Part shown: positions 1-64,000 of the stretch, one piece after another
How positions within the stretch are numbered: position 1 is the first letter of the stretch
Layout: every line of letters starts with the position of its first letter
Virus record (IMG/VR): IMGVR_UViG_3300029288_000055
Span: 298,764-362,763 of that record
Source of the DNA: a virus
Lineage: Duplodnaviria; Heunggongvirae; Uroviricota; Caudoviricetes
Length of the DNA stretch: 64,000 nucleotides
Strand: one strand, 5' to 3'
The notes under the pieces: model-generated
Seen by the model: the letters and a program-made list of their open reading frames with translations, nothing else
Told to the model about the DNA's origin: nothing
The model's database searches: none
Translations under genes and position numbers: made by a program

Positions 1-152
1 ATAGTAAAAAGATTTACTCGAAGACACCAACAGAAGAACAGATTAATGAATTTATTGAAACCTGTACAAATAGTTTACATCCTTTTAATTTTTATGATTT
101 AGAGAAAGAAGAATTGGTAATTAAAATAATTGAATTACAGTTAATAGACTGA
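1..152 (+). CDS. 3' end of an upstream gene, truncated by the window edge
   Basis: Frame 3 is open from the window start to a TGA at 150-152 (...ELVIKIIELQLID*). The next ATG follows at 155. Confidence 0.35.
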   Translation, partial: SKKIYSKTPTEEQINEFIETCTNSLHPFNFYDLEKEELVIKIIELQLID

Positions 153-154
153 TC

Positions 155-484
155 ATGACAACAAAGAAGAAAATAAATTTTACTTTTAAAACACATAGAC
201 CAACTGGTAATTATGCGTGGCTTTATAAGCCATATCATGATATTCTTTTAAATAAAAACAAGGTGGGTTCAATTGAACCAGTTAAGCCATTTTCAATCAG
301 ACTTATGGTTATGAAGGCAGATATCATGGAAGATGGCAATTCTAATTGCCCTTGGAAATGGATAACATTAAAGCATGAATCTGAATTACTGGATGATGCA
401 AAGACATTTTTAAATGAAAGTATTGATATAATATTAACAAAATATAAAATAAGAGAATATAAAATCAAAAATAATGAGAAATAA
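155..484 (+). CDS. hypothetical protein (109 aa)
   Basis: ORF track. Co-oriented and tightly packed. No recognisable motif. Confidence 0.5.
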   Translation: MTTKKKINFTFKTHRPTGNYAWLYKPYHDILLNKNKVGSIEPVKPFSIRLMVMKADIMEDGNSNCPWKWITLKHESELLDDAKTFLNESIDIILTKYKIREYKIKNNEK

Positions 485-848
485 TACAATTTTTTTGAAT
501 CATGGAGCTGATTGGCTCAGTAATTTACAACAAGGAGGATTTTGTGGATGTCAATCTGGTCGTGATTCACGTTCAATTAAACAAAAAACTATTGAAGAAA
601 TAGATAAAGTCTTGAAGAAGCGAAAAAAATTTTATGTTTCTTCTGACTTTCCCTTCGTTCAATTAATCGGATTTTATCTTACTTATAAAGCAAAGATAAT
701 GAATCAATATCTTATTGAGAAGGGTTATACTATGGTTCAAGCAAAAGATGTTGACTTGAACACACTTACCAAACAGTCTGATGTTAAGGTAAGGGCAAAT
801 CGTAATATCTGGATAAAAACAGAGAATTATATTAACTATAAAAAATAG
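474..848 (+). CDS. hypothetical protein (124 aa)
   Basis: ORF track. Overlaps the previous gene by 11 nt. Confidence 0.5.
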   Translation: MRNNTIFLNHGADWLSNLQQGGFCGCQSGRDSRSIKQKTIEEIDKVLKKRKKFYVSSDFPFVQLIGFYLTYKAKIMNQYLIEKGYTMVQAKDVDLNTLTKQSDVKVRANRNIWIKTENYINYKK

Positions 849-853
849 AATAA

Positions 854-1042
854 ATGGCAAAAATTAAAGAAACAATTTCTACACCAACCACAACTCGCAA
901 GATGTTGAAAAATAAGATTAAAGAAGGTCTTGAAGAATGTTGTGATTATGGTATAAAAAAAGAATTTACCAATGAAGTTTTAAATGAATTAATAAAACCA
1001 TTGGTAGCACATCTGGAAATCCTTGGCATTAACGTAAAATAA
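854..1042 (+). CDS. hypothetical protein (62 aa)
   Basis: ORF track. Packed between neighbouring genes. Confidence 0.4.
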   Translation: MAKIKETISTPTTTRKMLKNKIKEGLEECCDYGIKKEFTNEVLNELIKPLVAHLEILGINVK

Positions 1043-1047
1043 ATAGC

Positions 1048-1335
1048 ATGAAAACATTTGAAGATTATTATAAGAAAAAACTCAAAAAAATTGCCAAATG
1101 TGCAAAAAGAGACAATGTTTCTATTGAAGAATTTTTGCGAATAAATTACAAAAAAACTGTTCTTGAATACAGAGAATGGCAAATGGGTTTTTATAATGCA
1201 AAAGATTGTCATTCGTTTTGGCACAGGGAATGTACAAACAAAGGCATTGAATGTCATAAATGTTGTCACTATTATTCAATTGCTGAATGGGACAAAATGA
1301 CTAATAAAGAGAGAAATAATATAAAAAATGATTAA
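1048..1335 (+). CDS. hypothetical Cys/His-rich protein (95 aa)
   Basis: ORF track. Contains CHSFWHRECTNKGIECHKCCHY, a possible Zn-binding stretch. Confidence 0.5.
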   Translation: MKTFEDYYKKKLKKIAKCAKRDNVSIEEFLRINYKKTVLEYREWQMGFYNAKDCHSFWHRECTNKGIECHKCCHYYSIAEWDKMTNKERNNIKND

Positions 1336-1340
1336 AATAA

Positions 1341-2645
1341 ATGCCTTTTGATGTAACATTATTCAAACATTATTCGTATAATTGCATAGAAATGCATAAA
1401 CAAATAGATATTAATAGTATTAACCAACACAAATTTGAAATGAAAAAAATTAACATTCAGGCAGTTAAGATCGGTAACATGATAAATGTTTCAATTGATG
1501 GTAAATTAAATAAAAAGAATTGCAAATCAGCCGATGAAGCTAATACACTCTTTAAAGCTATTCTGAAAGCTAAAGAGAATCCGAATGAAGCAAACATTAA
1601 GGCATTTAAAATTCTTCTTAGTGAAAAATTAAGAATAGCCACTATCGCAGGTCTTGAAAGTGACCCACAAACTGGTGAGATTTTTCTTTGTGGTTTTAAT
1701 ACCCCAATCCCACAGGCATTGGTTGATGTCATTGAAGACTATGCAAAGAACAAGTATCCTATGGATGCTCTCATTAACTTTTGGAAACTCCTGATGATCA
1801 ATCCTGACAAGAGAATTCGTGAAAAATTATTCGATTTCATTAAAATTCATGATTTTTCAATTACAGATGCGGGTTACATGGTGGTTTATAAAGCTGTTGA
1901 TTATAAAGATGATGAACAACGTGACAAGACATTCGAAACCTTCATTTCAAACCAAGTACTCCATGTTAAAAAGGATTGGAAGTGCTCGCCTAAAAAATAT
2001 GCTGTCTATAAAAATCTTGAAAATGACGAGTATGGTATTGCCAAAGTTGAAGTCGTTTCAAATTGGGATGAGAGAGCAAAGAACATTGAAATTCTTGGTA
2101 ACCTTGATGAACTATTCAAAGCAATATTTGAAAATGATTACCCTGTAAATGATCTTGAGCATACAAAATCGGTTGTTTATACTGATATTCACAGTCATTC
2201 GATGATCATTGTACTTGGTAAACCTGTATATATGGAAAGAAAAGAATGTGATGGTGACCCGTCACTTGATTGTTCAATTGGATTACATTGCGGAAGTACA
2301 GATTATGTTAATCATTTTGCAAATGGTTGTGATGCAGTTCTTGTTTGTTATGTAAGTCCTGCAAATGTAATTTCAGTACCTTCATCTGAAACTTCAAAAA
2401 TTAGAGTTTCCGAATATTTTCCTGTCGGAGTTGCCACATATGAAAGTGGTAAAATAGACATAATCGAACAGAAATATTTTGAAGATGCTTATTGTGCTTA
2501 CGAGTTAGAAGAACTCAATGTAATGATTGAAAGGGTTAAGGCAGAAGAATTTCCTCTGGAAACAGCTAAGAAAGCAAAAGCTGAATCAAGACCAATGTCC
2601 GAGCTTAAGAAAATTTTGGAAACAAGACTCATAGATATCGAATAA
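1341..2645 (+). CDS. hypothetical protein (434 aa)
   Basis: Long ORF, followed by a terminator hairpin. No recognisable motif. Confidence 0.65.
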   Translation: MPFDVTLFKHYSYNCIEMHKQIDINSINQHKFEMKKINIQAVKIGNMINVSIDGKLNKKNCKSADEANTLFKAILKAKENPNEANIKAFKILLSEKLRIATIAGLESDPQTGEIFLCGFNTPIPQALVDVIEDYAKNKYPMDALINFWKLLMINPDKRIREKLFDFIKIHDFSITDAGYMVVYKAVDYKDDEQRDKTFETFISNQVLHVKKDWKCSPKKYAVYKNLENDEYGIAKVEVVSNWDERAKNIEILGNLDELFKAIFENDYPVNDLEHTKSVVYTDIHSHSMIIVLGKPVYMERKECDGDPSLDCSIGLHCGSTDYVNHFANGCDAVLVCYVSPANVISVPSSETSKIRVSEYFPVGVATYESGKIDIIEQKYFEDAYCAYELEELNVMIERVKAEEFPLETAKKAKAESRPMSELKKILETRLIDIE

Positions 2646-2681
2646 AGCATTGTTTGTTGTCATGTTATATGAGTGAGAACG

Positions 2682-2722
2682 CTCCCTGTATTTAAACCTC
2701 AATGTACAGGGAGATTCTTTTT
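2682..2722 (+). terminator. rho-independent terminator
   Basis: Stem CTCCCTGTA ... TACAGGGAG with a 14-nt loop, followed by ATTCTTTTT. Lies directly after the 434-aa gene. Confidence 0.6.
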
Positions 2723-2738
2723 AAGTAATGTACAGAAT

Positions 2739-2770
2739 TTGTAACAAATCATAATCAATATACGTATAAG
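2739..2770 (+). promoter_or_regulatory. phage promoter-like motif TTGTAAC-N17-CGTATAAG
   Basis: TTGTAAC at 2739-2745 and CGTATAAG at 2763-2770. It sits 26 nt upstream of the ATG at 2797. Confidence 0.55.
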
Positions 2771-2796
2771 TAATACATAAATCAAAACCAATTATT

Positions 2797-2976
2797 ATGG
2801 AAAGTGAAGAATTAAATGAATTATACGAAAAAAGAAGAGATTTAGCAGAAAAAATTGCTAATTACTTTGGTAATGATGAACCAGATAACAATGATAGTGG
2901 TTATCAAGATTTGTTGACACAATTGGAAAGAATTGAGGGATTAATAGATGATTATATTGATGATCACGATAATTAA
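2797..2976 (+). CDS. small acidic hypothetical protein (59 aa)
   Basis: Not in the ORF track (below 60 aa). MESEELNELYEKRRDLAEKIANYFGNDEPDNND...DDHDN*. Preceded by the promoter motif. Confidence 0.4.
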   Translation: MESEELNELYEKRRDLAEKIANYFGNDEPDNNDSGYQDLLTQLERIEGLIDDYIDDHDN

Positions 2977-2994
2977 CATTTAAATTAAAATGAT

Positions 2995-3384
2995 ATGAAA
3001 AATTTAGTGTCACTTGTTTCTCCAATTTTAGCATTTGTTGTAATGATCTGTTCAGTAAGCTTTATTATTGCAATTGCTTCTCCTTTTTTAACTGAAAAGG
3101 ATATGAAAAAGTATGTCTTGGCTCATAAAGACATGATCAAAAAAGAAGGTAATATCTTAAAAATCCCAAGCACTGATTTTAAGTATTATACTGACATTAC
3201 ATTAAGACTTCTTGATACTAATGATAGCACATACCAAATAGTGTTTTGGGGTGACAGAGATAGTAAACTATGGGATTTTAAACTGGATAAACCTATCACA
3301 GTTACTATCCCATATAACAGATATAAAAATAAAAACGTTAATCTGGACGTAAAGGTATTTGAATTAATTAATAATTTTAAATAA
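2995..3384 (+). CDS. hypothetical protein with an N-terminal TM helix or signal peptide (129 aa)
   Basis: ORF track. Hydrophobic N-terminus LVSLVSPILAFVVMICSVSFIIAIA. Confidence 0.5.
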   Translation: MKNLVSLVSPILAFVVMICSVSFIIAIASPFLTEKDMKKYVLAHKDMIKKEGNILKIPSTDFKYYTDITLRLLDTNDSTYQIVFWGDRDSKLWDFKLDKPITVTIPYNRYKNKNVNLDVKVFELINNFK

Positions 3385-3391
3385 AAATATC

Positions 3392-3907
3392 ATGAAAAAA
3401 GAATGGCGAATTGGTAAGTTAGTAATTGGCAATCCATTTGGATTCTGTTGGCATATTATGTCTCTTATAAGTCTTATTGTTATTGTTGTGGGTGCATGTA
3501 CCATAAAGAAAACAGATGAAAGCACAATTGACCCTAAAGATCAATTTTATCGCAATTTTGATATGATAATTGTTAATATCAATGGTGCTGATACATATAT
3601 TGGTGGTTCAAGTACTTCGGTTAGTGACAGAGATAATCAGCAAACACAAAGTTGTAATGTTATCCTGCTTGAAACCACATACAGGTTTGAAGAAAAATAT
3701 GGTGTACATCATATGTACAGAGAGATCAACACTTGTAAAGACCCGACAGTTACTGAGGATACTAATGGGTGTGGTTGTGGACAAGGATTTCACATTGATA
3801 CTAAATGGCTTTACAATCATAAAGCAGGAGACGAAGTACACTTTGATTACATGCTTAAAAGAAAATTCTTTGAAAGCGAATTGCTCGATGCAAAAAGAAA
3901 TAAGTAA
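3392..3907 (+). CDS. hypothetical membrane-anchored protein (171 aa)
   Basis: ORF track. TM segment SLISLIVIVVGACTI. The stop codon abuts the TTGTAAC motif. Confidence 0.55.
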   Translation: MKKEWRIGKLVIGNPFGFCWHIMSLISLIVIVVGACTIKKTDESTIDPKDQFYRNFDMIIVNINGADTYIGGSSTSVSDRDNQQTQSCNVILLETTYRFEEKYGVHHMYREINTCKDPTVTEDTNGCGCGQGFHIDTKWLYNHKAGDEVHFDYMLKRKFFESELLDAKRNK

Positions 3908-3939
3908 TTGTAACCATATCTTGTCAATTTCCGTATAAG
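3908..3939 (+). promoter_or_regulatory. promoter-like motif TTGTAAC-N17-CGTATAAG
   Basis: TTGTAAC at 3908-3914 and CGTATAAG at 3932-3939. It sits 27 nt upstream of the ATG at 3967. Confidence 0.55.
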
Positions 3940-3966
3940 CATTATGTCTAACTAAAAATAATTATC

Positions 3967-4470
3967 ATGTTTAAAAAATCGGAAGAAAACGGTGAAGTGA
4001 AAGAAAATACAGGAAAACTAATAATGGGTTTAGCTGTTGTTTCTTTTTTGTTTTTTGTGAGTTACGATGTTATAACACATACTAACGGAAAAAAATTGGG
4101 CGAACCAGTTTCTATTCAGAAATACAATACTTTAGAGAAACGCATGAACTATCTTTACTATGAAAACATTGTAAAAAATCAAATACTTTATGATCTGGTG
4201 GTTACAAAGAAATTGGATTCTTCATTTGTATTTTTAGTGTCTGAGCATGTACCTTTGTTTATATTAAATTCTAAAGACAAAAATGTACTACCTGATAGTT
4301 TACCTGATAAAAGACTATTGGCATTGAAATTAAATGCTGTATGCGCTGACTGGTACGAAAGCATACCCTTTATGTTCATGGATGCAAAACATGATAGCGC
4401 ATGGGTGTTAAAGTCTGATAGTTATAAGATTTCAATAGAAATGGCAACCAAATTAAGAACCAAACGATAA
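3967..4470 (+). CDS. hypothetical protein with an N-terminal TM helix (167 aa)
   Basis: ORF track. Confidence 0.55.
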   Translation: MFKKSEENGEVKENTGKLIMGLAVVSFLFFVSYDVITHTNGKKLGEPVSIQKYNTLEKRMNYLYYENIVKNQILYDLVVTKKLDSSFVFLVSEHVPLFILNSKDKNVLPDSLPDKRLLALKLNAVCADWYESIPFMFMDAKHDSAWVLKSDSYKISIEMATKLRTKR

Positions 4471-4928
4471 TGATCGATAAACTCACGAACGCAATTTTTA
4501 CTGACCTGCTTTATGTAGGTACAAAGAAACCAATGGGATATCTCCCACTTTACACAATTGAGCAGTATGGTGGTGAGGGTGCATTAACTCAATTGATTCA
4601 TTGGACTAAAAATAATAATTATAATTGCAGATGTTGGGATGAACAGTTTTGTAGCATTCTTTCTGGTGCTTTATATGTTTGGGATGAATTAATGCTTGGA
4701 GAAGTACTTAATAAGTATAAAGATATTCTCATTGAGTCTGAAATTCCAATTGAACCAGAAGAATTTGTTAACTATATTGTAAAAAATACAGTTCTTTCAG
4801 AGGTAAATCTTCCTGTACATATCATTATAGGATATGCTTATAATGACAAACGTTTCAGAGGCAAGACACTTGAAGAAAATATTGCGATACGTGAGAAAGA
4901 CTCCGCATATGTAAAAATTAATAAATAA
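4470..4928 (+). CDS. hypothetical protein (152 aa)
   Basis: ORF track. ATGA-type overlap with the upstream gene. Confidence 0.55.
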   Translation: MIDKLTNAIFTDLLYVGTKKPMGYLPLYTIEQYGGEGALTQLIHWTKNNNYNCRCWDEQFCSILSGALYVWDELMLGEVLNKYKDILIESEIPIEPEEFVNYIVKNTVLSEVNLPVHIIIGYAYNDKRFRGKTLEENIAIREKDSAYVKINK

Positions 4929-4939
4929 TTAGAAAAAAT

Positions 4940-5272
4940 ATGAAAACAAAAGCATTTTTATTCGTTCTTTTCTTTGCAATTATAGCTGTTAGTTGTGCTG
5001 AAAAAGGTACGACACGTCAAAAATTAAACGGTGATGAAGTCACACTTCCTGATGAACTTAAAGGATTAAAAGTATTCACTGTTGCAACTGGTGGTGGCAA
5101 TTATGTTAAAGTTGCTGTACTTAATGGTCAGGTAAATTCACTTACCTATCCCGTTGGTAAATATCAACAAACTACAATTGTAGTTAATAAAGATCGTTAT
5201 AATGAAAGATTAATTGAAGCAGATAAAATCCTTTTTGAAAACGATGAAATGATTTTAATTAAAAAGAAATAG
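4940..5272 (+). CDS. putative lipoprotein (110 aa)
   Basis: Signal peptide MKTKAFLFVLFFAIIAVSC|AEKG with a lipobox Cys. Confidence 0.55.
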   Translation: MKTKAFLFVLFFAIIAVSCAEKGTTRQKLNGDEVTLPDELKGLKVFTVATGGGNYVKVAVLNGQVNSLTYPVGKYQQTTIVVNKDRYNERLIEADKILFENDEMILIKKK

Positions 5273-5274
5273 TT

Positions 5275-5700
5275 ATGTCAAAAATAATTATCTACAAGAA
5301 AACTGAACTCCTTAAGGCAATGAAACGTGTTTTAAAGGAGTATAAAAATAATATACATATTGCAAGTGTTGCTATCTGTCCTCTTTGTTTATTATATAAT
5401 AAGGACGATGATAAAAGGCATATAGGTCATGAATGTAGGTTATGCCCGATGCATGTTTTTCATAAGTCATATGAACATGGTGGAGATTTCTATTCTTGTA
5501 TAACTCGCAAATGCAAACCTGTTAATTGTGAAGAAGATTATACTAAGGACACAAATGAACTAAAAGCAGTAATTGACCTTTATGAAGAAGCAATAAATAC
5601 TGTTGAAGGCATGACAGCCAGTCAATTGAATGAACCAAAGGCATTCATGTTTTTAATTAAAATAGACAAACTGGTTGCAAAGAAATATTGTTTGGTGTAA
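5275..5700 (+). CDS. hypothetical Cys-rich protein (141 aa)
   Basis: ORF track. CPLC...HECRLCPMH...C..C. Confidence 0.5.
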   Translation: MSKIIIYKKTELLKAMKRVLKEYKNNIHIASVAICPLCLLYNKDDDKRHIGHECRLCPMHVFHKSYEHGGDFYSCITRKCKPVNCEEDYTKDTNELKAVIDLYEEAINTVEGMTASQLNEPKAFMFLIKIDKLVAKKYCLV

Positions 5701-5718
5701 CTTTTAATTAAAACTATA

Positions 5719-5964
5719 ATGGCAAAATTAATAAAAATTGATCATCAAGGACTTTATCAGTTAAGTCTTTCAGAACTGGAAAGTCTATATAGACTTATTG
5801 ATGAAGGAATGTATGATGGTAATTCTACAGAAGACATTGAAGTAGAAGCAGAAGGTTATCAATATGGTCATGGGGCATGGAAAGAAAAACTCAGAAAGCG
5901 TGAAAAACTACTCAAAGAAATAAAAGGATTTATTAGTACTAAAATTAATATAATTCTTTTGTAA
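5719..5964 (+). CDS. hypothetical protein (81 aa)
   Basis: ORF track. The TAA stop at 5962-5964 lies inside the TTGTAAC box. Confidence 0.45.
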   Translation: MAKLIKIDHQGLYQLSLSELESLYRLIDEGMYDGNSTEDIEVEAEGYQYGHGAWKEKLRKREKLLKEIKGFISTKINIILL

Positions 5965-5990
5965 CTAATCCAGATTAATTTACGTATAAG
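5959..5990 (+). promoter_or_regulatory. promoter-like motif TTGTAAC-N17-CGTATAAG
   Basis: TTGTAAC at 5959-5965 and CGTATAAG at 5983-5990. Confidence 0.55.
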
Positions 5991-6088
5991 TAACACAAGA
6001 AGTTCGTTAAGATAGCCAACTAATAAAGGAGTGGTCATCATCCCACCGATAAATATTGACAAATTTCTTTCACTTAAAACTTGAAATT

Positions 6089-6346
6089 ATGATAAAAACA
6101 ATCGGAGTACATGCAAATATTACAGAAGTCAACACATATGAATTTGATGTTCAGATTGACGAAAATGCTACAAAAGAACAGCAGGATACCGAAGCAAAAG
6201 AAAAAGTAAGAAAATTTCTTTCTGGTAATATTCCTTCTCCAAACATTGGTTCACCTTTCATTGATGGTGTTAAATGTATTGACGTGGACTATGGAGTTTA
6301 TTGTGTTAACAATGTTGAAGACGAAATCGAAGTAAACGAAGGTTAA
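6089..6346 (+). CDS. hypothetical protein (85 aa)
   Basis: The track ORF at 6056 opens with a TTG. The first in-frame ATG is at 6089 (MIKTIGVH...). Confidence 0.45.
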   Translation: MIKTIGVHANITEVNTYEFDVQIDENATKEQQDTEAKEKVRKFLSGNIPSPNIGSPFIDGVKCIDVDYGVYCVNNVEDEIEVNEG

Positions 6347-6348
6347 TT

Positions 6349-6699
6349 ATGGCAAATTATTTTGCAGAAATAGTAAATAAGGCACTTGATGAAAAGTGGG
6401 CGAAAGAGGCTAAAACTCTGAAAAATGCTGACTTCAAGATGTACTACGATAAAGGACAAATGAGAAACATTTGGGTTCTCGGTTACTTCGGTGGCGGTGC
6501 TGTAAATATTACAAATGCCCTTGCACTGGCTAATGAATATGCCAAAAAAACAGGTGTTCCTGTAGAAACTGTTTGTATTGATGAAGTTTTATCTTCCAGA
6601 AGATTCAAAGGATTTAAATACATGTACTCTACCCAATTTCAAAAGAAAGTCAAAAGTGCTGTTGAAATGGAAAACGTTCATCAATGGTTAAGGGACTAA
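6349..6699 (+). CDS. hypothetical protein (116 aa)
   Basis: ORF track. Overlaps the stop of the upstream gene. Confidence 0.55.
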   Translation: MANYFAEIVNKALDEKWAKEAKTLKNADFKMYYDKGQMRNIWVLGYFGGGAVNITNALALANEYAKKTGVPVETVCIDEVLSSRRFKGFKYMYSTQFQKKVKSAVEMENVHQWLRD

Positions 6700-6703
6700 G
6701 ATC

Positions 6704-6907
6704 ATGGAAGACAAAAAATTCATATTTGCAGTTATTTATCTTCTCATTGGCTTATTCTGTTGTGCTTGGGGAACGGTTGTTTATTATTCAACTCCCAAAT
6801 TAATGGAGATAACAAAACTTGCACTTAAAGCATCATGGATTCAATTTCTGGTTGCTTTTGTATGTTTTATGATAGCAAGATTCTTTTATTTAAAAAGCAC
6901 TAAATAG
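6704..6907 (+). CDS. small membrane protein (67 aa, 2 TM)
   Basis: Two hydrophobic helices. Confidence 0.5.
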   Translation: MEDKKFIFAVIYLLIGLFCCAWGTVVYYSTPKLMEITKLALKASWIQFLVAFVCFMIARFFYLKSTK

Positions 6908-6909
6908 TC

Positions 6910-7203
6910 ATGGGAACAATACGTAATACCAGTAAACAATACAAGAATGAGCTTCGCAGAATAAACATGGAGAAGTTTGCTCTTGAAAATCGTATTAAAG
7001 CAAGGGCAAGTGATCTTATTGAAAGATTTCCCTATGTTATTATCGTTGAAAATTACATGGGTTCAAAAGGTAATTTACTTGCAAAAAATTGTCAGGATTT
7101 AGATCAATACAATATTGATCGAATACTTGATTTTATTGAAATTATTGAAGCAGATATTGCCAATAAACATCAGTACAAACAAATAAGAATTGAAGGTTTT
7201 TAA
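6910..7203 (+). CDS. hypothetical protein (97 aa)
   Basis: ORF track. The stop codon abuts a CTGTAAC box. Confidence 0.5.
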   Translation: MGTIRNTSKQYKNELRRINMEKFALENRIKARASDLIERFPYVIIVENYMGSKGNLLAKNCQDLDQYNIDRILDFIEIIEADIANKHQYKQIRIEGF

Positions 7204-7235
7204 CTGTAACCTTTTAAATACAATTTTCGTATAAG
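7204..7235 (+). promoter_or_regulatory. promoter-like motif CTGTAAC-N17-CGTATAAG
   Basis: Variant first box. It sits 25 nt upstream of the ATG at 7261. Confidence 0.5.
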
Positions 7236-7260
7236 CATTATAATCAATAAATATAAAGCT

Positions 7261-7761
7261 ATGGATTTCAAATCAAAAAGACTTTACAAAAAAAGAGCAA
7301 AACAATATTTTTGTTTGGCTTGGGGATTAACATTTTTATTCTTTCTATTTGGAATGGCATGTATTATAGCACTTGTTACATCAACCCATCTTATTGACAA
7401 TTCTAAAGGTGATGGTTTTGGGATAATGTTATTATTTGTATCTCCATTAATTTTTGCTATGATATCTGGCATTATCGGTCAATTCTTTGTAGATAGAAGG
7501 TGTAAATATAAAGCACAAATTCTTGAATATCGCCAGAGGAAATTCTTTACACAGACTATGAATTTAATTACATCGGGTAAATTAAATGAAGCCATTGATG
7601 TATATACAGAATTAGTTACTAAACAAGATTTCCGCAGGTTCTTATATCCATTTTTTCTTAACGAATTCTTACATTCAACTAATGAAGATCAAAAGAAAAA
7701 AGGTGAAGAAAAACTGGCTACAGTACTTGAAATATATAATCCAAATGATGTAAAATTTTAA
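7261..7761 (+). CDS. membrane protein (166 aa, about 3 TM)
   Basis: ORF track. Hydrophobic helices. Confidence 0.55.
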   Translation: MDFKSKRLYKKRAKQYFCLAWGLTFLFFLFGMACIIALVTSTHLIDNSKGDGFGIMLLFVSPLIFAMISGIIGQFFVDRRCKYKAQILEYRQRKFFTQTMNLITSGKLNEAIDVYTELVTKQDFRRFLYPFFLNEFLHSTNEDQKKKGEEKLATVLEIYNPNDVKF

Positions 7762-7763
7762 TT

Positions 7764-7943
7764 ATGCAAGCATCTATAAAAATACCAATAGCCAGTGATA
7801 AACTGATCACATGGTTGGAGAAAAGAAAAACCAGACTCCAGAAAGAACATAATGAAGCAAAGACCCTTAAAATTAAAATAAATAAGGGTGTTCAGTTGAA
7901 ACAAGTAAAAAATTGCTTGGATTATATTTATACACATTTGTAA
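7764..7943 (+). CDS. small basic hypothetical protein (59 aa)
   Basis: Not in the track. MQASIKIPIASDKLITWLEKRKTRLQKEHNEAKTLKIK...*. The TAA stop is embedded in the TTGTAAC box. Confidence 0.35.
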   Translation: MQASIKIPIASDKLITWLEKRKTRLQKEHNEAKTLKIKINKGVQLKQVKNCLDYIYTHL

Positions 7944-7969
7944 CTTATAATAACCACAACTCGTATAAA
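7938..7969 (+). promoter_or_regulatory. promoter-like motif TTGTAAC-N17-CGTATAAA
   Basis: It sits 22 nt upstream of the ATG at 7992. Confidence 0.5.
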
Positions 7970-7991
7970 TCATTACACATTAATTATTATC

Positions 7992-8426
7992 ATGAAAAAA
8001 GCAAAATGGGTTTTTCAATTTTATAAAAGTTATTGTTTTAAATTAATTCCGAATTTCCGTAAAAATAAACTTTTATGGAAAGATAAATTTGAATCTCCAA
8101 GATGTGAACTAATTCCACAATTCAGATTTGAATGGTTATGGTTTGGTTTTTATGGTGCGCAAGGCAATGATGAATATTGGGAGCAATGGTTATGGTTATA
8201 TAAATACTGTAATGGTAATATTGAGAAAGCAAAAGAAACATGGGGATGGACGGATTATTATACTAAAAAGTCCACATGGAATGAATTATATGTTAAGTCA
8301 CCAATTGATTATGTCAGTAAAACTGATAGATTTTGTATGGATGGTGATGGTAACCCTCTTGATGATTATGGTACTGGTTTAGGTGGTCACCCTCTGACAC
8401 TTAAAGAATTTAAAGAAAAGCATTAA
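7992..8426 (+). CDS. hypothetical Trp-rich protein (144 aa)
   Basis: ORF track. Multiple W/Y repeats (WLW, YWEQWLWLYKY). Confidence 0.55.
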   Translation: MKKAKWVFQFYKSYCFKLIPNFRKNKLLWKDKFESPRCELIPQFRFEWLWFGFYGAQGNDEYWEQWLWLYKYCNGNIEKAKETWGWTDYYTKKSTWNELYVKSPIDYVSKTDRFCMDGDGNPLDDYGTGLGGHPLTLKEFKEKH

Positions 8427-8464
8427 AATAAAATTTAAACGTTTTTAATTAAAAACAAACAGCT

Positions 8465-8590
8465 ATGATAACAATAACAAATACACAAGCATTATTAATA
8501 ATTGGATTAATCCTTTTAGCAGGACTTATCTTTGGACTGGTTGGTGCTTACTTCTCAGGAACATTTCCTTTCAAGAAAAGACAATATTAA
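8465..8590 (+). CDS. small hydrophobic peptide (41 aa)
   Basis: Not in the track. MITITNTQALLIIGLILLAGLIFGLVGAYFSG... forms a single TM helix. Confidence 0.3.
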   Translation: MITITNTQALLIIGLILLAGLIFGLVGAYFSGTFPFKKRQY

Positions 8591-8621
8591 TATTATTAGA
8601 ACACATACATTTAATTGTAAA

Positions 8622-9125
8622 ATGAATACTACAACAAAAACAGATATTATTAAAACCGCAAAGAAAATTGAGTGTAAAGATTGTGGTAAAGGAATTGCTA
8701 TGTGCAATTTAAGACCTTGCTGGGGAACTGTTAAAGATTTTAAAAAAATCATCAAAGCAGGACATGCCAAAAAATTAATGATTGATTATTATTCCAATGA
8801 TAAAATAAATAATGGTGAAAAAATTTATTTTCTTTCGGGTGCAAGCAATCATAATCAATGTTCAAAAGCAGATTGGAATCCCAAAGGTACATGTATATTT
8901 CTTGTAAATAATAAATGTAATATTCATAATATTAAGCCAACTATGGGTGCTGTTATGTGTTGTAAAATTAAACAAGATAAAAGTTTAATGCATGCATGTT
9001 TAATGACATGGTTAACTAAAGAAGGTTTAAAATTAATTGAAGACTGGAAAAAAATGGTTAATTATGTAAATAAAGATGATGATGAAGGATTTAATCTTTA
9101 TGATGCAATGACGTTATTATTCTGA
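8622..9125 (+). CDS. hypothetical Cys-rich protein (167 aa)
   Basis: The track ORF at 8532 is probably N-extended. The ATG at 8622 gives MNTTTKTD... Contains CKDCGKGIAMCNLRPC. Confidence 0.5.
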   Translation: MNTTTKTDIIKTAKKIECKDCGKGIAMCNLRPCWGTVKDFKKIIKAGHAKKLMIDYYSNDKINNGEKIYFLSGASNHNQCSKADWNPKGTCIFLVNNKCNIHNIKPTMGAVMCCKIKQDKSLMHACLMTWLTKEGLKLIEDWKKMVNYVNKDDDEGFNLYDAMTLLF

Positions 9126-9145
9126 TTTTAAATAATAAAAAATTT

Positions 9146-9511
9146 ATGAAAATACATACATCTATAACATTGCCGGTTGTTAACATTAAACTTTTAATCA
9201 TTGAAGTTGATGATAATAAAGTTAAAAATAGTTTTGACAACAGGTTTCAATTAGCTGTTGAATTCAGAGGCAAAAGATTTTTTCCAAAAAACAAACAAAA
9301 ATTTTTGCAATTCGAAGATAATAATTACCTTTATACCATGTTAACAAACAAACTTGGCACAGAAACTTATCTTAATTCTGAACTTTTTTTCAGCTTAAAG
9401 CTGTGCGACAGATTGTTAGAAGATGTTAATACAGAAGCAATGCATTATATATCATTATATAATCAAGGTACTGATCTCAAGAAAGAACTTAAGAAAACCT
9501 ATAAATTTTAA
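9146..9511 (+). CDS. hypothetical protein (121 aa)
   Basis: ORF track. Confidence 0.5.
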   Translation: MKIHTSITLPVVNIKLLIIEVDDNKVKNSFDNRFQLAVEFRGKRFFPKNKQKFLQFEDNNYLYTMLTNKLGTETYLNSELFFSLKLCDRLLEDVNTEAMHYISLYNQGTDLKKELKKTYKF

Positions 9512-9512
9512 G

Positions 9513-9764
9513 ATGAGCAGACAAACAGTATATCACGATAACAGATTAACCGTAGTTACTGGCATTGATCATGCAATAGGTCAATTCTTTCAGATATATG
9601 ATAAGGAAATGGAAGGCGAAACTCTTGATGGTGAGGGATTAGTTTTAGACTGGTCGGAGTTATTCGGCTTTGAAACAAACCTTACTGGATATTGTCCCAA
9701 ATTAGGTGTACAGGCAATAATATATCAGTATATTGAAGAACATGATGAAGAAGATATTAACTAA
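9513..9764 (+). CDS. hypothetical acidic protein (83 aa)
   Basis: In-frame ATG of the track ORF 9423..9764 (MSRQTVYHDN...), directly after the upstream stop. Confidence 0.5.
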   Translation: MSRQTVYHDNRLTVVTGIDHAIGQFFQIYDKEMEGETLDGEGLVLDWSELFGFETNLTGYCPKLGVQAIIYQYIEEHDEEDIN

Positions 9765-9780
9765 TTTTAAATAAAAGCAT

Positions 9781-10227
9781 ATGATAAAGTACGTAATCGG
9801 TGATGCAACAAATCCAATTGGCGAAGGTGAAAAATATATTTTACATTGCTGTAATGATAAAAATAAATGGGGTGCAGGATTCGTTCTTGCTCTTTCTAAA
9901 CGTTGGAAAAAACCTGAAAAAATGTATCGTGCAGAAACTAAATATATTCTTGGTACAGTTCATATTGTGCGGGTTGAAAAAGACATTTGTGTTATTAATA
10001 TGATTGCACAGCATGATATTAAACCTGATGCTAATGGTGTGTCTCCAATTCGTTATGATGCTCTTAGAGAATGCTTAATATTCATAAATGAAATTGCTGT
10101 TGGAACAGGAGCAACTATACACGCACCGAGATTTGGGGCGGGTCTTGCAGGGGGAGATTGGAATAGAATCGAACAAATCATTAAAGAGACTATAACAGTT
10201 GATGTAACAATATATGATCTTAAATAA
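9781..10227 (+). CDS. macro domain protein of the TARG1/OARD1 (C6orf130-like) family
   Basis: GDATNP...LHCCNDKNKWGAGFVLAL, HAPRFGAGLAGGDW and the C-terminal VDVTIYDL align with TARG1 blocks (GDLF...AHCISEDCRMGAGIA / MPRIGCGLDRL...ITVYTL). Confidence 0.7.
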   Translation: MIKYVIGDATNPIGEGEKYILHCCNDKNKWGAGFVLALSKRWKKPEKMYRAETKYILGTVHIVRVEKDICVINMIAQHDIKPDANGVSPIRYDALRECLIFINEIAVGTGATIHAPRFGAGLAGGDWNRIEQIIKETITVDVTIYDLK

Positions 10228-10233
10228 AAATAT

Positions 10234-10587
10234 ATGATAACTAACAATCCTCATTACATAATGTACGGACATTTTAGGACTGCAAAAGCTAAAGACGGAA
10301 ATGAATATCCATACTTCAATAACATTTATAATCATCCATTTAGTACAGAAATGTGCGGAAATGAAAAAATATACCATCTAACTTTTGAACCTCACATAAA
10401 TCAAGAAAGAGATAAAGAAGAAGTTGAATATTGGGGTTGGTTAGATAATGATAGTGAATTATCAATGGTATATGCAAACTACCTTCTTTTTGATATGTGC
10501 TTTCCTAATGGTGCAGAAGCAACAGAAGCATTCGGACGAGGTAAAAGAATTAAATTGGAATTAACTAACTTTAAAGATAATTATTAA
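10234..10587 (+). CDS. hypothetical protein (117 aa)
   Basis: ORF track. Confidence 0.5.
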   Translation: MITNNPHYIMYGHFRTAKAKDGNEYPYFNNIYNHPFSTEMCGNEKIYHLTFEPHINQERDKEEVEYWGWLDNDSELSMVYANYLLFDMCFPNGAEATEAFGRGKRIKLELTNFKDNY

Positions 10588-10604
10588 CTAAAAATAATAA
10601 ATTT

Positions 10605-10961
10605 ATGAATATAATCAATGTAAATGGGAAAAATTTTGATGTTGTTGGACGAAATATAGTAGTTCGCAATGGTAAAGTAATTGTCGATGGTATTGAAGTT
10701 GTAGGTGATCTTAAAAATGAAATAAAAGTTACCTTTACAGGTGATTTGGCTAATTTAGATTGTACTGAAGCTGTTATAAATGGCAATGTACAAAAAATAG
10801 ATGCCACAACAATAACAATAAATGGCAATGTTACAGGTGATGTGGATGGCACAAACATAGTATGTGGTGATGTTGGCGGTAATGTTGAGGGCACAAATGT
10901 TAAATGCTGGGAGGTCAAAGGTGATATAGATGCAGTCACTTTTAAAAAAAGAAAAGAATAA
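10605..10961 (+). CDS. bactofilin-like beta-helical repeat protein (118 aa)
   Basis: Tandem repeats INGNV.K.D / V.GDV.G.N / VEGTNV typical of the bactofilin (DUF583/CcmA) fold. Confidence 0.5.
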   Translation: MNIINVNGKNFDVVGRNIVVRNGKVIVDGIEVVGDLKNEIKVTFTGDLANLDCTEAVINGNVQKIDATTITINGNVTGDVDGTNIVCGDVGGNVEGTNVKCWEVKGDIDAVTFKKRKE

Positions 10962-11002
10962 CAATAAAAATAATATGATGAAAAGTTAAATTATTACTAC
11001 TT

Positions 11003-11416
11003 ATGCCAAATGAGAGTTTTATTACGCACGACTTCAAATTACCAAATCACAGTAATGAACTGTGCAAAGCTGAAGAAGTCATAGAGAAATTAAAAAACAA
11101 ATTTAAATTAATGGGGGAAAATAAAACAATAAACGACAAAAATCACGATGAACTATACAACGAAATTATTAGAATATTAGATTATGTAGGTAGATTATCA
11201 ATGCCAGTATTTGCAATTGAAGAAGACATGGAAAAGATTTACACGTTACAATATTCTAAATATCCCGAACTCGCAAAAAAACTTATGAATGATCATTATG
11301 AAGAAATACATCATCCATATACGCTTTTGAAAAATCGATGCTTTCGAATGCTCGAAGAACTTGATACACTTTATCAAAAAACCTTTAAAAAGAATCCACC
11401 AAATTGGAATATATAA
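11003..11416 (+). CDS. hypothetical protein (137 aa)
   Basis: ORF track. Confidence 0.5.
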   Translation: MPNESFITHDFKLPNHSNELCKAEEVIEKLKNKFKLMGENKTINDKNHDELYNEIIRILDYVGRLSMPVFAIEEDMEKIYTLQYSKYPELAKKLMNDHYEEIHHPYTLLKNRCFRMLEELDTLYQKTFKKNPPNWNI

Positions 11417-11450
11417 AAACACAATGTACTAACAATTAAAAATTATAATT

Positions 11451-11792
11451 ATGATCGAAGCACTTTTAACTATTTTCTTTTCAGTACTTGCAATAGTAGG
11501 CATTATAGTCTTTTTTCTTGCATATGATGCACTCTCATGGGGTTTGGTATGTTATAAATTCTGGTATTGGTTTCTCCTGCCAGTTTTCCCAACATTGCCT
11601 CAGATCGTATTCTGGCAAGCTGTTGGCTTAATGTTCTTTATTGCTTTATTTAAAAACACAACACATCAAATAATCAAAAAAGAATATTGTGATAGCCCAG
11701 CACAATTAATTACTACGTTTATTATTCCTTGGGTTGCACTCGCAACTGGTTATTTCACTTATGCATTGGTAATACCTAAACTAATTCATTAA
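11451..11792 (+). CDS. membrane protein (113 aa, 3-4 TM)
   Basis: Hydrophobic helices. Followed by hairpins. Confidence 0.55.
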   Translation: MIEALLTIFFSVLAIVGIIVFFLAYDALSWGLVCYKFWYWFLLPVFPTLPQIVFWQAVGLMFFIALFKNTTHQIIKKEYCDSPAQLITTFIIPWVALATGYFTYALVIPKLIH

Positions 11793-11812
11793 TATCTGAT
11801 AGTATAATGTAC

Positions 11813-11900
11813 AAAAAGGGATATACATAATGTCCTTTTTTTATTGTATTTTGATATGATAATGTACAATTAGGAGGACAAAGTGTCCTAATTATTTTTA
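11813..11900 (+). terminator. pair of terminator-like hairpins
   Basis: AAAAAGGGA-loop-TCCTTTTTTT, then AGGACA-AAG-TGTCCT followed by an AATTATTTTT run. Confidence 0.4.
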
Positions 11901-11971
11901 TTAACTCTTGACATGAACCAAATTAACACTTATCTTTATCCAAAATAAATTTTATTTAAAATAATATTAAA

Positions 11972-12277
11972 ATGAGTAACAATAATGGTGATTGTAAAGC
12001 AGTTGAAAAAGATACAGCATTTAACGAACTCTTAAGAGAACTTGCAGGAGAAGTAGATCAGGCTTCATATAATGCAGATGCATATAGAAATAAGATAAAT
12101 AAACTTGATAGTCTTGATCTTCCTTGTGAACAAGCATTAAAATGTGGAGCAGAATCTGCTCCTAAAAAAATTGAACCTGATACAATTCTTTATAAATTAA
12201 GAATGATCATAAATCAATTAAATGCATCAAATAAAAAAAACAATGAAATTCTTCAACATTTGAGCACAATAGTTTAA
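11972..12277 (+). CDS. hypothetical protein, paralogue A (101 aa)
   Basis: Same architecture as the next gene. The C-termini NEILQHLSTIV and SEILMYFNGLV match. Confidence 0.55.
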   Translation: MSNNNGDCKAVEKDTAFNELLRELAGEVDQASYNADAYRNKINKLDSLDLPCEQALKCGAESAPKKIEPDTILYKLRMIINQLNASNKKNNEILQHLSTIV

Positions 12278-12304
12278 AAAATAACTTTATATAAACATAT
12301 TAAA

Positions 12305-12589
12305 ATGTCATTACAAGCAACACCAGAGGCAAAAGAACCAAAAGTATTTGAAGAAATACTTTTAAGTTTAAAAAATGAAGTAGTTAATGCCAGAGGAAAT
12401 TCAGATGATCTTAAAAACATGGTAAGTAAACTTTCACAATTTAATCCAAATTGTGATATGGAAAAGGGAACAGATGCACTACCAGCACCAGAAGGTGTGA
12501 TTACGAGTATTAAAAATATGCTTGAAGAATTAAAATTTATTAATAGAAGAAATTCAGAAATACTCATGTACTTTAACGGATTAGTTTAA
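12305..12589 (+). CDS. hypothetical protein, paralogue B (94 aa)
   Basis: Tandem paralogue of 11972..12277. Confidence 0.55.
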   Translation: MSLQATPEAKEPKVFEEILLSLKNEVVNARGNSDDLKNMVSKLSQFNPNCDMEKGTDALPAPEGVITSIKNMLEELKFINRRNSEILMYFNGLV

Positions 12590-12615
12590 TTACAACTAAT
12601 TCGTAGATTTAAATC

Positions 12616-12643
12616 AATCCTGCAGCAATGCGGGATTTTTTAT
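12616..12643. terminator. bidirectional terminator at the convergence of the + and - blocks
   Basis: AATCCTGC-AGCAAT-GCGGGATT stem-loop followed by TTTTTT. It lies between the last + gene and the first - gene. Confidence 0.6.
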
Positions 12644-12645
12644 GT

Positions 12646-13254
12646 TTATGCAGGAACTGATTTTAATTCACCAGTAATTTTACCCCAACTTGTACCGATT
12701 AAGTTTTTATCATCTGAAGATAATTCTTTAAATTCAGGATTAAATTTTATTTCTTGCAATTTTTCTTGTATTGGAATCAAAAGTTTAATTTGTTGAATCC
12801 ACAAAGGATTAAGAATAAAATCTCTTCTTTTTTCTTGCCTTCTTCTATATATGATGAAGTCTTTAAGGTTAGCAACCCCCAATTCCCATTCACCACAAAC
12901 CATAAGGGACATACAGAGTTCACCCCTGCCATCCAGTGTCCAAACACAACTGGCAACTGCTCCCCAATGATTAGATAATCTATAAAGATTGTTCTCTTTG
13001 TCGATCAGGTATTGGCTACCAGTCTTACTCTTGAAGTTATAAATGATATTAGGCTGTTCAGCAATAAGATTAAATTGCCAGTGAGCGTTTTTACCTTCAT
13101 CGATTTTAACTTCTTTGAAGTCAGCTTTGGTTGATATTTGAAAATTCGTGGTATCGATATGTGTATAACAGTCACGATAGTGAATAAATTTGATTCGTTG
13201 TAAATTTCTTGCAAACGAATCTGCCTGTTGTATTTCTATTCTTGGTATATTCAT
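12646..13254 (-). CDS. hypothetical protein (202 aa)
   Basis: ORF track. The ATG lies only 5 nt after the CGTATAAG box, so a leaderless mRNA is possible. Confidence 0.55.
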   Translation of the reverse strand: MNIPRIEIQQADSFARNLQRIKFIHYRDCYTHIDTTNFQISTKADFKEVKIDEGKNAHWQFNLIAEQPNIIYNFKSKTGSQYLIDKENNLYRLSNHWGAVASCVWTLDGRGELCMSLMVCGEWELGVANLKDFIIYRRRQEKRRDFILNPLWIQQIKLLIPIQEKLQEIKFNPEFKELSSDDKNLIGTSWGKITGELKSVPA

Positions 13255-13259
13255 ACAGG

Positions 13260-13291
13260 CTTATACGTATGAAATACCTAAAAGGTTACAG
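13260..13291 (-). promoter_or_regulatory. promoter-like motif CTGTAAC-N17-CGTATAAG (minus-sense)
   Basis: The + strand reads CTTATACG-N17-GTTACAG. Confidence 0.5.
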
Positions 13292-13570
13292 TTTCTTTTT
13301 ACAAGGACAACTTTCAAGATGAACCAGACCACCTTTTACATTATTACAAAGATACTGGTGTCCATCCACTTCAATAATCTGATAAGAAGTCCAAGCACCA
13401 CCATCAATTATAGTAATTCTACTTTTTGGCTTTTCTTCTTCAGTCTTTGTTGTGCCAAAAAAATCATCTTTTTTAGGTTCTTTCTTTGAACAAGCAAATA
13501 GCGTTAATGCAAATATTACTGCAACTATAAAAGGAGTAACATTAAATAAAAATTTATCTATTTTTTTCAT
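13286..13570 (-). CDS. putative lipoprotein (94 aa)
   Basis: Signal peptide plus lipobox ...LTLFAC|SKKEP. Confidence 0.5.
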   Translation of the reverse strand: MKKIDKFLFNVTPFIVAVIFALTLFACSKKEPKKDDFFGTTKTEEEKPKSRITIIDGGAWTSYQIIEVDGHQYLCNNVKGGLVHLESCPCKKKL

Positions 13571-13815
13571 GAGTTTATCATTTTATCTGTTATTTCTGTT
13601 GCTGCTTCAACAATTACTTCTTTAATATGTGCGGGGGCAGAAACAATAAGCAGTACCTCATTGCCATTTGGTTCTTTCTCAGGAAACATATTTGGTATAT
13701 CAGCAATTTTATTTCTGTGTCCTCTTGTAATACTTACAAATGATTCGAATAATGGGAAGAATTCAAGGTCTTCGCCATCTTCCATTGTTAGTGTGATCTT
13801 CTTTAATTTTCCCAT
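13567..13815 (-). CDS. hypothetical protein (82 aa)
   Basis: ORF track. ATGA overlap. Confidence 0.5.
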   Translation of the reverse strand: MGKLKKITLTMEDGEDLEFFPLFESFVSITRGHRNKIADIPNMFPEKEPNGNEVLLIVSAPAHIKEVIVEAATEITDKMINS

Positions 13816-13819
13816 AATA

Positions 13820-14002
13820 TTATTTATTTTTATTTAAAAGTTGTTCTAATTCATCAATGCTTTCTTGTATGCTTTCTGTTTTTCTAAGTAGTGCCTGACG
13901 TGTTTCAGTCTGATGATCATAAGATAAACCTTCTGCTAAGTAAAGAAAATTTTCTTTTTCTTTTTTTAAGGTATCAATTTTTACCTGTATATCTTTTTCC
14001 AT
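13820..14002 (-). CDS. hypothetical coiled-coil protein (60 aa)
   Basis: ORF track. Confidence 0.4.
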   Translation of the reverse strand: MEKDIQVKIDTLKKEKENFLYLAEGLSYDHQTETRQALLRKTESIQESIDELEQLLNKNK

Positions 14003-14012
14003 TTATTTAAAT

Positions 14013-14711
14013 TTATAATAATCCTTTTAAACAACTGTCTGTATCTTTTTTACCAATTTCTTTGTAACCAATTTCTTTTGTTTTGAATCTCAATCCTTCA
14101 ATATTTTTTAGCTTATCTTTTGCCCAGCATGCTGCACTTAATAAGCAAATATAATATTGAAAGCAAATGTCATGCTTGCAAAAGTCATATATGAATTCAT
14201 CAACAACATTGAATTTACCTGCCCACATAAGATCATCCATATATGAAAAGATTTCTACCATTACTTTTTCTTCTTTATCTTCTCCCTGATTGGCAATAAT
14301 ATATTCAATACTGATCTTGCTCTTTTTTGATTCATCTTTACATATAATTGGTTTACCATCCCAACCATATTTAAGAAATTCTTCTTTTTTGAATATAAGA
14401 TCATCGTCAATAGTTATAATTATTTCTTCAGGTATTAATTTGACAGGTATTTCATTCTTTTTAAATATCGTATCCAGATCACAAACCTGTTTAACGAATG
14501 GAGTTATTCTGCCTACACCGATCTGATCAGAAATCATATTTAATGGTTCTTTGCTGATGTTTTGAATAAAGTCATACTTTTCTTGTAAGGTATGTGGCTC
14601 TGATATGAATATTTTTATATTAGTCACAATATCTTCATCAATTTGTGTTCTTGGTGCTTGTATTAATAAATCAAACAAACCATTAAAAAATTTTTCGTCT
14701 GGTATATTCAT
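14013..14711 (-). CDS. hypothetical protein (232 aa)
   Basis: ORF track. Confidence 0.6.
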   Translation of the reverse strand: MNIPDEKFFNGLFDLLIQAPRTQIDEDIVTNIKIFISEPHTLQEKYDFIQNISKEPLNMISDQIGVGRITPFVKQVCDLDTIFKKNEIPVKLIPEEIIITIDDDLIFKKEEFLKYGWDGKPIICKDESKKSKISIEYIIANQGEDKEEKVMVEIFSYMDDLMWAGKFNVVDEFIYDFCKHDICFQYYICLLSAACWAKDKLKNIEGLRFKTKEIGYKEIGKKDTDSCLKGLL

Positions 14712-15092
14712 TTATCTTAATCCTTCTTTTGTTATAACATCTTTAATTAATTTAAAAACTTCATTCATTTCAGACAGTTCAATACGGTCTAAAATATTCT
14801 CAACCTCAGATATTAATAAATCATTATCACGATATTCAACATCATAATTCCAATTATGAACATACACAATTGCTGTACGTAAAAGTATTGTGGTATTAAC
14901 CTTTAAATTACTTCTATGACATCCTGTCTCAACAAGTTTCTTGATAATTTCTTCGGAAATTTCTTGTTCTTTTTCTTTCAATAATTCTTTAATTTCACTA
15001 CGATTTTTTTGTACTTGTTGTTCATTTTTAAGTGCTTCATCATTAGCAATAATTAAATCAAGTGCTGTGGGGTTTTCAGATAGTTCTTTCAT
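14712..15092 (-). CDS. hypothetical protein (126 aa)
   Basis: ORF track. Confidence 0.55.
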   Translation of the reverse strand: MKELSENPTALDLIIANDEALKNEQQVQKNRSEIKELLKEKEQEISEEIIKKLVETGCHRSNLKVNTTILLRTAIVYVHNWNYDVEYRDNDLLISEVENILDRIELSEMNEVFKLIKDVITKEGLR

Positions 15093-15094
15093 AA

Positions 15095-15598
15095 TTATTC
15101 TTTTACATGTTCAAACATTACACTATTAAATCTCTGATCAGGTACTTCTTCCAAATAAACATCAGTATGCCAATCTCCAACTTCTGTTCTTTTAATATGA
15201 TAAACTGCACCAAATTTAAGAAATTTATGTGCATGTTCTTTATCACTATCATATCCACCAAATATTTCACCATCTTTCATTTGAAGTCTGACAGCAGTAC
15301 CACGCTTAGAATAAATATCCATAGTGTTTGATATTTTTTCTGCGACTTCATCACTCATTGTTATTGAAGGTGCAGTAGATTTACAATTGCCCAATAGACA
15401 ATGTTTGGGAAAGTCATTTTCCTTATTACACGGAAGAAAATCTTTGTTAATTGATTTTAAGAATTTTTTTGTGCAATTTGGATGACCACATCCATATCCT
15501 TCTACGTGATTTATATCACTTGCAATATTTTTGGCTATAAATGCTGCTACTCTGTATATACACTGAGAAGATTTGGTTATTTCAATTAATTTTTTCAT
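15095..15598 (-). CDS. hypothetical protein (167 aa)
   Basis: ORF track. Confidence 0.55.
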   Translation of the reverse strand: MKKLIEITKSSQCIYRVAAFIAKNIASDINHVEGYGCGHPNCTKKFLKSINKDFLPCNKENDFPKHCLLGNCKSTAPSITMSDEVAEKISNTMDIYSKRGTAVRLQMKDGEIFGGYDSDKEHAHKFLKFGAVYHIKRTEVGDWHTDVYLEEVPDQRFNSVMFEHVKE

Positions 15599-15609
15599 AT
15601 GTTTTTATT

Positions 15610-15828
15610 CTATATAATAGGATTTAATATTGTTTCATATTTTATTTTAACTTTTTTATAGACTCTGTGGTGACAACACTCTAATTTATTGTTTTCTTTA
15701 TCTGAAACCATACAACCTGTAGTGGGACTTAATTGATGAAGATAACATTCACTACAACCAATATATTTTTCATCTTCTACGAGTGCCAATTTTCGTTTTT
15801 TAATTGTTTGAAATTTTATTGTTTTCAT
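15610..15828 (-). CDS. small Cys-rich protein (72 aa)
   Basis: CSECY...C...CCHH. Confidence 0.4.
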   Translation of the reverse strand: MKTIKFQTIKKRKLALVEDEKYIGCSECYLHQLSPTTGCMVSDKENNKLECCHHRVYKKVKIKYETILNPII

Positions 15829-15850
15829 TTATTTATAACTAATATTTTCA

Positions 15851-16360
15851 TTATTCAATTATTTTTATTGAAATTAATTTTGCGTTTAAATTCATGTTGT
15901 TTCGAACTGCCTGATCAACAATATTTGCTATTTTTAATACATCTTGTTCACTATCAAAGGTTAATTCTACTTCAAGTCTGACCATATTTGAATTTGTTTT
16001 ACGGCTGGGCATATTAACAACAATTCTATTTGGGTCAGTAAGCGGTACGCCTCTACGAACTTTATTTATTTCATCAGGTCTGTCATTTGTAACAACAAAG
16101 GTTCTTGCTGTATTAATGACGTTATCTAATTCAATGTTGATATCAAAAAATTTTTTGAAGAGTTTAGAGTTCTGTATTTGGATATCATTGTCAATAACTT
16201 TCATTTTATCCACCAGATCGTAATATGCAATGCTGTTCTTTGCTCCATTATCTACAAGACTATCCAAACAATGCTTGGCTATGTCATATTTCTCTTGTGG
16301 TACTTTGTCACAACTCGTAAGCAGTATTGTAACTGCAAACAATAGCATAATTTTTCTCAT
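15851..16360 (-). CDS. putative lipoprotein (169 aa)
   Basis: MRKIMLLFAVTILLTSC|DK lipobox. Confidence 0.55.
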   Translation of the reverse strand: MRKIMLLFAVTILLTSCDKVPQEKYDIAKHCLDSLVDNGAKNSIAYYDLVDKMKVIDNDIQIQNSKLFKKFFDINIELDNVINTARTFVVTNDRPDEINKVRRGVPLTDPNRIVVNMPSRKTNSNMVRLEVELTFDSEQDVLKIANIVDQAVRNNMNLNAKLISIKIIE

Positions 16361-16363
16361 ATC

Positions 16364-16729
16364 TTAGTCTTTAAAATAAAAATCACTTTCACTTGGAAAT
16401 ATCTTTTCATTAAGTATATTGGCATCCATGCCAGATACTGTTATTTCTTTATTAGATACTGGTGTTTCTTTTTTCTTTTTAATTAATGTTTCAAGCGGTT
16501 TTCTCTTTTTTAACATGTGAGTTTTTTTCAGACGATCTTGATAAAATTTGATATTACTTTCAATATCACAAAGTTTTTTCAATAGTTTAGCTTTCTCAGC
16601 AGTTAGAATTTTAATTTCAAATTTAATGCTGTCACGTACACACCAAGGGTCGCCATCACATTTATCACATATAAAATTTATGTGTACTCGATTTCCACAC
16701 TTACATTCTCTATATGCCCATTCGCTCAT
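16364..16729 (-). CDS. hypothetical Zn-ribbon-like protein (121 aa)
   Basis: CKCGNRVHINFICDKCDG. Confidence 0.5.
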   Translation of the reverse strand: MSEWAYRECKCGNRVHINFICDKCDGDPWCVRDSIKFEIKILTAEKAKLLKKLCDIESNIKFYQDRLKKTHMLKKRKPLETLIKKKKETPVSNKEITVSGMDANILNEKIFPSESDFYFKD

Positions 16730-16731
16730 AA

Positions 16732-17256
16732 TTATTTTTTTATATAGTCTTTACTAAAAACCTGTACATACTCCAATATGTCCTGATAATCATGACCAAG
16801 TTTTGCATTATCGGTTTCAATAAGTTCATCAAACCTCCAACTGCAACAATTTTCTTTTCTTGAAAGGCAAACATATTTGACATCATTACATTCATAAATT
16901 CTTAATGTATCTTTATGTGTTGCTACATGTCCTTGTGCTTTCTTCCACTCTTGAAAATCATTAATAGATTGCGCAATAACACCAATTGTTTTAAATTCTG
17001 GTAATTTAGTTACTTCAGTTTTTTTCTTTCTTTCGTCAGCAAGCATAATAATTACTTCATTCACATCGTTAAGACAATTGATGTTCCATACAGTTTCATT
17101 AACTGGAAAGAAACAATATTGCCTCCATCTGGAGAACCATTTAATCATACCAATTACTTCTTCGTGATGTTTGTTCTTTACAGCAATCACTCTTGTTTTT
17201 TCTTTCTTTTCGAATTCAACGAATTGAAGATACTGAGTTTCTTTTAATATATTCAT
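16732..17256 (-). CDS. hypothetical protein (174 aa)
   Basis: ORF track. Confidence 0.55.
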   Translation of the reverse strand: MNILKETQYLQFVEFEKKEKTRVIAVKNKHHEEVIGMIKWFSRWRQYCFFPVNETVWNINCLNDVNEVIIMLADERKKKTEVTKLPEFKTIGVIAQSINDFQEWKKAQGHVATHKDTLRIYECNDVKYVCLSRKENCCSWRFDELIETDNAKLGHDYQDILEYVQVFSKDYIKK

Positions 17257-17591
17257 AGTTTTTTGTATAATTCGTATGCAGATTCTGTTTTAATGTTGTT
17301 ATATCTTTCATAAATATCCAATATTTTTTTACCTCTGAAGATATCAATAAGATGTTTAAAGAACGATCTTTTAGGTTGAAAATATTGACAGATTTGATTT
17401 ACGTTTCGAACTTCACATTTTTCAACATGATATTGCTTATTACCCTTTGAATCGGTTTTCTTCAGATCATCCAAAATTGGATGAATACAAACATCAATCA
17501 TAATATGATGCTTTTCTTCTCCAGTTCTCCAACAATAAGAATAACCTTCTCTCAGATGATGCCATTCACATTTATTACAATTTGATTTCAT
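17253..17591 (-). CDS. hypothetical protein (112 aa)
   Basis: ORF track. Confidence 0.5.
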   Translation of the reverse strand: MKSNCNKCEWHHLREGYSYCWRTGEEKHHIMIDVCIHPILDDLKKTDSKGNKQYHVEKCEVRNVNQICQYFQPKRSFFKHLIDIFRGKKILDIYERYNNIKTESAYELYKKL

Positions 17592-18052
17592 TATCGTATT
17601 TCTTTACCTTTTACTGTCATATCCCAATTACCAAAACTACCTTCTAAAATAAACGAACCCATTCTGAAATTATCAACAATTGAAGTACCTACTTTTACTT
17701 GATTGTAAAAATCTTTATCAACAGGTATTTCAAAATCAATTGCATTCGCAGCATCTTTAATATGTTTACCAATATCCAATGTAAAATGTGATTGTTTTAG
17801 ATGAATTTTAAGTATATATTGTGGTGTCTTGCCAGAAGCATAGATGTTTAATATTTTCAGTATGCCATTCAATGAATCAATTTCATGAACATTTTGTGCT
17901 CTGGCATCTGCAAAATCCCTTATTTCATTCTGGTATTCGCTTTTAGTTTGTTTTAATTGATCGATGTCTTCTTTAACATCACAGGGAATTTCTTTACAGG
18001 CGAAGAACATCACCGATATAAAGATTGTAATTAAAAATGATTTTGTTTTCAT
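17591..18052 (-). CDS. putative lipoprotein (153 aa)
   Basis: MKTKSFLITIFISVMFFAC|KE lipobox. Confidence 0.55.
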   Translation of the reverse strand: MKTKSFLITIFISVMFFACKEIPCDVKEDIDQLKQTKSEYQNEIRDFADARAQNVHEIDSLNGILKILNIYASGKTPQYILKIHLKQSHFTLDIGKHIKDAANAIDFEIPVDKDFYNQVKVGTSIVDNFRMGSFILEGSFGNWDMTVKGKEIR

Positions 18053-18053
18053 A

Positions 18054-18194
18054 TTATTTCTTTTTATTATATCCAGTTGCTAACTCAAATATCAACGGTG
18101 TATATTTGCCCAAAGATATATTAAAATATTCACAAAAATTCCATATACAACATGCAATTAATGTGATTGGCGTATCAAAATTCCAAAATATCAT
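18054..18194 (-). CDS. small hypothetical protein (46 aa)
   Basis: Not in the track. ATGA overlap with the upstream stop at 18191-18193. MIFWNFDTPITLIACCIWNF... Confidence 0.3.
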   Translation of the reverse strand: MIFWNFDTPITLIACCIWNFCEYFNISLGKYTPLIFELATGYNKKK

Positions 18195-18379
18195 ATAAGT
18201 TTATTTTCTTTTAACATTTCTTTAAATTCTTTTGTCATTAATTCTTGTCGAACTTCTAACCAAGAGTAATGCATTGAATGGTTATCAATAGTAGTACCAA
18301 ATACTTGACAATAAATTTTGTTACCGCTTGCTTTAAAAACAATACCTTTGTGTTCAAATATTTGTTCAAGAATATTCAT
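18191..18379 (-). CDS. hypothetical protein (62 aa)
   Basis: ORF track. Confidence 0.45.
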   Translation of the reverse strand: MNILEQIFEHKGIVFKASGNKIYCQVFGTTIDNHSMHYSWLEVRQELMTKEFKEMLKENKLI

Positions 18380-18777
18380 AATGTATTTTTACTTTTAATA
18401 ACTCGTGAATAAACATACTCCAAAAATAAATTGATATATACGCTTGGAGTAATATTTTTTGCTGTATCAGGTATGGTGTTTTCAAATGCTTTCACAAATG
18501 CTTTGAATATGTCCTTTAGTGTGATTTCTATAAGAATTGAATCAGCATCCCTTTCATCATTTTCTTCTTTTAAAGAATTTTGTACTACTGAATACATGTT
18601 GTAAACCATGCCTTGTCCGTATGTGCTAAACCCATATACCACATCTTTATTCAGTTCATCATCACTGAGCACAGCAAGGGGATAGCATTCTCTGAAACCA
18701 TTCCTAAAGAATGTCATTCTTTTTAGAGTTTCGGGATAAAGTTCATCCCAACCGATTGCTTTAAGTAATTTTTCCAT
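18376..18777 (-). CDS. hypothetical protein (133 aa)
   Basis: ORF track. Confidence 0.55.
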   Translation of the reverse strand: MEKLLKAIGWDELYPETLKRMTFFRNGFRECYPLAVLSDDELNKDVVYGFSTYGQGMVYNMYSVVQNSLKEENDERDADSILIEITLKDIFKAFVKAFENTIPDTAKNITPSVYINLFLEYVYSRVIKSKNTL

Positions 18778-19001
18778 TAGCTGGCGTAATTATATTTCAG
18801 ATTGGTTTTGGTTATTCCTGTATTGTTTACACCAGTACAGGTTATCATAAACCTGCCGTCATCAAAAAGGTGTGGCTGACCTTTTTCGTCCAGAGCGCAC
18901 ATATTTATCGTGTCATCTTCTATTTTAATAACGATGTAAAGACCATTTGCCCAACTGAAACTCTTATGTTCACTTTCTACATGTATAACATCATAATACA
19001 T
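18777..19001 (-). CDS. hypothetical protein (74 aa)
   Basis: ORF track. Confidence 0.45.
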   Translation of the reverse strand: MYYDVIHVESEHKSFSWANGLYIVIKIEDDTINMCALDEKGQPHLFDDGRFMITCTGVNNTGITKTNLKYNYAS

Positions 19002-19019
19002 ATTATTTTCTCCTATAAT

Positions 19020-19457
19020 TTATTTTGCGTAATATTTAACAATAGTTTTTGCTGATTTAAGATTATGATATAAGAAAAATCTTCTACCCCAACTTCTACC
19101 TTCTCTCTCCTTAATTATTATATCAATAGCTTTCAGAGTTTCAGGATGCTGTGGTACTAAACCAGTTTTTTTACAGGCTTCTTTGATTATTTTCTGATAA
19201 AACATTTCAGCTTCAGTTCTTTTTGCTTTCTGACCTGCTTTCTGTGCTTCTGAGAGTTGTTTACGATACTTCGGGTCTTGACGTACTTCTTCCTCACTGA
19301 GTCCCGTAGAAGCCATTATTTTACGTAATTCCTGTGCTTCATCCTTGTTAGGATAATGCTTAGTGGGGTCATTGGCTATCTTAGCTGCCTTACGTACAGT
19401 TGTGTATGTTCTGCTGTTTTGACAGTCATCATCATAATCATCATCAAAAAGTCCCAT
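19020..19457 (-). CDS. hypothetical protein (145 aa)
   Basis: ORF track. Confidence 0.55.
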   Translation of the reverse strand: MGLFDDDYDDDCQNSRTYTTVRKAAKIANDPTKHYPNKDEAQELRKIMASTGLSEEEVRQDPKYRKQLSEAQKAGQKAKRTEAEMFYQKIIKEACKKTGLVPQHPETLKAIDIIIKEREGRSWGRRFFLYHNLKSAKTIVKYYAK

Positions 19458-19512
19458 ATTATTCTTTATGTTTCCAAGGTTGATTATATTTTCTTTTACT
19501 GAAATCTGGTAA

Positions 19513-19965
19513 TTATTTACTATACCAAGTTATATGTGTTGCGTCAAGTTCTGGTGTATTAAATACTTCATCATTACTTTTCATGCCATTTTTTACCCAA
19601 TACCCACAACCATCATAATTATTAATACCTTGAACTTTAGCTATTTCCCATTCTTCAAGGGTATAAATATCTTCATCAAGATCAGGGTCTAATTTAATGT
19701 TATATTGTCGAGTTTTTAGTTTTTGATTTGCTTCATGACGTTTGAGTGCAAGATATAATGCAATTATATAAAAAGCATCAGCCATTGCAATTCCTAACCA
19801 AATATTTATACTTATGCCAATCATAAATCCAACAAATAAACCTGCAAATACTGTAAATATTAACATCCATACAAGCAATTTTTCATTGATTAATACAATA
19901 GATTTCTCAATTTGAGCATCAAATGCTAACAGTTTTTTCCAGATATTATTTAGATATGTTTTCAT
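19513..19965 (-). CDS. membrane protein (150 aa)
   Basis: Two TM helices. Confidence 0.55.
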   Translation of the reverse strand: MKTYLNNIWKKLLAFDAQIEKSIVLINEKLLVWMLIFTVFAGLFVGFMIGISINIWLGIAMADAFYIIALYLALKRHEANQKLKTRQYNIKLDPDLDEDIYTLEEWEIAKVQGINNYDGCGYWVKNGMKSNDEVFNTPELDATHITWYSK

Positions 19966-19967
19966 AA

Positions 19968-20138
19968 TTAAAAGGATTTAACGATAATACATGCTTCAGT
20001 AATCTTTTTGTTGCGAGTATATGCTTCTCTATATACTAAAGGAATAACAGTAACAAATCCACCTTTAATTAAATTTTCAAGATGAACATTTAAATCGCCA
20101 TCGCTTTCAGTCCATGATAAAATACCTTGTTTTTCCAT
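19968..20138 (-). CDS. small hypothetical protein (56 aa)
   Basis: Not in the track. MEKQGILSWTESDGDLNVHLENLIKGG... Its stop is 2 nt before the next ATG. Confidence 0.35.
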   Translation of the reverse strand: MEKQGILSWTESDGDLNVHLENLIKGGFVTVIPLVYREAYTRNKKITEACIIVKSF

Positions 20139-20156
20139 GATTTTTAATTAATAAGA

Positions 20157-21047
20157 TTATTGAAGATTTTCTATCTTAGTTCTGAATACATTATTGGTGC
20201 TATCAGATAAGAAACCATATTCGAAGTTAATTCTCTGTATTTTTAATGCTTTATTATAGAAGTTATTTGGAAATGTATCAAGCATAGTATTATTTTTATT
20301 TGCAATTAACTGACAGGCTTTCTCAATACTGAAATATCCTTCACGCTGTTCTGCAATAAAAATAGAAAGGTCTGCGTAGAATTTTGAAAATATATTATAA
20401 TCAATGGGTTGATTTTCTTGTAACCATTTCCAAGTAAGTTTTTCCCCGTCTGCACGATTTTCCATGATTAGTTTAGTTGCTTGGATGAATACATCTTTAT
20501 TGACATTTGTAATTTTTTCTTTCTGTAAATAGGTCTTCCAAAGTTTATCATAGAAGCCAAGTTTTTCTTCAATTTTCTGTTGATATGTATTATGATATAT
20601 CTTGGAAGTATTATACATGAAAACCGATTGATTATAAATAGTTTTACCTAACTTAAATACCTGTACTAAAAAGATAAGTATGATTGTAAACCATATCCAA
20701 CGTTTCCACCGAATAGGTTTACTTTCTTTAGGTTCTTTTTCTTCTTCATCTCTTCTACGTCTGTGATTATATTCGTCTTTGTTATAGAGAGATTTAAATG
20801 GTGGATTATCATTACTAAATTCCCATATGGCATAAATAAGATAAACAATGTCAAATATGATTACGAGTGCATTTATTGCCATATGAATCCAACCATAGCT
20901 TACGTATGAATGATATGAATCTTTTACAAAGACATCATTAAAGATTTTGGTTTCATTGAATAGCCAAAAATTTAAGAATGTTAAGGCAATGCCAAATAGT
21001 ATTAAAGCAATGACAACTGCGGTACGAGTAATTTTAAAATTTTTCAT
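20157..21047 (-). CDS. membrane protein (296 aa, 3 TM plus a C-terminal soluble domain)
   Basis: ORF track. Has an RRRRDEEEKEPKESK linker. Confidence 0.6.
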   Translation of the reverse strand: MKNFKITRTAVVIALILFGIALTFLNFWLFNETKIFNDVFVKDSYHSYVSYGWIHMAINALVIIFDIVYLIYAIWEFSNDNPPFKSLYNKDEYNHRRRRDEEEKEPKESKPIRWKRWIWFTIILIFLVQVFKLGKTIYNQSVFMYNTSKIYHNTYQQKIEEKLGFYDKLWKTYLQKEKITNVNKDVFIQATKLIMENRADGEKLTWKWLQENQPIDYNIFSKFYADLSIFIAEQREGYFSIEKACQLIANKNNTMLDTFPNNFYNKALKIQRINFEYGFLSDSTNNVFRTKIENLQ

Positions 21048-21086
21048 AAAATAATTTTTAAGTTTCTATAAAACGATTTTTTGTTT

Positions 21087-21118
21087 CTTATACGTAAAAA
21101 TAATATAAAAGGTTACAA
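21087..21118 (-). promoter_or_regulatory. promoter-like motif TTGTAAC-N17-CGTATAAG (minus-sense)
   Basis: The + strand reads CTTATACG-N17-GTTACAA. The upstream gene's stop at 21119-21121 abuts it. Confidence 0.55.
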
Positions 21119-21493
21119 TTATTCGTGATTCATTTGATGTTCAAGAAATTCAAGTCTTTCGTTAGTCTTATTAAAAACTGCTTTACGAATTCTGACTTTA
21201 TAAACTTTCATCCAAGCATATTCTTTACCAGTAACCACTGTACCTGTTTCGCCAAGAGGTAATTTAACTCTGTCACCCTTTTTATATAATAATCCATCTG
21301 TTGAATAACGTTCACCATCAAATTTAACTATTCCATCTTCAAAGATGATGATTTGGTAACCATATTTTTCTTTGAATGATAATAGTTTGGGTTTTAATGC
21401 ATTGAATTTATCTTCTTCATGTTCAGTCAAATAGTTCTTATATGCTTCCCAATCCTTACCTGCTTGAATTATGGTATCGTATGTTACTTTCAT
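21119..21493 (-). CDS. hypothetical protein (124 aa)
   Basis: ORF track. Confidence 0.55.
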   Translation of the reverse strand: MKVTYDTIIQAGKDWEAYKNYLTEHEEDKFNALKPKLLSFKEKYGYQIIIFEDGIVKFDGERYSTDGLLYKKGDRVKLPLGETGTVVTGKEYAWMKVYKVRIRKAVFNKTNERLEFLEHQMNHE

Positions 21494-21496
21494 AAT

Positions 21497-21721
21497 TTAA
21501 TTTGATTCTTTGAATTTAATAGTATCACCACTTAGAAAATACTCATTAGTAAAATATGTATGAACAACACCAGCACTATCTTTTACCCTATATTGAAAGC
21601 GATAAAGAAATTTATTACCATTTTCAAACTGTGATTGCACAACGCCTTTAGTAATTATTGGCTTTGGTTCACATGCTGTGAATAAGGTTAAGAAGCTAAA
21701 AAGAAATAATAATTTTTTCAT
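21497..21721 (-). CDS. putative lipoprotein (74 aa)
   Basis: MKKLLFLFSFLTLFTAC|EP lipobox. Confidence 0.5.
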   Translation of the reverse strand: MKKLLFLFSFLTLFTACEPKPIITKGVVQSQFENGNKFLYRFQYRVKDSAGVVHTYFTNEYFLSGDTIKFKESN

Positions 21722-21725
21722 ATGA

Positions 21726-22058
21726 TTATATTTTAATAAAACTTAGTAAAGGAAACATGCTATAATTTTTATCCTTTTGTGCCAAGACAAAAGCTATAAT
21801 TTTTTTCTGTGATTTTCTAAGATCACAGTATTTTGTTGTGTAATTATCCCAACGATAATTTGCACTAATTTTATTAAAATGCATTGCAACGCAACCAACA
21901 TTTAATTTATGATCAAATATTAATGTGTTCCACCAAGTTTCAGGGTCTGTGTATTCTGTATTAAGAATAGGAAATTGATCACGATTTAATCCCTTACCGT
22001 AATCAAGTTCAGCAAGTTTCAATGCAAATACCCCAAGTGCTTTTAAGTTATCTTCCAT
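21726..22058 (-). CDS. hypothetical protein (110 aa)
   Basis: ORF track. Confidence 0.5.
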   Translation of the reverse strand: MEDNLKALGVFALKLAELDYGKGLNRDQFPILNTEYTDPETWWNTLIFDHKLNVGCVAMHFNKISANYRWDNYTTKYCDLRKSQKKIIAFVLAQKDKNYSMFPLLSFIKI

Positions 22059-22444
22059 TACATGCCTGTTATTTGAAATGTAATTACAAGAATGTCAAAA
22101 TCATTATGATTTAAACCTAATCTTGTTCTTAAACTATTAATAGATAATTTTTTAATTACCCAAGCTAAGAGCGTAAAACCACCAAAACCAAAGATAAGAA
22201 AAAAAGCAATTGCTTTATCAATAGTCCACAACCACTGATTCTGTCCGTATGAACTACCATTATATATTATACCAGTAATAATAACATAAAGAATAATTGG
22301 AAGTATACCAATTCTGATGAAAGGAACTGCATATTTATAATGCATTTTTGGTATCCAAGGTAGCTTATATGCTTTCATTTCTTTTTCGAAATAATCAAGC
22401 TGTTCTGTTGTGAAATCTATTTTAGTTCCAATGATTTTTGTCAT
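22058..22444 (-). CDS. membrane protein (128 aa)
   Basis: TM helices. Confidence 0.55.
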   Translation of the reverse strand: MTKIIGTKIDFTTEQLDYFEKEMKAYKLPWIPKMHYKYAVPFIRIGILPIILYVIITGIIYNGSSYGQNQWLWTIDKAIAFFLIFGFGGFTLLAWVIKKLSINSLRTRLGLNHNDFDILVITFQITGM

Positions 22445-22719
22445 GACTCTTCATTGGTTTTATTACTGTTATTTATACTAACTATTTTAGGTGTAATATT
22501 CTGAATGAATTGACCTATATAGTGTATTACAATAAAGAAAGCAAATACATGCCAGTACTGGACATGAGTAAAAGGCAATTTCCATGTTGAAGTAGCCAGA
22601 TAAATAGTGTTTACATTTGGTGCAAGGAAATTGAATGCCAGAGTAAACATAATTGATTCGATAAGGCTAAAGCCTATCCAAATCAAATTCTTTAAGAAAG
22701 ATAATAATATTCCCATCAT
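22441..22719 (-). CDS. membrane protein (92 aa)
   Basis: TM helices. Confidence 0.5.
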   Translation of the reverse strand: MMGILLSFLKNLIWIGFSLIESIMFTLAFNFLAPNVNTIYLATSTWKLPFTHVQYWHVFAFFIVIHYIGQFIQNITPKIVSINNSNKTNEES

Positions 22720-22730
22720 TTTGTTTTTAT

Positions 22731-22925
22731 TTAAAAATTATTGTATCTTTTACCGCCACCGCCTAATACCATATACCATAGTGCAAAAAAACTAAACAAA
22801 GACATTATAAATGTTGCTTTAAGTTTTTTCCATGTAATGTGTCTTGAAATTCCTTCAAATCCAACAATAAATGTCATTATAACGCCTATGAGATATATTG
22901 AAAATAACATTTGTAACATTAACAT
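22731..22925 (-). CDS. small membrane protein (64 aa)
   Basis: Two TM helices. This run of three consecutive small membrane proteins may be holin-like. Confidence 0.45.
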   Translation of the reverse strand: MLMLQMLFSIYLIGVIMTFIVGFEGISRHITWKKLKATFIMSLFSFFALWYMVLGGGGKRYNNF

Positions 22926-22974
22926 ATGATATTAGTTTTAATTTAATACAAATATAATATTATTTTATTAATTG

Positions 22975-23607
22975 TTATGCTTTTTCAGAAATAATACTGC
23001 TTCCGCAATTCAAGCATATTGTATTATCTGGTGATGGTTCTGTATTTCCGCAATGTTTTTGACAATCTGATGCAATTACTTTTGCAAATTCAACCAGTCC
23101 AATCTGATCATCAATATGATAAGAATCAACATAACGTTCCATTGTTATCTTACCTTCATTACAAAGTTTAGAGATTTCGCCAACGTTTAAATCCCAATAA
23201 TCAACATTTATAATATCATGATGTTTTTTCTTATAACCCAATTCGGTAAGGGTTTTATCGAAATTTTCATCATAAACTGGTTGTGCACCATACTCAGCAG
23301 GAGAAGGACAACCACAGTGACCACCACTGCGAATAACGTTGCCAAGAATTTTTTTCTTGTCATCGGTTGGATGTTTACGCTCATGAAGAGCAACTGCTTT
23401 TGCAAGTATTAGACCATCCTTTGGGTCTTCCACACTGGCTACCCAATAATACCATGCACGTCTGAACGTCCATTTGCCAAGTTTACCAATAATAGTATAT
23501 GGTACTTCACTATTATTATTGTCAATCTTGATTTGTGGAATACCTGCCAGATATAATTCTTCTTTAATATACCTATCAGCATCTTTGTTTCCTGCTAAAT
23601 TTTCCAT
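22975..23607 (-). CDS. hypothetical Cys-containing protein (210 aa)
   Basis: ORF track. Confidence 0.6.
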   Translation of the reverse strand: MENLAGNKDADRYIKEELYLAGIPQIKIDNNNSEVPYTIIGKLGKWTFRRAWYYWVASVEDPKDGLILAKAVALHERKHPTDDKKKILGNVIRSGGHCGCPSPAEYGAQPVYDENFDKTLTELGYKKKHHDIINVDYWDLNVGEISKLCNEGKITMERYVDSYHIDDQIGLVEFAKVIASDCQKHCGNTEPSPDNTICLNCGSSIISEKA

Positions 23608-23619
23608 AATTTTTTTATT

Positions 23620-24075
23620 TTAAAATAAATCGTTAGTATAATATTCATTGTATTTCAATATATTATCAGCAAATTTATCAAATCTGGTAATATAAATTTC
23701 TTTATTCATAATAGTATCATATACTATTATTCCATGAAATTTTGCTTGTCCTGACATTACATAAACATAATGATATACAAACTTGTATCTATCAATAATA
23801 CCAATGTTTTTCACAATGCTTGAATCAGAATAAGTATCATTATTCAGTGCTAATATATCAGCATAATTAAATAGTTTTAATAATTGAGGTACTTGTATCG
23901 AATCAAATGTGACTGAATTATCCAATGTGGTAAATGTTATTGGTTGAGAAAGATCAGGTTGTGATGTAGTTTCTGGCATAACATTTGATTCGTTTGGAGA
24001 AACAGCTACAAATATAATCCCAAGCACCAAAATTGATGTAAAAATAATTGACCAAGTAAATATTTTTTTCTTCAT
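23620..24075 (-). CDS. membrane-anchored or secreted protein (151 aa)
   Basis: N-terminal TM helix. Confidence 0.55.
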   Translation of the reverse strand: MKKKIFTWSIIFTSILVLGIIFVAVSPNESNVMPETTSQPDLSQPITFTTLDNSVTFDSIQVPQLLKLFNYADILALNNDTYSDSSIVKNIGIIDRYKFVYHYVYVMSGQAKFHGIIVYDTIMNKEIYITRFDKFADNILKYNEYYTNDLF

Positions 24076-24085
24076 TAAATTATTT

Positions 24086-24382
24086 TTAATTTAAATCATA
24101 TCCACAATTTGGACAAATATTCGAATGTCTCAAGTCTTCTTTTGGATGCCAAGTATCACAATTTCCACAGTGCTTGTTATTCATTATAAAGAATATATCA
24201 TTTGCAATATTTTTGGCAAGTTGCCTGTTATATGTACAACGACTACTTTCACATATTTTATTTTCTGGTGATTTATTATCCTTAAGATACAACTGACAAG
24301 CCAAACAAGGACATATGGTATAATCCCAAGATATTTCTTTACCATTAATAATAATTATATTTTTCTTTACTTGAGTATCCAT
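24086..24382 (-). CDS. Zn-ribbon protein (98 aa)
   Basis: CPCLAC...CGNCD...CPNCG. Confidence 0.5.
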   Translation of the reverse strand: MDTQVKKNIIIINGKEISWDYTICPCLACQLYLKDNKSPENKICESSRCTYNRQLAKNIANDIFFIMNNKHCGNCDTWHPKEDLRHSNICPNCGYDLN

Positions 24383-24582
24383 TTCAAACTATCTTTATGT
24401 ATAAATGACTTTTCAAAACATTTAGGACATTCAAATACAACTGCTGTTCCTCCAATATTGTGACCTATTCTCACCACATCATATTCAGTTTCTCCAATAA
24501 TATCTTCAACATGAAGGTCTTCGTAGCAATGCGGACATTGCATTACACCAGTTTGTTCTTTAAGTGGTTGTAGGTCTATCAT
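24367..24582 (-). CDS. Zn-ribbon protein (71 aa)
   Basis: CPHC...CPKC. Confidence 0.45.
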   Translation of the reverse strand: MIDLQPLKEQTGVMQCPHCYEDLHVEDIIGETEYDVVRIGHNIGGTAVVFECPKCFEKSFIHKDSLKWILK

Positions 24583-25001
24583 TCTTTATTCTTTTTATAC
24601 CATTCAATAAAATGTGCCACTGCAATCCAAGCAAGTTCAATTGGTTTATATTCCATAGTTTCATCATTAATACAATAATTGAGATTTAATGTGTCTGCTA
24701 TAATTCTCTTGCCTTTGTATTCTTCCCCTGCACAATTGCCTTGATTAATTGCTATATAAGTTCCACCACTACCAGAAACACTAACATTGATAGGAAATCC
24801 ACTCAAATGAAATCGAGTTCTGAATCGAATTTCTGTTGCAATTTTAATAATAACAGGCATAAGCCAATCCCATGAAGAATGATATCGTAAATCATCAACA
24901 GGATAACATGAAATAGTGTTCCAGTTTGTATTTACACGACCTTCAAACTCAGCAATTGCTTTGTTTACAAGTTTAATTTTATTTTTATTAAAATGTTTCA
25001 T
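24579..25001 (-). CDS. hypothetical protein (140 aa)
   Basis: The ATG lies 5 nt after the CGTATAAG box. Confidence 0.55.
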   Translation of the reverse strand: MKHFNKNKIKLVNKAIAEFEGRVNTNWNTISCYPVDDLRYHSSWDWLMPVIIKIATEIRFRTRFHLSGFPINVSVSGSGGTYIAINQGNCAGEEYKGKRIIADTLNLNYCINDETMEYKPIELAWIAVAHFIEWYKKNKE

Positions 25002-25006
25002 GATAG

Positions 25007-25038
25007 CTTATACGAAATAAGTTATAAAAAGGTTACAA
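25007..25038 (-). promoter_or_regulatory. promoter-like motif TTGTAAC-N17-CGTATAAG (minus-sense)
   Basis: The stop codon of the upstream gene (25033-25035) is the TAA inside the TTG-TAA-C box. Confidence 0.55.
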
Positions 25039-25893
25039 TAAAACTTTGCTTTCTAATATTTCTTTAGTAATTGGTTGTACCACAATATTATTATCAACAA
25101 CATATTGAATTACAGTAAGCTGACCAGCAGTATCATTACGATAATATCTTTTACGTTCAATATACTTCCAGACTTCAGATGAATCAAATTCTTTTTTCTT
25201 TTCACTGTTTTCGAATTCAGCTTTCAATATGTTTTTAATTGCAATACGTTCTTGTCTCTTACTGTTGATAGGTATTTTAGCTATGATACCATCATATAAT
25301 GCATCACCACGAAGTTCATTATTTATTGAATCATAATTATCGGGATTAAATAATCTTATTCTGAATTGAAAACCTTTAATTTCTCCAAAATTCCACCAAT
25401 CTTTACATCTTGTTTTCCATTCGCTTTTTGATACGTCATCTGGTGGGTCACATTGATCTTGAGCATACCAATCAATTAAATATTCTCGCAATATGCCACG
25501 ATATTCAGGTACTGATATGCTGGGATATACAAGTGTTCTTCTTTCTTTTGCTTCCAGTGAAAGATTAAGTTCGACAGTAAAAGGATTCATAAACATTGAT
25601 TTACTTGCTGCTCTGCTGATTTGATATATCAATGATATCAAACTTGTATCTGCAGTGATCTTAATTTCGTTATATTCTTTTTGGGTAAACCTATCCAGAC
25701 TTAATCCAGCGAATTCAAGAATTTTATACGCAGGTATTCCATAGTCAACAAACTCTAAAACCATTTCAGCATATTTTTCTAATAGTTGATTTTCACCTGC
25801 TGCTCTGAATTTTGGTATTCTTTTAATAGTTTCATCTTGGACATATTTTAGTCCTTTGCGAGTCATAAGACCCTCATATGCTTTTAAACTCAT
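25033..25893 (-). CDS. hypothetical protein (286 aa)
   Basis: ORF track. Confidence 0.6.
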   Translation of the reverse strand: MSLKAYEGLMTRKGLKYVQDETIKRIPKFRAAGENQLLEKYAEMVLEFVDYGIPAYKILEFAGLSLDRFTQKEYNEIKITADTSLISLIYQISRAASKSMFMNPFTVELNLSLEAKERRTLVYPSISVPEYRGILREYLIDWYAQDQCDPPDDVSKSEWKTRCKDWWNFGEIKGFQFRIRLFNPDNYDSINNELRGDALYDGIIAKIPINSKRQERIAIKNILKAEFENSEKKKEFDSSEVWKYIERKRYYRNDTAGQLTVIQYVVDNNIVVQPITKEILESKVLL

Positions 25894-26225
25894 TATTTGG
25901 TTTTATTAAATTGTGCTTGAAATTTAAATGCTGGTAACATGTGCCTTAAGGCATCGAAGTAAGCATCATATGGATTATCAAAATGAAGTTCTCCATAATA
26001 TACTTCACTATAATCTTCACCACAAAAATATCTATATGAACCACAAAATTTTCTGTATGAAGGTGGCTTTGTGTGAAAGTTCAGTTGCATATAATTGGCA
26101 CTAACAAAGATGTTATGTTCTTCATACAGCCATTTGATTATACTCTGACATTCTTCGTCCCTTGGTAATTCCTTGGGTACATAGCCACTTGTTTGGAATC
26201 TTTTAACGAGTGTTTCGAGTTTCAT
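25893..26225 (-). CDS. hypothetical protein (110 aa)
   Basis: ORF track. Confidence 0.55.
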   Translation of the reverse strand: MKLETLVKRFQTSGYVPKELPRDEECQSIIKWLYEEHNIFVSANYMQLNFHTKPPSYRKFCGSYRYFCGEDYSEVYYGELHFDNPYDAYFDALRHMLPAFKFQAQFNKTK

Positions 26226-26479
26226 AATTCATCTTTTGGGGGTTCAACATCACACCAATGAGTCGGAATAAAAGAATCCTCAGTTTTTGGCATTGAAACT
26301 TTAAACATACCAAAAAAATCAAAAGAATATCCATATGACCAATGAGCACCATTTCCATCAATTGATTTAAGCCATCCAATAATGGCATATTTTTTTTCGT
26401 CTTTCTTTTGATAAAGAAGAACTGTCTTGTCGAATTCAGGTAAGTTCTTAATTCCGTCAATTTTTTGCCAGTTCCACAT
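26222..26479 (-). CDS. hypothetical protein (85 aa)
   Basis: Chosen over the overlapping 26203..26460 frame, which has junk-like composition. Confidence 0.45.
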   Translation of the reverse strand: MWNWQKIDGIKNLPEFDKTVLLYQKKDEKKYAIIGWLKSIDGNGAHWSYGYSFDFFGMFKVSMPKTEDSFIPTHWCDVEPPKDEL

Positions 26480-26484
26480 AATAA

Positions 26485-26835
26485 TTATTTTATAATGTTT
26501 GTTATTTTAAAATCAATCACACCCCATTTAATAAAAGAATCTTCATAAGAACATGTTCCACTCCAATAAAGCGGATAATAATTAATAATGTTTAATCCAT
26601 ATGCGCCTTTATATTGATCAATTTTTAATTGAGTGCCTTCATAAAGTTCAATGGTGTCTTTAGTAGTTATTCCACTTACAAGAGTAAGTTCCATACAATA
26701 TTTTACTTTGGGAATGTTTTGCTTTTTACCGTTACCTTCAGGATTACAAGCATACATGAATACTGTAATAATTAAAATAAGAAAAAATTTTGTTTTCATA
26801 TGTTTAGTTTTTATTAATAATTTAAATTCTCTCAT
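26485..26835 (-). CDS. putative lipoprotein (116 aa)
   Basis: ...[13 protein letters not shown]|NPEG lipobox. Confidence 0.5.
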
Positions 26836-27233
26836 GGTAATTCTTTATTTATATGACAATTTTTATATTTTTTACCTGATTTACAGGGGCATCGTTCATT
26901 TCTTCCAATTTTGGGTTCTGTCCTGACAGGTTGTATATCTGCTTCACGTTCTTTCTTGGTAAGATGACTGTACTTGAAATCATCATATGCTTTATGTATC
27001 TTAAGTTCTATAGGTGGCATTGAAGCAATTACCTCTTCGTATGGTTTCATTAAATCAGCAACAGGTATACCTTCTCCAATAAGTTTCTCAATATCAACAA
27101 ACTCAACGCTATCGTTTTTTCCCGACTTATCAAGCAATGCTTTTAATTTTGCATTGGTGATTGCATTTCCACCTGCAATTAAGATTTTTTTCTTATCTTG
27201 TTTGCTCCACCTATCTTTATTTTCTTCTTCCAT
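26832..27233 (-). CDS. SEC-C-motif protein (133 aa)
   Basis: C-terminal [14 protein letters not shown] is a SEC-C metal-binding motif. Confidence 0.6.
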
Positions 27234-27543
27234 CAGGACTAATTTTTATTAATTCATTACGATATATTGAAGCAAGAACATTTAACATTAATGAGCATAC
27301 TTTTTTATTTCTGAAATTAAGACTTATATCTTTTTTTGTTTTTTCAAGTAATAATTGTAAATAAAAACATTTTAGGTTTTTTTCCATACAACTAAGTGCT
27401 TTCATTCTTACATTGAATCTGTGGAAATAAACACTAACATTTTGCGTTAGACTTTCTTCACAAATTTCTGTGAGATAATCAGCTAAATAATTTGCAGCAC
27501 GATTTTCTGCATAAGTCCATGTAGTTGGGTCTACTTTTTTCAT
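27217..27543 (-). CDS. hypothetical protein (108 aa)
   Basis: ORF track. Confidence 0.5.
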
Positions 27544-27860
27544 TAGTATAAATTTTCACTAATTAAAAAATCGTCTGAACTTTCTTTGCCATAAACTATT
27601 TGATCATTTGCTTTTGCAATTTTCCATGCTTCTATTCTGTTCACAAATCTATTATGACTGGTAAGGAAACCCTGTTTGTCACGTCCCGGTAAACCATCAT
27701 CGAGATCAAGTGTTACAAATACTGGTGATTGGTCAATTACTTCATGAATTGTTTTACGCATTACTTCAAGAACTTTATAACAATCACTGTGTCTGTATCC
27801 TGCAACGATAACACCATTATAATCAAGAGCAGCACATAATATATATTCTGGTTTTTCCAT
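27543..27860 (-). CDS. hypothetical protein, paralogue 1 (105 aa)
   Basis: Shares the ILC(A/S)A...GHRHS(D/Q)C...QGFLTS(H/K)NRFV(N/D)R.EA and ...SE(N/D)LY* blocks with 28337..28675. Confidence 0.55.
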   Translation of the reverse strand: MEKPEYILCAALDYNGVIVAGYRHSDCYKVLEVMRKTIHEVIDQSPVFVTLDLDDGLPGRDKQGFLTSHNRFVNRIEAWKIAKANDQIVYGKESSDDFLISENLY

Positions 27861-27864
27861 AATA

Positions 27865-27895
27865 GTTATACGTAACTAACTATTTTTAGTTACAT
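27865..27895 (-). promoter_or_regulatory. degenerate copy of the promoter-like motif
   Basis: The + strand reads GTTATACG-N16-GTTACAT. Confidence 0.3.
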
Positions 27896-28183
27896 TTTTT
27901 CGCACAATTCTTCAAAAGTATCTGGTTGCCATAGTCCATAATGACCTTCTAATTTAATCCATACTAATCGATCAGGATAAAAAATGTCAGGACAAAGGCG
28001 AGAATAATGACCTGCTTCAATCACAACATCACTTATAATAACCTTCTCACCTTTTTCAAATATAATTTGACCGCCAATAGTAATTATATCGCCATTAATC
28101 GTTAAGGTGTCGCCTTCTTTTGGTATTGGAATCTTTAGTGCCATGCTATACCGTATTCCATTGCATCTTTGCAACCTTGACAC
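27890..28183 (-). CDS. hypothetical protein (97 aa)
   Basis: ORF track. Confidence 0.5.
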   Translation of the reverse strand: MSRLQRCNGIRYSMALKIPIPKEGDTLTINGDIITIGGQIIFEKGEKVIISDVVIEAGHYSRLCPDIFYPDRLVWIKLEGHYGLWQPDTFEELCEKM

Positions 28184-28365
28184 AGTTGCGGACCGTTATA
28201 CCATTTCGTTTCATCCCTGATTGGCTGATGACAACATTTACATCTTTTACCATCTTCGATTTCAGGTTCAATTACTTTGGCTCTGAATATAGAACCAATA
28301 TTTCTGATTGTTCGTCTCTCTTTAGTCATATCTCGTTTAGTATAAATCTTCACTGAATAATCCAA
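28135..28365 (-). CDS. Zn-finger protein (76 aa)
   Basis: CKCCHQ...CQGC. Confidence 0.45.
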   Translation of the reverse strand: MDYSVKIYTKRDMTKERRTIRNIGSIFRAKVIEPEIEDGKRCKCCHQPIRDETKWYNGPQLCQGCKDAMEYGIAWH

Positions 28366-28675
28366 TTAACGGATTGTCTAAGTTTTTTTCATTTACCTGA
28401 CCTGCAAATAATGCAATTTCCAATGCTTTTTTTCTATCAACAAATCTATTCTTGCTCGTTAAAAATCCTTGTACATATTCACCGACTTCTGGCAATGCAC
28501 TTCTAAGTCCAGTAATACTACACATAGTATACATACATTGAGAATGGCGATGACCACAAAATACCAATCCTTTATCACAATTAATTGGTAATACATTAGA
28601 ATCAAAGATGTGTTTCAGTATTAAATCTTTATACCATATAGCACTACACAAGATGTATTCAAATTTACTTTTCAT
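28337..28675 (-). CDS. hypothetical protein, paralogue 2 (112 aa)
   Basis: See 27543..27860. Confidence 0.55.
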   Translation of the reverse strand: MKSKFEYILCSAIWYKDLILKHIFDSNVLPINCDKGLVFCGHRHSQCMYTMCSITGLRSALPEVGEYVQGFLTSKNRFVDRKKALEIALFAGQVNEKNLDNPLIGLFSEDLY

Positions 28676-29265
28676 TAATGTTTTATCATAGGTTCACTAT
28701 CTTCACGGAGTACAGTCATAAGTTTATTGGTAAGAGCATCAAGCTCTTCATTTTCTGGCATAATGGTATCACCCGGGATTCTGAATAAATGCCTTTTGAT
28801 TCTTATCATCATATCATTCAATTCTTTCATCAAATCCTGATGTTTATAGGTTCTCAACTCCATTGCTTGTCTGGGCAGCAACTTATAATTTTGATGTTCT
28901 TTTGCTTCATAAAAATCAGGTACATTTTCTTCTGTAGGTGCACATTTAAGACACATACCATCACGATGATTAGTCATCTGGTTGCAAGTATTGCAAATAC
29001 CAATCTCCATATCAGCTAATGGAATTTCAGTGATTACCATATTAGCTGGAAGCCAGAACCATGTCTCATTATTTTTTGTATGATTAGATTCTTTTGAGGG
29101 ATACATAATTTGCTGTCGTCCACAAGTATTGGTTCTCAGATTTAAAAACTTATAGCCAGTCTTTGATGCTTTGATCAGTCTATAAACAGTTTTAGTATCT
29201 TCGCCATAACCAATTTTGTAGTTATGTCCCTTAACCAAGTGAAATGGTTTTACATATGTACTCAT
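28675..29265 (-). CDS. hypothetical protein with a CxxC...CxxC motif (196 aa)
   Basis: CNTCNQMTNHRDGMCLKC. Confidence 0.55.
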   Translation of the reverse strand: MSTYVKPFHLVKGHNYKIGYGEDTKTVYRLIKASKTGYKFLNLRTNTCGRQQIMYPSKESNHTKNNETWFWLPANMVITEIPLADMEIGICNTCNQMTNHRDGMCLKCAPTEENVPDFYEAKEHQNYKLLPRQAMELRTYKHQDLMKELNDMMIRIKRHLFRIPGDTIMPENEELDALTNKLMTVLREDSEPMIKH

Positions 29266-29447
29266 TTCTTTTTATTTTTTAATTTACCATCGGTGGTGTG
29301 TTCTACACCATCAACAACATAATCACATAATTTTCCACACTTATTACAATAAGTGCCAACAGTACCAAATGCTATTTTAGCATTTGATGTTTTATCGGTA
29401 TTATAATAGCCGATATGTGTTTCTGATTTACAACAAAGTGAAGCCAT
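29262..29447 (-). CDS. small Cys-rich protein (61 aa)
   Basis: ORF track. Confidence 0.4.
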   Translation of the reverse strand: MASLCCKSETHIGYYNTDKTSNAKIAFGTVGTYCNKCGKLCDYVVDGVEHTTDGKLKNKKK

Positions 29448-29615
29448 TTATTTAAGTTTTTCTCCGGTTTTTACTGTAAATCTTTTTTCCATAAGTTGAT
29501 ATGTTGAACGTTTAGCATACTCTTTTTTCTTACAGACCTTACACACCATATTTGGTTTATTATGAACACAAAGTGGTCGTTCAAATAAAGGGTCATAAAT
29601 TACATATATTGTCAT
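29448..29615 (-). CDS. small CxxC protein (55 aa)
   Basis: Not in the track. MTIYVIYDPLFERPLCVHNKPNMVCKVCKK... Its TAA is immediately followed by the next ATG. Confidence 0.35.
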   Translation of the reverse strand: MTIYVIYDPLFERPLCVHNKPNMVCKVCKKKEYAKRSTYQLMEKRFTVKTGEKLK

Positions 29616-29656
29616 ATTAATCTTTTATAACATTGTTAAATTTTTCTATTTAGTAA

Positions 29657-29941
29657 TTATTTTTGATTTAAAATCATTTTTACAAATAATTCACCAATTG
29701 CTTTTGCATTAGTTTCAAAGAATTTTATACCTTCGTCAGAAATATTCCAAAACATGAAATCTTTTCGTTTTGCAACTTTCTCCATTAGTTTTATGTTTTT
29801 CTCATGACCATCATGAAAACATAAATATTGACAATAACCCAATTGAATTACACCATTTTTATCTTTAATAGTGAACCAAGCTACTGCAACTGGCAATTCA
29901 GATATTGAATAGATTTTGTAATAAACTTCTCTTGTTGTCAT
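29657..29941 (-). CDS. hypothetical protein (94 aa)
   Basis: ORF track. Confidence 0.5.
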   Translation of the reverse strand: MTTREVYYKIYSISELPVAVAWFTIKDKNGVIQLGYCQYLCFHDGHEKNIKLMEKVAKRKDFMFWNISDEGIKFFETNAKAIGELFVKMILNQK

Positions 29942-30198
29942 AATACATTATATATAAGTTCAGCATGTTCAAGTTTTTTGCAGATTGCAATAGTTTGTTT
30001 ACCTTCAATATTGCTTTTTACACCATCGTGAAAATCAGACCAAATACATACTACAAAATCGGTTGGTTGTACAACATGATAAAAATGTTTAAGAAGTCCC
30101 CACCAATCCTTTGCAAGCACAATAGCAACAACATTTACATCACCATCATGTTTCTGTTTTATTGTTTTTATTTCTTCCACAGTATTATTGTTTATCAA
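29938..30198 (-). CDS. hypothetical protein (86 aa)
   Basis: ORF track. Confidence 0.5.
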   Translation of the reverse strand: MINNNTVEEIKTIKQKHDGDVNVVAIVLAKDWWGLLKHFYHVVQPTDFVVCIWSDFHDGVKSNIEGKQTIAICKKLEHAELIYNVL

Positions 30199-30415
30199 AA
30201 ATTGCAGGATTTAATTTAACAAAGGTAGCATTAAAATTGGCTTTTGCAAATTGTTCTGTTCTTTGAGCATTCCAATCCTGTACGAAGACATCATCATCGA
30301 TAATTATCAAAAAACCATTTGCACCAGATTCAGCAATTTGATTTGGATTACTTGCTAATGGTACATTAAAATTTCCTTTAATTTTATAAATCTCAATATT
30401 TTTTTCGTATGCCAT
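30185..30415 (-). CDS. hypothetical protein (76 aa)
   Basis: ORF track. Confidence 0.45.
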   Translation of the reverse strand: MAYEKNIEIYKIKGNFNVPLASNPNQIAESGANGFLIIIDDDVFVQDWNAQRTEQFAKANFNATFVKLNPAIFDKQ

Positions 30416-30633
30416 TACTTTATTCTTTTATTTAAAATCCTTTGTTTTACTTCAATATTACCCTGCTTCATGCGTTGAGTAGCAACAACTGACAACAAAA
30501 AGTTAAGTTGTCCGCCATTAATGCCATTATTTTTGGCGAATTCTTCACCTTGTTCATCCCTGAATTTATCAAGATCAGGATACTTTTGAAGTTCCTTAAT
30601 TAGTTTTTCTACTTTTTCAATTTGTAATCCCAT
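30415..30633 (-). CDS. hypothetical protein (72 aa)
   Basis: ORF track. Confidence 0.45.
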   Translation of the reverse strand: MGLQIEKVEKLIKELQKYPDLDKFRDEQGEEFAKNNGINGGQLNFLLSVVATQRMKQGNIEVKQRILNKRIK

Positions 30634-30635
30634 AA

Positions 30636-30980
30636 TTATAATACTTCTTCAAGTATTCTCCATTCTTTAAGTGTATTAAATTCAAAAGTTGCTTCAATAG
30701 GTATGCCTTTTAATTGAGAAATATCATCAACTTTTGCTTGTTTCAGAAGTTTGGAAACATAACGTATAACTTTAGCATAATCTGCATCCCTGTCTGCTTC
30801 TGTCCATTTACAATGCTTATCGCATTCAATCATTTCTGCATCCCAACCACCCATGCTACTGCCAGTTCCCCAGCTTTTACCTTCCAATGTGTATTTAATA
30901 CCAATCATTGCGTCTTGATACCCACAATGACCGAAGCTAATGCTTGCGATCTTACCTAATTCTTTTCTAAGTTCATTCAT
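30636..30980 (-). CDS. hypothetical protein (114 aa)
   Basis: ORF track. Confidence 0.5.
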   Translation of the reverse strand: MNELRKELGKIASISFGHCGYQDAMIGIKYTLEGKSWGTGSSMGGWDAEMIECDKHCKWTEADRDADYAKVIRYVSKLLKQAKVDDISQLKGIPIEATFEFNTLKEWRILEEVL

Positions 30981-30982
30981 GA

Positions 30983-31414
30983 TTATCTCCCAAATATTCT
31001 TACACCGTCAACAAATTCACTTCTTGTGTCACGTACTTTATTAATAATAGCATTTCCAAAATTTGATAATTTGGTGTATAAGTCCTGTAATTTATCGTGA
31101 TCATCTGCATTATCACACATTTCGCACCATCTTTCGATGAGTGCTCTGTTTATATCAGGATAGTTCAATGAATTATGTTCTAATTCATGAATTTTTTTAC
31201 TCCAGTGGTTAACTTCTTCACTGATCAGTTTATATTTCATTTCAAGCGGATAACACTTGTCAGATAAGTCTGAACTACCATGACTGAAATAACCATCACT
31301 AACGCTGGTGATACAGTTTTCTCTCATTTCTTTGATCTGTTGCAATTTGAATTCACAAAAGCACCAGTCACCTTGCTTAAACAGTGGTACTGTCTTTTTA
31401 GTTTTTTTTGTCAT
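30983..31414 (-). CDS. hypothetical protein (143 aa)
   Basis: ORF track. Confidence 0.55.
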   Translation of the reverse strand: MTKKTKKTVPLFKQGDWCFCEFKLQQIKEMRENCITSVSDGYFSHGSSDLSDKCYPLEMKYKLISEEVNHWSKKIHELEHNSLNYPDINRALIERWCEMCDNADDHDKLQDLYTKLSNFGNAIINKVRDTRSEFVDGVRIFGR

Positions 31415-31854
31415 AATATATATTTTCCTGTTTTGTTTTTATTTATTATTATTTTTGCTGCCACCTGTAAACCAACCTCTAAAGCTTCTTCATAAGTTTT
31501 GAACCCTTCAAAGATAGTCTTTCCCAAGTAATTATTCATACTTTTAGTCTTATTTTTTCTTTCGACCATATAAAAGTAACCATTTCCACTGGAACATCCA
31601 AATGTTCTATAATTTACTTCAACAAGTAAATTATGTTTTACTCTGAACCATTTCTTTAAAAGACTTTGTGTAGGGGCAGGATAATAAATACCATCATAAG
31701 TAAGATCAAGATTTCTTGTACCATCTTCATGATAAGGAAGTGTGGTACTAAGCCAGTCATTTGTCCTGCCTTTGAAAGTGAAACTTGCTTTATGTGCAAG
31801 TTTCGATGTAGCAAAAGATATAATATCTTCTTTAAGGTCTGGTTTAACTTTCAT
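31411..31854 (-). CDS. hypothetical protein (about 147 aa)
   Basis: The track ORF 31411..31998 overlaps the upstream gene by 155 nt. The internal Met (MKVKPDLKED...) at 31854 is the likelier start. Confidence 0.4.
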   Translation of the reverse strand: MKVKPDLKEDIISFATSKLAHKASFTFKGRTNDWLSTTLPYHEDGTRNLDLTYDGIYYPAPTQSLLKKWFRVKHNLLVEVNYRTFGCSSGNGYFYMVERKNKTKSMNNYLGKTIFEGFKTYEEALEVGLQVAAKIIINKNKTGKYIL

Positions 31855-32617
31855 CACTTTTACCAATTGTAAACATTGCTGGGTTGACAACACCTGTAGA
31901 ATTTTCTGCACCCCATTCTTTATTATGCCACTTGCGGAGTGCTTCACCGTGTTTCCAACTATGAACAAGTATTGACACTGCCATACCATACATTGCACCT
32001 GTAATACCCATGAAATCTACTTGTTTGCTGCAATTTTCTGCATGAGCAATCATACAGGTAACATCAGGATTTTCAATATTTTTGTCTGCAAATTCTTTTT
32101 GTAAAAGTTTTGCCCAACCTTCAGCATATTCAAAACATGCAAGACCATAACCATCACCTTTTTGAACAGCTTTCCAGTCATCATACTTTTTTTGATCAAG
32201 AATTTCAATTTCAATACCTTTGACCTTTTCTTCAAACAGTTTGCGTTCTTCGTCTTCTTTTGCCCTGTATGCTGCTGATTCAATTTTTTGCTTTTCTTCT
32301 TGTGCTTTTTCACGTTTGTCAAGTTCTACCAGAACTTCGGGTTCATATTGTGCGTAGCATTCAGGACCGACCTGTCGCCACTCCATGATATGAGCATTCT
32401 GATAGTCTCTTTCGAGCCATTCGAGATTGGTGTCTTTATTTACCAAACACTTAATACTGTTGAAATCAAATACAACTATGGTATTATCAATATTAAGTTT
32501 TGTGTTTCTGTAAAGCACAGTTTCTCTTGCTCTTTCAGCTACTTTTGGAAACCAGTCACCACAACAGGTACTAATTGTAATTGTTTGGTTTTTATTAACA
32601 ATTTTTTTCTTTTTCAT
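31844..32617 (-). CDS. hypothetical protein (257 aa)
   Basis: ORF track. Confidence 0.6.
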   Translation of the reverse strand: MKKKKIVNKNQTITISTCCGDWFPKVAERARETVLYRNTKLNIDNTIVVFDFNSIKCLVNKDTNLEWLERDYQNAHIMEWRQVGPECYAQYEPEVLVELDKREKAQEEKQKIESAAYRAKEDEERKLFEEKVKGIEIEILDQKKYDDWKAVQKGDGYGLACFEYAEGWAKLLQKEFADKNIENPDVTCMIAHAENCSKQVDFMGITGAMYGMAVSILVHSWKHGEALRKWHNKEWGAENSTGVVNPAMFTIGKSDES

Positions 32618-32620
32618 AAT

Positions 32621-32842
32621 TTATTTTTTAATAATCTCTGTATAAAACAATCTTCCTTCTTTAATCATTGTGATAAGTTCAATGAGTTTCATATTTAAAA
32701 CAAACACAACACTTAATTCATATGTTTTACCGTTGACATCCTGTTTGAACTCCCATCTGTTATTGATGGCAGTCTGTAGTTCATTGAGCGATAGTATTTT
32801 CTTCATTTTTCTTTTCTTTTTCGAATTTTTCAGTGATACCAA
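32621..32842 (-). CDS. hypothetical basic protein (73 aa)
   Basis: ORF track. The start is probably the internal MKKILS... Confidence 0.4.
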   Translation of the reverse strand: MVSLKNSKKKRKMKKILSLNELQTAINNRWEFKQDVNGKTYELSVVFVLNMKLIELITMIKEGRLFYTEIIKK

Positions 32843-33035
32843 TTGCCGTGTTTATAAAATTGTTAACACAACCCTTTGCAGTCTTATAGCCTTCCCATTT
32901 GCAGTCATATCTTTTGTCAGCAAATTCAGCTTCCCAACAGGTTCTGATGACGAAATCACCATCAATTCTTTTAACCTGATTTTCGAATTTAACGTCCCAA
33001 CCAGAATCAATTAAATCAATTAATTTCTTCATCAT
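32781..33035 (-). CDS. hypothetical protein (84 aa)
   Basis: ORF track. Confidence 0.45.
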   Translation of the reverse strand: MMKKLIDLIDSGWDVKFENQVKRIDGDFVIRTCWEAEFADKRYDCKWEGYKTAKGCVNNFINTAIGITEKFEKEKKNEENTIAQ

Positions 33036-33492
33036 TCCCCCTTGCCTCTTCTTCGGCTTTATTTTTATTTATGATAAAATCATTCATTTGTTTATCAGCA
33101 TCAATGTAAGATAGTTCGCCCCTGTTGAATTGATCAAGGATTAATTGCATTTCAGGATAGTCTTTGCAACATGATTTGACATACCAAGGGAAACATTTCT
33201 GATCTACTTTTTTACAATGCTCTTTCATGTCTTTTGGACGTGGAGCAGTTTGAAAAAAACCAATATTACCATTAGTACCATCATCAGCAGTTGTGTGTTC
33301 ACAATCATCACAAAGCGGAGCACCACAAACTAATTGACCTGTTTCTGAACAAGTATGTGTTGCGGGAGTACCACAGCTAACACATTTCAAGTCAGCATGT
33401 TCTTCGCATCTACCGTTTTTTACTGCAGGTTTTTTGCATTTGCCTCTCCATGCTTCATCGAAGTCACAGAAAGTATCTATTTTTTTGCACAT
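33016..33492 (-). CDS. Cys-rich protein (158 aa)
   Basis: More than 15 Cys residues in CxxC pairs. Confidence 0.55.
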   Translation of the reverse strand: MCKKIDTFCDFDEAWRGKCKKPAVKNGRCEEHADLKCVSCGTPATHTCSETGQLVCGAPLCDDCEHTTADDGTNGNIGFFQTAPRPKDMKEHCKKVDQKCFPWYVKSCCKDYPEMQLILDQFNRGELSYIDADKQMNDFIINKNKAEEEARGNDEEIN

Positions 33493-33494
33493 AA

Positions 33495-33911
33495 TTAGTC
33501 CATTTCATTAATGTCAGTATCAGTAATCAATTCGCAATTAATTTCATTTATACAATTCTTGAGAATAATGTGAATGAAAGGTGCATTAAGTCTTGGCTGA
33601 AGTCCACGAACAATAGTATTACCATTTTTGTCAAGATATTTCCAAACAGGGACGTTGTATTTATTGTATTCACCCCAATTTTTTAAATCTTCGAAGATAA
33701 ATGGTTTCATGTCTTTAATTTCACCAAGACGGTTGAAACCTTTAGGCATTCCTAAAAAGATTTTGCCAATACCCGGGAGTATCATCGTACCTGCATAATG
33801 CTTACCGCATCCGCAACCACTGTTGGCTGCTTCAAAACATTCAGTATTCATGCCTGTAATACAGCCACTGCACTGGTACTCTTCAATTGCTTTTTTAATG
33901 TTGTCTTCCAT
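33495..33911 (-). CDS. Cys-rich protein (138 aa)
   Basis: CSGCITGMNTEC...CGCGKH. Confidence 0.55.
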   Translation of the reverse strand: MEDNIKKAIEEYQCSGCITGMNTECFEAANSGCGCGKHYAGTMILPGIGKIFLGMPKGFNRLGEIKDMKPFIFEDLKNWGEYNKYNVPVWKYLDKNGNTIVRGLQPRLNAPFIHIILKNCINEINCELITDTDINEMD

Positions 33912-33930
33912 AATATTATTTTTAAAATTG

Positions 33931-33962
33931 ATTATACGTATTAATATTAAAAAAGGTTACAA
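33931..33962 (-). promoter_or_regulatory. promoter-like motif TTGTAAC-N17-CGTATAAT (minus-sense)
   Basis: The + strand reads ATTATACG-N17-GTTACAA. Confidence 0.5.
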
Positions 33963-34014
33963 AATGTGTGAAATATCATGCATTAAGTGAGGTCCTCTTT
34001 CGATAATAATGGGT

Positions 34015-34404
34015 TTAGCACTCATAATCGTCAAAATTTTTCGTCCATTTTTTATATGCATTTATCATTGTCATATGTTGTGAAAGAAGATCATTAATAC
34101 CAGCATTTTCCATTTCAACTTTTCCCATGTGTGGAATACAAATTTTTATTGCACTTCTAAATCCTGCAAGAAAACTGCTTCGATCTCTGCCCGTATATCT
34201 GTATACCTCAATATCAATTGCATTAATAGTATGAATTGCATATTTATTTACATCTTTTGCTTTAAGTAATCTGGTAATATATGCAATATCATCTGGTTTG
34301 GTTTCATCATATATACATTCTACCATAACGTGAATCATTTCATCAAATTTACCATAAAATTTTTCACCTTTTTTTAAATCTCGTAATTTAACCAGACCAT
34401 TCAT
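34015..34404 (-). CDS. hypothetical protein (129 aa)
   Basis: ORF track. Confidence 0.55.
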   Translation of the reverse strand: MNGLVKLRDLKKGEKFYGKFDEMIHVMVECIYDETKPDDIAYITRLLKAKDVNKYAIHTINAIDIEVYRYTGRDRSSFLAGFRSAIKICIPHMGKVEMENAGINDLLSQHMTMINAYKKWTKNFDDYEC

Positions 34405-34841
34405 TTTTTTAATTTAGCAATATATTCTTCGTATGTAGGATATTCACCTTCAATTGGTGTTTTCTTAATTACACTTGCAACATAAACGCCCCTGTTCACA
34501 CCTGCCAAAAATGCATCATGAATATCTTTTTCGGTGTATAATTTATTTGATTTTAATATTTCTTCATATTTTGTGGTATCTGGATATTTCCTGTATTCTT
34601 TGCCACAGAATATACATTTAACAGATTCTTGTTTACGGATTAATTCTGCTTTGTAATCCCAAAAATAAAGCTCGGAATAGGCATACAAATAGTAATCAAT
34701 AGTATCGCCAGAATGATCGATATATGTGTCTGGATGTTTTTTATGAAATTTAGTTACTGCTTCATTAACTTCACGCATGGTGCAACTATCCTTATCTTTA
34801 AGTAGTGCATCCAGTATTATCATTATGTTTTCTTCTTTCAT
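34401..34841 (-). CDS. hypothetical protein (146 aa)
   Basis: ORF track. Confidence 0.55.
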   Translation of the reverse strand: MKEENIMIILDALLKDKDSCTMREVNEAVTKFHKKHPDTYIDHSGDTIDYYLYAYSELYFWDYKAELIRKQESVKCIFCGKEYRKYPDTTKYEEILKSNKLYTEKDIHDAFLAGVNRGVYVASVIKKTPIEGEYPTYEEYIAKLKK

Positions 34842-34842
34842 T

Positions 34843-35046
34843 TCAATCTAAATGATATGTTTGAACAGGTGCTTCAAGTCCTGTAATTACTCCATTTACC
34901 AATTTGGTTGCCATATCGATATGCATTTTAGCATATTGACTATCAACATCTTCTTTGCCTTTTAAAAATTTTTTAGCTAAGAATAATTCTTTTCTTGCAT
35001 CTACAAGAATTTCTCGTTTCGAATTACCGCCATTTACACTTGACAT
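34843..35046 (-). CDS. hypothetical protein (67 aa)
   Basis: ORF track. Confidence 0.45.
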   Translation of the reverse strand: MSSVNGGNSKREILVDARKELFLAKKFLKGKEDVDSQYAKMHIDMATKLVNGVITGLEAPVQTYHLD

Positions 35047-35048
35047 AA

Positions 35049-35252
35049 TTATTTTGAATTAAGTTCAGCGATTGTTTTTCCATCACAATTGTCACCACGA
35101 GCAGTTATTGTTTCTGCAATAACTCGTAAATCCAATACGTTTGCCAGTGATGTACCTTTAGCACATTCAAAGCCATGTACTCCAACTACTAAGTAACGAC
35201 AGCAATTATAACCTTGACCAATTTTACAGATATTTTTTACATGTTCATTCAT
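35049..35252 (-). CDS. hypothetical protein (67 aa)
   Basis: ORF track. Confidence 0.45.
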   Translation of the reverse strand: MNEHVKNICKIGQGYNCCRYLVVGVHGFECAKGTSLANVLDLRVIAETITARGDNCDGKTIAELNSK

Positions 35253-35257
35253 AACTT

Positions 35258-35623
35258 TTATAATGAATTATCTGCTGCATATTTCCAATAACTATTTCTG
35301 GCTTCCTTATTAATTTTAAGTATGAATTCAAAATATCCAGATTCTGTTGCACTTTTAAATGCTTTTCTTGCCAAATAAAAATCAAAATATTGAGTGGGAA
35401 GTGCAATAGCTTTATGCCAACTTATTGAACCACCATCTTTTTTTACTTCATTCATTATAACATACCAATAAGTAGAATCACTTGTTATTTCATCAGGTGT
35501 AGGTGCATATGTCGGCACTTCTAAGAAATCTTTTTCAGGTTCTTTAGTTTTTCTACTTACTTTGTTTTCACAAGCAGCCAATATGATAATGAGTATTGTA
35601 AATAAAATTATAAAATTTTTCAT
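35258..35623 (-). CDS. putative lipoprotein (121 aa)
   Basis: MKNFIILFTILIIILAAC|EN lipobox. Confidence 0.55.
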   Translation of the reverse strand: MKNFIILFTILIIILAACENKVSRKTKEPEKDFLEVPTYAPTPDEITSDSTYWYVIMNEVKKDGGSISWHKAIALPTQYFDFYLARKAFKSATESGYFEFILKINKEARNSYWKYAADNSL

Positions 35624-35994
35624 AAGTTCTCTTTTTCAATTTCAAGTTTAACCATCAGTTCATCATATTCTTCTTTTGTACCGATAAAACTAAACCACAA
35701 TTTATGGTTAGTATCGTTTATCGTATAATCACTAATATCATGTTCTTCCCATCCTCTTTCTTTTATGAGACTAATGAGTGCAATCTTTTGATACGTAATT
35801 TCAATATTTCTTTTTAATCTTGCAATTTCTGCTTCATCATTTTTAATTGACCAATCAAAAGGATGATTCTTGTCATATGGAATCTCAACTTTTTGATTGG
35901 TCATATTCTTATCAAATGTTTCAGATAATGCATTTGCAAAATAATTCCTGAGTTCTTTTTCAGGTAAACCATTATGTATTTCAGAACTTTTCAT
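35620..35994 (-). CDS. hypothetical protein (124 aa)
   Basis: ORF track. Confidence 0.55.
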   Translation of the reverse strand: MKSSEIHNGLPEKELRNYFANALSETFDKNMTNQKVEIPYDKNHPFDWSIKNDEAEIARLKRNIEITYQKIALISLIKERGWEEHDISDYTINDTNHKLWFSFIGTKEEYDELMVKLEIEKENL

Positions 35995-35995
35995 A

Positions 35996-36262
35996 TTATG
36001 TAATTATAAAATGATTTCTTAATGTTTCTGCAGCCATTGTTTTAGCAGTTTCTGGATTTTTCCAACTCTTAGTTGAATAATAACGCTCACTCTTTTCGCC
36101 CTTAACATTTTTCTCTTCTTTTAAAGTAGAGGCACGCTGACCGAATTTAAAAGTCCAGCGTCCATCACTTTTGAATACTTTACAGTACCAAAGAGGATTT
36201 GCTTGTTTGGTCATGTAATATATGGCAGTTGTACCATCCATAATTTTTTCCCACTTTTTCAT
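35996..36262 (-). CDS. hypothetical protein (88 aa)
   Basis: ORF track. Confidence 0.5.
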   Translation of the reverse strand: MKKWEKIMDGTTAIYYMTKQANPLWYCKVFKSDGRWTFKFGQRASTLKEEKNVKGEKSERYYSTKSWKNPETAKTMAAETLRNHFIIT

Positions 36263-36295
36263 ATCATTCTTGTCAGGTTTAACCTTACTTAGTTA

Positions 36296-36778
36296 CTACA
36301 AATAATACATTACAGCATAGCCATCAGTACTATATACCATTCCCTTTGGTTTAACACCATGATTTGACAGAAAAAAGTTTTTGATTTGTGGGGTTTCATC
36401 CCTGCCGTTATTGCCGAAAGCTGCAAACATGCCAAGCATTCCCGACACCATACTTCTGTCATCATACTCGCCTTGATCATTTTTGGGAATGCTGATACCA
36501 TTAGCTTGTTGCTCCTTGGGTTTCTTCGTGTATTTCCAACCATTACCACAAAGCATGTAGAGTTCTTCAAGGAAAGTGGTACAAGATATTACTTTAATAT
36601 CTTCAACCATTTTTACAAAATTGCTTGCAGCTTTTTTACCAAATTCTTTTAGAATGCCTTGGTATATGCCTTCGAGTTGTTTGCCGTTAAGGTCACAAAG
36701 TATTGCACCCCTACCAGAAGTAAATTCGGGACGAGTACTCATATTATTGTTGCGGATGATTTCTTTTAGCTTTTCCAT
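36296..36778 (-). CDS. hypothetical protein (160 aa)
   Basis: The track ORF 36296..36880 is N-extended. The real start is probably MEKLKEII at 36778, because a coupled small gene occupies 36786..36956. Confidence 0.5.
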   Translation of the reverse strand: MEKLKEIIRNNNMSTRPEFTSGRGAILCDLNGKQLEGIYQGILKEFGKKAASNFVKMVEDIKVISCTTFLEELYMLCGNGWKYTKKPKEQQANGISIPKNDQGEYDDRSMVSGMLGMFAAFGNNGRDETPQIKNFFLSNHGVKPKGMVYSTDGYAVMYYL

Positions 36779-36785
36779 AATTAAA

Positions 36786-36956
36786 TTAAAAAAGGTTATC
36801 AATTTCTTCAATATCTTTTTGAAGTTGTTCTTTGCGTTTCTTTTTAAACTCTTCAAGTTGTCTCTTGCGAGTTGTTTCATCAGCTTTTACCAGATTATAA
36901 CCACCGCCTTCTATGACTTCGGTAGTCCATTCCCAAGGTTTATGTTCTATATTCAT
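36786..36956 (-). CDS. small hypothetical protein (56 aa)
   Basis: Not in the track. ATGA overlap with the stop of 36953..37174. MNIEHKPWEWTTEVIEGGGYNLVKADE... Confidence 0.4.
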   Translation of the reverse strand: MNIEHKPWEWTTEVIEGGGYNLVKADETTRKRQLEEFKKKRKEQLQKDIEEIDNLF

Positions 36957-37174
36957 AATAAATGTTTTTCTTTAAATTTAAGTAATTCAAGTTGCAGGTT
37001 ATGTAACTTAACTCTCATTTCATTTAATTCGAGTTTGTATATATCCCTGAAATCATTGTCTTTGATTTGAATATTGGCTGCATTGCTATATTCGTCAATG
37101 CCATCGAGAATCTTACCAACTGCTGTTGATAGTTCTTTCTCTGTTTTTTCTTTTTCGTAATCTGTATATCTCAT
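36953..37174 (-). CDS. hypothetical coiled-coil protein (73 aa)
   Basis: ORF track. Confidence 0.45.
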   Translation of the reverse strand: MRYTDYEKEKTEKELSTAVGKILDGIDEYSNAANIQIKDNDFRDIYKLELNEMRVKLHNLQLELLKFKEKHLL

Positions 37175-37179
37175 AATAT

Positions 37180-37338
37180 TTAATGTTTATTAATATCCAT
37201 ACTAATATCGACAATCAATAATAAAAGTATCCAAGCAAATATGCCTGATACAGTACCGTGTGACCATGCAATGATAAGTAATATTAACGCTACTATTCTC
37301 ATTGGGGAAACTTTGTATGAATTAAATCTCCAGTTCAT
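37180..37338 (-). CDS. small membrane protein (52 aa)
   Basis: Not in the track. MNWRFNSYKVSPMRIVALILLIIAWSHGTVSGIFAWILLLLIV... Confidence 0.35.
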   Translation of the reverse strand: MNWRFNSYKVSPMRIVALILLIIAWSHGTVSGIFAWILLLLIVDISMDINKH

Positions 37339-37343
37339 ATTAT

Positions 37344-37577
37344 TTAATTTTCGGGTTGATTAAGAGAACTCCAGTGTGATACGACAAACGTACCCAAGTA
37401 ACCTTCAATAACCCAATGCTCTGAATGGTGATAATAATGAGCAAATGTAAAACCACAAAAACTTCCGTCTTTGTCAACGACTCTTGCAACAACACGGATT
37501 GAAACACCATTTATTAGATCATGAGCATCTTCATCATTAATTTTTGGCTTTGTTAAAGCCATATTCCATTCGATCAT
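37344..37577 (-). CDS. hypothetical protein (77 aa)
   Basis: ORF track. Confidence 0.45.
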   Translation of the reverse strand: MIEWNMALTKPKINDEDAHDLINGVSIRVVARVVDKDGSFCGFTFAHYYHHSEHWVIEGYLGTFVVSHWSSLNQPEN

Positions 37578-37605
37578 CTTAGTAAAATTTAATTGATATT
37601 ATCTA

Positions 37606-37637
37606 TTTATACGTAAACGAAATATAAAAGGTTACAA
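37606..37637 (-). promoter_or_regulatory. promoter-like motif TTGTAAC-N17-CGTATAAA (minus-sense)
   Basis: The + strand reads TTTATACG-N17-GTTACAA. Confidence 0.5.
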
Positions 37638-37639
37638 AA

Positions 37640-37951
37640 TTATTTATTATCTTCGTAATTAAATTTAAACCATTCATCAAATGATTTACTGTTGCTACGT
37701 GCCTGTTCGAAAGCAACTTTTAAATCTTCCTTTGTAAAAGTGTCATTCTTTGACTTTAAGTGCTTTGCTTTTATGTTAACATAACGCTTACTTAAAGGAC
37801 GTAACATCTTATCCAGTTTTTCTGCCAGTCCAACAAAGACAGTAGTGCCTTCATTATTTACTGCAGATATACCTGTAAAAAATTCTTCTGGTTCTAAATT
37901 GTCATCAAGCTCAATTAGAATCGGGTTCAGGTTCTTGACTTCCTCTTTCAT
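37640..37951 (-). CDS. hypothetical protein (103 aa)
   Basis: The track ORF opens with a TTG. The ATG at 37951 (MKEEVKNLNPI...) lies 15 nt after the tnpB stop. Confidence 0.5.
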   Translation of the reverse strand: MKEEVKNLNPILIELDDNLEPEEFFTGISAVNNEGTTVFVGLAEKLDKMLRPLSKRYVNIKAKHLKSKNDTFTKEDLKVAFEQARSNSKSFDEWFKFNYEDNK

Positions 37952-37965
37952 TTTCAAGTATTTGA

Positions 37966-39147
37966 TTAAGTGAACTGCTTATTTGTTAAAAACAAATGTG
38001 CTTCAGAAGTCAACACTCCAACCATTGTTGGCAGTTCGTTCTGAGTTTGAGTATCCATTCCAGATACATAATTTCTTAAAGCAAAATTCTTAATGTTAAT
38101 TGCTGCATTAATATCACGATCATGAATTGTGTTGCAATTTTTACAAGTCCAAACTCTATCTTTAAGTTCTAATTCTTTATTAATTGTGCCACAAACATTA
38201 CAGGTTTTTGAACTTGATTCAAATCTACCGATTTGTATAATGTTTTTGCCCTGCCATTCTGCTTTGTATTTTAGCATATCAATAAACATGCCCCAACCAA
38301 CATCAATTATTGATTGTGCCAAAGAATGATTTTGTAACATACCATTAATATTAAGATTTTCAATAGCAATAGATTGATTCTCTCCAATTAGCTTAGTTGA
38401 AATCTTATTTAAGAAGTCTTTTCGTTGATTACCTATTTTTTCATGTAAAATAGTTAATTTATGTTTTGTTCGTTTACCTTTATATTTTGAATATTTACTT
38501 TGTATGTATTTAAGTCTTGATTGTACTATTCGTAAAAATTTTGGATTTTCAAATACTTCACCTTTGGAAGTTACGAGAAATGATTTAATTCCCAAATCAA
38601 TACCAGTAGTATTATCGTTTTCAATATTTATTTTATTTGGCAATATAATGTTATTTTCAACCAATATTGATATAAAATATTTATTTGTTGGTGTTTTAAT
38701 TATTGTAGCTTGTTTAATTGTTCCTTTAAAATTTCTATGTAAAACAATATTAATACCTTTTCTGAACTTAGGTATAATAATTTTATTTGTATTGAAATTG
38801 ACAACAATATTTTGTTGTATATTAAATGATTGTTTTGCTGTTTTCTTTTTAAATTTAGGAAAATCGCCCTGTCCTTTAAAAAATTTTGTAAAGGCATTAT
38901 CCAGATGTGTTATTGCTTGTTGTAAAGATTGTGAATTTATTTCTTTAAGCCATTCACATTCCTTCTTTAGTTCAGGAAGTTGTTTGATCAAATCAAAGCA
39001 ATTTAAATTAATTTTATTTCCAGCATATGCAGTTTGTTTTGTTTCAAGAGCTAAATTATATACAAAACGACAACTGCCAATATGTTTGTTTATTAGTTCT
39101 ATTTGTTGTTTAGTAGGATATATTCTATATTTGTATGTTTTTAACAT
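37966..39147 (-). CDS. tnpB: IS200/IS605-family TnpB (OrfB) RNA-guided RuvC nuclease
   Basis: N-terminal MLKTYKYRIYPTKQQ...CRFVYN (OrfB_IS605). RuvC-I in GIDLGIK, RuvC-II in IAIENLNI, a zinc finger CNVCG...CKNCN and RuvC-III in HDRDINAAINI. The D-E-D triad is intact. Confidence 0.85.
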   Translation of the reverse strand: MLKTYKYRIYPTKQQIELINKHIGSCRFVYNLALETKQTAYAGNKINLNCFDLIKQLPELKKECEWLKEINSQSLQQAITHLDNAFTKFFKGQGDFPKFKKKTAKQSFNIQQNIVVNFNTNKIIIPKFRKGINIVLHRNFKGTIKQATIIKTPTNKYFISILVENNIILPNKINIENDNTTGIDLGIKSFLVTSKGEVFENPKFLRIVQSRLKYIQSKYSKYKGKRTKHKLTILHEKIGNQRKDFLNKISTKLIGENQSIAIENLNINGMLQNHSLAQSIIDVGWGMFIDMLKYKAEWQGKNIIQIGRFESSSKTCNVCGTINKELELKDRVWTCKNCNTIHDRDINAAINIKNFALRNYVSGMDTQTQNELPTMVGVLTSEAHLFLTNKQFT

Positions 39148-39215
39148 TTTCTAAAAATATTATTAATTTAATATAAATACAAGAATTTATAGAAAAAAAA
39201 TATTTATTTAAATTT
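37966..39215 (-). mobile_element. IS605-family-like element carrying only tnpB (no tnpA); boundaries not resolved
   Basis: The TnpB gene has 68 nt of AT-rich upstream flank and only 15 nt before the next gene. No IS200-type TnpA (HuH) ORF is nearby. Confidence 0.4.
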
Positions 39216-39671
39216 TTAAATATCATCTTTTTTTTCGTTTTTCTGAATTTGATTAAATAATTCTTCTTCTGTGCTTGGCATTTCATTTAAGTATTCTTCT
39301 GTAGCACAATCATTTTCGAATTGTCTTTCAGCTTCTTCTTCCCTGCGCTGTTCTGCATCACGTTCTTTCATATCATCTTCATAACGCATACGTTCCCATT
39401 CTTCCTCTTGTTGTCGTTCATAATCTGCTGCTCGTTCTCTTCTTTCATAATTTCGTCTTTCTTCATCTCTTTCTCGCCTTTCATCTTCTTCTCTTTCTTC
39501 TTCACGTTTTCTTTCAGCTTCTTGTTCGTCTTTTCTGCCATCCCAATAAGCACGATCTTCACCATCATAAGCATATTTATCATGATAATAATCACTACGA
39601 TGATGTTTTTCATCATCATGACCCTGCTTATTAGCTTCGTCTTCTTCCCAAGAAAAATAATGTCTGTACAT
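39216..39671 (-). CDS. E/R-rich low-complexity (polyampholyte) protein
   Basis: ERKREEEREEDERRERDEERRNYERRER... The start is probably MYRHYFSWEED at 39671, just after the stop of 39676..39885. Both strands are open here because of GAA/AGA-rich composition. Confidence 0.45.
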   Translation of the reverse strand: MYRHYFSWEEDEANKQGHDDEKHHRSDYYHDKYAYDGEDRAYWDGRKDEQEAERKREEEREEDERRERDEERRNYERRERAADYERQQEEEWERMRYEDDMKERDAEQRREEEAERQFENDCATEEYLNEMPSTEEELFNQIQKNEKKDDI

Positions 39672-39675
39672 AATT

Positions 39676-39885
39676 TTATAGTTCTTCTTCCAGAAATTTG
39701 ATAAATTTTTTACGTATATTGGATAAAACTTGTATCCTATTAATATGATCGTTACTGTCAGTAATACTTGGCTGAACATCAATTACACCTTTGATCATTC
39801 GAATTGCTTGCATGATTGGTTCGATATCATCAATGCGCATATCTTCTGCAAGTGTAACTGTAAATCCTTTTACTCTATCTGTCAT
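39676..39885 (-). CDS. hypothetical protein (69 aa)
   Basis: ORF track. Confidence 0.45.
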   Translation of the reverse strand: MTDRVKGFTVTLAEDMRIDDIEPIMQAIRMIKGVIDVQPSITDSNDHINRIQVLSNIRKKFIKFLEEEL

Positions 39886-39900
39886 AATATATATTTTTAA

Positions 39901-40233
39901 TTAATATAATCGTTGTTCAGGAAGTGCTTTGATATGTTCATACATAAACCCCCTTTTACCACTGAGAGAAACAATGTTTCCATCTTTATTATAAAAGACA
40001 AGTGAATAATAAGGATGTTGATAAGCATTAACCCAAACCCTTCTCACCACTTTAGCTTTCAAGGAATCATTACTGCATGATAATTCTTTAATTGTACTTA
40101 CCAAAAGTGAATCATCCTCTGCAATAAATATATTGGATTTAACATATACAATATCACCAACATCATATTTAAATTTGTGATGTGTACATGATAAGCATGT
40201 GATAGCACATAAGAAAAATAAAATTTTTTTCAT
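39901..40233 (-). CDS. putative lipoprotein (110 aa)
   Basis: MKKILFFLCAITCLSC|TH lipobox. Confidence 0.5.
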   Translation of the reverse strand: MKKILFFLCAITCLSCTHHKFKYDVGDIVYVKSNIFIAEDDSLLVSTIKELSCSNDSLKAKVVRRVWVNAYQHPYYSLVFYNKDGNIVSLSGKRGFMYEHIKALPEQRLY

Positions 40234-40252
40234 ATCATATTTTTATTTAAAA

Positions 40253-40477
40253 TTATTCTGCTTGTATATATCGTTTATTTCCAACATAAACATTAATTTC
40301 TGGTCGAAAACTATCTTTATGTTCGCCATAAATGAAATTATCACTCCACCAATGTTCAAAACGTTGTTTTTGTTCCGTTTCTGTATATTTGTTGCAATAA
40401 TCAGGATTTATGTGTTTCATCCCGTCATTATATGCTTTCCATGCCAAATCTTTGGCTGTTGTCATTGCTTTTGTCAT
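40253..40477 (-). CDS. hypothetical protein (74 aa)
   Basis: ORF track. Confidence 0.45.
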   Translation of the reverse strand: MTKAMTTAKDLAWKAYNDGMKHINPDYCNKYTETEQKQRFEHWWSDNFIYGEHKDSFRPEINVYVGNKRYIQAE

Positions 40478-40483
40478 GATTAT

Positions 40484-40633
40484 TTACATTAATGTTGAAA
40501 TTAATATTAAACCTAATCCAATTACCATACCAATAAGGTATAATTTAATCCTTCTTATGTGACCTACTTTCCAAGGTTCACCAAACCATTTCTCAAAGTC
40601 TCTTTCGAATTGTTTATTTTCTTCTTCTGTCAT
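40484..40633 (-). CDS. small membrane protein (49 aa)
   Basis: Not in the track. MTEEENKQFERDFEKWFGEPWKVGHIRRIKLYLIGMVIGLGLILISTLM. Confidence 0.35.
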   Translation of the reverse strand: MTEEENKQFERDFEKWFGEPWKVGHIRRIKLYLIGMVIGLGLILISTLM

Positions 40634-40644
40634 AAATTAAACAT

Positions 40645-40881
40645 TTATTCTGGTTTTAACATATTAAATATTAGATTATAAAACTTTTTAGCATTTTCTT
40701 TGTCATAATTATTGAAACAATCATCACGTTTTTCTTCAGAATCAAATCCAAGACTTATTATCGGTCTGACTTCTTTGAAGTCAATTATTTGTTTAACTTC
40801 ATATTCACTATTAGTTTCATCCTTCATTATTAAAACCTGATAATTTTCTACTTCGAAAATTTTTGCAAACTCATTTTCCAT
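40645..40881 (-). CDS. hypothetical protein (78 aa)
   Basis: ORF track. Confidence 0.45.
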   Translation of the reverse strand: MENEFAKIFEVENYQVLIMKDETNSEYEVKQIIDFKEVRPIISLGFDSEEKRDDCFNNYDKENAKKFYNLIFNMLKPE

Positions 40882-40903
40882 ATTATTAATTTTAAATAAC
40901 TAA

Positions 40904-41143
40904 TTATAGGTAGTTCACCCAAAAATACCATAACCAATAAATATGATCATGAAACCATCCTTCAATTGCAAGTTTCCAGACATTATTCCAACTACCAATT
41001 TGACATCTTGGACAGTTTTTATCATGATCTCTATGTGTACTACAAATTGAGAACCATTTCTGTTTTCTCAATCCCTTGCCTCTAACAGTCATACCTTCTT
41101 TATTTTCAGTAAATGCCATCCGTCTTGCTTGTGCTCGGTTCAT
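40904..41143 (-). CDS. hypothetical protein (79 aa)
   Basis: ORF track. Contains CSTHRDHDKNCPRCQ. Confidence 0.45.
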   Translation of the reverse strand: MNRAQARRMAFTENKEGMTVRGKGLRKQKWFSICSTHRDHDKNCPRCQIGSWNNVWKLAIEGWFHDHIYWLWYFWVNYL

Positions 41144-41355
41144 ACTTCGTCAAGATCATCATTGAATTTAATTTGTGCATAATCTTCTGGACTTGCATCT
41201 TTAATAGGTATCAAAAATGGAGCAGCAATTTGTTCAATATTTACACCTTCTTTAAGACTATCAAGTATACCTGAATCTTCAATAATAAGTTCATTAGAAA
41301 CATCATCATAATCTTCCCAATCAACAATCATTTTTAAATAAATTGTTCTTTTCAT
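41140..41355 (-). CDS. hypothetical acidic protein (71 aa)
   Basis: ORF track. Confidence 0.45.
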   Translation of the reverse strand: MKRTIYLKMIVDWEDYDDVSNELIIEDSGILDSLKEGVNIEQIAAPFLIPIKDASPEDYAQIKFNDDLDEV

Positions 41356-41359
41356 TTTA

Positions 41360-41530
41360 TTAATCTTGTATATCTACTTTACCATAAATTATTGTTTCAG
41401 CAGTACCATTTTTAAATCTTATTTCAGCATGATCATCAAATTCAATAAATTCAATAATCCATTCACAACCACCATAAATAATGGTTTCACCAACTTTATA
41501 CCAAACACCATCCCATAAAATTCTTCTCAT
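41360..41530 (-). CDS. small hypothetical protein (56 aa)
   Basis: Not in the track. MRRILWDGVWYKVGETIIYGGCEWIIEF... Its stop is followed by the next ATG. Confidence 0.35.
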   Translation of the reverse strand: MRRILWDGVWYKVGETIIYGGCEWIIEFIEFDDHAEIRFKNGTAETIIYGKVDIQD

Positions 41531-41629
41531 GATAATTTCATTTGTTTTGATTTCACCAAAAATTCATTTTCATTTTTAATTAAAAGATTTGTTAAATTTT
41601 TCATAATAAAATTTTTTCAAAGATATATT

Positions 41630-42205
41630 TTATAAATATAATAAACAACAGTGTTTATATTTTTTTCCTGAATTGCAAGGACAAGGTTCATTTCGACCAA
41701 CATCAATTGGTTTTGGTGGCACAAATGAAAGGTCTTCAATACGTTCCTCAATACCATTAAGATGATTAATCTCATGTTGCCAGACTTGTGCTTCAAAACC
41801 TTTAACAAATTCTCGATTTTTAACACCTACTTCATCATAATAATCAACAATTATTGCACGATTACGTTCAGCAACAATTCTTTTGCCTTTCCATGTTAAA
41901 CAACCTTCAACTTTAATTTCTTTAATACCAACATATTCAATAATATATGGGTCAATTATTAATCGCCAATTTGCTTGTGGATTTCCATTGATATTTATTT
42001 CTCTTAATGCAAACACTCTCAGCATAAATCTTTCAGTATCAAGACTGGTTTGATTTGCAGCCAGACCTACTGCATCAAATCTGGTAAATGAATAATCTTT
42101 GAATGCTTGTAATTGTTTAATGTTTTGAATAAAAAACAATTCAATGTTTTCAACATCTGGGACTCTGGGAGTCTGTTGGTTTGGTATTACTTCAAATACA
42201 TTCAT
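41630..42205 (-). CDS. def: peptide deformylase with a C-terminal SEC-C motif
   Basis: The three PDF motifs are present: GLAANQ, EGCLT and QHEINHL. The C-terminus has PCPCNSGKKYKHCC (SEC-C). Confidence 0.8.
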   Translation of the reverse strand: MNVFEVIPNQQTPRVPDVENIELFFIQNIKQLQAFKDYSFTRFDAVGLAANQTSLDTERFMLRVFALREININGNPQANWRLIIDPYIIEYVGIKEIKVEGCLTWKGKRIVAERNRAIIVDYYDEVGVKNREFVKGFEAQVWQHEINHLNGIEERIEDLSFVPPKPIDVGRNEPCPCNSGKKYKHCCLLYL

Positions 42206-42206
42206 A

Positions 42207-42746
42207 TTATTTACAAGTTTCTAAAAATTCATTAAAATCGACAAACAATTCTTTTGCCATAGCAATATAATATTGTTTTTGTTCATCATTTTTAGCATTT
42301 TTTATATTTTCTCTTAGACTTATAACAAATTTTTCTTTTTCAGATAGTTTTGGTTTTGGAATATCAATAAGTTTAAGTGCCAGTTTTAATGCATCTTCAA
42401 ATGCATCTTCATATTTATCTTTACATTCGGTACTTGCATTGCAATCCCCAATACAATCTACTATCATCACCAATCCGTAATAATTAATACTTCCTTTTCT
42501 ATTTAATTGTGGTATTACAAATGGTTTTACAAATGCTTCAATTCCATGTGTTTCTCTTAACCATTTTGCAAGAAATTCCTGAGTAGGTGCTGAAAATTGA
42601 TTTTTATCATTATGTTTATTGGTGTTACTAACATGATGACAACCAATATAATCATCATATATACCATGTAAATCACGGCATTCTTCGTCAAATCCTTTTT
42701 CTTTGGCTAATTTAGCAGTTTCTTCTTTTATTGTTTCTTCGTACAT
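42207..42746 (-). CDS. hypothetical protein (179 aa)
   Basis: ORF track. Confidence 0.55.
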   Translation of the reverse strand: MYEETIKEETAKLAKEKGFDEECRDLHGIYDDYIGCHHVSNTNKHNDKNQFSAPTQEFLAKWLRETHGIEAFVKPFVIPQLNRKGSINYYGLVMIVDCIGDCNASTECKDKYEDAFEDALKLALKLIDIPKPKLSEKEKFVISLRENIKNAKNDEQKQYYIAMAKELFVDFNEFLETCK

Positions 42747-42750
42747 ATAA

Positions 42751-43167
42751 TTATTTATTATACCATATTACTGAATCAAATTCTCTTCTTATTGCCCTGT
42801 GTTTCATATCGCTGGGACATATAGGTATGTTTGTTTCCTGACCATCTTTACCGTAATAACCAGAACCATCTGAATCAATAAACCAACCTTCTTTACATGC
42901 TTCAATAAATTCATCCAAAGTCATTACATCACCATATGAAGGAATTGGAGAAAGTTCGTAAGGCATAATCATTCGTCTTTTTCTGTCGAGCTTTGCGAGT
43001 TCCATTTTTTCATAATAAACATATTCCCAATATTCTTCAAATGATTTATTGTCATTTTTTTTGTCAGCATACCATTCTTTATCTTTCTCGACAACAATCT
43101 TTTCCAGAACAATAACATATTCATCGATTTTCTTAAGTTGTTCTTCAATTGTCAATTTTTTTTTCAT
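42751..43167 (-). CDS. hypothetical protein (138 aa)
   Basis: ORF track. Confidence 0.55.
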   Translation of the reverse strand: MKKKLTIEEQLKKIDEYVIVLEKIVVEKDKEWYADKKNDNKSFEEYWEYVYYEKMELAKLDRKRRMIMPYELSPIPSYGDVMTLDEFIEACKEGWFIDSDGSGYYGKDGQETNIPICPSDMKHRAIRREFDSVIWYNK

Positions 43168-43988
43168 ACTATTTGTTTTTTACGATCAAGGTGACTAAAT
43201 TCATGGCTTCTTATACATGAAGCACAATGCGGAATAAATACTCCATAAAATATCTTGTTAAATTCTTTAAATCTCTCAGCAAAACCACCATCAATATATT
43301 CATATACATCAGCATATTTCCATACACCAAAACCACATTTGAATATGTCACCAACTTCATCAATAAGAAATGAATATTGATTCTTTGGATTCTGGCAATA
43401 ACATCCCATCATTGAATAGAATCCAAATGAACCTTCTGCTCTACCAATAGGCACTAAATTAAATTCACTTTCATCAAGATCAGAAGTTCTGGTAAGAATA
43501 TTATTTTTTCTAAGTAATTTATCTGCCTTTACAATATTTTTATTAGTATGCCACATATCTTTTGAGATCACGACATAACAGTTATTGTATTTGGTGAAAT
43601 GTTTAGCAAAACTTGGTTCTTCAACTACCCAATCACCATTAGAAACAACTCTTGCACAAGTTACTGCAGGAACAAGCAAGTCCAGTATTTCACGCCAGTT
43701 CGGATTGCAAAAGATTTCGCCACCCATAAGATTGATCTGGTAAACTTCATTTTTAATTAAAAACTTTGCAATTTTTTTGGCTGATTCAACAGTCATATGA
43801 GTATCTTTGTTTGGAGAACAAGAATAACAACAATGCGAACATGATTGTGTGCATTTAAGAGTAATGCGAATAGTTGCGGTGAGTTTGCGGGGACACTCTT
43901 TTTTGATTGCACAGATTTCGCAATTACAAGTGCCTACTCCACCTTTAGCTTTGCATACTTTCTCCAGACAAATATTACAAGGTTTCAT
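43164..43988 (-). CDS. radical SAM enzyme with an N-terminal Cys-rich extension
   Basis: CTQSCSHC matches CxxxCxxC, GGEIF is a GGE-type motif, and a CNIC...C..C..C...C..C cluster sits at the N-terminus. Confidence 0.5.
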   Translation of the reverse strand: MKPCNICLEKVCKAKGGVGTCNCEICAIKKECPRKLTATIRITLKCTQSCSHCCYSCSPNKDTHMTVESAKKIAKFLIKNEVYQINLMGGEIFCNPNWREILDLLVPAVTCARVVSNGDWVVEEPSFAKHFTKYNNCYVVISKDMWHTNKNIVKADKLLRKNNILTRTSDLDESEFNLVPIGRAEGSFGFYSMMGCYCQNPKNQYSFLIDEVGDIFKCGFGVWKYADVYEYIDGGFAERFKEFNKIFYGVFIPHCASCIRSHEFSHLDRKKQIV

Positions 43989-44226
43989 TATCGTCCTTTA
44001 ATTTTATGTTTAAAAGAAATGCAATATCTTTAATGCTATAATCAATGATGCCTTTAAAATCTTCACGTTTAAGTTTTGGCTGAGAACTGAATTGGCAAGC
44101 AACACCAATTAAATCAGTTTTCCATTTAGTATTAGGCTGTCTGCATGCCATTTCATCAATTGCCATTGCGAGATAATGAAATTTTTCAGCAAGTGTAACA
44201 TTACGTCTCTTTTTACATTTTCTCAT
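43975..44226 (-). CDS. hypothetical protein (83 aa)
   Basis: ORF track. Confidence 0.45.
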   Translation of the reverse strand: MRKCKKRRNVTLAEKFHYLAMAIDEMACRQPNTKWKTDLIGVACQFSSQPKLKREDFKGIIDYSIKDIAFLLNIKLKDDNETL

Positions 44227-44228
44227 AA

Positions 44229-44423
44229 CTATCGTAATTTCATATGATGAATAAATTCAAAATTTTTGTCATTAATACACTCATAACAAATGAGTTTCCA
44301 TTCGGGATGTAATTTTGTTTGCTCTTTAATTGTCTTGTCGTCAAGATATTTTTTATGATCTTTTTCATTCCAAGAATTACTGAATTTTCCAGTTTCGATA
44401 TTAAGCCAACAATATTTTTTCAT
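44229..44423 (-). CDS. hypothetical protein (64 aa)
   Basis: ORF track. Confidence 0.45.
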   Translation of the reverse strand: MKKYCWLNIETGKFSNSWNEKDHKKYLDDKTIKEQTKLHPEWKLICYECINDKNFEFIHHMKLR

Positions 44424-44449
44424 AAAGTAAAGTTACTACATTATTATCA

Positions 44450-44480
44450 TTATACGATATTTTTGTGAAAAAGTTACACT
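44450..44480 (-). promoter_or_regulatory. promoter-like motif GTGTAAC-N16-CGTATAAT (minus-sense)
   Basis: The + strand reads ATTATACG-N16-GTTACAC. The upstream gene's stop is inside the box. Confidence 0.45.
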
Positions 44481-45529
44481 TTTTCAATTAATTCATTCTT
44501 GATAATTTTATTTGTGCTCCAGTGACCATGATTATTCTGTACGTGATTTTTCCGTACAAATTTGCCACACACATTGCGAAATTCAGCGTAATGAAATTCT
44601 CTTGCAAGTCTGACCACATAACCTTCCATAGTATCAGAAGTTGCTTTCACCTTTTTATTGAGATTTTCGATCACCTTCATATCCCAAATACCTTTATATA
44701 AAACAGGCATAAGTGTAAGTCCAAGTAGTTGTGCCCATTCTTCAGTTTCGTGCCAACTCAGACAAATGTTTTTTTCATTCCAGATACTGAACATATAGAA
44801 ATATGTACTGAGTGCATTCCCTTTTTCTTTTCTATAATGAATAGCATGTTTGGCATACATATTTTCACCACAAACTCGCCAGCCTTCAGGTATTTCATAA
44901 CCTACTTGTGCCCAAAGACTTTTAACCCAATTACGTGAAGGATGTGAACCACTGTCAAGAGATCGGGCATGTGTGTATGTTTTACCAAAAGTTGTGTTTT
45001 CACCATCAAGTTTTTCACCGATTATAACTTCTTCCTCTTCAAAAACTTCAACATTAGTCATCATACGATCATCCCTGTTCATACCTTCTGACCAAGGCAA
45101 ATGATATGTTCTTGGATATTTAACCATATCAGTGAATAATCCAAGTACATTACCTTGTTTCAAAATTTTTTGTACCGATTCATCTTCGAATAATTCACCT
45201 TTGAGTCTTGTGCCGTTTTTCTGTATTTCATTTCCCCATTTATCATATTCTGCATCTTGATAGAAATGATCTGGCATTATTATTTTGGTTATACCAGCAG
45301 CTTTACGAATTTCTTCGCAACTAAGTGTTGTTTCTTCTGCTTGAATATGGTGCTTACTACATAAACTTGCACCATTATTGATGAAGTATCCCTGAGTAGT
45401 ACCAAACAAGCGTCTTTCGACTATATGGTGAGCGTCTTGTGCTTGTTCATGGCATATAATACATTTAAATCCGTCTCTTTTGAAAACGGATTCTCTGAAG
45501 GTATCTCTATCTAATAATATCTCTTCCAT
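44474..45529 (-). CDS. HNH endonuclease fused to an Rnl2-like RNA ligase (nucleotidyltransferase)
   Basis: N-terminal CIICHEQAQDAHHIVER...N...CSKHH is an HNH motif. The ligase motifs are KYPRTYHL, motif I KLDGEN, motif III VCGENMYAKH, motif IV EGYVVRL and motif V KFVRK. Confidence 0.6.
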   Translation of the reverse strand: MEEILLDRDTFRESVFKRDGFKCIICHEQAQDAHHIVERRLFGTTQGYFINNGASLCSKHHIQAEETTLSCEEIRKAAGITKIIMPDHFYQDAEYDKWGNEIQKNGTRLKGELFEDESVQKILKQGNVLGLFTDMVKYPRTYHLPWSEGMNRDDRMMTNVEVFEEEEVIIGEKLDGENTTFGKTYTHARSLDSGSHPSRNWVKSLWAQVGYEIPEGWRVCGENMYAKHAIHYRKEKGNALSTYFYMFSIWNEKNICLSWHETEEWAQLLGLTLMPVLYKGIWDMKVIENLNKKVKATSDTMEGYVVRLAREFHYAEFRNVCGKFVRKNHVQNNHGHWSTNKIIKNELIEKV

Positions 45530-45534
45530 AGAGC

Positions 45535-45565
45535 ATTATACGAAATAAATTTAAATTGGTTACAA
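45535..45565 (-). promoter_or_regulatory. promoter-like motif TTGTAAC-N16-CGTATAAT (minus-sense)
   Basis: The ATG of the HNH-ligase gene lies 5 nt downstream, which suggests a leaderless transcript. Confidence 0.5.
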
Positions 45566-45584
45566 AAAAAGAAAAACTAAGTCA

Positions 45585-45896
45585 CTTAGTAATGCGTTTA
45601 TATAGTCAAAGATAAAGTCCAAGTCAAGAGCAAAGACCTTCCTCTGCACAAAGGCAAAGGCAAATACCAAGTCTTTTTTCCTTCCTCCTGAATAATTATC
45701 CCAAGCACGTTATACCAGTGCAAGGGTAACTTATTTTGGCAGTCGTGATCTTTTTTACGAAAAGTCACAAAAAACAATTGGTTTCGCAGAGAAAGCGGTT
45801 TTTCCTGTTACGGAAGTTATGCGTCCCTTGGGACACATGACCATCTGTCATTTAGATTATTTATCTAATTTTATATGTAAAGAACGCATTACTAAG
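45585..45896. other. GC-richer non-coding island flanked by 14-bp inverted repeats
   Basis: CTTAGTAATGCGTT at 45585-45598 and AACGCATTACTAAG at 45883-45896. Internal hairpins include CTAAGTcACTTAG, GTGATCTTTT..AAAAG(A)TCAC and TAGAT..ATCTA. A CAAAGG repeat occurs twice. No ORF is present. Confidence 0.4.
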
Positions 45897-45897
45897 C

Positions 45898-45947
45898 ACA
45901 AAAAAAGGTAAACTCGGCTCTTGCTCTATCTACCCTTTACCTTAGTT
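45898..45947 (-). terminator. rho-independent terminator of gene 45956..46891
   Basis: The minus-sense reads AAGGTAAA-(23-nt loop)-TTTACCTT followed by TTTTTTT. Confidence 0.55.
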
Positions 45948-45955
45948 TTATATTA

Positions 45956-46891
45956 TTACTCCTGTGACTCAGGAAGTTTGCTGAGAAATCCGTCAATAAC
46001 TGTTTTAAATCTGATATCTACCAAAATTTTGGTTGCAGCAAGTTCTTTGATTTTTGCCTGACGAGTCTTTTCATACTCATTCTTGATTGCCTGAACCTGC
46101 TCAGATGCTTTTTTATACTCCATTTCGTATGTAAGACGAAGATCGCTATTTGTCTTGTCAGCTTCATTACCTGCATCGGCATTAACCTTTGCAATACGTG
46201 CGTTTTCTTCTGTAGTCAGGTTCTTAACTTTTGCTTTGAAGCGATTAACATGTTGTTCGTAACCACGATGAAGTTCAGCAAGTGTTTCGTGAAGTTTAAG
46301 CAGTTCTTCTGCTGTGTGATGCTTGGTGATTGTGACAGGAACTTTTTTATCTTTTTCAATTTCAAACCATTCAATGGCAGGGATTTGTGGCAGTTCATTT
46401 CTCAGACCTGCAAGGATTGAATCCTTATGAATAAATTCACCGATATGTGAAGCATATGCTTCTGCTTCAAGATATTCGTTATTCTCAGCAGCAGTAAGTT
46501 GTGACCAACCAAAGTCTTCTGTTACATTTGGTAACACTGCAGGTTTGATATAATCAGGAGTTTTTGGAAATTTAACTTCAGAAACGTCAGCAACGCCTCT
46601 TTTTGTTACTTCAATTCCTTCAGCTTTTGCCTTGATGTTCTCCATCAAGAATGCCTGACAAGCATGAAGACTTGCCTTTTCCTTAATCAAATCAACAACG
46701 TTTTCAGGTAATTTAACGCCTGTTTCAACAACAAGAGGCAATGTTTCGCCAGCAACCTTTACAGTTTTGCTGTAATTGTTTACTGTTAAGAGTTTTCTTG
46801 CAATTTCGAGTGCTCTCTGATGGCAAAGATTAGATACTGATTGTGCTTGTGAAAGGCTTAAGCCTGTTGCGGAAAGTGAATTTTTTTTCAT
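45956..46891 (-). CDS. hypothetical protein with a coiled-coil C-terminus (311 aa)
   Basis: ORF track. GC is visibly higher than in flanking genes, and the gene has its own terminator. Confidence 0.65.
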   Translation of the reverse strand: MKKNSLSATGLSLSQAQSVSNLCHQRALEIARKLLTVNNYSKTVKVAGETLPLVVETGVKLPENVVDLIKEKASLHACQAFLMENIKAKAEGIEVTKRGVADVSEVKFPKTPDYIKPAVLPNVTEDFGWSQLTAAENNEYLEAEAYASHIGEFIHKDSILAGLRNELPQIPAIEWFEIEKDKKVPVTITKHHTAEELLKLHETLAELHRGYEQHVNRFKAKVKNLTTEENARIAKVNADAGNEADKTNSDLRLTYEMEYKKASEQVQAIKNEYEKTRQAKIKELAATKILVDIRFKTVIDGFLSKLPESQE

Positions 46892-46976
46892 GATATTTTC
46901 AGTTATTAGGTTTTACAATTATTAATGAATGACAAAGGTATATTACTTTTTCTTATTTCCAAATCTTTTTTAAAAA

Positions 46977-47258
46977 TTATTTTTTAAATTCACCATTAAG
47001 AATATTCATATTAAAAATTGTGGTATTTAAAACATCAGTAAATTCTTGGATAGAGCATTCAATAATATTTGATTGATTTTTCATATATCCAACACAATTT
47101 GAACTAATTAACGGAGATTTTGAATTTACCAATAATACATCATTTTCACGTTGATAAAAGTAAAATTTATCATTATTAGTTTTGTAACATTTACCAATAG
47201 TTTTATAAGGTTCTGTTGGAAATATTTGTGGTTTTATTGTAATAGAAATTTTTCTCAT
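46977..47258 (-). CDS. hypothetical protein (about 93 aa)
   Basis: The track ORF 46977..47327 is trimmed to the internal Met (MRKISITIKPQ...), just after the stop of 47263..47469. Confidence 0.4.
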   Translation of the reverse strand: MRKISITIKPQIFPTEPYKTIGKCYKTNNDKFYFYQRENDVLLVNSKSPLISSNCVGYMKNQSNIIECSIQEFTDVLNTTIFNMNILNGEFKK

Positions 47259-47262
47259 ATTT

Positions 47263-47469
47263 TTATTCTTCATCATCTGTTTCACGAAAATCACCATCAG
47301 CATCACAATGAACTGGTGGATAGCCAAGTTTTTTTAATGTTGCATGGCGTAAAATTCTGTTCACCAAATGAAGGAAAAAATTACAGCCAAAATAAAGTAC
47401 TGTAGTCAGAATTGCCATAAATCCTACAAAATGCCAGAAACTTCCAAGAACAAATTCAAGTGTTTTCAT
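47263..47469 (-). CDS. small membrane protein (68 aa)
   Basis: Two TM helices. Confidence 0.45.
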   Translation of the reverse strand: MKTLEFVLGSFWHFVGFMAILTTVLYFGCNFFLHLVNRILRHATLKKLGYPPVHCDADGDFRETDDEE

Positions 47470-47491
47470 GTATTTTTATTTAAAATTAATA

Positions 47492-47848
47492 TTATCGTTT
47501 ACCTTTTACTTTAAATTCAAAATATGGTTCGAAATCTGATTCACCATAGCAAGGAAATTCATATTTAACATTCCAGCCTTCTTTGAGATAGAAGTGTTCG
47601 AAATCCAATGCATGATCATCATATAATTTATCACGATTTGCACGATCATTTCTTAAACCCACTATCTTAAAATATCTTTCAAGTAAATCTTCTTTTCTTA
47701 TTGTTGCAGAACTGCCATTCCACATTTTTGCAATCATTTCATTGACTGCCTGAAACATCGCATTGGGTATGGTTTCAGCTTTTAGTTCTAAAACTTCGCT
47801 GGGTTTAATTGGTTTTACGTTTTCTTCCATATTATAATAGTATTTCAA
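47492..47848 (-). CDS. hypothetical protein (118 aa)
   Basis: ORF track. Confidence 0.55.
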   Translation of the reverse strand: MKYYYNMEENVKPIKPSEVLELKAETIPNAMFQAVNEMIAKMWNGSSATIRKEDLLERYFKIVGLRNDRANRDKLYDDHALDFEHFYLKEGWNVKYEFPCYGESDFEPYFEFKVKGKR

Positions 47849-48230
47849 GTGCTTCTTTAACTACTTCAGTTAAATCCCAATAATCATCCATTGACATATC
47901 AAGTTTGCCATTCATTGACATACGAACATTTCCATGTTTTTTATTATATTCATCATGATTACAGTTGCCCTTGTTCCATTTAACAACTTTTGATTTTTTA
48001 TAAATCACAATAAGTAATTGCACACCATCAAGAGTTTTACGTATTTCAATACGTTCATCATCACCTTTGATGTGTTTTGCTTTCCAAAGGTTCATATCTT
48101 CATTACTCATGTTTGGGACATAAGTACCTGCAATACCAGAATCGCTCAGAAACATTTCATTATGTTTATCAGCACTACGAAGTTTCTTGGGTATTTCAAA
48201 TGATAAAATATTATTGTTTGCTGGTCTCAT
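47832..48230 (-). CDS. hypothetical protein (132 aa)
   Basis: ORF track. Confidence 0.55.
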   Translation of the reverse strand: MRPANNNILSFEIPKKLRSADKHNEMFLSDSGIAGTYVPNMSNEDMNLWKAKHIKGDDERIEIRKTLDGVQLLIVIYKKSKVVKWNKGNCNHDEYNKKHGNVRMSMNGKLDMSMDDYWDLTEVVKEALEILL

Positions 48231-48561
48231 TTAAATCACTATTTGTATTAAATTCCAATAAATATTTAATTAATGCATCAAAATCTTCATTTGAATAATC
48301 ACCAAATTTTTCAACTAATTCTTTTGAAGTAATTGTTACATTATAAAGATCACAAAATTCTTTATATGCAATATTTAAGTCGTTTTTATCTTTTTCTTCA
48401 ACTCTTTTATAATAATATGTCCATTGTAAAAGATCGCCATTAAACCAAAGTTTAAGTGTTTCAAACGAATTACTCAAACTCAAATTATATTTTTTTAATT
48501 CAGTACAATACTTTTCTGTTGGTTCAACGAAGTTTTTGATATTTACTACAGGCGTATCCAT
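48211..48561 (-). CDS. hypothetical protein (116 aa)
   Basis: ORF track. Confidence 0.55.
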   Translation of the reverse strand: MDTPVVNIKNFVEPTEKYCTELKKYNLSLSNSFETLKLWFNGDLLQWTYYYKRVEEKDKNDLNIAYKEFCDLYNVTITSKELVEKFGDYSNEDFDALIKYLLEFNTNSDLNETSKQ

Positions 48562-48586
48562 AAGTGAGTTTTAATTTAAACATGTA

Positions 48587-48617
48587 ATTATACGGATAAT
48601 ATTTGAATTAGTTACAA
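48587..48617 (-). promoter_or_regulatory. promoter-like motif TTGTAAC-N16-CGTATAAT (minus-sense)
   Basis: Near-identical over about 25 nt to the copy at 57430. The upstream stop is embedded in the box. Confidence 0.5.
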
Positions 48618-48809
48618 ATTTTCGGGTTTATTTTCAGATTTTTCAGAATTTTTTATGACCATTGAAACTGTCCAGATGAATAAGAAACCAAAAATTATCG
48701 TACATAAATACCCCCAAAAAAATTCTTCTGGTTTGATTGAAGTCATCCATACAGCATATGCATATACAATAATATAGAGGGCATATATGATGGCTTTGAT
48801 AAACTTCAT
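48612..48809 (-). CDS. small membrane protein (65 aa)
   Basis: Two TM helices. Confidence 0.45.
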   Translation of the reverse strand: MKFIKAIIYALYIIVYAYAVWMTSIKPEEFFWGYLCTIIFGFLFIWTVSMVIKNSEKSENKPENL

Positions 48810-48871
48810 CCATATAAGGTATTATATATACAATTATTTTACATTTCTGATCTTAATTATTACTAAATACT

Positions 48872-49348
48872 TCAATTTTTATTCCAACCAAATAGATGTG
48901 AAAACATACCATCAAAATTTTTAACTTCTTCACAAAATCTTTTACCAATAGTTTTGGTTTTATCATCAACATAATAGGCAATAAGATCATCTTCTTCAGG
49001 TGAACTAAAAATCATTACAATAATGTCATTTTTATTTTCAATATCTGACATATTAATTTCACCATTCATGATTTGATTAATAACTTTATTTTTAGGGTCG
49101 ATCTGTGCGCCATATGCTTCAATAATTATCACTGATGCAAGAATAAGAGGATTTTTACAAGTGTTTTTTATTGTTGCTGCAAGCATTTGTTTATTTTCAG
49201 GTTTCAATTGATCACGTGGAATCGGAGTAATTAGAATTTTTTCGTTTGAAAATGTAATAAAAACAGGTGCTAAGTATCCATCTTTTTTATAATTAAGAAG
49301 CATACTATCATGTGACATTTTTTTAAACCACTGAATTTTTTCGTTCAT
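48872..49348 (-). CDS. hypothetical protein (158 aa)
   Basis: ORF track. Confidence 0.55.
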   Translation of the reverse strand: MNEKIQWFKKMSHDSMLLNYKKDGYLAPVFITFSNEKILITPIPRDQLKPENKQMLAATIKNTCKNPLILASVIIIEAYGAQIDPKNKVINQIMNGEINMSDIENKNDIIVMIFSSPEEDDLIAYYVDDKTKTIGKRFCEEVKNFDGMFSHLFGWNKN

Positions 49349-49350
49349 AA

Positions 49351-49674
49351 CTATAAAAGTTCATCAGCAATTTTACCTAATTCAATACCAAACATTTCAG
49401 TAATCTTTTGTTTATTTCTTTTTTCGGCAAGTTTAAATAACTCAGCATGTGGTAATACAAGTTCTTCAAAACTAAATCTTGGTGCATTACGTTTCATTTC
49501 GTCATACCCTAATTGATTGAGAGAAGTCTGCATAATACTAAATGGTTCGTTGATTTTACCAATTGATTCATTAGTGCCATTCAGCATTTTTTGTGAATAT
49601 TGAATACGTTCAGCATTCAAACGAATCCAAAGCATTCTTTCGCTTTCATTTTTGAAGAAAATCTTTCTTGCCAT
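49351..49674 (-). CDS. hypothetical protein (107 aa)
   Basis: ORF track. Confidence 0.5.
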   Translation of the reverse strand: MARKIFFKNESERMLWIRLNAERIQYSQKMLNGTNESIGKINEPFSIMQTSLNQLGYDEMKRNAPRFSFEELVLPHAELFKLAEKRNKQKITEMFGIELGKIADELL

Positions 49675-49675
49675 A

Positions 49676-49936
49676 TTATTCTTTTTTTAATATATCAAGT
49701 TTTACATTCATTCGAATCAAATCAGCACCAAGCCTCATTGATTTCGTAACCATATTAATAGCTTCAGTAATAGGTATATCAGATGATAATTTCTTTGCTA
49801 TATGAGCATCAAATTCGAGTTTTTTTGCATCAATTACTTCTTGAAATTCACGAATTTTAATTTCTCTGATTTGTTGTGCCCATACTTTAATATCGATATT
49901 ATCAATATTTATTCTTGTAACATCAAAATTTCTCAT
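49676..49936 (-). CDS. hypothetical protein (86 aa)
   Basis: ORF track. Confidence 0.5.
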   Translation of the reverse strand: MRNFDVTRINIDNIDIKVWAQQIREIKIREFQEVIDAKKLEFDAHIAKKLSSDIPITEAINMVTKSMRLGADLIRMNVKLDILKKE

Positions 49937-49938
49937 TA

Positions 49939-50106
49939 TTAAAAAATTTTAGTTAAAATATTAAGTGTTGCTTTGATCTTTTGTCTTGCAGTTTTTTTGC
50001 TTTTAACAGTATTAAGTTCGACTTCCCACCAATTAACCCATCCTTTTTTGGGATGATTATCAGGAAGATTAACACGTAGCTTATTTCTTAAACCATAAGG
50101 TTTCAT
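49939..50106 (-). CDS. small basic protein (55 aa)
   Basis: Not in the track. ATGA overlap with the upstream stop. MKPYGLRNKLRVNLPDNHPKKGWVNWWEVE...KKTARQKIK. Confidence 0.4.
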   Translation of the reverse strand: MKPYGLRNKLRVNLPDNHPKKGWVNWWEVELNTVKSKKTARQKIKATLNILTKIF

Positions 50107-50306
50107 TTTACGACTTTTTCAACACCAGTAAACTGGATTACTTTTAGCCCATCAAATTTAAATTTATATTCAAACATTTGAGCATGTTTTTTCAATGCTT
50201 CTTTATATTCACTTTCATGGTATGCCTGTTTGAAAATTGGTGAATTACCAAGGTTGGTACGAACTTCTTTGTCTTCGACTGGTGAATAAACTTTTACTAA
50301 TTCCAT
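50103..50306 (-). CDS. hypothetical protein (67 aa)
   Basis: ORF track. Confidence 0.45.
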   Translation of the reverse strand: MELVKVYSPVEDKEVRTNLGNSPIFKQAYHESEYKEALKKHAQMFEYKFKFDGLKVIQFTGVEKVVK

Positions 50307-50370
50307 ATATTTTTTAAATTAGATAACAAATATAATACTCTTTTCTTTAAATACAAATGCTTTATTAAAA

Positions 50371-50583
50371 TTATGCGTACCAACTAATATAATATCCATC
50401 AATACCCATAACTATTTCACCACAACGTGTTATCATGCCGATTGCGTTTTCAGCCTCATAATAAATATATCTTCCGATTCTATAGTACATAATTTTAAGT
50501 ATTAAGCCATGTAATAAATCTATTCCATTGTTTTGTAGCATATTCTGGAAGACTGAAAGTGGGGTTGTTGATCTTAGTCTCAT
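50371..50583 (-). CDS. hypothetical protein; start uncertain
   Basis: The track ORF overlaps 50495..50779 by 89 nt. The internal Met at about 50490 (MYYRIGRYIYY...) would remove the overlap. Confidence 0.3.
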   Translation of the reverse strand: MRLRSTTPLSVFQNMLQNNGIDLLHGLILKIMYYRIGRYIYYEAENAIGMITRCGEIVMGIDGYYISWYA

Positions 50584-50779
50584 ATGTGTTATTATTTTTA
50601 CGTATGTTTATTATTGTTTCAGATTTTCCTGCAAATCTTATAATTGTAGTACAAATTAGAATTACAAATCCGAATGGTATTAATACATGTGCTTTAGCAC
50701 TAAGTGCTGTAATAAACATAATTAATGCACAAATATAATTTATAATTATCAGTGCTTGTAATTGTTCTTTCTTTTTCAT
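50495..50779 (-). CDS. membrane protein (94 aa)
   Basis: Two TM helices. Confidence 0.5.
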   Translation of the reverse strand: MKKKEQLQALIIINYICALIMFITALSAKAHVLIPFGFVILICTTIIRFAGKSETIINIRKNNNTYETKINNPTFSLPEYATKQWNRFITWLNT

Positions 50780-50802
50780 AATATAAATTTTATGTTATAT
50801 CT

Positions 50803-50834
50803 CTTATACGATAATCAATAAAAAAAGGTTACAA
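50803..50834 (-). promoter_or_regulatory. promoter-like motif TTGTAAC-N17-CGTATAAG (minus-sense)
   Basis: It sits immediately downstream (in minus-sense) of a terminator hairpin. Confidence 0.55.
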
Positions 50835-50863
50835 AAAAAGGGAGAATTTCTTCTCCCTTTTTG
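50833..50863 (-). terminator. rho-independent terminator
   Basis: GGGAGAA-TTTC-TTCTCCC stem-loop, flanked by A7 on one side and T5 on the other. Confidence 0.6.
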
Positions 50864-50870
50864 TTTTCTG

Positions 50871-51050
50871 TTATCCTACTGGATGTCCTGTTGACATCGC
50901 AACAATCTGTGTTATCAAGAAGAAAAATTCTTTGATAATTATTGTTAGCATCCCGATGGTAAACATTCCCATGATACCTATCGCTATTAATGCTTCAATT
51001 GGTTCAACCAACTTCAGCTTCTCCATGAGGATACTCCAGAGTTCTTTCAT
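50871..51050 (-). CDS. small membrane protein (59 aa)
   Basis: Not in the track; coordinates ±1. MKELWSILMEKLKLVEPIEALIAIGIMGMFTIGMLTIIIKEFFFLITQIV... Lies directly downstream of the SPFH gene. Confidence 0.4.
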   Translation of the reverse strand: MKELWSILMEKLKLVEPIEALIAIGIMGMFTIGMLTIIIKEFFFLITQIVAMSTGHPVG

Positions 51051-51052
51051 GA

Positions 51053-52222
51053 CTATTTACCTGCTGCAAGTTTGTCATTGATGTCCATCAAAAACTTAAT
51101 GCTGATAGCATCCATAGGGTTTGTGCCTTTGTTGTCGCCACCATTAATAAGTATCTGAGGATATTTAACACCTGCAAGTGCAGTAGCAACACCAACTTTT
51201 GTTTTAAAATTCCATTCAGCAGCTTCCTGTGGGGTAAGACCTGCAGAAACTTTTAAACGAGCAGCTTCAGCTTCACCCTGACCTTTAAATATCGCAGCTT
51301 TTCTGTTTTCATCTTCCTGTTTAGCGTTAAGAGCAGCAACTTCGTACAACTTCTGTGCAGTTGTTACTTCCTGAACCTTTTCAACTTCCTTTTCATATTT
51401 AGCTTTGGCTACGTTTGCAAGTCCCTGCTGTTCTGCAGTGAGAGCATCCTGTTTAGCACGAATAGCTTCTTGTTTTGAAAGTTCGGTCTTCATCGCTTCA
51501 TCTTTACGTTTGGCAATCATTTCTTCTACTTTAGCATCAAACTGTGGGACATCAATAACACATTCAAGTACTTCGCAACCTAATTGCTGAAGTCTGTTTG
51601 GAGTTCTGAGTGGTTGTCCATCGTCACCATATACAAGTACGGTTACACGCTGTTCTTCGATATCACCAGTAGAAGTGGTTTTACTTACTTTATCGGATTT
51701 TGTTACATATATACCATTACGAAGCTGATCTTCAACTGCCTGTTGGAAGAGAGCAAGTGTGGTATATGCATCCTGTGCTGAACGTAAGTTTGCTGAAAGT
51801 TTAATGGCATTATTTACAATAGGTACGATACCTGATTGAATAAAATGATCAAAACCACCCGCATATTCCCTTTTAAGATTAATAGCACCTTCTGAAGTTA
51901 CAGGTAATTTAACCCTGATAAGACCAGAAATTTTGGCTTTCGAACCATCATTAAATATAACGTCAACTGCTTCAATGTTTGCACTACCGTCACCTTTATG
52001 GCTACCGATACCGCAAGTTGTTACGTTTTTATACTCGCTAATAGTACCGAACCACTGAAAGTAAGTACCTGCGGTAGACCTAACTGACATATTACCAGTT
52101 AAGGCTGCTTGTTTGACTTGAAAATAACCAGCGTCATTGGTCTGGAAGATTCCTCTTGCAAGTGCTAAAAACACAACTGCAAGGACTACGAAAACAACTG
52201 CAAAGATTTTTTTGTTTTTCAT
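51053..52222 (-). CDS. SPFH/band-7 (stomatin/flotillin/HflC-like) membrane protein
   Basis: N-terminal TM helix, an SPFH-like core, and a long coiled coil containing EAEAARL and repeated AK/EA-rich heptads. Confidence 0.6.
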   Translation of the reverse strand: MKNKKIFAVVFVVLAVVFLALARGIFQTNDAGYFQVKQAALTGNMSVRSTAGTYFQWFGTISEYKNVTTCGIGSHKGDGSANIEAVDVIFNDGSKAKISGLIRVKLPVTSEGAINLKREYAGGFDHFIQSGIVPIVNNAIKLSANLRSAQDAYTTLALFQQAVEDQLRNGIYVTKSDKVSKTTSTGDIEEQRVTVLVYGDDGQPLRTPNRLQQLGCEVLECVIDVPQFDAKVEEMIAKRKDEAMKTELSKQEAIRAKQDALTAEQQGLANVAKAKYEKEVEKVQEVTTAQKLYEVAALNAKQEDENRKAAIFKGQGEAEAARLKVSAGLTPQEAAEWNFKTKVGVATALAGVKYPQILINGGDNKGTNPMDAISIKFLMDINDKLAAGK

Positions 52223-52273
52223 TTGTAAAAAATTAAAGATTAATAAATTGTGAATAATAAAAATTAGTGAAAA

Positions 52274-52441
52274 TTACACAGTCACATCCCTTTTAAACCA
52301 ATAATAAAAAGGTATTAGAGCAAGTAATACACTGATATCGGATTTCTTGAAAATTGGAACACCGAATAAGTGCAAAACCACAGTTACATAGTAGATCGCA
52401 AGAATTACGATCAATGCTTCGATACAAAATTGTATTAACAT
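52274..52441 (-). CDS. small membrane protein (55 aa)
   Basis: Not in the track. MLIQFCIEALIVILAIYYVTVVLHLFGVPIF... Lies directly upstream of the SPFH gene. Confidence 0.35.
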   Translation of the reverse strand: MLIQFCIEALIVILAIYYVTVVLHLFGVPIFKKSDISVLLALIPFYYWFKRDVTV

Positions 52442-52466
52442 AGCTTTTAATTTATAGATTTGATTA

Positions 52467-53243
52467 TTACTTAGCGTATCTTAAATTTACAGGATTCTTG
52501 CTCCTGTAATTATATATACTTTCAATTAACAGTTTATATTGTTCAACTGATGCACATCTAACCAATGTAGTTGGCTGTTTTTCCAATTTCTGGAGCATAG
52601 TATCATGATTGAATTTTGGGTTCTTGAATAATGGAATAAGAGTTCTCACAAATGCACCATTATTATAGAACTTGAAAAATGGTTTATATTCAATAATTTT
52701 TGCTGCATTTTCATAAGCCAATTTCAAATCAGGCACTTTAAATTGACCTTCTTGAAAGAAATGTATTCTTTCATTATCATTTTTTGCACCTTTCTGCAAT
52801 CTTTTTCTGTTATTAACACCAGCAATGTTGTTTGTCATAATTGCTTCAGCAACACCAATTGAAAATTCAGGGTAGTTTGTCATGAATTCTTTCAGTTGTT
52901 TATAGGGTTTTGAATCCAATTCGCAAAATGATTCAAGAAATGCACTTTTGCTCCATATTTTATCAACGGTATTATAACGTTGACAATCTTTTAGGCGTAA
53001 ACCGGGGATGACACGATAATGAACCTCCAGACCTAATCTGCTGCATGCTTCAAGACGGTGTTGTCCATCAATAATTTCAAAAAATTCATTTACGATTAAC
53101 AAGGTGAACAAATACTCCTTTTTAAAGGATTTCATCAGTCTGATAACATGTGCTTCATTTCTGGGTCTATTACCAATGATTCTTTTGAACATCCCATAAT
53201 TTTTCGTTGTGAAAATTGTTGCATTACTGTCTACTGTACTCAT
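52467..53243 (-). CDS. ParB/Srx-fold protein with a DGQHR motif (ParB-like nuclease / DndB / DUF262-like)
   Basis: FEIIDGQHRLEA motif. Confidence 0.5.
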   Translation of the reverse strand: MSTVDSNATIFTTKNYGMFKRIIGNRPRNEAHVIRLMKSFKKEYLFTLLIVNEFFEIIDGQHRLEACSRLGLEVHYRVIPGLRLKDCQRYNTVDKIWSKSAFLESFCELDSKPYKQLKEFMTNYPEFSIGVAEAIMTNNIAGVNNRKRLQKGAKNDNERIHFFQEGQFKVPDLKLAYENAAKIIEYKPFFKFYNNGAFVRTLIPLFKNPKFNHDTMLQKLEKQPTTLVRCASVEQYKLLIESIYNYRSKNPVNLRYAK

Positions 53244-53284
53244 TGTTTAAAAAAAATTAAGTTAATGTTTATCTATCTCGTTCG

Positions 53285-53315
53285 ATTATACGAATATAAA
53301 TTAAAAATGTTACAA
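53285..53315 (-). promoter_or_regulatory. promoter-like motif TTGTAAC-N16-CGTATAAT (minus-sense)
   Basis: The + strand reads ATTATACG-N16-GTTACAA. Confidence 0.5.
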
Positions 53316-53321
53316 AAAATG

Positions 53322-53849
53322 TTATTTATTTTCAAAATATTTTGCATTAAGCTCTTTATCAACGTATCCAACAATATCAACATCTGTATCACAATCATAC
53401 CCACCATTATAACCATCATAAAAAATATCATAAGTAATTTCAACAATTAAGTAGTTAACTTTTGGAAACATACCTTTAGATAAGTCATCTTCAGATTGTG
53501 GCACAAAGTTAGACAATATTTTGACAAAATCAAATTTTTTGAATAAATCTTCTATTCCCGCATTACTTATTTCTTCTTCTAATTGACGATCAAGGGTATG
53601 CAGATTGAACATAAGATAGTTTATACTATCATGTTCTTTGAAATTTCCTGCAAATTGAAGAAAAGAGTCAGCAATCATTGGCTGATTATGCTGTCCTTTA
53701 TTGGTATTGACAGTATAAAATGGAAGATATTCAAACACATCTCTACGATGTTGCTGTTTCTCTCTCAGGTTATAAATGTATTTATCAGACACATTATATA
53801 ACTCTACTACCAAAAGACATTTTTCTTTACTGATTCCTTCTCCTATCAT
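53322..53849 (-). CDS. hypothetical protein (175 aa)
   Basis: ORF track. Confidence 0.55.
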   Translation of the reverse strand: MIGEGISKEKCLLVVELYNVSDKYIYNLREKQQHRRDVFEYLPFYTVNTNKGQHNQPMIADSFLQFAGNFKEHDSINYLMFNLHTLDRQLEEEISNAGIEDLFKKFDFVKILSNFVPQSEDDLSKGMFPKVNYLIVEITYDIFYDGYNGGYDCDTDVDIVGYVDKELNAKYFENK

Positions 53850-53850
53850 A

Positions 53851-54669
53851 TTATTCTTTTTTAGGTTCTTTTAATATTGCAATGATTTCATCAATTGGTG
53901 TGGTCTTTTCAATTTCGACACATCTGCTCCATTTGTCAAATTCGCCAAAGTAATCGAAAAGAATATATTTACAACCATTTGAATATCCTCTGTATGTGTT
54001 ATCTCCAGAAGAAAAGCCAATCTTTTTACCGTAACCATATGCTGTTGCAATTTCACCCCCATCATCACTTATTTCATTAGCTTTGCCACTTGTGTGTATT
54101 ACTGCATTTGCAATCATACCTGAAATAAAATTTGGATTTTTATTATTTACACTGACAATAAATCCGTTTGCTCTAAGTGCATCTGTCAGATTTTTACTGA
54201 ATTCACAGGTATTGAAGTTCTTAAAATAACTTGGGTCATTAATCTCAAACTCAATTGGAAATTTATTTTCTTTTTTGATTTTAAAAGCATAAGAGAGATC
54301 AACTTTTTTGTTAGGTATATACCAACTTTTATTGAATTGCACAACAGTACCAACAGGAATATTATAACAACTCAAAGTTTTTCTAATACATGCTTTTAAA
54401 CTAATGTTTTTCCAGCGTGTCCAGTGAAGCATACAATTTTTGTAATAGTTATGTATGGTATCTCTGAACCTAATATCAGTATAATAACAAGGCAACGCAT
54501 TGTAAAGTTTTTCTTCTTCAATCTCTGCATTGTAAAGAAAATTATGAGACTTGCAATAAGCAAAATCACCAGCAATTTCAATTGAATTGAACCTGTTATC
54601 TACATAACCTCTGGGTGCTTGATGTCCCAATTTGTCTGATCTGAATTTTGTTCTCATATTAATCGTCAC
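53851..54669 (-). CDS. hypothetical protein (272 aa)
   Basis: ORF track. Confidence 0.6.
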   Translation of the reverse strand: MTINMRTKFRSDKLGHQAPRGYVDNRFNSIEIAGDFAYCKSHNFLYNAEIEEEKLYNALPCYYTDIRFRDTIHNYYKNCMLHWTRWKNISLKACIRKTLSCYNIPVGTVVQFNKSWYIPNKKVDLSYAFKIKKENKFPIEFEINDPSYFKNFNTCEFSKNLTDALRANGFIVSVNNKNPNFISGMIANAVIHTSGKANEISDDGGEIATAYGYGKKIGFSSGDNTYRGYSNGCKYILFDYFGEFDKWSRCVEIEKTTPIDEIIAILKEPKKE

Positions 54670-54958
54670 CTAATATCATTGCACCTTTCTGAACAGTAAA
54701 CCATGCTTTACAAACAAATAATTTGATACCAAGCATATGTTCATAAACCAGATTCTTATTCCACTCTTTAGTTTTATGGAAATTTCTACTACCAACTACC
54801 TGATATCGTTTGTACCAGAAGCCAAGTTCCCATTCACGCCATTCAGTCATTTTATCTAAAAGCTGTTCTCCTTCATCATCGTATTTTTCATACCTGTGAC
54901 GAAAAACAAAGGTGAAGTTGTAACCGAATAATTTTATATGTCCTATTTTTGCTGCCAT
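54659..54958 (-). CDS. hypothetical protein (99 aa)
   Basis: ORF track. Confidence 0.5.
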   Translation of the reverse strand: MAAKIGHIKLFGYNFTFVFRHRYEKYDDEGEQLLDKMTEWREWELGFWYKRYQVVGSRNFHKTKEWNKNLVYEHMLGIKLFVCKAWFTVQKGAMILGDD

Positions 54959-55130
54959 TTTAATAATTTATATTTTTTCAATACTACAATATTTATTTCT
55001 TGGATACCCGTGTTTCTTTTCAAAATCTTTTCATGCTTCTTCTTCAGTATCTCCTTCTACAACCATAGTGTCTGAATAAGGATAATCTGTCATGAATCTA
55101 ACTCTCCAATTTGTTTTTTCTTTTGCCATA

Positions 55131-55577
55131 TTAGTATAATAATTTATAAGCACCCCACATTAGTATAAGATGCATTGTATTGTCAGTTAAAGTATAAACA
55201 ATTGCCGTAAATCCACCTTCAAGTGCTTCATGAAGATTTACTCCACTTGGCTTTTCTGGACGCATATAAGCCATTCCAAGCATCCAATCGTGTTTATTTA
55301 CATAATCTTTCATTCCTTTTCCTTTAATATAATGCATATATTTTTCTGCAAGAGAAAATTTGTCAATAAAAAAATGCGAAAAAAACACTGCTACTATCCA
55401 GAGTAATTGAAAATTCCACATAAATAAACAAATAGCAAAAGTATAAAGAATACAATGCACAAACGCTGCAAGCCAACCAATTTTGGTGTTTTTGGACTTG
55501 TTCATTGCCATCCATTCCGTTTGCATGAGGAAGTCCCCACATAAATGACCAAGTAACATTTGAAACATCATTTGCAC
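55131..55577 (-). CDS. membrane protein (148 aa)
   Basis: Three to four TM helices. Confidence 0.55.
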   Translation of the reverse strand: MQMMFQMLLGHLCGDFLMQTEWMAMNKSKNTKIGWLAAFVHCILYTFAICLFMWNFQLLWIVAVFFSHFFIDKFSLAEKYMHYIKGKGMKDYVNKHDWMLGMAYMRPEKPSGVNLHEALEGGFTAIVYTLTDNTMHLILMWGAYKLLY

Positions 55578-55930
55578 ATTTCTTTAAGTTCTTCCCATGT
55601 AGGCTTTGTGTCTTCGGGTACAAAAAATTCCATCAGATCATCTTCATATTCATATATTAAAGATGTTTTATCTCCTTCCATTTTAAGATACGCACTGTCA
55701 TATGGCGCACCATCCATAATAAAATGATTGACACTGGATGAATGAATATAATATGGGTCAGTTTTGTCCAGACAAGCTACGGTAATAACAAATTTCATCA
55801 TATCCCACCAATCTTTCACAAAATTACCAGAGTTAAATAGCTTTTCTTCATTATTAAAATGAAGTGAAACTGACTCATATTTTAAGTCTTTTTCATTTCC
55901 TTCATCATAATTTATTCCAATTACTGCCAT
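55568..55930 (-). CDS. hypothetical protein (120 aa)
   Basis: ORF track. Confidence 0.55.
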   Translation of the reverse strand: MAVIGINYDEGNEKDLKYESVSLHFNNEEKLFNSGNFVKDWWDMMKFVITVACLDKTDPYYIHSSSVNHFIMDGAPYDSAYLKMEGDKTSLIYEYEDDLMEFFVPEDTKPTWEELKEMCK

Positions 55931-55949
55931 AAATTTATTTTGTTTAACA

Positions 55950-55981
55950 CTTATACGATATCTTTAATTAAAAAGTTACAA
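55950..55981 (-). promoter_or_regulatory. promoter-like motif TTGTAAC-N17-CGTATAAG (minus-sense)
   Basis: The + strand reads CTTATACG-N17-GTTACAA. Confidence 0.55.
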
Positions 55982-55983
55982 AT

Positions 55984-56475
55984 TTATATACTATTTTTGT
56001 GAAATTCTATTGCACCATCAAGATTAGCCATTAAAACATCACTATCAAGTTTTGAAAAATGATCTACATGATTCAATTTTATAACAACACCTTTCTTGGA
56101 ATTTTTTATAATATTTTTTACGTTTTCAAAATCATCGTAATCTGTCTGGTATACACCAACAGCAATTGTCATAAGATTTTCAGGTACATTAATTTCAATT
56201 GGATGATTATTTTTCTTCTTTTTTCTTGGTACTAAAATAGTATATTTTGGATTGACAATATTTTTATCCACATCGTATGTGAATTTAAAATCAAATATAA
56301 AACGTACTTTATTTAATGGTATCTGGTGAAGTGAAAGCAGTTCTTTAGCTGCTTTAATTTGTTGCTTTTCTATTTCAGTTAATTCTTCACTGTTAACAAT
56401 AACAGTATCAAAGTTCGGTGGAGTTTGAACTTCAACAATTTTAAAAAATGGAAATTTACGAATTAATTGTAACAT
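55984..56475 (-). CDS. hypothetical protein (163 aa)
   Basis: ORF track. Confidence 0.55.
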   Translation of the reverse strand: MLQLIRKFPFFKIVEVQTPPNFDTVIVNSEELTEIEKQQIKAAKELLSLHQIPLNKVRFIFDFKFTYDVDKNIVNPKYTILVPRKKKKNNHPIEINVPENLMTIAVGVYQTDYDDFENVKNIIKNSKKGVVIKLNHVDHFSKLDSDVLMANLDGAIEFHKNSI

Positions 56476-57029
56476 TATCTTATATGTTCAAGAAACCAAT
56501 TATAACATTTTTGAGTTTTATCACCAGTTTCGTTATCACAACGATAGAACTTGGCATATAAATCAACAATACCTTCCATTAATAAACCATCAATAAGTCT
56601 TATTACACGATTTTCTGCAGTAGTCCAATCACCATCTCTATCGCCTTTTGACCATGCATTATATGCATCATCATGACGTTGAATGATTTGCAAAATATCT
56701 TGATCTGCAGGTATGAATTTCTCAGTAAATTTTCGAGCTATCATACCATGATGATTTTCACCAGATTTTGGCATTGATCTATCAACTTTATGTTTGAAAG
56801 TATCATGCACCATTGCAATTAAACGCAACGCTTTTCTTTCGTCTTCAGTTTCAGCATATTGATCAATGTTTGCAAGCACTTCTTTGATATGGTAAATTAC
56901 CTGACCTTCTTTATGTCCGGGTCTTGGTTTACCATAATAACAACCAGTAATAAAATCTTTGTTATTACAAATTACAGTTTCAATTTCATTTTCTGGATTG
57001 ATTATTGAAACTATTTCGTTCTTATTCAT
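56475..57029 (-). CDS. putative HD-domain phosphohydrolase
   Basis: H..HD pattern in AMVHDTFKH, followed by NHHG and RHDDAYN. Confidence 0.4.
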   Translation of the reverse strand: MNKNEIVSIINPENEIETVICNNKDFITGCYYGKPRPGHKEGQVIYHIKEVLANIDQYAETEDERKALRLIAMVHDTFKHKVDRSMPKSGENHHGMIARKFTEKFIPADQDILQIIQRHDDAYNAWSKGDRDGDWTTAENRVIRLIDGLLMEGIVDLYAKFYRCDNETGDKTQKCYNWFLEHIR

Positions 57030-57030
57030 T

Positions 57031-57423
57031 TTATAATTTTATATTATTTATTAAACGTTCTTTCATTTTTACAATTGTTTCTTCAGGAACACCATGCGAA
57101 TTTTTATTTCCGTGTCTATTTTCAACTACAATAAAATATGTAATATAACTGAAATCTTCAGCCATATCAACATATGGTCGCATTATCCTTTCAGTAACAT
57201 TAGTGTTAGCAATAATAATTGGTGAAATGCCTTTTTGCATGAATCTTCTGCACTTACGTTCACACCATTCATGTGCTTCACCTATGTATCTGTAGTCCCA
57301 TGCATATATGCCTTTACGAGTATACCAATCATCTGCGGTACAAATTGCTTTTCCAAGTAATTTCGCAAATGTTGATTTACCTGAATTTGGTAATCCACGT
57401 ACTATAATTAATACTTTTTTCAT
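57031..57423 (-). CDS. small P-loop kinase (AAA_33 / polynucleotide-kinase-like)
   Basis: Walker A GLPNSGKST at the N-terminus. 130 aa. The ATG lies 6 nt after the promoter box. Confidence 0.5.
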   Translation of the reverse strand: MKKVLIIVRGLPNSGKSTFAKLLGKAICTADDWYTRKGIYAWDYRYIGEAHEWCERKCRRFMQKGISPIIIANTNVTERIMRPYVDMAEDFSYITYFIVVENRHGNKNSHGVPEETIVKMKERLINNIKL

Positions 57424-57429
57424 TGTGTA

Positions 57430-57460
57430 ATTATACGAAAATTATTTGAATTGGTTACAA
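57430..57460 (-). promoter_or_regulatory. promoter-like motif TTGTAAC-N16-CGTATAAT (minus-sense)
   Basis: The + strand reads ATTATACG-N16-GTTACAA. Confidence 0.5.
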
Positions 57461-57461
57461 A

Positions 57462-57677
57462 TTATTTTAAAATAAATCTGTCACTTAAAAATTTCTCCAG
57501 AGAATCATAAATTTCGGTGTGATTCTCCCAGAATATCACCGTATTAATAAAGTCTTCCGTAGCTTCATTATTATTATGATCTTTTATGTTAAAGTTTTTT
57601 TGTAATGGCTCAAGTAAACTTGGATAATTACCTAATTCTAATCCTTGTTCTATTATAAAATCAATTACTTTTTTCAT
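57462..57677 (-). CDS. hypothetical protein (71 aa)
   Basis: ORF track. Confidence 0.45.
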   Translation of the reverse strand: MKKVIDFIIEQGLELGNYPSLLEPLQKNFNIKDHNNNEATEDFINTVIFWENHTEIYDSLEKFLSDRFILK

Positions 57678-57678
57678 T

Positions 57679-58206
57679 TTATTGACCTCCTAATTTTTCA
57701 CGAACTTCCATTAATGCTTTACCTAAAAGGTTCATACCTCTCCAGTTCTTTTCATCTAAAACTCTATCATCTTCCCAATGTAAGCCAATACCCCAGATTG
57801 TGTCGTATGGACTGGCTTCAACAATGATCTTATCTTCAGTAGAAAGTAAAATTGCTTTCAATCTTGAATTTTGACCAAACTTAGCAAGATTAACAGCGAT
57901 CATAATTTCATATCCTTCTCTTAACCATTTGTTTTTATCGAAATTTTTAACCTTACGACCTAATATTTTATTTTCTTTTGGATTTGGTGTTTCAACAATT
58001 TTTTTGGCAATTTCCATATCACCAAAAAAAATTGCTTTTTCCCACATAAATGCCTGTTCGCTGTTGAAAAATGTCAAACCTTTATATTTAATAAAAGGAA
58101 ATTTGCATTCAAACCAATTGGAGAATTCTCCGTTCCAAAAGAACACATATTTATCCGTTATTCTTTCCATCTTCTTCTTTATGTGTATATCTTGAATATG
58201 CTTCAC
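57679..58206 (-). CDS. NADAR domain protein (YbiA/DUF1768 family)
   Basis: FFWNGEFSNW, NSEQAFMWEKA, VEASPYDTIWGIG and GMNLLGKALMEVREKL align with the conserved blocks of E. coli YbiA. Confidence 0.75.
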   Translation of the reverse strand: MKHIQDIHIKKKMERITDKYVFFWNGEFSNWFECKFPFIKYKGLTFFNSEQAFMWEKAIFFGDMEIAKKIVETPNPKENKILGRKVKNFDKNKWLREGYEIMIAVNLAKFGQNSRLKAILLSTEDKIIVEASPYDTIWGIGLHWEDDRVLDEKNWRGMNLLGKALMEVREKLGGQ

Positions 58207-58390
58207 CTAATAATAGTAAACCAAATACTATCATAATTGCAAATATTGCCCATACATGATGTGGAAATTTACTATTTCCAAGTGTATATGAAACAATTAA
58301 AAATAGAAAGCACCATGCTTCTGCTTTTACGATAAATTTCCAATTAACCGTTTTTAAAAAATTTTTCATAATTATTTCCTCCAATTCCAA
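58151..58390 (-). CDS. small membrane protein (79 aa)
   Basis: Two TM helices. Confidence 0.45.
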   Translation of the reverse strand: MELEEIIMKNFLKTVNWKFIVKAEAWCFLFLIVSYTLGNSKFPHHVWAIFAIMIVFGLLLLGEAYSRYTHKEEDGKNNG

Positions 58391-58554
58391 GGTTGGTTAG
58401 GGTCATTAATATTTATTTTTGATTTCTTTTTTAATTTAATAATTATACCACACATCGGTATAAGAAAAAGATATATCCAATGTTTTTTTTGATCGTAAAA
58501 TATACCAATCCAAAAATCAAACCAAGCAAAAATCAATTGTATTTTCATACTATT

Positions 58555-61116
58555 TTAATAATCAATCTTTGTAGTAAGAACCGTTGCTGTCATCGAAGGT
58601 CTTGTCAAAGCAACATATTTTATTTGATTTCTTTCTTTTAAAACCCAATTATCGTTAATATCATTTTCAAGCACAAACACATGTGTGTATGTTGAACCTT
58701 GTGATTTATGACCAGTAATAGCATAACCATAATCAAAATCTTTTGCAATTATTTCACTCTTTGGTCTATACAAACCGTTTCTATATTTATCAATAGTCAC
58801 CATTATCATACTACCACGTCTAAAATCATAATATTTTGTCCATAATTTTTTATTGGCTTTAGCCATATCACGGTACATATCATGCATTTCTGCATATTTG
58901 TGCAAATTATCGTGATCAATATGATTAATTATAAACACATCCTGAAGTTTATGTTTACCATGTGCAAGGTCTTCTTTTATTTTAATCATATAACCCTTCA
59001 AATTATATGCATTTTCTGACAAATCAGATTTTTCAAGAACAGTATAATCTGCAGAATTTTCAATTATATTATAGTTCTGTTTATCGTTCATAATGCTGCG
59101 ATATCCCATCAGGAGATCGCCAATCTCAATAATATCCGTTTTTTCACCAAATAAAGCCTTTCTAATGACCATATTTGATGCCATGACGGTTTCATTGCGC
59201 CAACAAATAACTTTCGCAAAATCACTGTCTTCCCTGAATTCAGGTGATTGAAATTTATCAAGAATTGCAGTCCGAAATTCACGTTTATCAACTGTAAATA
59301 TTACTCCTTCACCCAATTCATTCATAACTGACTTTCTTAAGAAACCACCATCAAGACGATTAAGGTTATTTCTAAGTGCATCATAAACAAATGCAAGTGG
59401 ATTGGTATCATTTTGTCTTTCGATTTTTGTAAGCCAATGACTTTCATGTGTACCCTGAGTAAAGACTGCACTTTCTTTTTCACCAACTGGTGGGATTTGT
59501 GCAGGGTCACCCATATATAAAACATTGGTACGAGTATCTTTTGTTTTTTCAATAACTAAATTAAATAATTCTTGATTGATCATTGAGGCTTCATCAATAA
59601 TAACCCAATTATAATCAGATATTCTTGGTATTGCAATCGGATTAAACTTAGGGTCATTAGGATTAAATTCATCCAAATTAACATCTGGTCTTAATCCAAG
59701 CAATCCATGAAGTGTTTGACCATCCATGCCAGTAGTATTCATAACAACTTTTTTGGCTTTATGTGTTGGAGCACTTACCACAACACCATAACGATAAGTA
59801 TCAAGTACTTTTTTTATAATTGTAGAATTGTGTGTAACAGTAAAATTATCGGTAAGATATAGATTATCTTTAGCATCAACCATTATACATTTTTGTTCAA
59901 CGTTTTTTATGTATTCAATTTTAGAAATATATCGTGGAGTTCTATATTTACTTTTATTTACTACTAAATTTTGTTTTCTATTTAATGAAAATACCTTAAA
60001 ATTATTTGTTTGATTGATACTTATAATATAACATCCTTGAAATGAATTAGGTCTATAATTAATTTTTGTTACACATCCTAATGACTGAGCTAATTCGCAA
60101 ATATCATTAGCAAGTTTAAATGAAACGGTTGCATATGAAATATAACAACCATTTTTATCAATAGTTCCATCGGTATCCATTAATCCTTGTAATATTGCAA
60201 TTCTATCATTAATTGAAGAATATTTATATATTTCAGGTATGAATTTTTTTTCTGATTTAACAGTAACTTTTAATTCTTGTAAGTCATGATATAATTTATT
60301 TTTATTTCCTTTTTTACCTGAAATAGAATATCCAATAGTGTTTGAAATCTGTTTAAGAAATAAATTATCATAATTATGATTAACAATTTTTTCGATTTTC
60401 ATTATTATTTCATTATCAATTGAAGTAAACCTAACACTGCCTTGAGTTAATCCACCATCACCAAGTAATACTCCTAATAAATATGGGTCGATAGGCAATT
60501 CTTTTCTATTAAATTCTACTGCAGAATTTACTTGTATTTTATAATTAAATTGAACACTTCCATCATTTCTAATATAATAAACATTATCAATCATTTCTTT
60601 AGTTGATAAGATTGAATAATATTCTCTATATTTTTTAAATTTAAAAATAAATGTTCGTTGACGATTTCTGTCTTTAAATGTTTTTACTTTCCATAAATGA
60701 TCTTCACAGCAATCAACATAGAATTCATCAGAGAAAGTAACTCTATACATTGGCTTAATTCCTTGTGGAAATACATTTAGTACTTTAGTTGGTTTTCCAT
60801 CACTACCCATAACCAAATCACCAATTTTTACATCATCCATTGTAATATATCCATTTGGTGTATATAATTTAGAATATAATGGTTGTGCCTTTCCTGTACC
60901 TGCATAACCTGCTAATGTAAAAAATTTTGAATCTCTTTTTTTAAGCCATTGTTTAATTTTTACCAGACCATCAAATTGTTCGGTATTAAACGTAATTATT
61001 TTACCAGTAAGTAATTGTAATTGATTTTCACCAAGATTTTCTCTCACTTGTTTTTGCGCAAAATCATTAAATAATTGCTTAAGTATTTCCTTATTTTCTT
61101 CCATTTGCCCTTTCAA
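58555..61116 (-). CDS. Dda/RecD-like SF1B helicase precursor interrupted by an intein
   Basis: Walker A AGYAGTGK|...|STII is split by the intein. Helicase motifs downstream: VIIDEASM, GDPAQIPPV, ITGHKSQGST and YVALTR. Confidence 0.75.
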   Translation of the reverse strand: MKGQMEENKEILKQLFNDFAQKQVRENLGENQLQLLTGKIITFNTEQFDGLVKIKQWLKKRDSKFFTLAGYAGTGKAQPLYSKLYTPNGYITMDDVKIGDLVMGSDGKPTKVLNVFPQGIKPMYRVTFSDEFYVDCCEDHLWKVKTFKDRNRQRTFIFKFKKYREYYSILSTKEMIDNVYYIRNDGSVQFNYKIQVNSAVEFNRKELPIDPYLLGVLLGDGGLTQGSVRFTSIDNEIIMKIEKIVNHNYDNLFLKQISNTIGYSISGKKGNKNKLYHDLQELKVTVKSEKKFIPEIYKYSSINDRIAILQGLMDTDGTIDKNGCYISYATVSFKLANDICELAQSLGCVTKINYRPNSFQGCYIISINQTNNFKVFSLNRKQNLVVNKSKYRTPRYISKIEYIKNVEQKCIMVDAKDNLYLTDNFTVTHNSTIIKKVLDTYRYGVVVSAPTHKAKKVVMNTTGMDGQTLHGLLGLRPDVNLDEFNPNDPKFNPIAIPRISDYNWVIIDEASMINQELFNLVIEKTKDTRTNVLYMGDPAQIPPVGEKESAVFTQGTHESHWLTKIERQNDTNPLAFVYDALRNNLNRLDGGFLRKSVMNELGEGVIFTVDKREFRTAILDKFQSPEFREDSDFAKVICWRNETVMASNMVIRKALFGEKTDIIEIGDLLMGYRSIMNDKQNYNIIENSADYTVLEKSDLSENAYNLKGYMIKIKEDLAHGKHKLQDVFIINHIDHDNLHKYAEMHDMYRDMAKANKKLWTKYYDFRRGSMIMVTIDKYRNGLYRPKSEIIAKDFDYGYAITGHKSQGSTYTHVFVLENDINDNWVLKERNQIKYVALTRPSMTATVLTTKIDY
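59827..60888 (-). mobile_element. intein (354 aa, Ala-1 type) with a LAGLIDADG homing endonuclease
   Basis: Hint N-block AQPLYSKLYTPNGYITMDDVKIGDLV, LAGLIDADG motifs LLGVLLGDGG and LQGLMDTDG, C-terminal ...FTVTHN followed by Ser +1. The DNA is very AT-rich relative to the exteins. Confidence 0.7.
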
Positions 61117-61357
61117 GTATTTTAAGAAGTTTTTTCAAATCTTTTAAATTACAAATTTTGGATTCTGGAATTTCGTATAATTCTACCACATAGCTACTAT
61201 TAACTTTTTCGTCATTACTACACGAAATCAATAAACATTTTTCAGTAATTTCATACGTATAATAATGATATCCATAATCTTCAGGGTCTAATGTGGGTAA
61301 TTCTACTTGTTTTTTAAAGCCTAATTTTCGCAAATCTTTTCCAGTAATTTTTTTCAT
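61091..61357 (-). CDS. hypothetical protein (88 aa)
   Basis: ORF track. Confidence 0.5.
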   Translation of the reverse strand: MKKITGKDLRKLGFKKQVELPTLDPEDYGYHYYTYEITEKCLLISCSNDEKVNSSYVVELYEIPESKICNLKDLKKLLKILERANGRK

Positions 61358-61962
61358 TTTCTTTCAAAATTTTTATTAAAAAAACTCATAGCATCTTTAA
61401 TAGTATCATCGTGATGAAACGCCCACAGATAATCTCCATAGGTTGAATAAAAAATAATCATTTTCATCCACTTAACCATTGCGGTTTCTTTACTGGTAAA
61501 TGATTCTACAAATAAAGGAAATTTATTTATTTTATCAACAAAATTATATGCTGAAAGATATATTAATGCAATATTTTGATGTTTACTATTTGGGTCATCA
61601 TTAATACAAATTGGTTGTTTATTATTATCAAATATAAGTTGTTTCTCATAGTCTGGAAGATAAAGTGAAGTTTCTTCATAAACCTCTCTAATCATAGCTT
61701 CATGAGTAGTTTCATTATAGTCTAAATATCCACAAGGTACACCATATTTACTTGCTTCATTAAGCATTTTGTTTGATCTTTTTGTAATAAGGACATATAG
61801 TCCATCACCTTTATTGACAAATACAACACCGACTACCGCTATTGATCTACTAATCCAATAATCTTGGTCTATTTTGAGACCACACCCATCATTGAAATGA
61901 TATCTTAAATGGTAATTTGGTCTGTTTTTAAATAGTTTTACTTCATACTTATTTTCGTTCAT
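61354..61962 (-). CDS. Nudix hydrolase
   Basis: Nudix box G-YLDYN-E-TTHEAMI-REVYEETS fits Gx5Ex7REUxEExGU, with S in place of G. Confidence 0.65.
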   Translation of the reverse strand: MNENKYEVKLFKNRPNYHLRYHFNDGCGLKIDQDYWISRSIAVVGVVFVNKGDGLYVLITKRSNKMLNEASKYGVPCGYLDYNETTHEAMIREVYEETSLYLPDYEKQLIFDNNKQPICINDDPNSKHQNIALIYLSAYNFVDKINKFPLFVESFTSKETAMVKWMKMIIFYSTYGDYLWAFHHDDTIKDAMSFFNKNFERK

Positions 61963-62425
61963 TTTCCAATTTTATTAATTTTTCTTTTAAACTCCAAATT
62001 CTCATTGTACCAAGTTTTGCCACTCTTAGTTGTTCTTCAAGAGTTAATTTTCTTGCTCCCTTGACTTTAATTGCTTGACGTTTAGTACATACATTCACAA
62101 TTATTCGTCCATCATCATGCAACCATTTGTCACAAACTAAAATTCCTGCGTTTTTTGGTATTATGTCTTTACACGATTCATATAATTTAAAAGGTATTGC
62201 AAAATATAATTCTTTTATTCTGTTTTTCTTATCAATATGATTATGCCCCTTTTTAAAATCAGCCAATAAATCTGCTTTGCTTCTTTTTATTTCAACCTCA
62301 AACGCATAGCCGTTTCTTTGTATAAAAAATAGATCACATTCATGTATCCAGTCAAAACCATAAGATAATTTTGGTACAACAATATGTAATCTAACTTTGA
62401 AATATTTGGCTATTGCCAACTCCAT
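61949..62425 (-). CDS. putative PD-(D/E)xK-fold nuclease-like protein
   Basis: HECDLFF...EVEIK follows the D/E...E.K pattern. The track start at 62485 overlaps the upstream gene, so the MELAIAKYFK start at 62425 is preferred. Confidence 0.35.
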   Translation of the reverse strand: MELAIAKYFKVRLHIVVPKLSYGFDWIHECDLFFIQRNGYAFEVEIKRSKADLLADFKKGHNHIDKKNRIKELYFAIPFKLYESCKDIIPKNAGILVCDKWLHDDGRIIVNVCTKRQAIKVKGARKLTLEEQLRVAKLGTMRIWSLKEKLIKLENERK

Positions 62426-62426
62426 T

Positions 62427-62726
62427 TCACTTGTTGTTAGTGGCTTTAACTTCGTTTTCGTATTTTTTGTTAATAGTTGGGACATTTCTCATTGGCATTT
62501 CTTTTATCATTATTTTTGTCTTTTCTTTGAGTGCTTGAAATCGTTCAGCTTCATTAACACCCATTTTCACATTAAAATCATTGAGGTTTTTATAATCATA
62601 ATTACCTTCAAGATCAATTTCAATGGTGAAACCTTCTTTTTTTAACAGTTTTTCAATCAAGTGCATCACTGTTGATTTGCCAGATGCTGGCTGTCCAGTT
62701 ACTATTATTGCTACATGTTTTTTCAT
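62427..62726 (-). CDS. small P-loop NTPase/kinase (99 aa)
   Basis: Walker A GQPASGKST. Confidence 0.5.
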   Translation of the reverse strand: MKKHVAIIVTGQPASGKSTVMHLIEKLLKKEGFTIEIDLEGNYDYKNLNDFNVKMGVNEAERFQALKEKTKIMIKEMPMRNVPTINKKYENEVKATNNK

Positions 62727-62792
62727 CGGAATATAAATATATGTATTAATATGTAAATAATTGCAATTAAAAATAATATAATGCTTATTTTT

Positions 62793-63443
62793 TTAATCAT
62801 TATTGAGATAAATTTTTAGTTCCCTTTTAATATTTGGGTCATCCCAAACAGATTTAAAATAGTTCTGTAAAGCGGTAAAACATAGTGTTTCCTTATCATC
62901 TGTATAGAGGCTATACTCATTTTCCTCTTTAAATCTGAGAATTGTTTCAACATAACATCCGTTAAAAATTCTGGCAAAATCTTTTGCCCATTTATATTCT
63001 ACAGGGTCTTGTATAAGTCGAGCAGTATATTTTAAACCATCCAGTATTACTTCTCTTGTACTTTTGAAGTCTTTTTTGTATTTTTTCCATTCATTACCAC
63101 AACTATTGCAATGATTAACGCTGGCAGTATCAATACTTACTGAAGATGAACCATATACACTAAAAAGATTACCACTTACATTTCCACTACCACTACCCTG
63201 AACTTGTCTGATTTTATTAACAATTGAATCCCTTTTTGCACCACAATTAGGACATTTTTCATCAGAATTTTTTTGCCATTTATCTTCACTCTCATTGCGA
63301 GCATCAGCAATTTTTTTACATCGTTCATTTACAATAACTACATCGGCATCAATCAATGCAATTTGTTCTGGTGAGAGTTTTTTAAAACCTATACCACCAA
63401 AGAATCTAACTATTCTGTCAATAATATCAAAATCTTTTTTCAT
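62793..63443 (-). CDS. hypothetical protein with two zinc ribbons (216 aa)
   Basis: CPNCG and CNSCG motifs, plus a Gly/Ser-rich linker. Confidence 0.55.
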   Translation of the reverse strand: MKKDFDIIDRIVRFFGGIGFKKLSPEQIALIDADVVIVNERCKKIADARNESEDKWQKNSDEKCPNCGAKRDSIVNKIRQVQGSGSGNVSGNLFSVYGSSSVSIDTASVNHCNSCGNEWKKYKKDFKSTREVILDGLKYTARLIQDPVEYKWAKDFARIFNGCYVETILRFKEENEYSLYTDDKETLCFTALQNYFKSVWDDPNIKRELKIYLNND

Positions 63444-64000
63444 TATGCTAATCTTTTATCTTTTAATAAATCACGTAAAAATTCATTTTTTACACCACCA
63501 ATCATTCTCACCCATTCTTTGTAATGTTTAGAATAAATATCTTTCAATTGTTCAAATAAAAGCATTCTTATTTTAACAATTTCTTCTGCAGGTGCACTTG
63601 GTCTGTAATTATCAATAAAGTAATTAACAAACTCAGGATAACGTTCTCTATCAAAAACTCTTTCATCTGCAATGAAACAAATAGCAGTAAGCGCATGATT
63701 AAGATCAGGTTCATGAAAATAGGAAAAATCAATATGATTTTCATTTAATGCATCACCAATTTGATTCATTGTTCCTGCAACAATACCTTCAAAATCTCTT
63801 TCATCATTAGTAGTACCACCATTAAGAATAACCCAAGTTTCATGATTTTCAAGGAAATTCCATACAATATGATCAGGGTCTTTTCTGCCATATTTCAATG
63901 CATAACGTCCAAGTGCATGCCCTGCTTGTATGCTTTTTTGTATTTCCGATATATTATACGGAACAAAAAAATACATTCTTAATTTTAAATTCTCTTCCAT
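63443..64000 (-). CDS. hypothetical protein (at least 185 aa; the start coincides with the window edge and may lie beyond it)
   Basis: ORF track. An ATG is present at 63998-64000. Confidence 0.5.
   Translation of the reverse strand: MEENLKLRMYFFVPYNISEIQKSIQAGHALGRYALKYGRKDPDHIVWNFLENHETWVILNGGTTNDERDFEGIVAGTMNQIGDALNENHIDFSYFHEPDLNHALTAICFIADERVFDRERYPEFVNYFIDNYRPSAPAEEIVKIRMLLFEQLKDIYSKHYKEWVRMIGGVKNEFLRDLLKDKRLA

Follow-up and report, generated by a model that had tools for sequence, protein, structure and literature searches.

The window (the whole 64-kb stretch of phage DNA analysed here, part of a 362,763-bp contig) carries a recurring bipartite motif, TTGTAAC-N16/17-CGTATAA, and the question it raises is what this motif does and what reads it.

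Motif copies and their placement

We searched the window for TTGTAAC-N15-18-CGTATAA and obtained 14 exact matches, where 100 dinucleotide-preserving shuffles gave 0.00. When one mismatch was allowed, five more copies appeared (1351+, 7204+, 13261-, 27866- and 44450-), all differing at the first base of the first box, which brought the total to 19. The sequence-only reading had counted at least 18 copies at coordinates right within 1 nt, and had missed the one at 1351. As it had claimed, every copy (19/19) was intergenic and oriented like its downstream gene. No copy with one mismatch or fewer lay antisense to the local genes, and the two-mismatch level added only two matches, 16087+ and 30738+, each within a gene, which were treated as chance. 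These 19 copies are genuine signals at gene starts.

On the + strand, the copy at 1351..1381 (ATGTAAC-N17-CGTATAA, next base T) lies upstream of rIIB, and was counted as intergenic because the rIIB start was shifted from 1341 to 1440, a position backed by alignment to the homologue on a 326-kb contig (L167) and by the 401-aa gene that NCBI itself calls. Three exact N17 copies followed by G lie at 2739..2769, 27 nt before gene 2797-2976; at 3908..3938, abutting the stop of 3392-3907 and 28 nt before gene 3967-4470; and at 5959..5989, where the TAA of the first box is the stop of 5719-5964 and a 66-nt leader precedes the next ORF, 6056-6346. The copy at 7204..7234 (CTGTAAC-N17-CGTATAA, G) abuts the stop of 6910-7203, stands 26 nt before gene 7261-7761 and has a weak hairpin across its -35 box. 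The exact N17 copy at 7938..7968 (A) shares its TAA with the stop of 7764-7943 and lies 23 nt before gene 7992-8426.

On the - strand, exact N17 copies were found at 21088..21118 (G; abutting the stop of 21119-21493, 40 nt to gene 20157-21047), 33932..33962 (T; 20 nt to gene 33495-33911), 37607..37637 (A; 29 nt to gene 37344-37577), 50804..50834 (G; 24 nt to gene 50495-50779, with a terminator-like hairpin at 50835-50862 directly before the copy) and 55951..55981 (G; 20 nt to gene 55568-55930). The N16 copy at 44450..44479 (GTGTAAC-N16-CGTATAA, T) uses the RNA ligase stop as its box TAA, lies 26 nt before gene 44229-44423 and also has a weak hairpin across its -35 box. Exact N16 copies followed by T are present at 48588..48617 (box TAA serving as the stop of 48612-48809; 26 nt to gene 48211-48561) and 53286..53315 (42 nt to gene 52467-53243, a weak GmrSD_N match). 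Five further - strand copies, close to their start codons, are described below.

The overlap with upstream stop codons, previously listed for five cases, was found in seven (5959, 7938, 13261, 25008, 27866, 44450 and 48588), and in seven more copies the stop lay 0-6 nt away. It is correct, as remarked earlier, that the majority of + block genes have no copy, but this gives a wrong impression: with 6 copies in 12.6 kb, the + block is denser in the motif than the - block, which has 13 in 51 kb. The proposed N16 and N17 subclasses are real in the window, where the next base is G in 9/13 N17 copies and T in 5/6 N16 copies (Fisher p = 0.011), but the rule fails in relatives and is lineage-specific. 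The copies at 48588 and 57431, described as identical over about 25 nt, in fact agree at 34/38 positions, and their longest stretch without a mismatch is 12 nt.

Promoter architecture and predicted start sites

The consensus of the window and 176 copies from relatives was tTGTAAC-cTTTt...ta-CGTATAAt, with invariant AAC and CGT and a spacing of 16/17. On this pattern, the 19 sites are predicted to be promoters of the ECF (extracytoplasmic-function, group 4) sigma type, with a -35 element tGTAAC plus T-tract, 16-17 nt, and a -10 element CGTATA(A). A sigma-X promoter reads TGTAAC-N17-CGAC. Published Bacillus subtilis sigma-W sites carry tGAAACnTTTt and, at -10, CGTA (PMC5758882), compared with tGTAACcTTTt-CGTATA in the phage; in both, the boxes are 16-17 nt apart and the -35 element is followed by a T-tract, and a T-tract proximal to -35 is a known ECF feature (PMC5758882). 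Judged by its sequence, the motif is therefore not a new promoter type but has a canonical ECF architecture that is nearly the B. subtilis sigma-W consensus. The observation that it fits neither the E. coli sigma-70 nor the Bacteroidota sigma-A type held, while the likening of the -10 box to TATAAT had overlooked the invariant CG.

The distance from CGTATA to the ATG was bimodal in 261 non-redundant copies: 17 copies formed a sharp class at 6-8 nt, almost none fell at 9-16 nt, and the largest group spanned 17-30 nt. The pattern agrees with a start site fixed some 7-9 nt beyond the -10 element, where transcription would begin. In exactly the five window genes named before, the ATG follows CGTATAA by 5-7 nt. 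These are 12646-13254, 6 nt from the copy at 13261..13291 (CTGTAAC-N17-CGTATAA, G; box TAA serving as the stop of 13286-13570); 24579-25001, 6 nt from the exact N17 copy at 25008..25038 (G; stop of 25033-25893); 27543-27860, 5 nt from the copy at 27866..27895 (ATGTAAC-N16-CGTATAA, C; stop of 27890-28183); the RNA ligase gene 44474-45529, 6 nt from the exact N16 copy at 45536..45565 (T); and the AAA_33 kinase-like gene 57031-57423, 7 nt from the exact N16 copy at 57431..57460 (T) and followed by an HD-domain gene, 56475-57029. Since their ATG lies just where transcription would begin, these five genes are predicted to give leaderless mRNAs, a prediction already made from the window and now supported by the sharp 6-8 nt class. 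The remaining genes would have A-rich leaders of 10-25 nt with no Shine-Dalgarno sequence.

ECF sigma genes in related phages and the probable reader of the promoters

In relatives, which are phage contigs from IMG/VR and JGI measuring 88-340 kb, dense same-strand arrays of the motif are headed by an ECF sigma gene. Such adjoining genes came first from L080, L068 (two genes), L086, L088 and L136, then from L149 and L154, and then from L157-L168. Across 12 loci whose sigma was at least 33% identical to the query, 138 exact motifs lay downstream on the sigma strand, while 7 preceded the gene on that strand and 4 were antisense. In 10/12 of these contigs, the sigma gene was directly followed by an array of exact copies; the other two, L162 and L166, had 0-1 exact copies, L162 with several one-mismatch copies after the sigma gene. 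No exact motif was present at 20 loci with more distant ECF sigmas, AT-rich loci included. The association of the motif with ECF sigma genes in relatives is strong and specific.

The relatives' sigmas matched Sigma70_r2 and Sigma70_r4_2 above the Pfam cut-offs and TIGR02937 (sigma70-ECF) above its cut-off. SigW was the best named NCBIfam model for 3/5 sigmas tested, and the best solved structure was B. subtilis SigW (5WUQ, E = 6.5e-18), so that SigW-like proteins agree with a SigW-like promoter. The phage sigma is not a SigW orthologue, because it scored 88 bits against an equivalog cut-off of 209. Most sigma genes in relatives had only degenerate versions of the motif in front, and no anti-sigma factor partner was identified.

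One 102-kb contig, IMGVR_UViG_3300048838_001248, shows synteny to the + block and the - block of the window alike. It keeps 18 homologues of the - block in order (L003), and has rIIB at 58% identity, + block genes, the same convergent junction and, like the window, the motif on both sides of rIIB (L237). It also carries an unbroken motif array (L032, L161) and an ECF sigma gene that shares the strand of rIIB and precedes it by about 18 kb (L161). In L167, the sigma gene lies 7 kb upstream of a rIIB homologue at 46% identity. The motif stands before rIIB at the equivalent place in L237, L239, L240 and L167, and close relatives keep it at orthologous positions.

We found no sigma gene in the 64-kb window by Pfam scans of 148 ORFs and phmmer, or in its six-frame translation with four sigma profiles (--max). 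None was traced to the 362,763-bp contig among the top-120 matches listed in two database searches, a scan of a database of genome contigs returned only distant bacterial ECFs, and in L243, the closest relative examined (66-80% identity), there was none within 9.6 kb upstream of the + block. The search for a phage sigma that had been suggested thus succeeded in relatives, while no such gene was found in the window or located in its genome; for this phage we infer an ECF sigma, and its reading of the 19 sites, from the relatives.

We consider it likely that the sites are ECF sigma promoters and that a phage-encoded ECF sigma redirects the core RNA polymerase of the host to accessory genes of an early/middle class. 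The sigma would be encoded elsewhere in the 363-kb genome and produced early, its own gene probably read from a host-type promoter. It would then bind the host core RNA polymerase and direct the holoenzyme to the TGTAAC/CGTATA promoters, turning on dozens of short transcription units, most with one or a few genes, that encode accessory and host-takeover functions. The genes served include rIIB, RNA ligase, the kinase/HD pair and many small ORFs of no assigned function. These gene types, together with arrays that start directly after the sigma gene in relatives, point to an early/middle class and not a late one, which corrects the "middle or late" class given earlier as an example. Both the start sites and the timing at the 19 sites are what we infer from sequence. 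The host is probably a member of the Bacteroidota: there is no Shine-Dalgarno signal and leaders are A-rich. Two separate sites of the Bacteroidota sigma-A type (TTTG / TAnnTTTG) occur in the window.

Alternatively, a host ECF (stress) sigma might read these promoters, the phage encoding none. The failure to find or trace a sigma gene fits this, as do the many ECF sigmas of Bacteroidota described in PMC13472631 and the fact that the phage sigmas have their closest cellular counterparts, about 34% identical, in Balneolaceae/Fodinibius and Cyclobacteriaceae. However, the window shows only 64 kb of 363 kb, a conditionally active stress sigma would be a fragile basis for dozens of phage genes, and the arrays directly after sigma genes in 10/12 related contigs include the syntenic one, which makes host control unlikely. 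It is very unlikely that the sites are strong promoters of the host primary sigma (sigma-70/sigma-A), with TATAAT/TATAAG as -10 and a variant -35 (TTGTAA or GTAACN). TATAA(T/G) does lie inside the -10 box, and in the N16 class the reading GTAACN-17-TATAAT reaches a sigma-70-like score of 10/12 (53313-53285). Yet sigma-70 promoters show neither an invariant C in AAC nor an invariant CG ahead of TATAA, TTGTAA as -35 leaves a spacer of 19-20 nt, and for the N17 class a spacer of 18 nt requires a poor -35 hexamer. The region was also not enriched in sigma-70-like sites (75 found, 77.2 expected), the sigma-A of a Bacteroidota-like host reads TTTG / TAnnTTTG, and the motif is found specifically together with ECF sigma genes.

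A single-subunit phage RNA polymerase recognises a contiguous promoter, not two boxes separated by 16/17 nt of variable sequence. That the repeats are mainly not promoters, serving instead as binding sites of another phage protein (a single-subunit RNA polymerase or a regulator) or as recombination cassettes shuffling small genes, is most improbable: one conserved element does separate most small ORFs, at times fused to a terminator hairpin, the -35 box lies within a terminator-like hairpin in 38/199 copies of relatives, and the layout resembles T4-like PeSL cassettes that mediate modular shuffling (PMC2839356, PMC4122927), but Pfam scans of the 148 window ORFs found no RNA polymerase gene, the constrained ATG distance, strict orientation and ECF consensus match argue for transcription initiation, and a recombination role would add to promoter function, not replace it. 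Among the three readers first proposed (phage sigma factor, host RNA polymerase modifier and phage RNA polymerase), the phage sigma is thus the one backed by genes in relatives. Because related giant phages carry long arrays of this motif headed by an ECF sigma gene, the window would belong to a phage-run transcription programme, of a general kind already known, in a phage group that is undescribed.

Comparison with known systems

The B. subtilis ECF promoters (the sigma-W regulon, and also sigma-X, sigma-M and sigma-V) share with the phage sites the bipartite -35 AAC / -10 CGT layout. Unlike the B. subtilis envelope-stress ECFs, the sigma is encoded by the phage, as seen in relatives, and its sites form arrays in which dozens of nearly identical promoters each serve a single small gene; the probable host belongs to the Bacteroidota, whereas the sigma-W system belongs to Bacillota.

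In phiEco32 (Kuravirus), the ECF-family sigma of a lytic phage binds host RNA polymerase and activates transcription of phage genes (Savalia et al. 2008, cited in PMC7881722), a likeness that extends here to the genes of relatives. According to PMC7881722, citing Guzina and Djordjevic, phage ECFs of the phiEco32 type are outliers, and the promoter elements they use are unlike canonical ECF sites, whereas the promoter here is fully canonical. Moreover, phiEco32-type phages are podophages of Enterobacteria of about 77 kb, compared with 90-360-kb phages of ~30% GC here, and the genes served here appear early/middle and accessory.

PeSLs (promoter-early stem-loops) occur in hyperplastic small-ORF regions, where each ORF follows a conserved promoter often fused to a preceding terminator (PMC2839356, PMC4122927). 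Many small ORFs each behind a conserved promoter are likewise found here, and the phage also has the T4-like early genes rIIB, a Dda-like helicase and RNA ligase. PeSL promoters, however, are host sigma-70 early promoters, while those here are ECF-type and apparently need a phage sigma, and clear terminator hairpins are rare in the window (one abutting, 50835-50862, and two weak).

With SPO1 gp28 and gp33/34 and T4 gp55, a phage sigma replaces the host sigma on the host core RNA polymerase and so switches the temporal class. The SPO1 sigma cascade is covered in PMC13401047. These cascades differ from the system proposed here in their sigma families and consensus sequences, and they drive middle/late genes with non-ECF motifs.

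Motif copies in the window and their consensus

We searched the 64-kb window exhaustively for TTGTAAC-N15-18-CGTATAA and found 14 exact matches, compared with 0 in 100 dinucleotide-preserving shuffles. Each half-site was also more frequent than expected on its own (TTGTAAC, 27 vs 14.1; CGTATAA, 26 vs 5.4). Five further copies with one mismatch (1351+, 7204+, 13261-, 27866- and 44450-, named by start coordinate and strand) brought the total to 19, and in 5 of 5 the sole change was the first T of box 1, the -35 element TTGTAAC. The pattern search thus bore out the repeat described in the sequence-only reading, which had listed 18 of these sites with coordinates right to within 1 nt but had missed 1351+. 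Two extra matches with two mismatches, 16087+ and 30738+, were both intragenic and were treated as chance matches.

The copies were then placed on a gene map of the window with 148 ORFs (92% coding), which lie on the + strand up to ~12.6 kb and on the - strand after it. The results showed that 19 of 19 copies were intergenic and pointed in the same direction as the downstream gene, as had been claimed. Copy 1351 seemed intragenic because the longest rIIB ORF begins at 1341; alignment with the homologue in L167, a locus on a related 326-kb contig, and NCBI's 401-aa gene call place the rIIB start at 1440. The reported overlap with upstream stop codons was also recovered: the stop is the TAA within TTG-TAA-C in 7 copies, and a further 7 copies lie 0-6 nt from the stop.

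The spacer was 17 nt in 13 window copies and 16 nt in 6, with no N15 or N18 copy, and AAC and CGT were invariant in 19 of 19. The two proposed subclasses, in which G follows the N17 sites and T the N16 sites, were supported in the window (Fisher p = 0.011), and among the relatives this rule was lineage-specific. Copies 48588 and 57431 had been described as identical over ~25 nt; they are actually identical at 34 of 38 positions, with a longest exact run of 12.

Across the window and its relatives, the consensus was tTGTAAC-cTTTt-(N)-ta-CGTATAAt. The consensus of 176 exact copies from relatives agreed outside the searched core too, and the invariance of their core is by construction, because only copies with exact TGTAAC and CGTATA boxes had been collected. 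The motif has the features expected of ECF promoters: the -35 element contains AAC, the -10 element (box 2, CGTATAA) contains CGT, and the two are 16-17 nt apart. A T-tract directly follows the -35 element (TGTAAC-cTTTt) among the N17 copies of the window as well as among the relatives. In B. subtilis, sigma-X sites have the form TGTAAC-N17-CGAC. Judged by its sequence pattern, the motif is a standard ECF (group 4) sigma promoter. The sigma-W sites of B. subtilis read tGAAACnTTTt with a -10 element CGTA, and a -35-proximal T-tract is a recognised ECF feature, common but not universal (PMC5758882).

Sigma genes beside the motif arrays of related phages

Megablast of 20 kb of the window against GenBank phages gave no match, and no close relative is in culture. 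The RNA ligase led to relatives of the window in IMG/VR, which carry the motif at orthologous places. A scan of IMG/VR with the motif itself returned contigs carrying dense clusters, and ECF sigma genes were present in five fetched loci (L080, L068, L086, L088 and L136), mostly beside or inside the motif cluster; L068 carries two. A search with A5, an alignment of these ECF sigmas, yielded 12 loci on contigs of 88-365 kb with a sigma at least 33% identical to the query. On the sigma strand of these loci, 138 exact motifs were downstream of the start of the sigma gene and 7 were upstream of it; a further 4 were antisense. The control, 20 loci with more distant ECF sigmas (AT-rich loci included), contained 0 exact motifs. 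The same sigma-array layout recurred on two JGI contigs, of 242 kb and 153 kb, to which a protein database had led independently.

The relatives' sigmas matched Sigma70_r2 and Sigma70_r4_2 and passed the cut-off of the ECF superfamily model. The best named model was SigW for 3 of the 5 sigmas tested, at scores far under the SigW equivalog cut-off, and the best solved structure was B. subtilis SigW (5WUQ, E = 6.5e-18). This two-domain (sigma2 + sigma4) ECF sigma adjoins the arrays in relatives, including a contig syntenic with the window, the 102-kb IMGVR_UViG_3300048838_001248. In one locus of that contig (L003), 18 genes of the window's - block have homologues in the same order (47-78% identity). 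In a second (L237), an rIIB gene 58% identical to that of the window is followed by homologues of window genes 9146-11792 with the same convergent junction, and the motif lies on both sides of rIIB, matching window copies 1351 and 2739. Two others (L032 and L161) form an unbroken array of small genes, each headed by the motif, and the ECF sigma gene at L161:9977-10507 shares its strand with rIIB and lies ~18 kb upstream of it. On the 326-kb contig, the sigma lies 7 kb upstream of the rIIB homologue (46% identity).

Classic ECF autoregulation places the sigma gene behind its own promoter. An exact motif was present immediately 5' of the sigma gene in L136, and most other sigma genes were preceded by degenerate xGyAAC-N16-nGTAnA sites only. 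In about half of the loci, a host-type TAnnTTTG element lies 5' of the sigma (9 vs 3.05 expected, p = 0.004). These sites tentatively suggest that host sigma-A drives the first expression of the sigma gene, after which there may be weak positive feedback.

Cellular ECF sigmas are typically encoded together with an anti-sigma factor; the genes neighbouring the phage sigma had no family match. In most loci, a 189-aa protein (L161:9111-9680(-)) is encoded divergently, just 5' of the sigma gene, with homologues in L157, L149, L163, L162, L159, L068, L164, L168, L165, L166 and L167. It shows 35-70% identity, is more conserved than the sigma and may be its functional partner; no Pfam or PHROG match was found for it, and it is absent from the window. 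One sigma subfamily (A5, e.g. L080:840-1532) has a conserved ~45-aa N-terminal extension, YNKSEILKRAWKLFK...CLRQSWxIAKNG, and ORFs on dozens of unrelated viral contigs of 30-60 kb (loci L189-L236) match this short segment alone.

In the window, Pfam scans of the 148 ORFs and of a set of 43 mid-size ORFs detected no sigma gene. Neither did phmmer seeded with RpoE and SigW, nor a --max search of the six-frame translations with four phage-sigma HMMs. A profile search of genome contigs with close sigma relatives returned distant bacterial ECFs only, and none of the listed sigma matches was assigned to the window's 362,763-bp contig. L243, the closest relative fetched, has large + strand genes and no sigma within 9.6 kb upstream. 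Because no sigma was seen in the window or traced to its contig, the phage origin of this genome's sigma is strongly inferred rather than observed. The sites might instead be read by a host ECF sigma, which is disfavoured by the consistent sigma-array linkage across relatives.

Reading by a housekeeping sigma is likewise disfavoured, and as had been noted from the sequence, the window copies fit neither sigma-70 nor Bacteroidota sigma-A. A sigma-70 promoter has a -35 element near TTGACA at 17±1 nt from TATAAT, whereas TTGTAA here sits 19-20 nt from TATAA(T/G), and only the N16 class can be forced into GTAACN-17-TATAAT. A generic scan for sigma-70-like sites gave 75 vs 77.2 expected, showing no enrichment. 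The invariant C and CG argue against a housekeeping sigma together with this spacing; box 1, the spacing and the CG before TATAA, all odd for sigma-70, match the requirements of an ECF sigma exactly. Relative to the Bacteroidota sigma-A consensus (TTTG-N19-21-TAnnTTTG), the motif lacks both the -7 TAnnTTTG and the -33 TTTG. The sigma-A motif was also rejected as the source of the repeats (TAnnTTTG, 104 vs 119 expected; bipartite form, 10 vs 5.2, a weak enrichment). A T4 MotA-box, the T4 late TATAAATA motif and a single-subunit RNAP promoter were rejected on sequence pattern, judged against each consensus.

Predicted start sites, timing and host

At ECF promoters, sigma-dependent transcription starts ~6-9 nt downstream of the -10 element. 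In the proposed mechanism, the phage sigma would bind host core RNAP, and initiation would occur ~7-9 nt past CGTATA. We measured the distance from CGTATA to the ATG in 261 non-redundant copies. The results showed a sharp class at 6-8 nt (n = 17) and the main class at 17-30 nt, with almost none in between (9-16 nt). Such a bimodal pattern would result from a fixed start site combined with avoidance of very short leaders, and it supports the proposed start indirectly. In the window, the ATG lies 5-7 nt past CGTATAA in five genes (12646-13254, 24579-25001, 27543-27860, 44474-45529 and 57031-57423), precisely those for which leaderless transcripts had been predicted, and the distance pattern backs that prediction. 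The orientation of the copies and their constrained distance to the ATG disfavour a non-promoter role of the motif.

The genes served include rIIB, an RNA ligase, a kinase-like/HD pair and many small ORFs of unknown function. Because of these genes, and because the arrays begin right after the sigma gene in relatives, the promoter class looks early or middle. A middle or late class had been proposed before; the middle assignment is kept, and a late class is rejected on gene content and on the place beside the sigma gene.

Several lines of evidence bear on the host. Upstream of all 147 window start codons, Shine-Dalgarno sequences gave no signal (9 vs 6.9 expected), and A was strongly preferred at -3, -6 and -11 to -13; A-rich upstream regions without a Shine-Dalgarno are a Bacteroidota trait. 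Two intergenic, co-oriented TTTG-N19-TAnnTTTG sites, 46933-46963(-) and 50327-50357(-), are candidate host-type promoters and would add a second class of promoter to the window. Among cellular proteins, the nearest homologues of the phage sigmas belong to Balneolaceae and Cyclobacteriaceae, and "sigma-W" homologues are present in crAss-like phages. The start-codon context, the sigma-A-type sites and these two sets of homologues point to Bacteroidota or a close relative as the probable host. The sharp ATG class at +7 to +9 would offer a clean, naturally occurring collection of predicted leaderless genes from a host group in which Shine-Dalgarno sequences are not used.

Pfam matches among the window ORFs included an HD domain (56475-57029), an AAA_33 kinase (57031-57423), a radical SAM protein (43164-43988), a NUDIX protein (61354-61962) and a peptide deformylase with a SEC-C motif (41630-42205). 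Two further matches were counter-defence-related: NADAR (E = 1.5e-48) and the Thoeris inhibitor Tad4 (E = 2.8e-25). An 853-aa Dda/PIF1-like SF1 helicase (58555-61116(-)) is split by an intein (Hint + LAGLIDADG, ~residues 90-380), and the relatives align to its helicase portions only. A full-length TnpB / IS605 OrfB (37966-39147(-); HTH_OrfB_IS605, OrfB_IS605, Cas12f1-like TNB) lies in the phage gene block, with homologues at non-syntenic spots in L004 and L075. No known RNA family (Rfam) and no tRNA (ARAGORN) was found in the window. The relatives carry tRNA genes (L165:~11111; L161:112-184 and 767-862), and the one in L165 appears to follow an ECF-type promoter directly.

The window proteins MFA5207437.1, MFA5207546.1 and MFA5207579.1 (WC428_02155 to 02865) are found in NCBI on a 362,763-bp contig of the MAG "Candidatus Paceibacterota bacterium". 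Because of rIIB, the Dda-like helicase, the RNA ligase, the many tiny ORFs and the IMG/VR relatives, we flag this contig as most likely a mis-binned jumbo phage.

Terminator fusion and comparison with known phage systems

In the relatives, the -35 box lies within a GC-rich terminator-like hairpin in 38 of 199 copies (e.g. L157:16630, L161:12584 and L158:13087), and the T-run of the hairpin is the promoter spacer. By this arrangement, these copies are predicted fusions of an intrinsic terminator and a promoter. Hairpins in the window are only weak or adjacent and occur at 3 copies; the terminator-like hairpin at 50835-50862 abuts the -35 box of the 50804 copy. A separate conserved non-coding hairpin element of ~45-75 nt (AGGCAGGGTAAAACTTGGGTGCAGTAATCCGACCCTACCT, then TTTAGAAnnATTCTAAAT) is located right after an ECF-type promoter in several relatives (L032:~5006(-), L159:14771, L160:16817 and 19150, L162:19775, L164:14644 and L165:14414). 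Its two-sided stem substitutions look compensatory; it matched no Rfam family and is absent from the window.

The PeSL cassettes of T4-like phages lie between the small ORFs of hyperplastic regions, and in them an early promoter read by host sigma-70 is joined to a stem-loop terminator (PMC2839356, PMC4122927). The layout here is similar, but the promoter is of ECF type, which places the copies outside the PeSL definition. By analogy, a PeSL-like recombination role (PMC2839356, PMC4122927) could coexist with promoter function.

As a tentative picture, which we regard as possible but not yet probable, a large clade of 90-360-kb uncultivated phages, probably infecting Bacteroidota, would divide most of its non-structural genome into hundreds of near-monocistronic units, all controlled by a single ECF sigma that the phage itself encodes and that has no anti-sigma partner. 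Each promoter would be joined to the stop codon or terminator of the preceding gene and, in a fixed subset, also to a leaderless ATG. Like PeSLs, the cassettes could also serve as portable joints for recombination, by which small accessory and anti-defence genes are shuffled between phages.

For this uncultivated group of giant phages, a single sigma family paired with a short consensus and a predictable start site would make a concrete, testable transcription programme. The sigma and its consensus would allow transcription units to be annotated across hundreds of kb of small genes that are otherwise unannotatable. The promoter-sigma pairs are compact, are close to the sigma-W consensus and appear to lack an anti-sigma factor, and are candidate orthogonal expression parts.

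Phage-encoded sigmas are well known, among them the ECF-family sigma of phiEco32 (PMC7881722), and jumbo phages encode sigma factors (PMC7824862). Neither this sigma clade nor its promoter was described in the literature searched for the motif and for phage ECF sigmas of Bacteroidota, crAss-like and jumbo phages. On sequence grounds, what is notable in this system is its fully canonical ECF consensus, its very dense arrays, the fusion to stop codons and terminators, and the predicted leaderless subset.

Follow-up and report, generated by a model that had tools for sequence, protein, structure and literature searches.

Two small genes of an uncultured jumbo phage encode intact, stand-alone relatives of enzymes that remove ADP-ribose (ADPr) from nucleic acids. 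One is a macrodomain protein of 148 aa (9781..10227, plus strand) and the other a NADAR protein of 163 aa (57679..58170, minus strand); positions refer to the window, by which we mean the whole 64-kb stretch of DNA that was analyzed (64,000 nucleotides). No gene for a writer of ADP-ribose was found in the window, and the pairing of the two is conserved within a phage lineage. The two enzymes probably act in the manner of orphan antitoxins, as counter-defence against DarT-type DNA ADP-ribosylation. We infer their substrates, and also DarT-like defence as the selective pressure.

The window has a GC content of 30%, with a strand-consistent skew, and its ORFs, about 100 in number, are small and closely packed and form two divergent blocks. 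An ORF-poor interval at 40.2 to 41.6 kb is packed with minus-strand ORFs of 49 to 79 aa. No tRNA was found by a tRNA search of the window, and an Rfam search of it found nothing. Identical proteins are in NCBI (MFA5207456.1 and MFA5207571.1); the contig that encodes them, 362,763 bp long, is labelled "MAG: Candidatus Paceibacterota bacterium." A Paceibacterota source is ruled out by rIIB, an intein-split Dda helicase, Tad4, and TnpB in the window. It is also contradicted by homing endonucleases in the relatives, by the relatives being IMG/VR contigs of 170 to 360 kb, and by an IMG/VR viral contig that encodes a NADAR 100% identical to this one. The NCBI label is wrong, and the source is an uncultured jumbo phage of ~363 kb that was binned into a CPR MAG. 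This call follows from the relatives and from gene content, with marker genes present in a window that has no capsid or terminase gene. The first marker is an rIIB-like protein (1341..2645, plus strand; PHROG 609, 1.2e-30), whose orthologs in two relatives (L001 and L008) match PF26926 (Phage_T4_rIIB). Its gene heads the plus-strand block of small genes that holds the macrodomain gene. The second is a Dda-like SF1 helicase with a LAGLIDADG intein (58555..61116, minus strand; PHROG 325, 6.7e-71; domains AAA_30, LAGLIDADG_3, and Hom_end_hint), encoded between a NUDIX gene and the NADAR gene. A megablast of positions 8000 to 12000 against INPHARED returned no match, so there is no close cultured relative in that collection. 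The window also encodes a radical-SAM protein and a protein with a C-terminal Tad4 domain (31844..32617, minus strand; PF25186, 2.8e-25, residues 138 to 252). Tad4 is a type I Thoeris inhibitor, which suggests that the gene block has counter-defence functions beyond the macrodomain and NADAR proteins.

The product of 9781..10227 folds as a macrodomain, in three alpha/beta/alpha layers, and its Gly-rich loops form a cleft for ADP-ribose. All of the motif blocks quoted in the original prediction are present in its translation. That prediction had called the protein TARG1-type, a label that is right for the ALC1-like class as a whole and wrong for the family and the mechanism. The dyad of TARG1 is substituted, with K84 replaced by Q77 and D125 by A123, the latter lying within GAGLAGG where the TARG1 loop reads GCGLD. 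(In the TARG1 sequence used for this alignment, K84 and D125 fall at their published positions.) Judged by sequence, the protein is a Gln enzyme of the SCO6735/BT1257 sub-group of ALC1-like macrodomains. Its identity in MAFFT alignments is 53% to BT1257, 48% to SCO6735, and 45% to a homolog in Streptomyces phage Faust, but 28% to the T-even protein Tk.4 and 24% to TARG1 (phmmer E, 0.066).

SCO6735 does without the TARG1/DarG lysine. It needs Gln85 (a Q85A mutant is dead), which is held by Asn27, and its mobile loop is ~5 residues longer than that of TARG1 or DarG (PMC9411070, Hlousek-Kasun et al.). Six SCO6735 residues are kept in the phage protein: H24 as H22, N27 as N25, Q85 as Q77, K89 as K81, G126 as G119, and G128 as G121. 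Across 54 homologs, H22, N25, Q77, G119, G124, and G125 are invariant. The long mobile loop, QHDIKPDANGVSPIRY, aligns with the loop of SCO6735 and BT1257 at a place where six residues are missing from TARG1 and Tk.4. Both this loop and the SCO6735-specific Gln/Asn pair are invariant among the homologs. SCO6735 cleaves thymidine-linked ADPr on single-stranded DNA, faster than DarG or TARG1 does, leaves guanine-ADPr untouched, and protects both E. coli and S. coelicolor against DarT (PMC9411070). A literature search found no published test of a SCO6735-type macrodomain from a phage.

Two lysines position DNA in SCO6735. K89 is the one retained (as K81), whereas K34 corresponds to Ala32, and a K34E mutant of SCO6735 is almost dead on DNA (PMC9411070). 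This deviation weighs less than it might, since the phage clade has Ala as its consensus (WGAGF) and since TARG1 (Ala) and Tk.4 (Ser), both active on dT-ADPr, also have no Lys there. A Pfam-A search missed the protein because Pfam models are not sensitive enough for this sub-group, and the miss does not count against the fold. Matches to DarG models were marginal (NCBIfam NF048014, 12.5 bits against a cut-off of 250; PADLOC DarG, 16 bits), and the protein departs from DarG in having Gln at the Taq K80 site and a single domain of 148 aa. It falls in PHROG 335, as does the T4-type Tk.4, and tblastn matched it to tk.4 of RB14 and T2 (E, ~1e-7; 28 to 30% identity).

The second gene had been predicted at 57679..58206 as a clear NADAR domain, and it is one. 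PF08719 matches residues 13 to 160 over profile positions 10 to 162 of 163 (E, 1.5e-48; 165.6 bits against a gathering threshold of 35.1), and TIGR02464 matches at 2e-47. The mechanical ORF runs to a GTG at 58206. However, translation almost certainly begins from the ATG at 58170, which gives the protein of 163 aa, because the NCBI gene call has that length and 43 homologs share the consensus opening MERITDKYVFFW, with M1 invariant. The nearest solved structure is the stand-alone Phytophthora NADAR (PnNADAR, 8bau; 4.7e-19), and YbiA is matched at 3e-7; the NADAR of DarG1 was not detected among the solved-structure matches. Schuller et al. found that E43, K50, K75, R79, and E125 of PnNADAR bind ADPr or catalyze guanine de-ADP-ribosylation (PMC11543638). 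In the 8bau alignment, these are E38, K45, K68, R72, and E118 of the phage protein. Among the 43 homologs, R72 is near-invariant and the other four are invariant.

Glu118 (in VEASPYD) places the protein in the Glu-type NADAR/YbiA families and not in the T4 type, which has His, or the DarG1 type, which has Asp. The best PADLOC match was to PDC-M42C (9e-40), a candidate-defence component without characterization, and there was no match to the PADLOC DarG1 model. With 163 aa, there is also no room for the N-terminal DNA-binding extension of DarG1, whose proteins have ~230 aa. Every NADAR family tested cleaves guanine-ADPr on DNA and RNA, and Glu-type enzymes also cleave cytidine-ADPr. The Phytophthora enzyme hydrolyzes G-ADPr (PMC11543638). 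As the original prediction had it, therefore, the closest characterized relatives put the macrodomain in a thymidine-ADPr family (SCO6735; PMC9411070) and the NADAR in a guanine-ADPr family (Phytophthora NADAR; PMC11543638).

We also looked for a cognate writer. Among the ~100 window ORFs, a Pfam sweep detected no ART, sirtuin/Sir2, DarT (DUF4433), or KptA/Tpt1, and no Adps or Namat (NARP) match. The prediction that no DarT-like toxin gene adjoins either gene thus extends, by Pfam, to the whole window. The macrodomain gene lies ~7 kb downstream of rIIB among tiny genes, and its neighbors are small ORFs without a Pfam match. This layout is the same in L001, an 85%-identical relative, but the flanking genes differ in L008, a 70%-identical one. 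Therefore, the macrodomain gene has no conserved partner. The NADAR gene is part of a string that is syntenic in relatives: NUDIX, Dda helicase, NADAR, AAA_33 kinase-like, HD, DUF3307, and SPFH. Directly downstream of NADAR are the AAA_33 P-loop kinase-like gene (57031..57423, minus strand; AAA_33, 1.3e-8) and the HD-domain gene (56475..57029, minus strand; HD, 3.1e-7), a pair with a PHROG 2071 match (8.5e-35). In another relative (L004), homing-endonuclease insertions part NADAR from the kinase/HD pair, so the string is lineage synteny and not an operon. The NUDIX hydrolase (61354..61962, minus strand; PF00293, 2.5e-9; Nudix box GYLDYNETTHEAMIREVYEE) might be a further processor of NAD or ADPr derivatives; it is syntenic with NADAR in relatives.

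A toxin-antitoxin pair is ruled out, with no ART, DarT, or Sir2 nearby and macrodomain neighbors that differ between relatives. Since the window has no ART, Sir2, DarT, KptA, or NARP gene, orphan counter-defence is the best reading, in agreement with the earlier preference for anti-defence over a toxin-antitoxin pair.

Both families are widespread in phages. By tblastn, macrodomain homologs occur in 1,351 INPHARED records. The nearest are Streptomyces phages of ~130 kb (41 to 49% identity), followed by hundreds of T4-like phages (gene tk.4) and then by Stephanstirmvirinae and other large myoviruses. NADAR homologs occur in 793 INPHARED records, which include Staphylococcus K-like, Listeria, Bacillus, Vibrio, Streptomyces, and Stephanstirmvirinae phages and uncultured huge phages. 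T4-like phages are absent from the NADAR matches at 1e-5, and the matched E. coli phages that were checked are Stephanstirmvirinae. One record, Enterobacter phage FENT2, has both a macrodomain and a NADAR. In IMG/VR, at least seven contigs are common to the best 80 macrodomain and best 80 NADAR matches, and the pairing is present on at least six of the nine contigs of ≥150 kb that have a macrodomain ≥55% identical; these counts are lower bounds, as they come from best-80 matches and seed patterns. The close NADAR on paired IMG/VR contigs is always ~28 to 37 kb from the macrodomain. Therefore, the pairing is conserved within this phage lineage. The viral and metagenomic macrodomain clade has 60 to 85% identity, and cellular homologs, with ≤53% identity, are scattered over Bacteroidota, Actinomycetota, and others.

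Iyer et al. (2022) argued that soluble ADPr derivatives are what the majority of phage Macro and NADAR domains act on (PMC9503650), and this is the leading alternative for our two proteins. The macrodomain would then be either an Adpp/Poa1p-like phosphatase of ADPR-1''-phosphate, directed against NAD depletion of the aRES type, or an enzyme that degrades ADPr-derived immune signals, and NADAR and NUDIX would clear related small molecules, with DNA adducts not being the substrate. There is a phage precedent in Adpp, a Poa1p-like macrodomain that acts as an ADPR-1''-P phosphatase and counters aRES. Poa1p is also a close structural neighbor of our protein, its closeness at the fold level equalling that of DarG and TARG1. 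However, in sequence Poa1p is matched weakly and over residues 2 to 50 only (2.6e-5), and the similarity to SCO6735 and BT1257 is ~30 to 40 orders of magnitude stronger. The invariant Gln/Asn pair and long loop are specific to the SCO6735 type. Adpp is defined by its location in the NARP1 (Adps-Namat) operon, and the window has no Adps-Namat. Furthermore, all tested NADARs act on base-linked ADPr. We therefore consider soluble substrates unlikely, though worth keeping in mind.

The enzymes might instead erase the phage's own marks. The macrodomain, and perhaps NADAR, would then reverse a sirtuin or ART of the phage, limiting self-damage or tuning the modification of a host target. In phage Faust, the macrodomain homolog adjoins gene 156 stop-to-start, and gene 156 is annotated as ART/Sir2 and is a sirtuin by its motifs. 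A macrodomain-sirtuin pairing also occurs at three IMG/VR loci (L039, L062, and L064) and probably at a fourth (L044), and T4-like phages express ARTs early alongside NADARs (PMC9503650). However, the sirtuin pairing is limited to the Streptomyces-phage branch (4 to 5 of the 80 IMG/VR loci listed), no Sir2 or ART domain was found in the ~100 ORFs of the window, which covers 64 kb of the ~363-kb genome, and the immediate macrodomain neighbors vary between close relatives. Self-erasure is improbable for this phage.

A role in RNA repair is more doubtful still. Both proteins would clear ADP-ribose adducts or by-products of tRNA repair by an RNA ligase and kinase/HD end-healing enzymes. A link of NADAR and Macro to RNA repair was predicted by de Souza, Aravind and Iyer (PMC9503650), an RNA ligase is annotated at 44474..45529, and the kinase-like and HD genes directly follow NADAR in an order that is syntenic in relatives. 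Even so, the window has no KptA/Tpt1, which makes the ADPr by-product, the insertions in L004 set NADAR apart from the kinase-like and HD genes, and the ligase is 12 kb away. In addition, neither 5'-phosphate-ADPr nor 2'-OH-ADPr RNA is a substrate of SCO6735, and NADARs do not act on phosphate-end ADPr (PMC11833690). This makes an RNA repair role very unlikely. Least probable of all is housekeeping, with NADAR as a YbiA-like N-glycosidase on riboflavin-pathway intermediates and the macrodomain as a generic O-acetyl-ADP-ribose deacetylase: it draws on TIGR02464 ("riboflavin biosynthesis intermediates N-glycosidase"; 161 bits against a cut-off of 73.7) and on the JGI homolog names "ribA/ribD-fused uncharacterized protein" and "O-acetyl-ADP-ribose deacetylase," but automatic names are inherited labels and not tests, there are no riboflavin genes in the window, PnNADAR is far nearer than YbiA, and YbiA itself hydrolyzes G-ADPr (PMC11125620).

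Counter-defence against DarT-type ADP-ribosylation, the reading that we prefer, has direct precedents in phages. Johannesman et al. (2025) described AdfN, comprising the T4 NADAR gp30.3 and two unrelated phage NADARs, which remove guanine-ADPr (PMC11825919). AdfN (T4, Bas32, Bas60) defeats DarTG1 and not DarTG2 (PMC11825919). In a T4 transposon screen, tk.4 was the sole gene needed on DarTG2 hosts and was named AdfM (bioRxiv 10.1101/2025.11.20.689424). A chimallivirus DarG2-like macrodomain, also termed AdfM (PhiKZ gp104), removes DarT2 ADPr from DNA and counters DarTG2 (PMC13309987). By analogy with AdfM, the window macrodomain is predicted to be a thymidine-linked ADP-ribosyl-DNA glycohydrolase. 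By analogy with AdfN, NADAR is predicted to be a glycohydrolase of guanine-linked, and possibly also cytosine-linked, ADP-ribosyl nucleic acid.

In the mechanism that we propose, these unlinked, stand-alone genes within blocks of small genes would supply two "orphan antitoxins." The macrodomain cleft would bind ADP-ribose, with Q77, held by N25, positioning the distal ribose in place of the TARG1/DarG lysine. Water would then cleave the N-glycosidic bond that joins ADP-ribose to N3 of thymidine in single-stranded DNA, and this step would undo DarT2-type modification on replicating phage DNA. In the core-only Glu-type NADAR, E38, K45, and E118 would do the work while K68 and R72 engage the diphosphate. 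It would strip ADP-ribose from guanine N2, and possibly from cytosine too, in DNA or RNA, which would undo DarT1- or pierisin-type modification. With both enzymes, phage DNA would stay replicable in hosts that have either toxin class, as with AdfM and AdfN of T4.

Some evidence goes against this reading. The T4 NADAR and YbiA hydrolyze G-ADPr in vitro, yet they did not rescue cells from DarT1 (PMC11125620). The soluble-ADPr view of Iyer et al. (PMC9503650), the change of K34 to Ala32, the closeness of Poa1p at the fold level, and a NADAR with PDC-M42C as its best match and without the DarG1 extension also count against it. A variant is possible, and we raise it tentatively. The SCO6735-type macrodomain might be the third independent phage capture of a thymidine-ADPr DNA glycohydrolase, after the chimallivirus AdfM and the T-even Tk.4. 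The Glu-type NADAR, whose nearest defence relatives are PDC-M42C/DS-32 components, might then neutralize a NADAR-linked ADP-ribosylating system other than DarTG1, perhaps one that modifies cytosine or RNA.

In sum, the original prediction of ADPr erasers stood in its function class and its logic, in the orphan status of the genes, and in both families being intact, and it was off the mark in the TARG1 label and in the novelty that it implied. AdfN and AdfM have been published, T4 holds both, and Iyer et al. (2022) reported that the genomes of DNA viruses combine Macro, NADAR, and Nudix domains more often than expected (PMC9503650). Since concept, enzymology, and pairing have all been published, with T4 embodying one phage that is armed against both DarT families, no new question is opened. 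What retains interest is SCO6735-type chemistry in a phage, the pairing in a jumbo lineage, and a NADAR possibly aimed at a system other than DarTG1.

If our reading is right, de-ADP-ribosylation counter-defence reaches beyond T-even phages and chimalliviruses to uncultured environmental jumbo phages of 170 to 360 kb, and lysine-independent SCO6735-type chemistry is at work in a virus. The pairing in this lineage would imply hosts with both thymine- and guanine-directed ADP-ribosylating toxins. Both small genes would also be candidates for use in phage therapy, to give phages a wider host range among DarTG-positive bacteria. There is a consequence for annotation as well: the labels "phosphatase" (PHROG 335), "GTP cyclohydrolase II," and "ribA/ribD-fused," found on over 2,000 phage records, probably mislead.

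Among known macrodomains, the closest to the window protein are SCO6735 and BT1257, with which it shares the Gln/Asn pair, the long loop, the K89 equivalent, and 48 to 53% identity. They are encoded on bacterial chromosomes, whereas the window gene is on a jumbo phage, and SCO6735 has K34 where the phage protein has Ala32. The chimallivirus AdfM (PhiKZ gp104) is likewise a jumbo-phage macrodomain. However, it is a DarG2-like Lys-type protein (N23/K78) that is imported into the phage nucleus, whereas ours is Gln-type with only a marginal DarG match. Human TARG1/OARD1 has K84 and D125 where the window protein has Q77 and A123 with a long mobile loop, and it is active on phosphate-end ADPr, an activity that the SCO6735 type does not have. 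Adpp differs in sitting inside the NARP1 operon and acting as a phosphatase on a soluble nucleotide, whereas the window macrodomain has no NARP1 context and is a predicted DNA glycohydrolase. T4 Tk.4 is, like it, an orphan phage macrodomain with catalytic-site Gln and Asn and a NADAR in the same genome. Tk.4 is a distant relative with a short, TARG1-like loop, and the DarTG2 phenotype is that of Tk.4, whereas the window protein is known from its sequence. On the NADAR side, DarG1 has an N-terminal DNA-binding extension, a catalytic Asp, and an adjacent darT1, and the window NADAR has none of the three. T4-type AdfN has His at the PnNADAR E125 site, where the window protein has Glu and DarG1 has Asp. 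Even so, the AdfN NADARs and the Phytophthora NADAR have in common with the window NADAR that they are orphan, core-only proteins with the Glu/Lys pair and the diphosphate-binding Lys and Arg.

The contig that encodes the macrodomain protein (MFA5207456.1) and the NADAR protein (MFA5207571.1) is 362,763 bp long and is labeled at NCBI as part of a "Candidatus Paceibacterota bacterium" MAG. However, the window has phage-type content that includes rIIB, an intein-split Dda helicase, Tad4, TnpB, and approximately 100 tiny open reading frames. No tRNA genes were found in the window. Despite the NCBI label, this gene content and the IMG/VR relatives indicate that the contig is from a jumbo phage that was binned into a CPR genome. 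A macrodomain protein with 52% identity is also encoded on a second "Paceibacterota" MAG contig (DATDXL010000011.1), which may point either to a CPR host or merely to another binning error.

Among defense-database models, the NADAR protein (57679..58170, minus strand) matched PDC-M42C of PADLOC best (8.8e-40) and DS32_2 of NCBIfam, named "NADAR family anti-phage protein," less strongly (1.8e-15). Together, these matches imply that its bacterial relatives would belong to uncharacterized candidate defense systems rather than to the toxin-antitoxin system DarTG1.

Tad4 is an inhibitor of type I Thoeris. A 257-amino-acid protein encoded at 31844..32617 (minus strand) matches Pfam Tad4 in its C-terminal half (residues 138 to 252; 2.8e-25) but has no match in its N-terminal half. 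Its gene shares a block with the NADAR gene and is likely an anti-Thoeris gene.

The Dda-like SF1 helicase (58555..61116, minus strand) carries an intein of approximately 350 amino acids, inserted close to the Walker A region and bearing a LAGLIDADG homing endonuclease. Its orthologs in the related contigs L004 and L006 are 472 to 497 amino acids long, without an intein. A full-length TnpB with HTH_OrfB_IS605, OrfB_IS605, and Cas12f1-like TNB domains is encoded at 37966..39147 (minus strand; PHROG 506, 1e-119). In two other relatives, L008 and L009, a similar TnpB gene is close to the macrodomain gene.

An RNA ligase (44474..45529, minus strand; PF09414, 5e-29; PHROG 24030, 2e-132) has weak matches to HNH-endonuclease PHROGs in its N-terminal 70 or so amino acids. 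There is also an AAA_33 kinase-like and HD gene pair (56475..57423), and Tpt1/KptA was not found within the window. A phage-encoded peptide deformylase (41630..42205, minus strand; PF01327, 1.4e-17) ends in a SEC-C zinc motif. Another SEC-C-motif protein is encoded elsewhere in the window, among the plus-strand or early minus-strand open reading frames. Two paralogous small proteins of 105 and 112 amino acids (27543..27860 and 28337..28675, both minus strand) have the motifs EYILC(A/S)A…, G(Y/H)RHS(D/Q)C…, and QGFLTS.NRFV.R.EA..IA in common, and neither has a Pfam match.

Hundreds of cultured phage records in INPHARED have misleading product names for homologs of both proteins: "phosphatase" for the macrodomain protein and "GTP cyclohydrolase II," "swarming motility protein," or "glycosylase" for NADAR. 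In Stanwilliamsviridae phages of Streptomyces, a sirtuin gene and an SCO6735-like macrodomain gene adjoin, stop to start (phage Faust genes 156 and 157, at 3321..4477 of locus L003), with rIIA/rIIB next to the pair. GenBank names for the paired sirtuin vary ("ADP-ribosyltransferase," "Sir2," or "hypothetical"). The same adjacency occurs in loci L039, L062, and L064. The Stanwilliamsviridae arrangement looks like a putative phage-borne SirTM-macro writer/eraser pair.

Follow-up and report, generated by a model that had tools for sequence, protein, structure and literature searches.

On the minus strand of the window, by which we mean the whole 64,000-nt stretch of phage DNA analysed here, we identified a 1,287-bp inserted element (37970..39256) made up of a left end, a tnpB gene with an intact active site and an omega-RNA/right end with a sharp 3′ boundary; a putative target-adjacent motif (TAM) adjoins its left end, and a sequence matching its guide is carried by related phages that lack the insertion. 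The best reading of the locus, and in our judgement a probable one, is a tnpB-only IS200/IS605-type (IS1341-like) element that homes among related phages by means of its RNA-guided nuclease. All features described below lie on the minus strand.

The tnpB gene and its insertion site

The tnpB coding sequence (37966..39147) encodes a protein of 393 aa matching PF12323 (HTH_OrfB_IS605), PF01385 (OrfB_IS605) and PF07282 (Cas12f1-like_TNB), all above the curated cut-offs. Its alignment with ISDra2 TnpB (PDB 8bf8; E 2.8e-58, residues 3-357) equated the RuvC residues D184 (38596..38598), E263 (38359..38361) and D345 (38113..38115) with ISDra2 D191, E278 and D361, respectively, and residue mapping located a zinc finger, C316-x2-C319 ... 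C335-x2-C338, at 38134..38202. Pfam and the alignment thus agreed with the preliminary description of this DNA, which had proposed a standalone 393-aa TnpB with an intact RuvC D-E-D triad and a CxxC..CxxC zinc finger. At the level of sequence, the match to solved TnpB structures is decisive for the identity of the protein, which is predicted to perform TAM-dependent, RNA-guided cleavage. A blastn search of GenBank phages in distant mode returned only weak matches internal to tnpB and no related phage.

The boundaries of the element were drawn by comparison with the empty site of L027, a syntenic related phage with 70-88% nucleotide identity, and of other relatives, and are ambiguous by up to 10 nt because of a repeat at the junctions. 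Seven related phage loci with DNA (L027-L032 and L035) had an empty site without tnpB, and two further contigs carrying P0014, represented by gene tables only, likewise had no tnpB between the flanking genes. In the tnpB-less relatives the upstream gene U and the downstream gene D overlap by 41 nt, and the empty allele of L027 reads GAAGAATTAT directly followed by TTAATCAAATACTTGAAAATG. Since related phages have overlapping U and D genes without tnpB, the insertion is lineage-specific, and the idea that tnpB is a fixed or domesticated gene of this locus did not survive the comparison. Exactly this TnpB protein occurs on few contigs; L026, the only one of them retrieved, shows 100% identity to the window and is therefore the same phage.

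Gene D (37640..37951) encodes a conserved protein of 103 aa and predates the insertion; its 23 homologues, at 56-100% identity, confirm that the 103-codon reading frame starting with the ATG at 37951 is genuine, as had been supposed. Gene U (39216..39671) encodes an E/R/D-rich protein of 151 aa whose homologue in L027 ends with LFNQILENERRDQEIKSDSN; in the window, by comparison, the tail after LFNQI reads QKNEKKDDI and is encoded by the left end of the element, which supplies the new last 10 codons of U and its stop. The gap between the U stop (39216) and the tnpB ATG is 68 nt, as first reported, and that between the tnpB stop and the ATG of D is 14 nt and not 15. The tnpB stop codon and the last base of the final sense codon belong to the flanking (target) DNA.

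The left end, or 5′ leader (39148..39256, 109 nt), was defined by alignments and contains the motifs TTTAAATAAAT, TTTTCTATAAAT and GTATTTATAT, conserved in relatives. No significant hairpin was detected in it (DNA fold z-score -0.72), and comparing the two ends of the element revealed no left-end counterpart of the right-end hairpin, the longest common word being 7 nt; canonical relatives share GTGGGTGGG between both ends, in matching hairpins. A divergent, AT-rich left-end hairpin may be present. As already described, no tnpA accompanies the gene: tnpB is the sole gene of the 1,287-bp insert, PF01797 (TnpA) was absent among the approximately 100 neighbouring phage genes with Pfam annotations, and a regular expression for HUH..Y (Y1), a crude and weak test, retrieved nothing over the window. 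The failure to find either this hairpin or TnpA counts against the homing reading. TnpB-only members of the IS200/IS605 family are well known, so the lack of TnpA does not exclude membership. Because no left-end hairpin matching the right end was found, we do not regard the element as an autonomous transposon; in the earlier view of the gene as a domesticated or fixed nuclease rather than an active transposon, it is this non-autonomous part that stands, given the lack of TnpA and of a left-end hairpin match, while the domesticated or fixed part is contradicted by the empty sites. A candidate phage-type promoter motif of the left end common to other genes of the window, TTCTATWWAT, was discarded (3 matches versus 3.5 expected), and scans for sigma-70 promoters and terminators were uninformative.

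Canonical IS200/IS605 insertion proceeds without target duplication. The insertion at L153 is a clean one, with no duplication; both junctions of the window copy show a 10-nt repeat, TTAATCAAAT, whose first occurrence (39247..39256) is the first 10 nt past the TAM and whose second (37960..37969) is the first 10 nt of the guide/flank, where it contains the tnpB stop codon. That a direct repeat flanks the insertion is a further observation against homing. A repeat shared by the right-end flank and the left end, considered as a general feature on the basis of the window, L031/L035 and L001, was rejected, as most of 38 loci lack it and the offset controls of that scan themselves gave 9-11 nt in this AT-rich DNA. 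We also rejected a diverged target duplication of about 37 nt that would restore the C-terminus of U: past the first 10 nt, matches occur at just 13 of 27 positions (shuffle p 0.17), a level equalled by 6.7% of the 27-mers of the window.

Omega-RNA scaffold, predicted guide and TAM

The last part of the tnpB reading frame contains an omega-RNA scaffold (37970..38098) that ends in the invariant AGTTCAC and was delimited by a covariance model, R1, and by covariation. In the window, the model gave its sole strong match at these positions (106.4 bits); it scored 115 bits on L031, which was outside its training set, and did not match any of five empty-site loci (L027, L028, L029, L123, L125). Compensatory changes were present in 19 of the 22 scaffold base pairs, 95.6% of the scaffold cells were paired (75.6% in shuffles, 35-43% in slid controls), and the covariation score of 0.607, versus 0.217 in shuffles, was reached by none of 500 of them. 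Sequence conservation across at least 35 relatives ends exactly after GTTCAC, at window position 37970. Twenty-five viral tnpB loci, none of them with flanking genes in common with the window, were usable for the RNA analysis and not for empty sites. A search of the whole window against Rfam 15 at gathering thresholds matched no family, and there is no curated omega-RNA model for this element.

All four omega-RNA helices are intact in the window copy. Covariation and folding placed helix 1 (GUAUCU...GGAUAC) at 38051..38067; covariation and the MFE fold placed helices 2 and 3, nested and with the outer strands TCAGAA/TTCTGA, at 38003..38044, where over 34 sequences helix 2 is paired in 100% and helix 3 in 99.6% of cases, with many compensatory changes. 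The terminal hairpin of the omega-RNA/right end (AUUUGUU-UUU-AACAAAU, 37977..38001), identified by folding and comparison with relatives, has a sequence wholly unlike theirs, its pairing being preserved by fully compensatory changes.

The omega-RNA-like fold that had been suspected at the 3′ end of tnpB is therefore a covariation-supported scaffold, and the local hairpin CCAAC-AATG-GTTGG (38018..38031) is real, being one of the covarying helices and enclosed by helices 2 and 3. The long-range pairing of GTTGACTTC with GAAGTCAAG proposed across the stop codon found no support: GAAGTCAAG (37934..37942) is native to the downstream gene, is unchanged in the tnpB-less L029 and L030 and sits 28-36 nt beyond the scaffold end, and the TTCTGA of the tnpB-side segment has the upstream TCAGAA as its partner instead, forming a helix with 100% pairing over 34 sequences. 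The same description held that the right end and scaffold would be forced to overlap gene D; the covariance-model search puts the scaffold wholly inside the tnpB coding sequence, with its end at 37970, and for this reason the argument from compactness fails, as nothing but the guide, by definition part of the flanking DNA, extends to the downstream ATG.

The predicted guide, TTAATCAAATACTTGAAAAT (about 16-20 nt, 37950..37969), was positioned by the stop of conservation after GTTCAC and by the match in L027, and covers the tnpB stop codon together with the 14-nt spacer, extending 2 nt into the downstream ATG. Empty-site comparison identified TTAT (39257..39260), immediately 5′ of the left end, as the putative TAM. 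In empty sites, TTAT lies directly 5′ of the guide-matching sequence at four independent phage loci, namely the U/D locus, the 3′ end of a peptide-deformylase gene, a baseplate intergenic site that is empty in about 60 relatives and the L033 site; L027 carries TTAT followed by a 20/20 match to the predicted guide. The window itself carries, at 41630..41649, TTAT and a 17-nt match to the guide of the L031/L035 element.

Proposed homing and alternative explanations

Starting from these features, we infer from sequence comparison that the element is expressed, cleaves and homes. It landed immediately 3′ of TTAT, within the 41 nt that two small early-region genes of a T4-like jumbo phage have in common, and the last approximately 129 nt of its tnpB reading frame double as the omega-RNA scaffold, with four covarying helices. 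The transcript would run on into the flank, which would supply the guide, and the TnpB-omega-RNA complex would recognise TTAT plus the guide sequence, that is, the uninterrupted allele of related phages. The copy in the phage itself would be protected, with GTTCAC in place of the TAM at the right junction and a match at the left junction that ends after 10 nt. Cutting of an empty allele, arising by excision or brought in by a co-infecting relative, would probably be followed by recombinational repair from a tnpB-bearing genome, and this repair would keep or spread the element in the manner of the free-standing homing endonuclease genes of T-even phages. Published work describes a homing activity of the TnpB nuclease and a spread through plasmid populations that needs TnpB and not TnpA (PMC10055086; PMC13565253, citing PMC11870625).

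The closest TnpBs, 74-80% identical, are all found in the same phage family at other sites, and matches in bacterial genomes do not exceed 70% identity and come from tiny MAG contigs, the closest of them in Bacteroidota MAGs, a weak hint at the host. A wider proposal, which we advance as rather doubtful, is that this TnpB lineage could be resident in one T4-like jumbo phage family, having shed the TnpA-recognised left-end hairpin, and act between co-infecting phages as a gene drive guided by RNA. Elements at different loci would each find targets in the genomes that host their sisters, as at 41630..41649, and the partial target of 10 nt next to the TAM at the left boundary of the element (39247..39260) could be a non-cleaving binding site for tnpB autoregulation.

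Every related phage examined is empty at the U/D locus, so nothing is fixed there, and at the baseplate site tnpB is present in only 2 of the 61 related contigs spanning both flanks. Both observations argue against a domesticated nuclease of benefit to the phage, which by cutting the tnpB-less allele of competitors would exclude their markers or genomes and would be selected at the level of the phage and not of the element. The guide is simply the immediate flank, as in any IS, and is not retargeted; the catalytic site is intact, unlike that of exapted TnpB derivatives (TldR); and the truncated and rewritten C-terminus of the upstream gene resembles damage rather than design. We thus consider this explanation quite unlikely, although the intact reading frame and omega-RNA, the apparent loss of the left-end hairpin and the detection of the lineage above 70% identity so far only in phage-like contigs would agree with it. 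It would also agree with the deformylase site, where the sister element has co-diverged with the phage (about 78-79% nucleotide identity in element and flanks alike) and is still intact, and where the filled (L035) and empty (L029) alleles both occur in one sample, 3300037067. The equal divergence of element and flanks at this site fits long vertical retention no less than drive, a point against the homing reading.

Very unlikely is a dead-end passenger, a host IS moved once into the phage by a host TnpA, now inactive, neutral or slightly deleterious and bound to decay: the lack of TnpA and of a recognisable left-end hairpin, the few contigs with the exact protein (the retrieved one being the same phage) and the abundance of TnpB genes in phages, often with sequences identical to those of host copies (bioRxiv 10.64898/2026.02.14.705889; PMC12607003), would suit it, but the 393-codon reading frame is full-length in 30% GC DNA and keeps every catalytic and zinc-binding residue, none of the four omega-RNA helices is broken, fully compensatory changes rebuilt the terminal hairpin, which was not lost, no bacterial copy closer than 70% was found, and sister elements were kept intact across long divergence.

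As a tnpB-only insertion element with a canonical omega-RNA in a phage, the finding is an ordinary one. The phage family is a natural test bed, with filled and empty alleles at at least four loci, both alleles being present in a single sample for at least one of them. At these loci the TAM, guide and target follow directly from the sequence, and transposon homing into co-infecting phages would be directly testable there. With its compact TnpB of 393 aa, the AT-rich TAM TTAT and a defined scaffold of 129 nt, the element also joins the list of possible miniature editors.

Comparison with known systems

The phage TnpB has the same domain order and RuvC D-E-D triad as the ISDra2 TnpB/omega-RNA complex (PDB 8bf8, 8h1j), and in both systems the 3′ end of tnpB encodes the scaffold, DNA beyond the right end provides the guide, and the TAM is situated 5′ of the left end. 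ISDra2, in contrast, has a tnpA and the TAM TTGAT and resides in a bacterial chromosome, whereas the phage element, with TTAT and without tnpA, is found in a lytic-type jumbo phage, its scaffold ends inside the reading frame and its left-end hairpin was not found. The IS1341-type tnpB-only elements of the IS200/IS605 family, including the canonical relatives L003-L008, of about 1.3 kb and with TnpBs of the same subfamily (52-66% identical), have the omega-RNA architecture and the AGTTCAC terminus in common with it. These canonical relatives carry a pair of matching GC-rich hairpins, one at either end, with TTTAC located 5′ of their left end, whereas in the window copy and in its phage-borne kin the terminal hairpin is short and AT-rich, no left-end counterpart was found and the TAM is TTAT. 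The nuclease-dead exapted TnpBs of the TldR type are also TnpB homologues of phages or prophages with a conserved guide RNA; they have lost RuvC residues and their guides aim at promoters elsewhere, whereas the phage TnpB retains its triad and takes its guide from the immediate flank.

In behaviour, the element would resemble the free-standing homing endonuclease genes of T-even phages (seg, mob; 'intronless homing'), likewise small nuclease genes between conserved phage genes, present or absent among close relatives, with the allele lacking the gene as the predicted target and with family members at several sites of one phage family. TnpB homing in phages is so far undemonstrated and has been treated only theoretically, as 'non-restorative homing' into co-infecting phages (PMC13565253). 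Differently from seg and mob, recognition by TnpB would depend on an RNA guide and a 4-nt TAM and not on protein alone, and it is the insertion itself that would separate self from non-self.

The tnpB insertion and its host phage

The tnpB gene (37966..39147, minus strand) encodes a 393-aa protein with three Pfam matches above the curated cut-offs, HTH_OrfB_IS605 (66.6 bits), OrfB_IS605 (69.1 bits) and Cas12f1-like_TNB (86.1 bits), and the solved ISDra2 TnpB (8bf8) aligns with its residues 3-357 (E 2.8e-58). As counted in that alignment, D184, E263 and D345 correspond to ISDra2 D191, E278 and D361, and a zinc finger is present (C316-x2-C319 ... C335-x2-C338), which bears out the intact D-E-D triad and zinc finger of the preliminary description. 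Its observation was largely correct: the upstream gap is indeed 68 nt, the downstream one is 14 nt rather than 15, and neither the element nor its annotated neighbours include a TnpA. The identical protein is named 'RNA-guided endonuclease TnpB family protein' at NCBI. A 216-aa ORF (38504-39154, plus strand) lies opposite the N-terminal half of tnpB and is also open in the relative loci L001-L008 (46-66% identity, tblastn), which is unusual for 30% GC DNA; codon constraints on tnpB may be all that keeps it open. For cyanophage A-1(L), transcription of an ORF on the reverse strand of tnpB has been described (bioRxiv 10.64898/2026.02.14.705889).

NCBI lists the 362,763-bp source contig as a MAG of a 'Candidatus Paceibacterota bacterium'. 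Since the window holds a T4-like jumbo phage gene set (RIIB, Dda-like helicase, RNA ligase, peptide deformylase) and many small early-type ORFs, and since the related sequences are viral contigs of IMG/VR that bear baseplate genes, mis-binning of a T4-like jumbo phage is the most likely explanation. The ORF at 31844-32617 (minus strand) and its homologues (L026, 9071-9844; L028, 5098-5859) match Pfam PF25186 (Tad4).

Seven relatives (L027, L028, L029, L030, L031, L032 and L035) lack tnpB at this locus, and their upstream gene U (39216..39671, minus strand, in the window) overlaps the downstream gene D (37640..37951, minus strand) by 41 nt. Two more contigs, both bearing protein P0014, show an identical overlap and no tnpB in their gene tables. 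L027, an IMG/VR contig of 178.5 kb syntenic with the window over ~35.5-46 kb at 70-88% nt identity, reads ...GAAGAATTATTTAATCAAATACTTGAAAATGAAAG... at the locus. Aligning both junctions to the empty sites delimits an insertion of 1,287 bp (39256..37970, minus strand), with left junction GAAGAATTAT/TTAATCAAATTCAG... and right junction ...AAGCAGTTCAC/TTAATCAAATACTTGAAAATG. The insertion has rewritten the C-terminus of the U protein, from ...LFNQILENERRDQEIKSDSN in L027 to ...LFNQIQKNEKKDDI in the window, the new tail being encoded by the element's left end. Gene D (103 aa) has 23 homologues at 56-100% identity, so that this ORF is genuine, as had been argued, and it predates the tnpB insertion. 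By the preliminary description's own reasoning, related phages with such an empty site point to recent IS insertion instead of domestication, and on these sequence comparisons the domestication interpretation is refuted.

Another ORF of the region, of 351 aa (44474..45529, minus strand), with PHROG matches to RNA ligase and HNH endonuclease (region 44485-45571), is another cassette that varies by presence and absence, and may be a free-standing module of the homing-endonuclease type. It is absent from L027, where its flanks lie 6 nt apart, and L035 and L036 carry an RNA-ligase gene at the corresponding place.

The omega-RNA scaffold and its 3' boundary

For the RNA analysis, relatives were gathered from viral, metagenomic and assembled contigs. 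The 3' ends of 35+ independent copies have in common GAAGCnn, a variable hairpin and NAGTTCAC, right after which the similarity ends abruptly. RNAalifold on an alignment of 34 sequences gave four helices with 22 pairs, 19 of them with compensatory double changes; paired cells reached 95.6% (75.6% in shuffles), the covariation score was 0.607 against 0.217 and was attained by none of 500 shuffles, and sliding the partner by 1-3 columns lowered pairing to 35-43%. Running the covariance-model check proposed earlier, with a model built from this alignment, returned a single strong match in the window at 37970..38098 (minus strand, 106 bits), as well as one in L031, outside the training set (115 bits), and none in five empty-site loci (L027, L028, L029, L123, L125). 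Folded by itself, the window sequence gives identical helices.

The scaffold was expected to overlap gene D; it lies instead entirely within the tnpB reading frame, the outcome that the preliminary description had itself named as undercutting its overlap argument, which is thereby refuted. The scaffold stops two bases into the final sense codon, and the tnpB stop codon is therefore flank DNA. The hairpin CCAAC-AATG-GTTGG is genuine and forms the apical stem of helix 3, and the terminal hairpin ATTTGTT-TTT-AACAAAT has taken the place of the GC-rich CCCATCGCC-TTT-GGCGTGGG seen in distant relatives, the pairing being preserved. The proposed long-range partner in gene D, GAAGTCAAG, pairs by coincidence. 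This 9-mer belongs to the ancestral sequence of D, is unchanged in L029 and L030, which lack tnpB, and lies past any plausible guide.

TAM, guide and predicted targets

Taking the sequence after GTTCAC as the guide, and reading the TAM by comparing filled sites with empty relatives, we found TTAT directly 5' of the guide match at all four sites with filled/empty pairs. The window occupies the U/D overlap site (empty, AATTAT/TTAATCAAAT...), and the 3' end of the peptide deformylase gene is filled, antisense to phage genes, in L031, L032, L035 and L036 and empty, as (A/T)(A/T)TTAT/AAATATAATAAACAAC, in the window, L027, L028 and L029. The baseplate intergenic site (empty, ...TTTGTTTTTTAT/GTATCTTATGG) is filled in L037-L040, L121 and L153, the last with a 46%-identical TnpB, and empty in 59 of 61 related contigs spanning both flanks; the fourth site is filled in L033 and reads CTTTAT/AAAGGAAACCTTTAAAA in L201 and L202.

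The predicted target of the window element would be TTAT followed by TTAATCAAATACTTGAAAAT. L027 matches the window guide at 20 of 20 positions, L029 and L030 mismatch it at positions 2 and 18 and L028 at more positions, and L031 and L032 have no TAM there; a second 16-nt match was sought in the window's own genome and none was found. Conversely, window 41630-41649 (plus strand), at the 3' end of the deformylase gene (41630..42205), carries TTAT and then AAATATAATAAACAAC, a TAM followed by 17 nt that match the sister element's guide in L031, L032, L035 and L036, which makes the window phage a predicted target of that element. Empty (L029) and filled (L035) deformylase sites come from one JGI sample, 3300037067. 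In L035 (4168-4171) and L031 the element's terminal GTTCAC supplies the deformylase stop codon (TGA, opposite strand), the mirror case of the window.

ISDra2 TnpB cleaves 15-21 bp past its TAM. In L033 (4171-4215), homology to L201 and L202 (reverse strand, ~2390-2500) runs 17 nt past GTTCAC (AAAGGAAACCTTTAAAA), after which about 75 nt present in both are missing; this deletion, beginning ~17 nt beyond the TAM, starts inside that range.

Lineage and comparison with known elements

The closest TnpBs (74-80% identical) all belong to phages of the window's family, where they sit at loci other than this one and in both orientations. The best matches in representative bacterial genomes are 55-70% identical, on 1.5-3.5-kb MAG contigs, and the next tier is ~42% (Bacillales). 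L031 and L035 differ as much in the element at the deformylase site as in its flanks (~78-79% nt), which indicates that an intact copy has been kept for a long time. The baseplate site, downstream of a baseplate-cluster gene, holds two highly dissimilar TnpB elements at exactly one point, TTAT/GTATCTTATGG (L037, 3001-4180; L153, ~4340-5595), between flanks 74-76% identical. The L037 TnpB shares 76% and the L153 TnpB 46% identity with the window protein, and the two elements are only 65% nt identical to one another over 341 nt, which indicates that the site was re-used or an earlier element replaced.

Canonical relatives, the IS1341-type tnpB-only elements L003-L008, carry one GC-rich hairpin at both ends, with GTGGGTGGG in common, and TTTAC 5' of the left end, whereas no left-end counterpart of the right-end hairpin was seen in the window copy or its phage-borne kin, nor any significant fold in the window left end (z -0.72). 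Downstream of tnpB in L005 (~7290-7350; also L006/L056) lies a geneless solo mini-element, a left-end-like start fused to a right-end terminus (...TTTTTACACATTAGGAGCGAAAGCCCACTCATCAGCTTTGCTGTGGGTGGGTAGTTCAC), and L005 and L006 each hold a second, partial tnpB copy. Other departures from the canonical IS200/IS605 picture are the missing TnpA and a 10-nt direct repeat, TTAATCAAAT, flanking the insertion (39256..39247 and 37969..37960). This repeat extends no further and is not general in the family; it could stem from a microhomology-mediated event, or might be a coincidence with a left-end terminus, as the left end of L153 likewise starts ATCAAAT. The clean junctions TTAT/...GTTCAC/ speak for a reaction of the TnpA type, provided in trans.

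The element is best read as a non-autonomous, tnpB-only member of the IS200/IS605 family, with a TnpB ribonucleoprotein that would target the empty allele; such homing-type transposon retention is an established TnpB role (PMC10055086). With natural filled/empty allele pairs in this phage family, RNA-guided 'intronless homing' could be tested. The window tnpB is not the first of its kind, since phage-borne TnpB genes were reported previously (PMC12607003; bioRxiv 10.64898/2026.02.14.705889). Spread in plasmid populations needs TnpB, not TnpA, according to a passage of PMC13565253 that cites PMC11870625; homing into co-infecting phages is treated in PMC13565253 as a theoretical case only.
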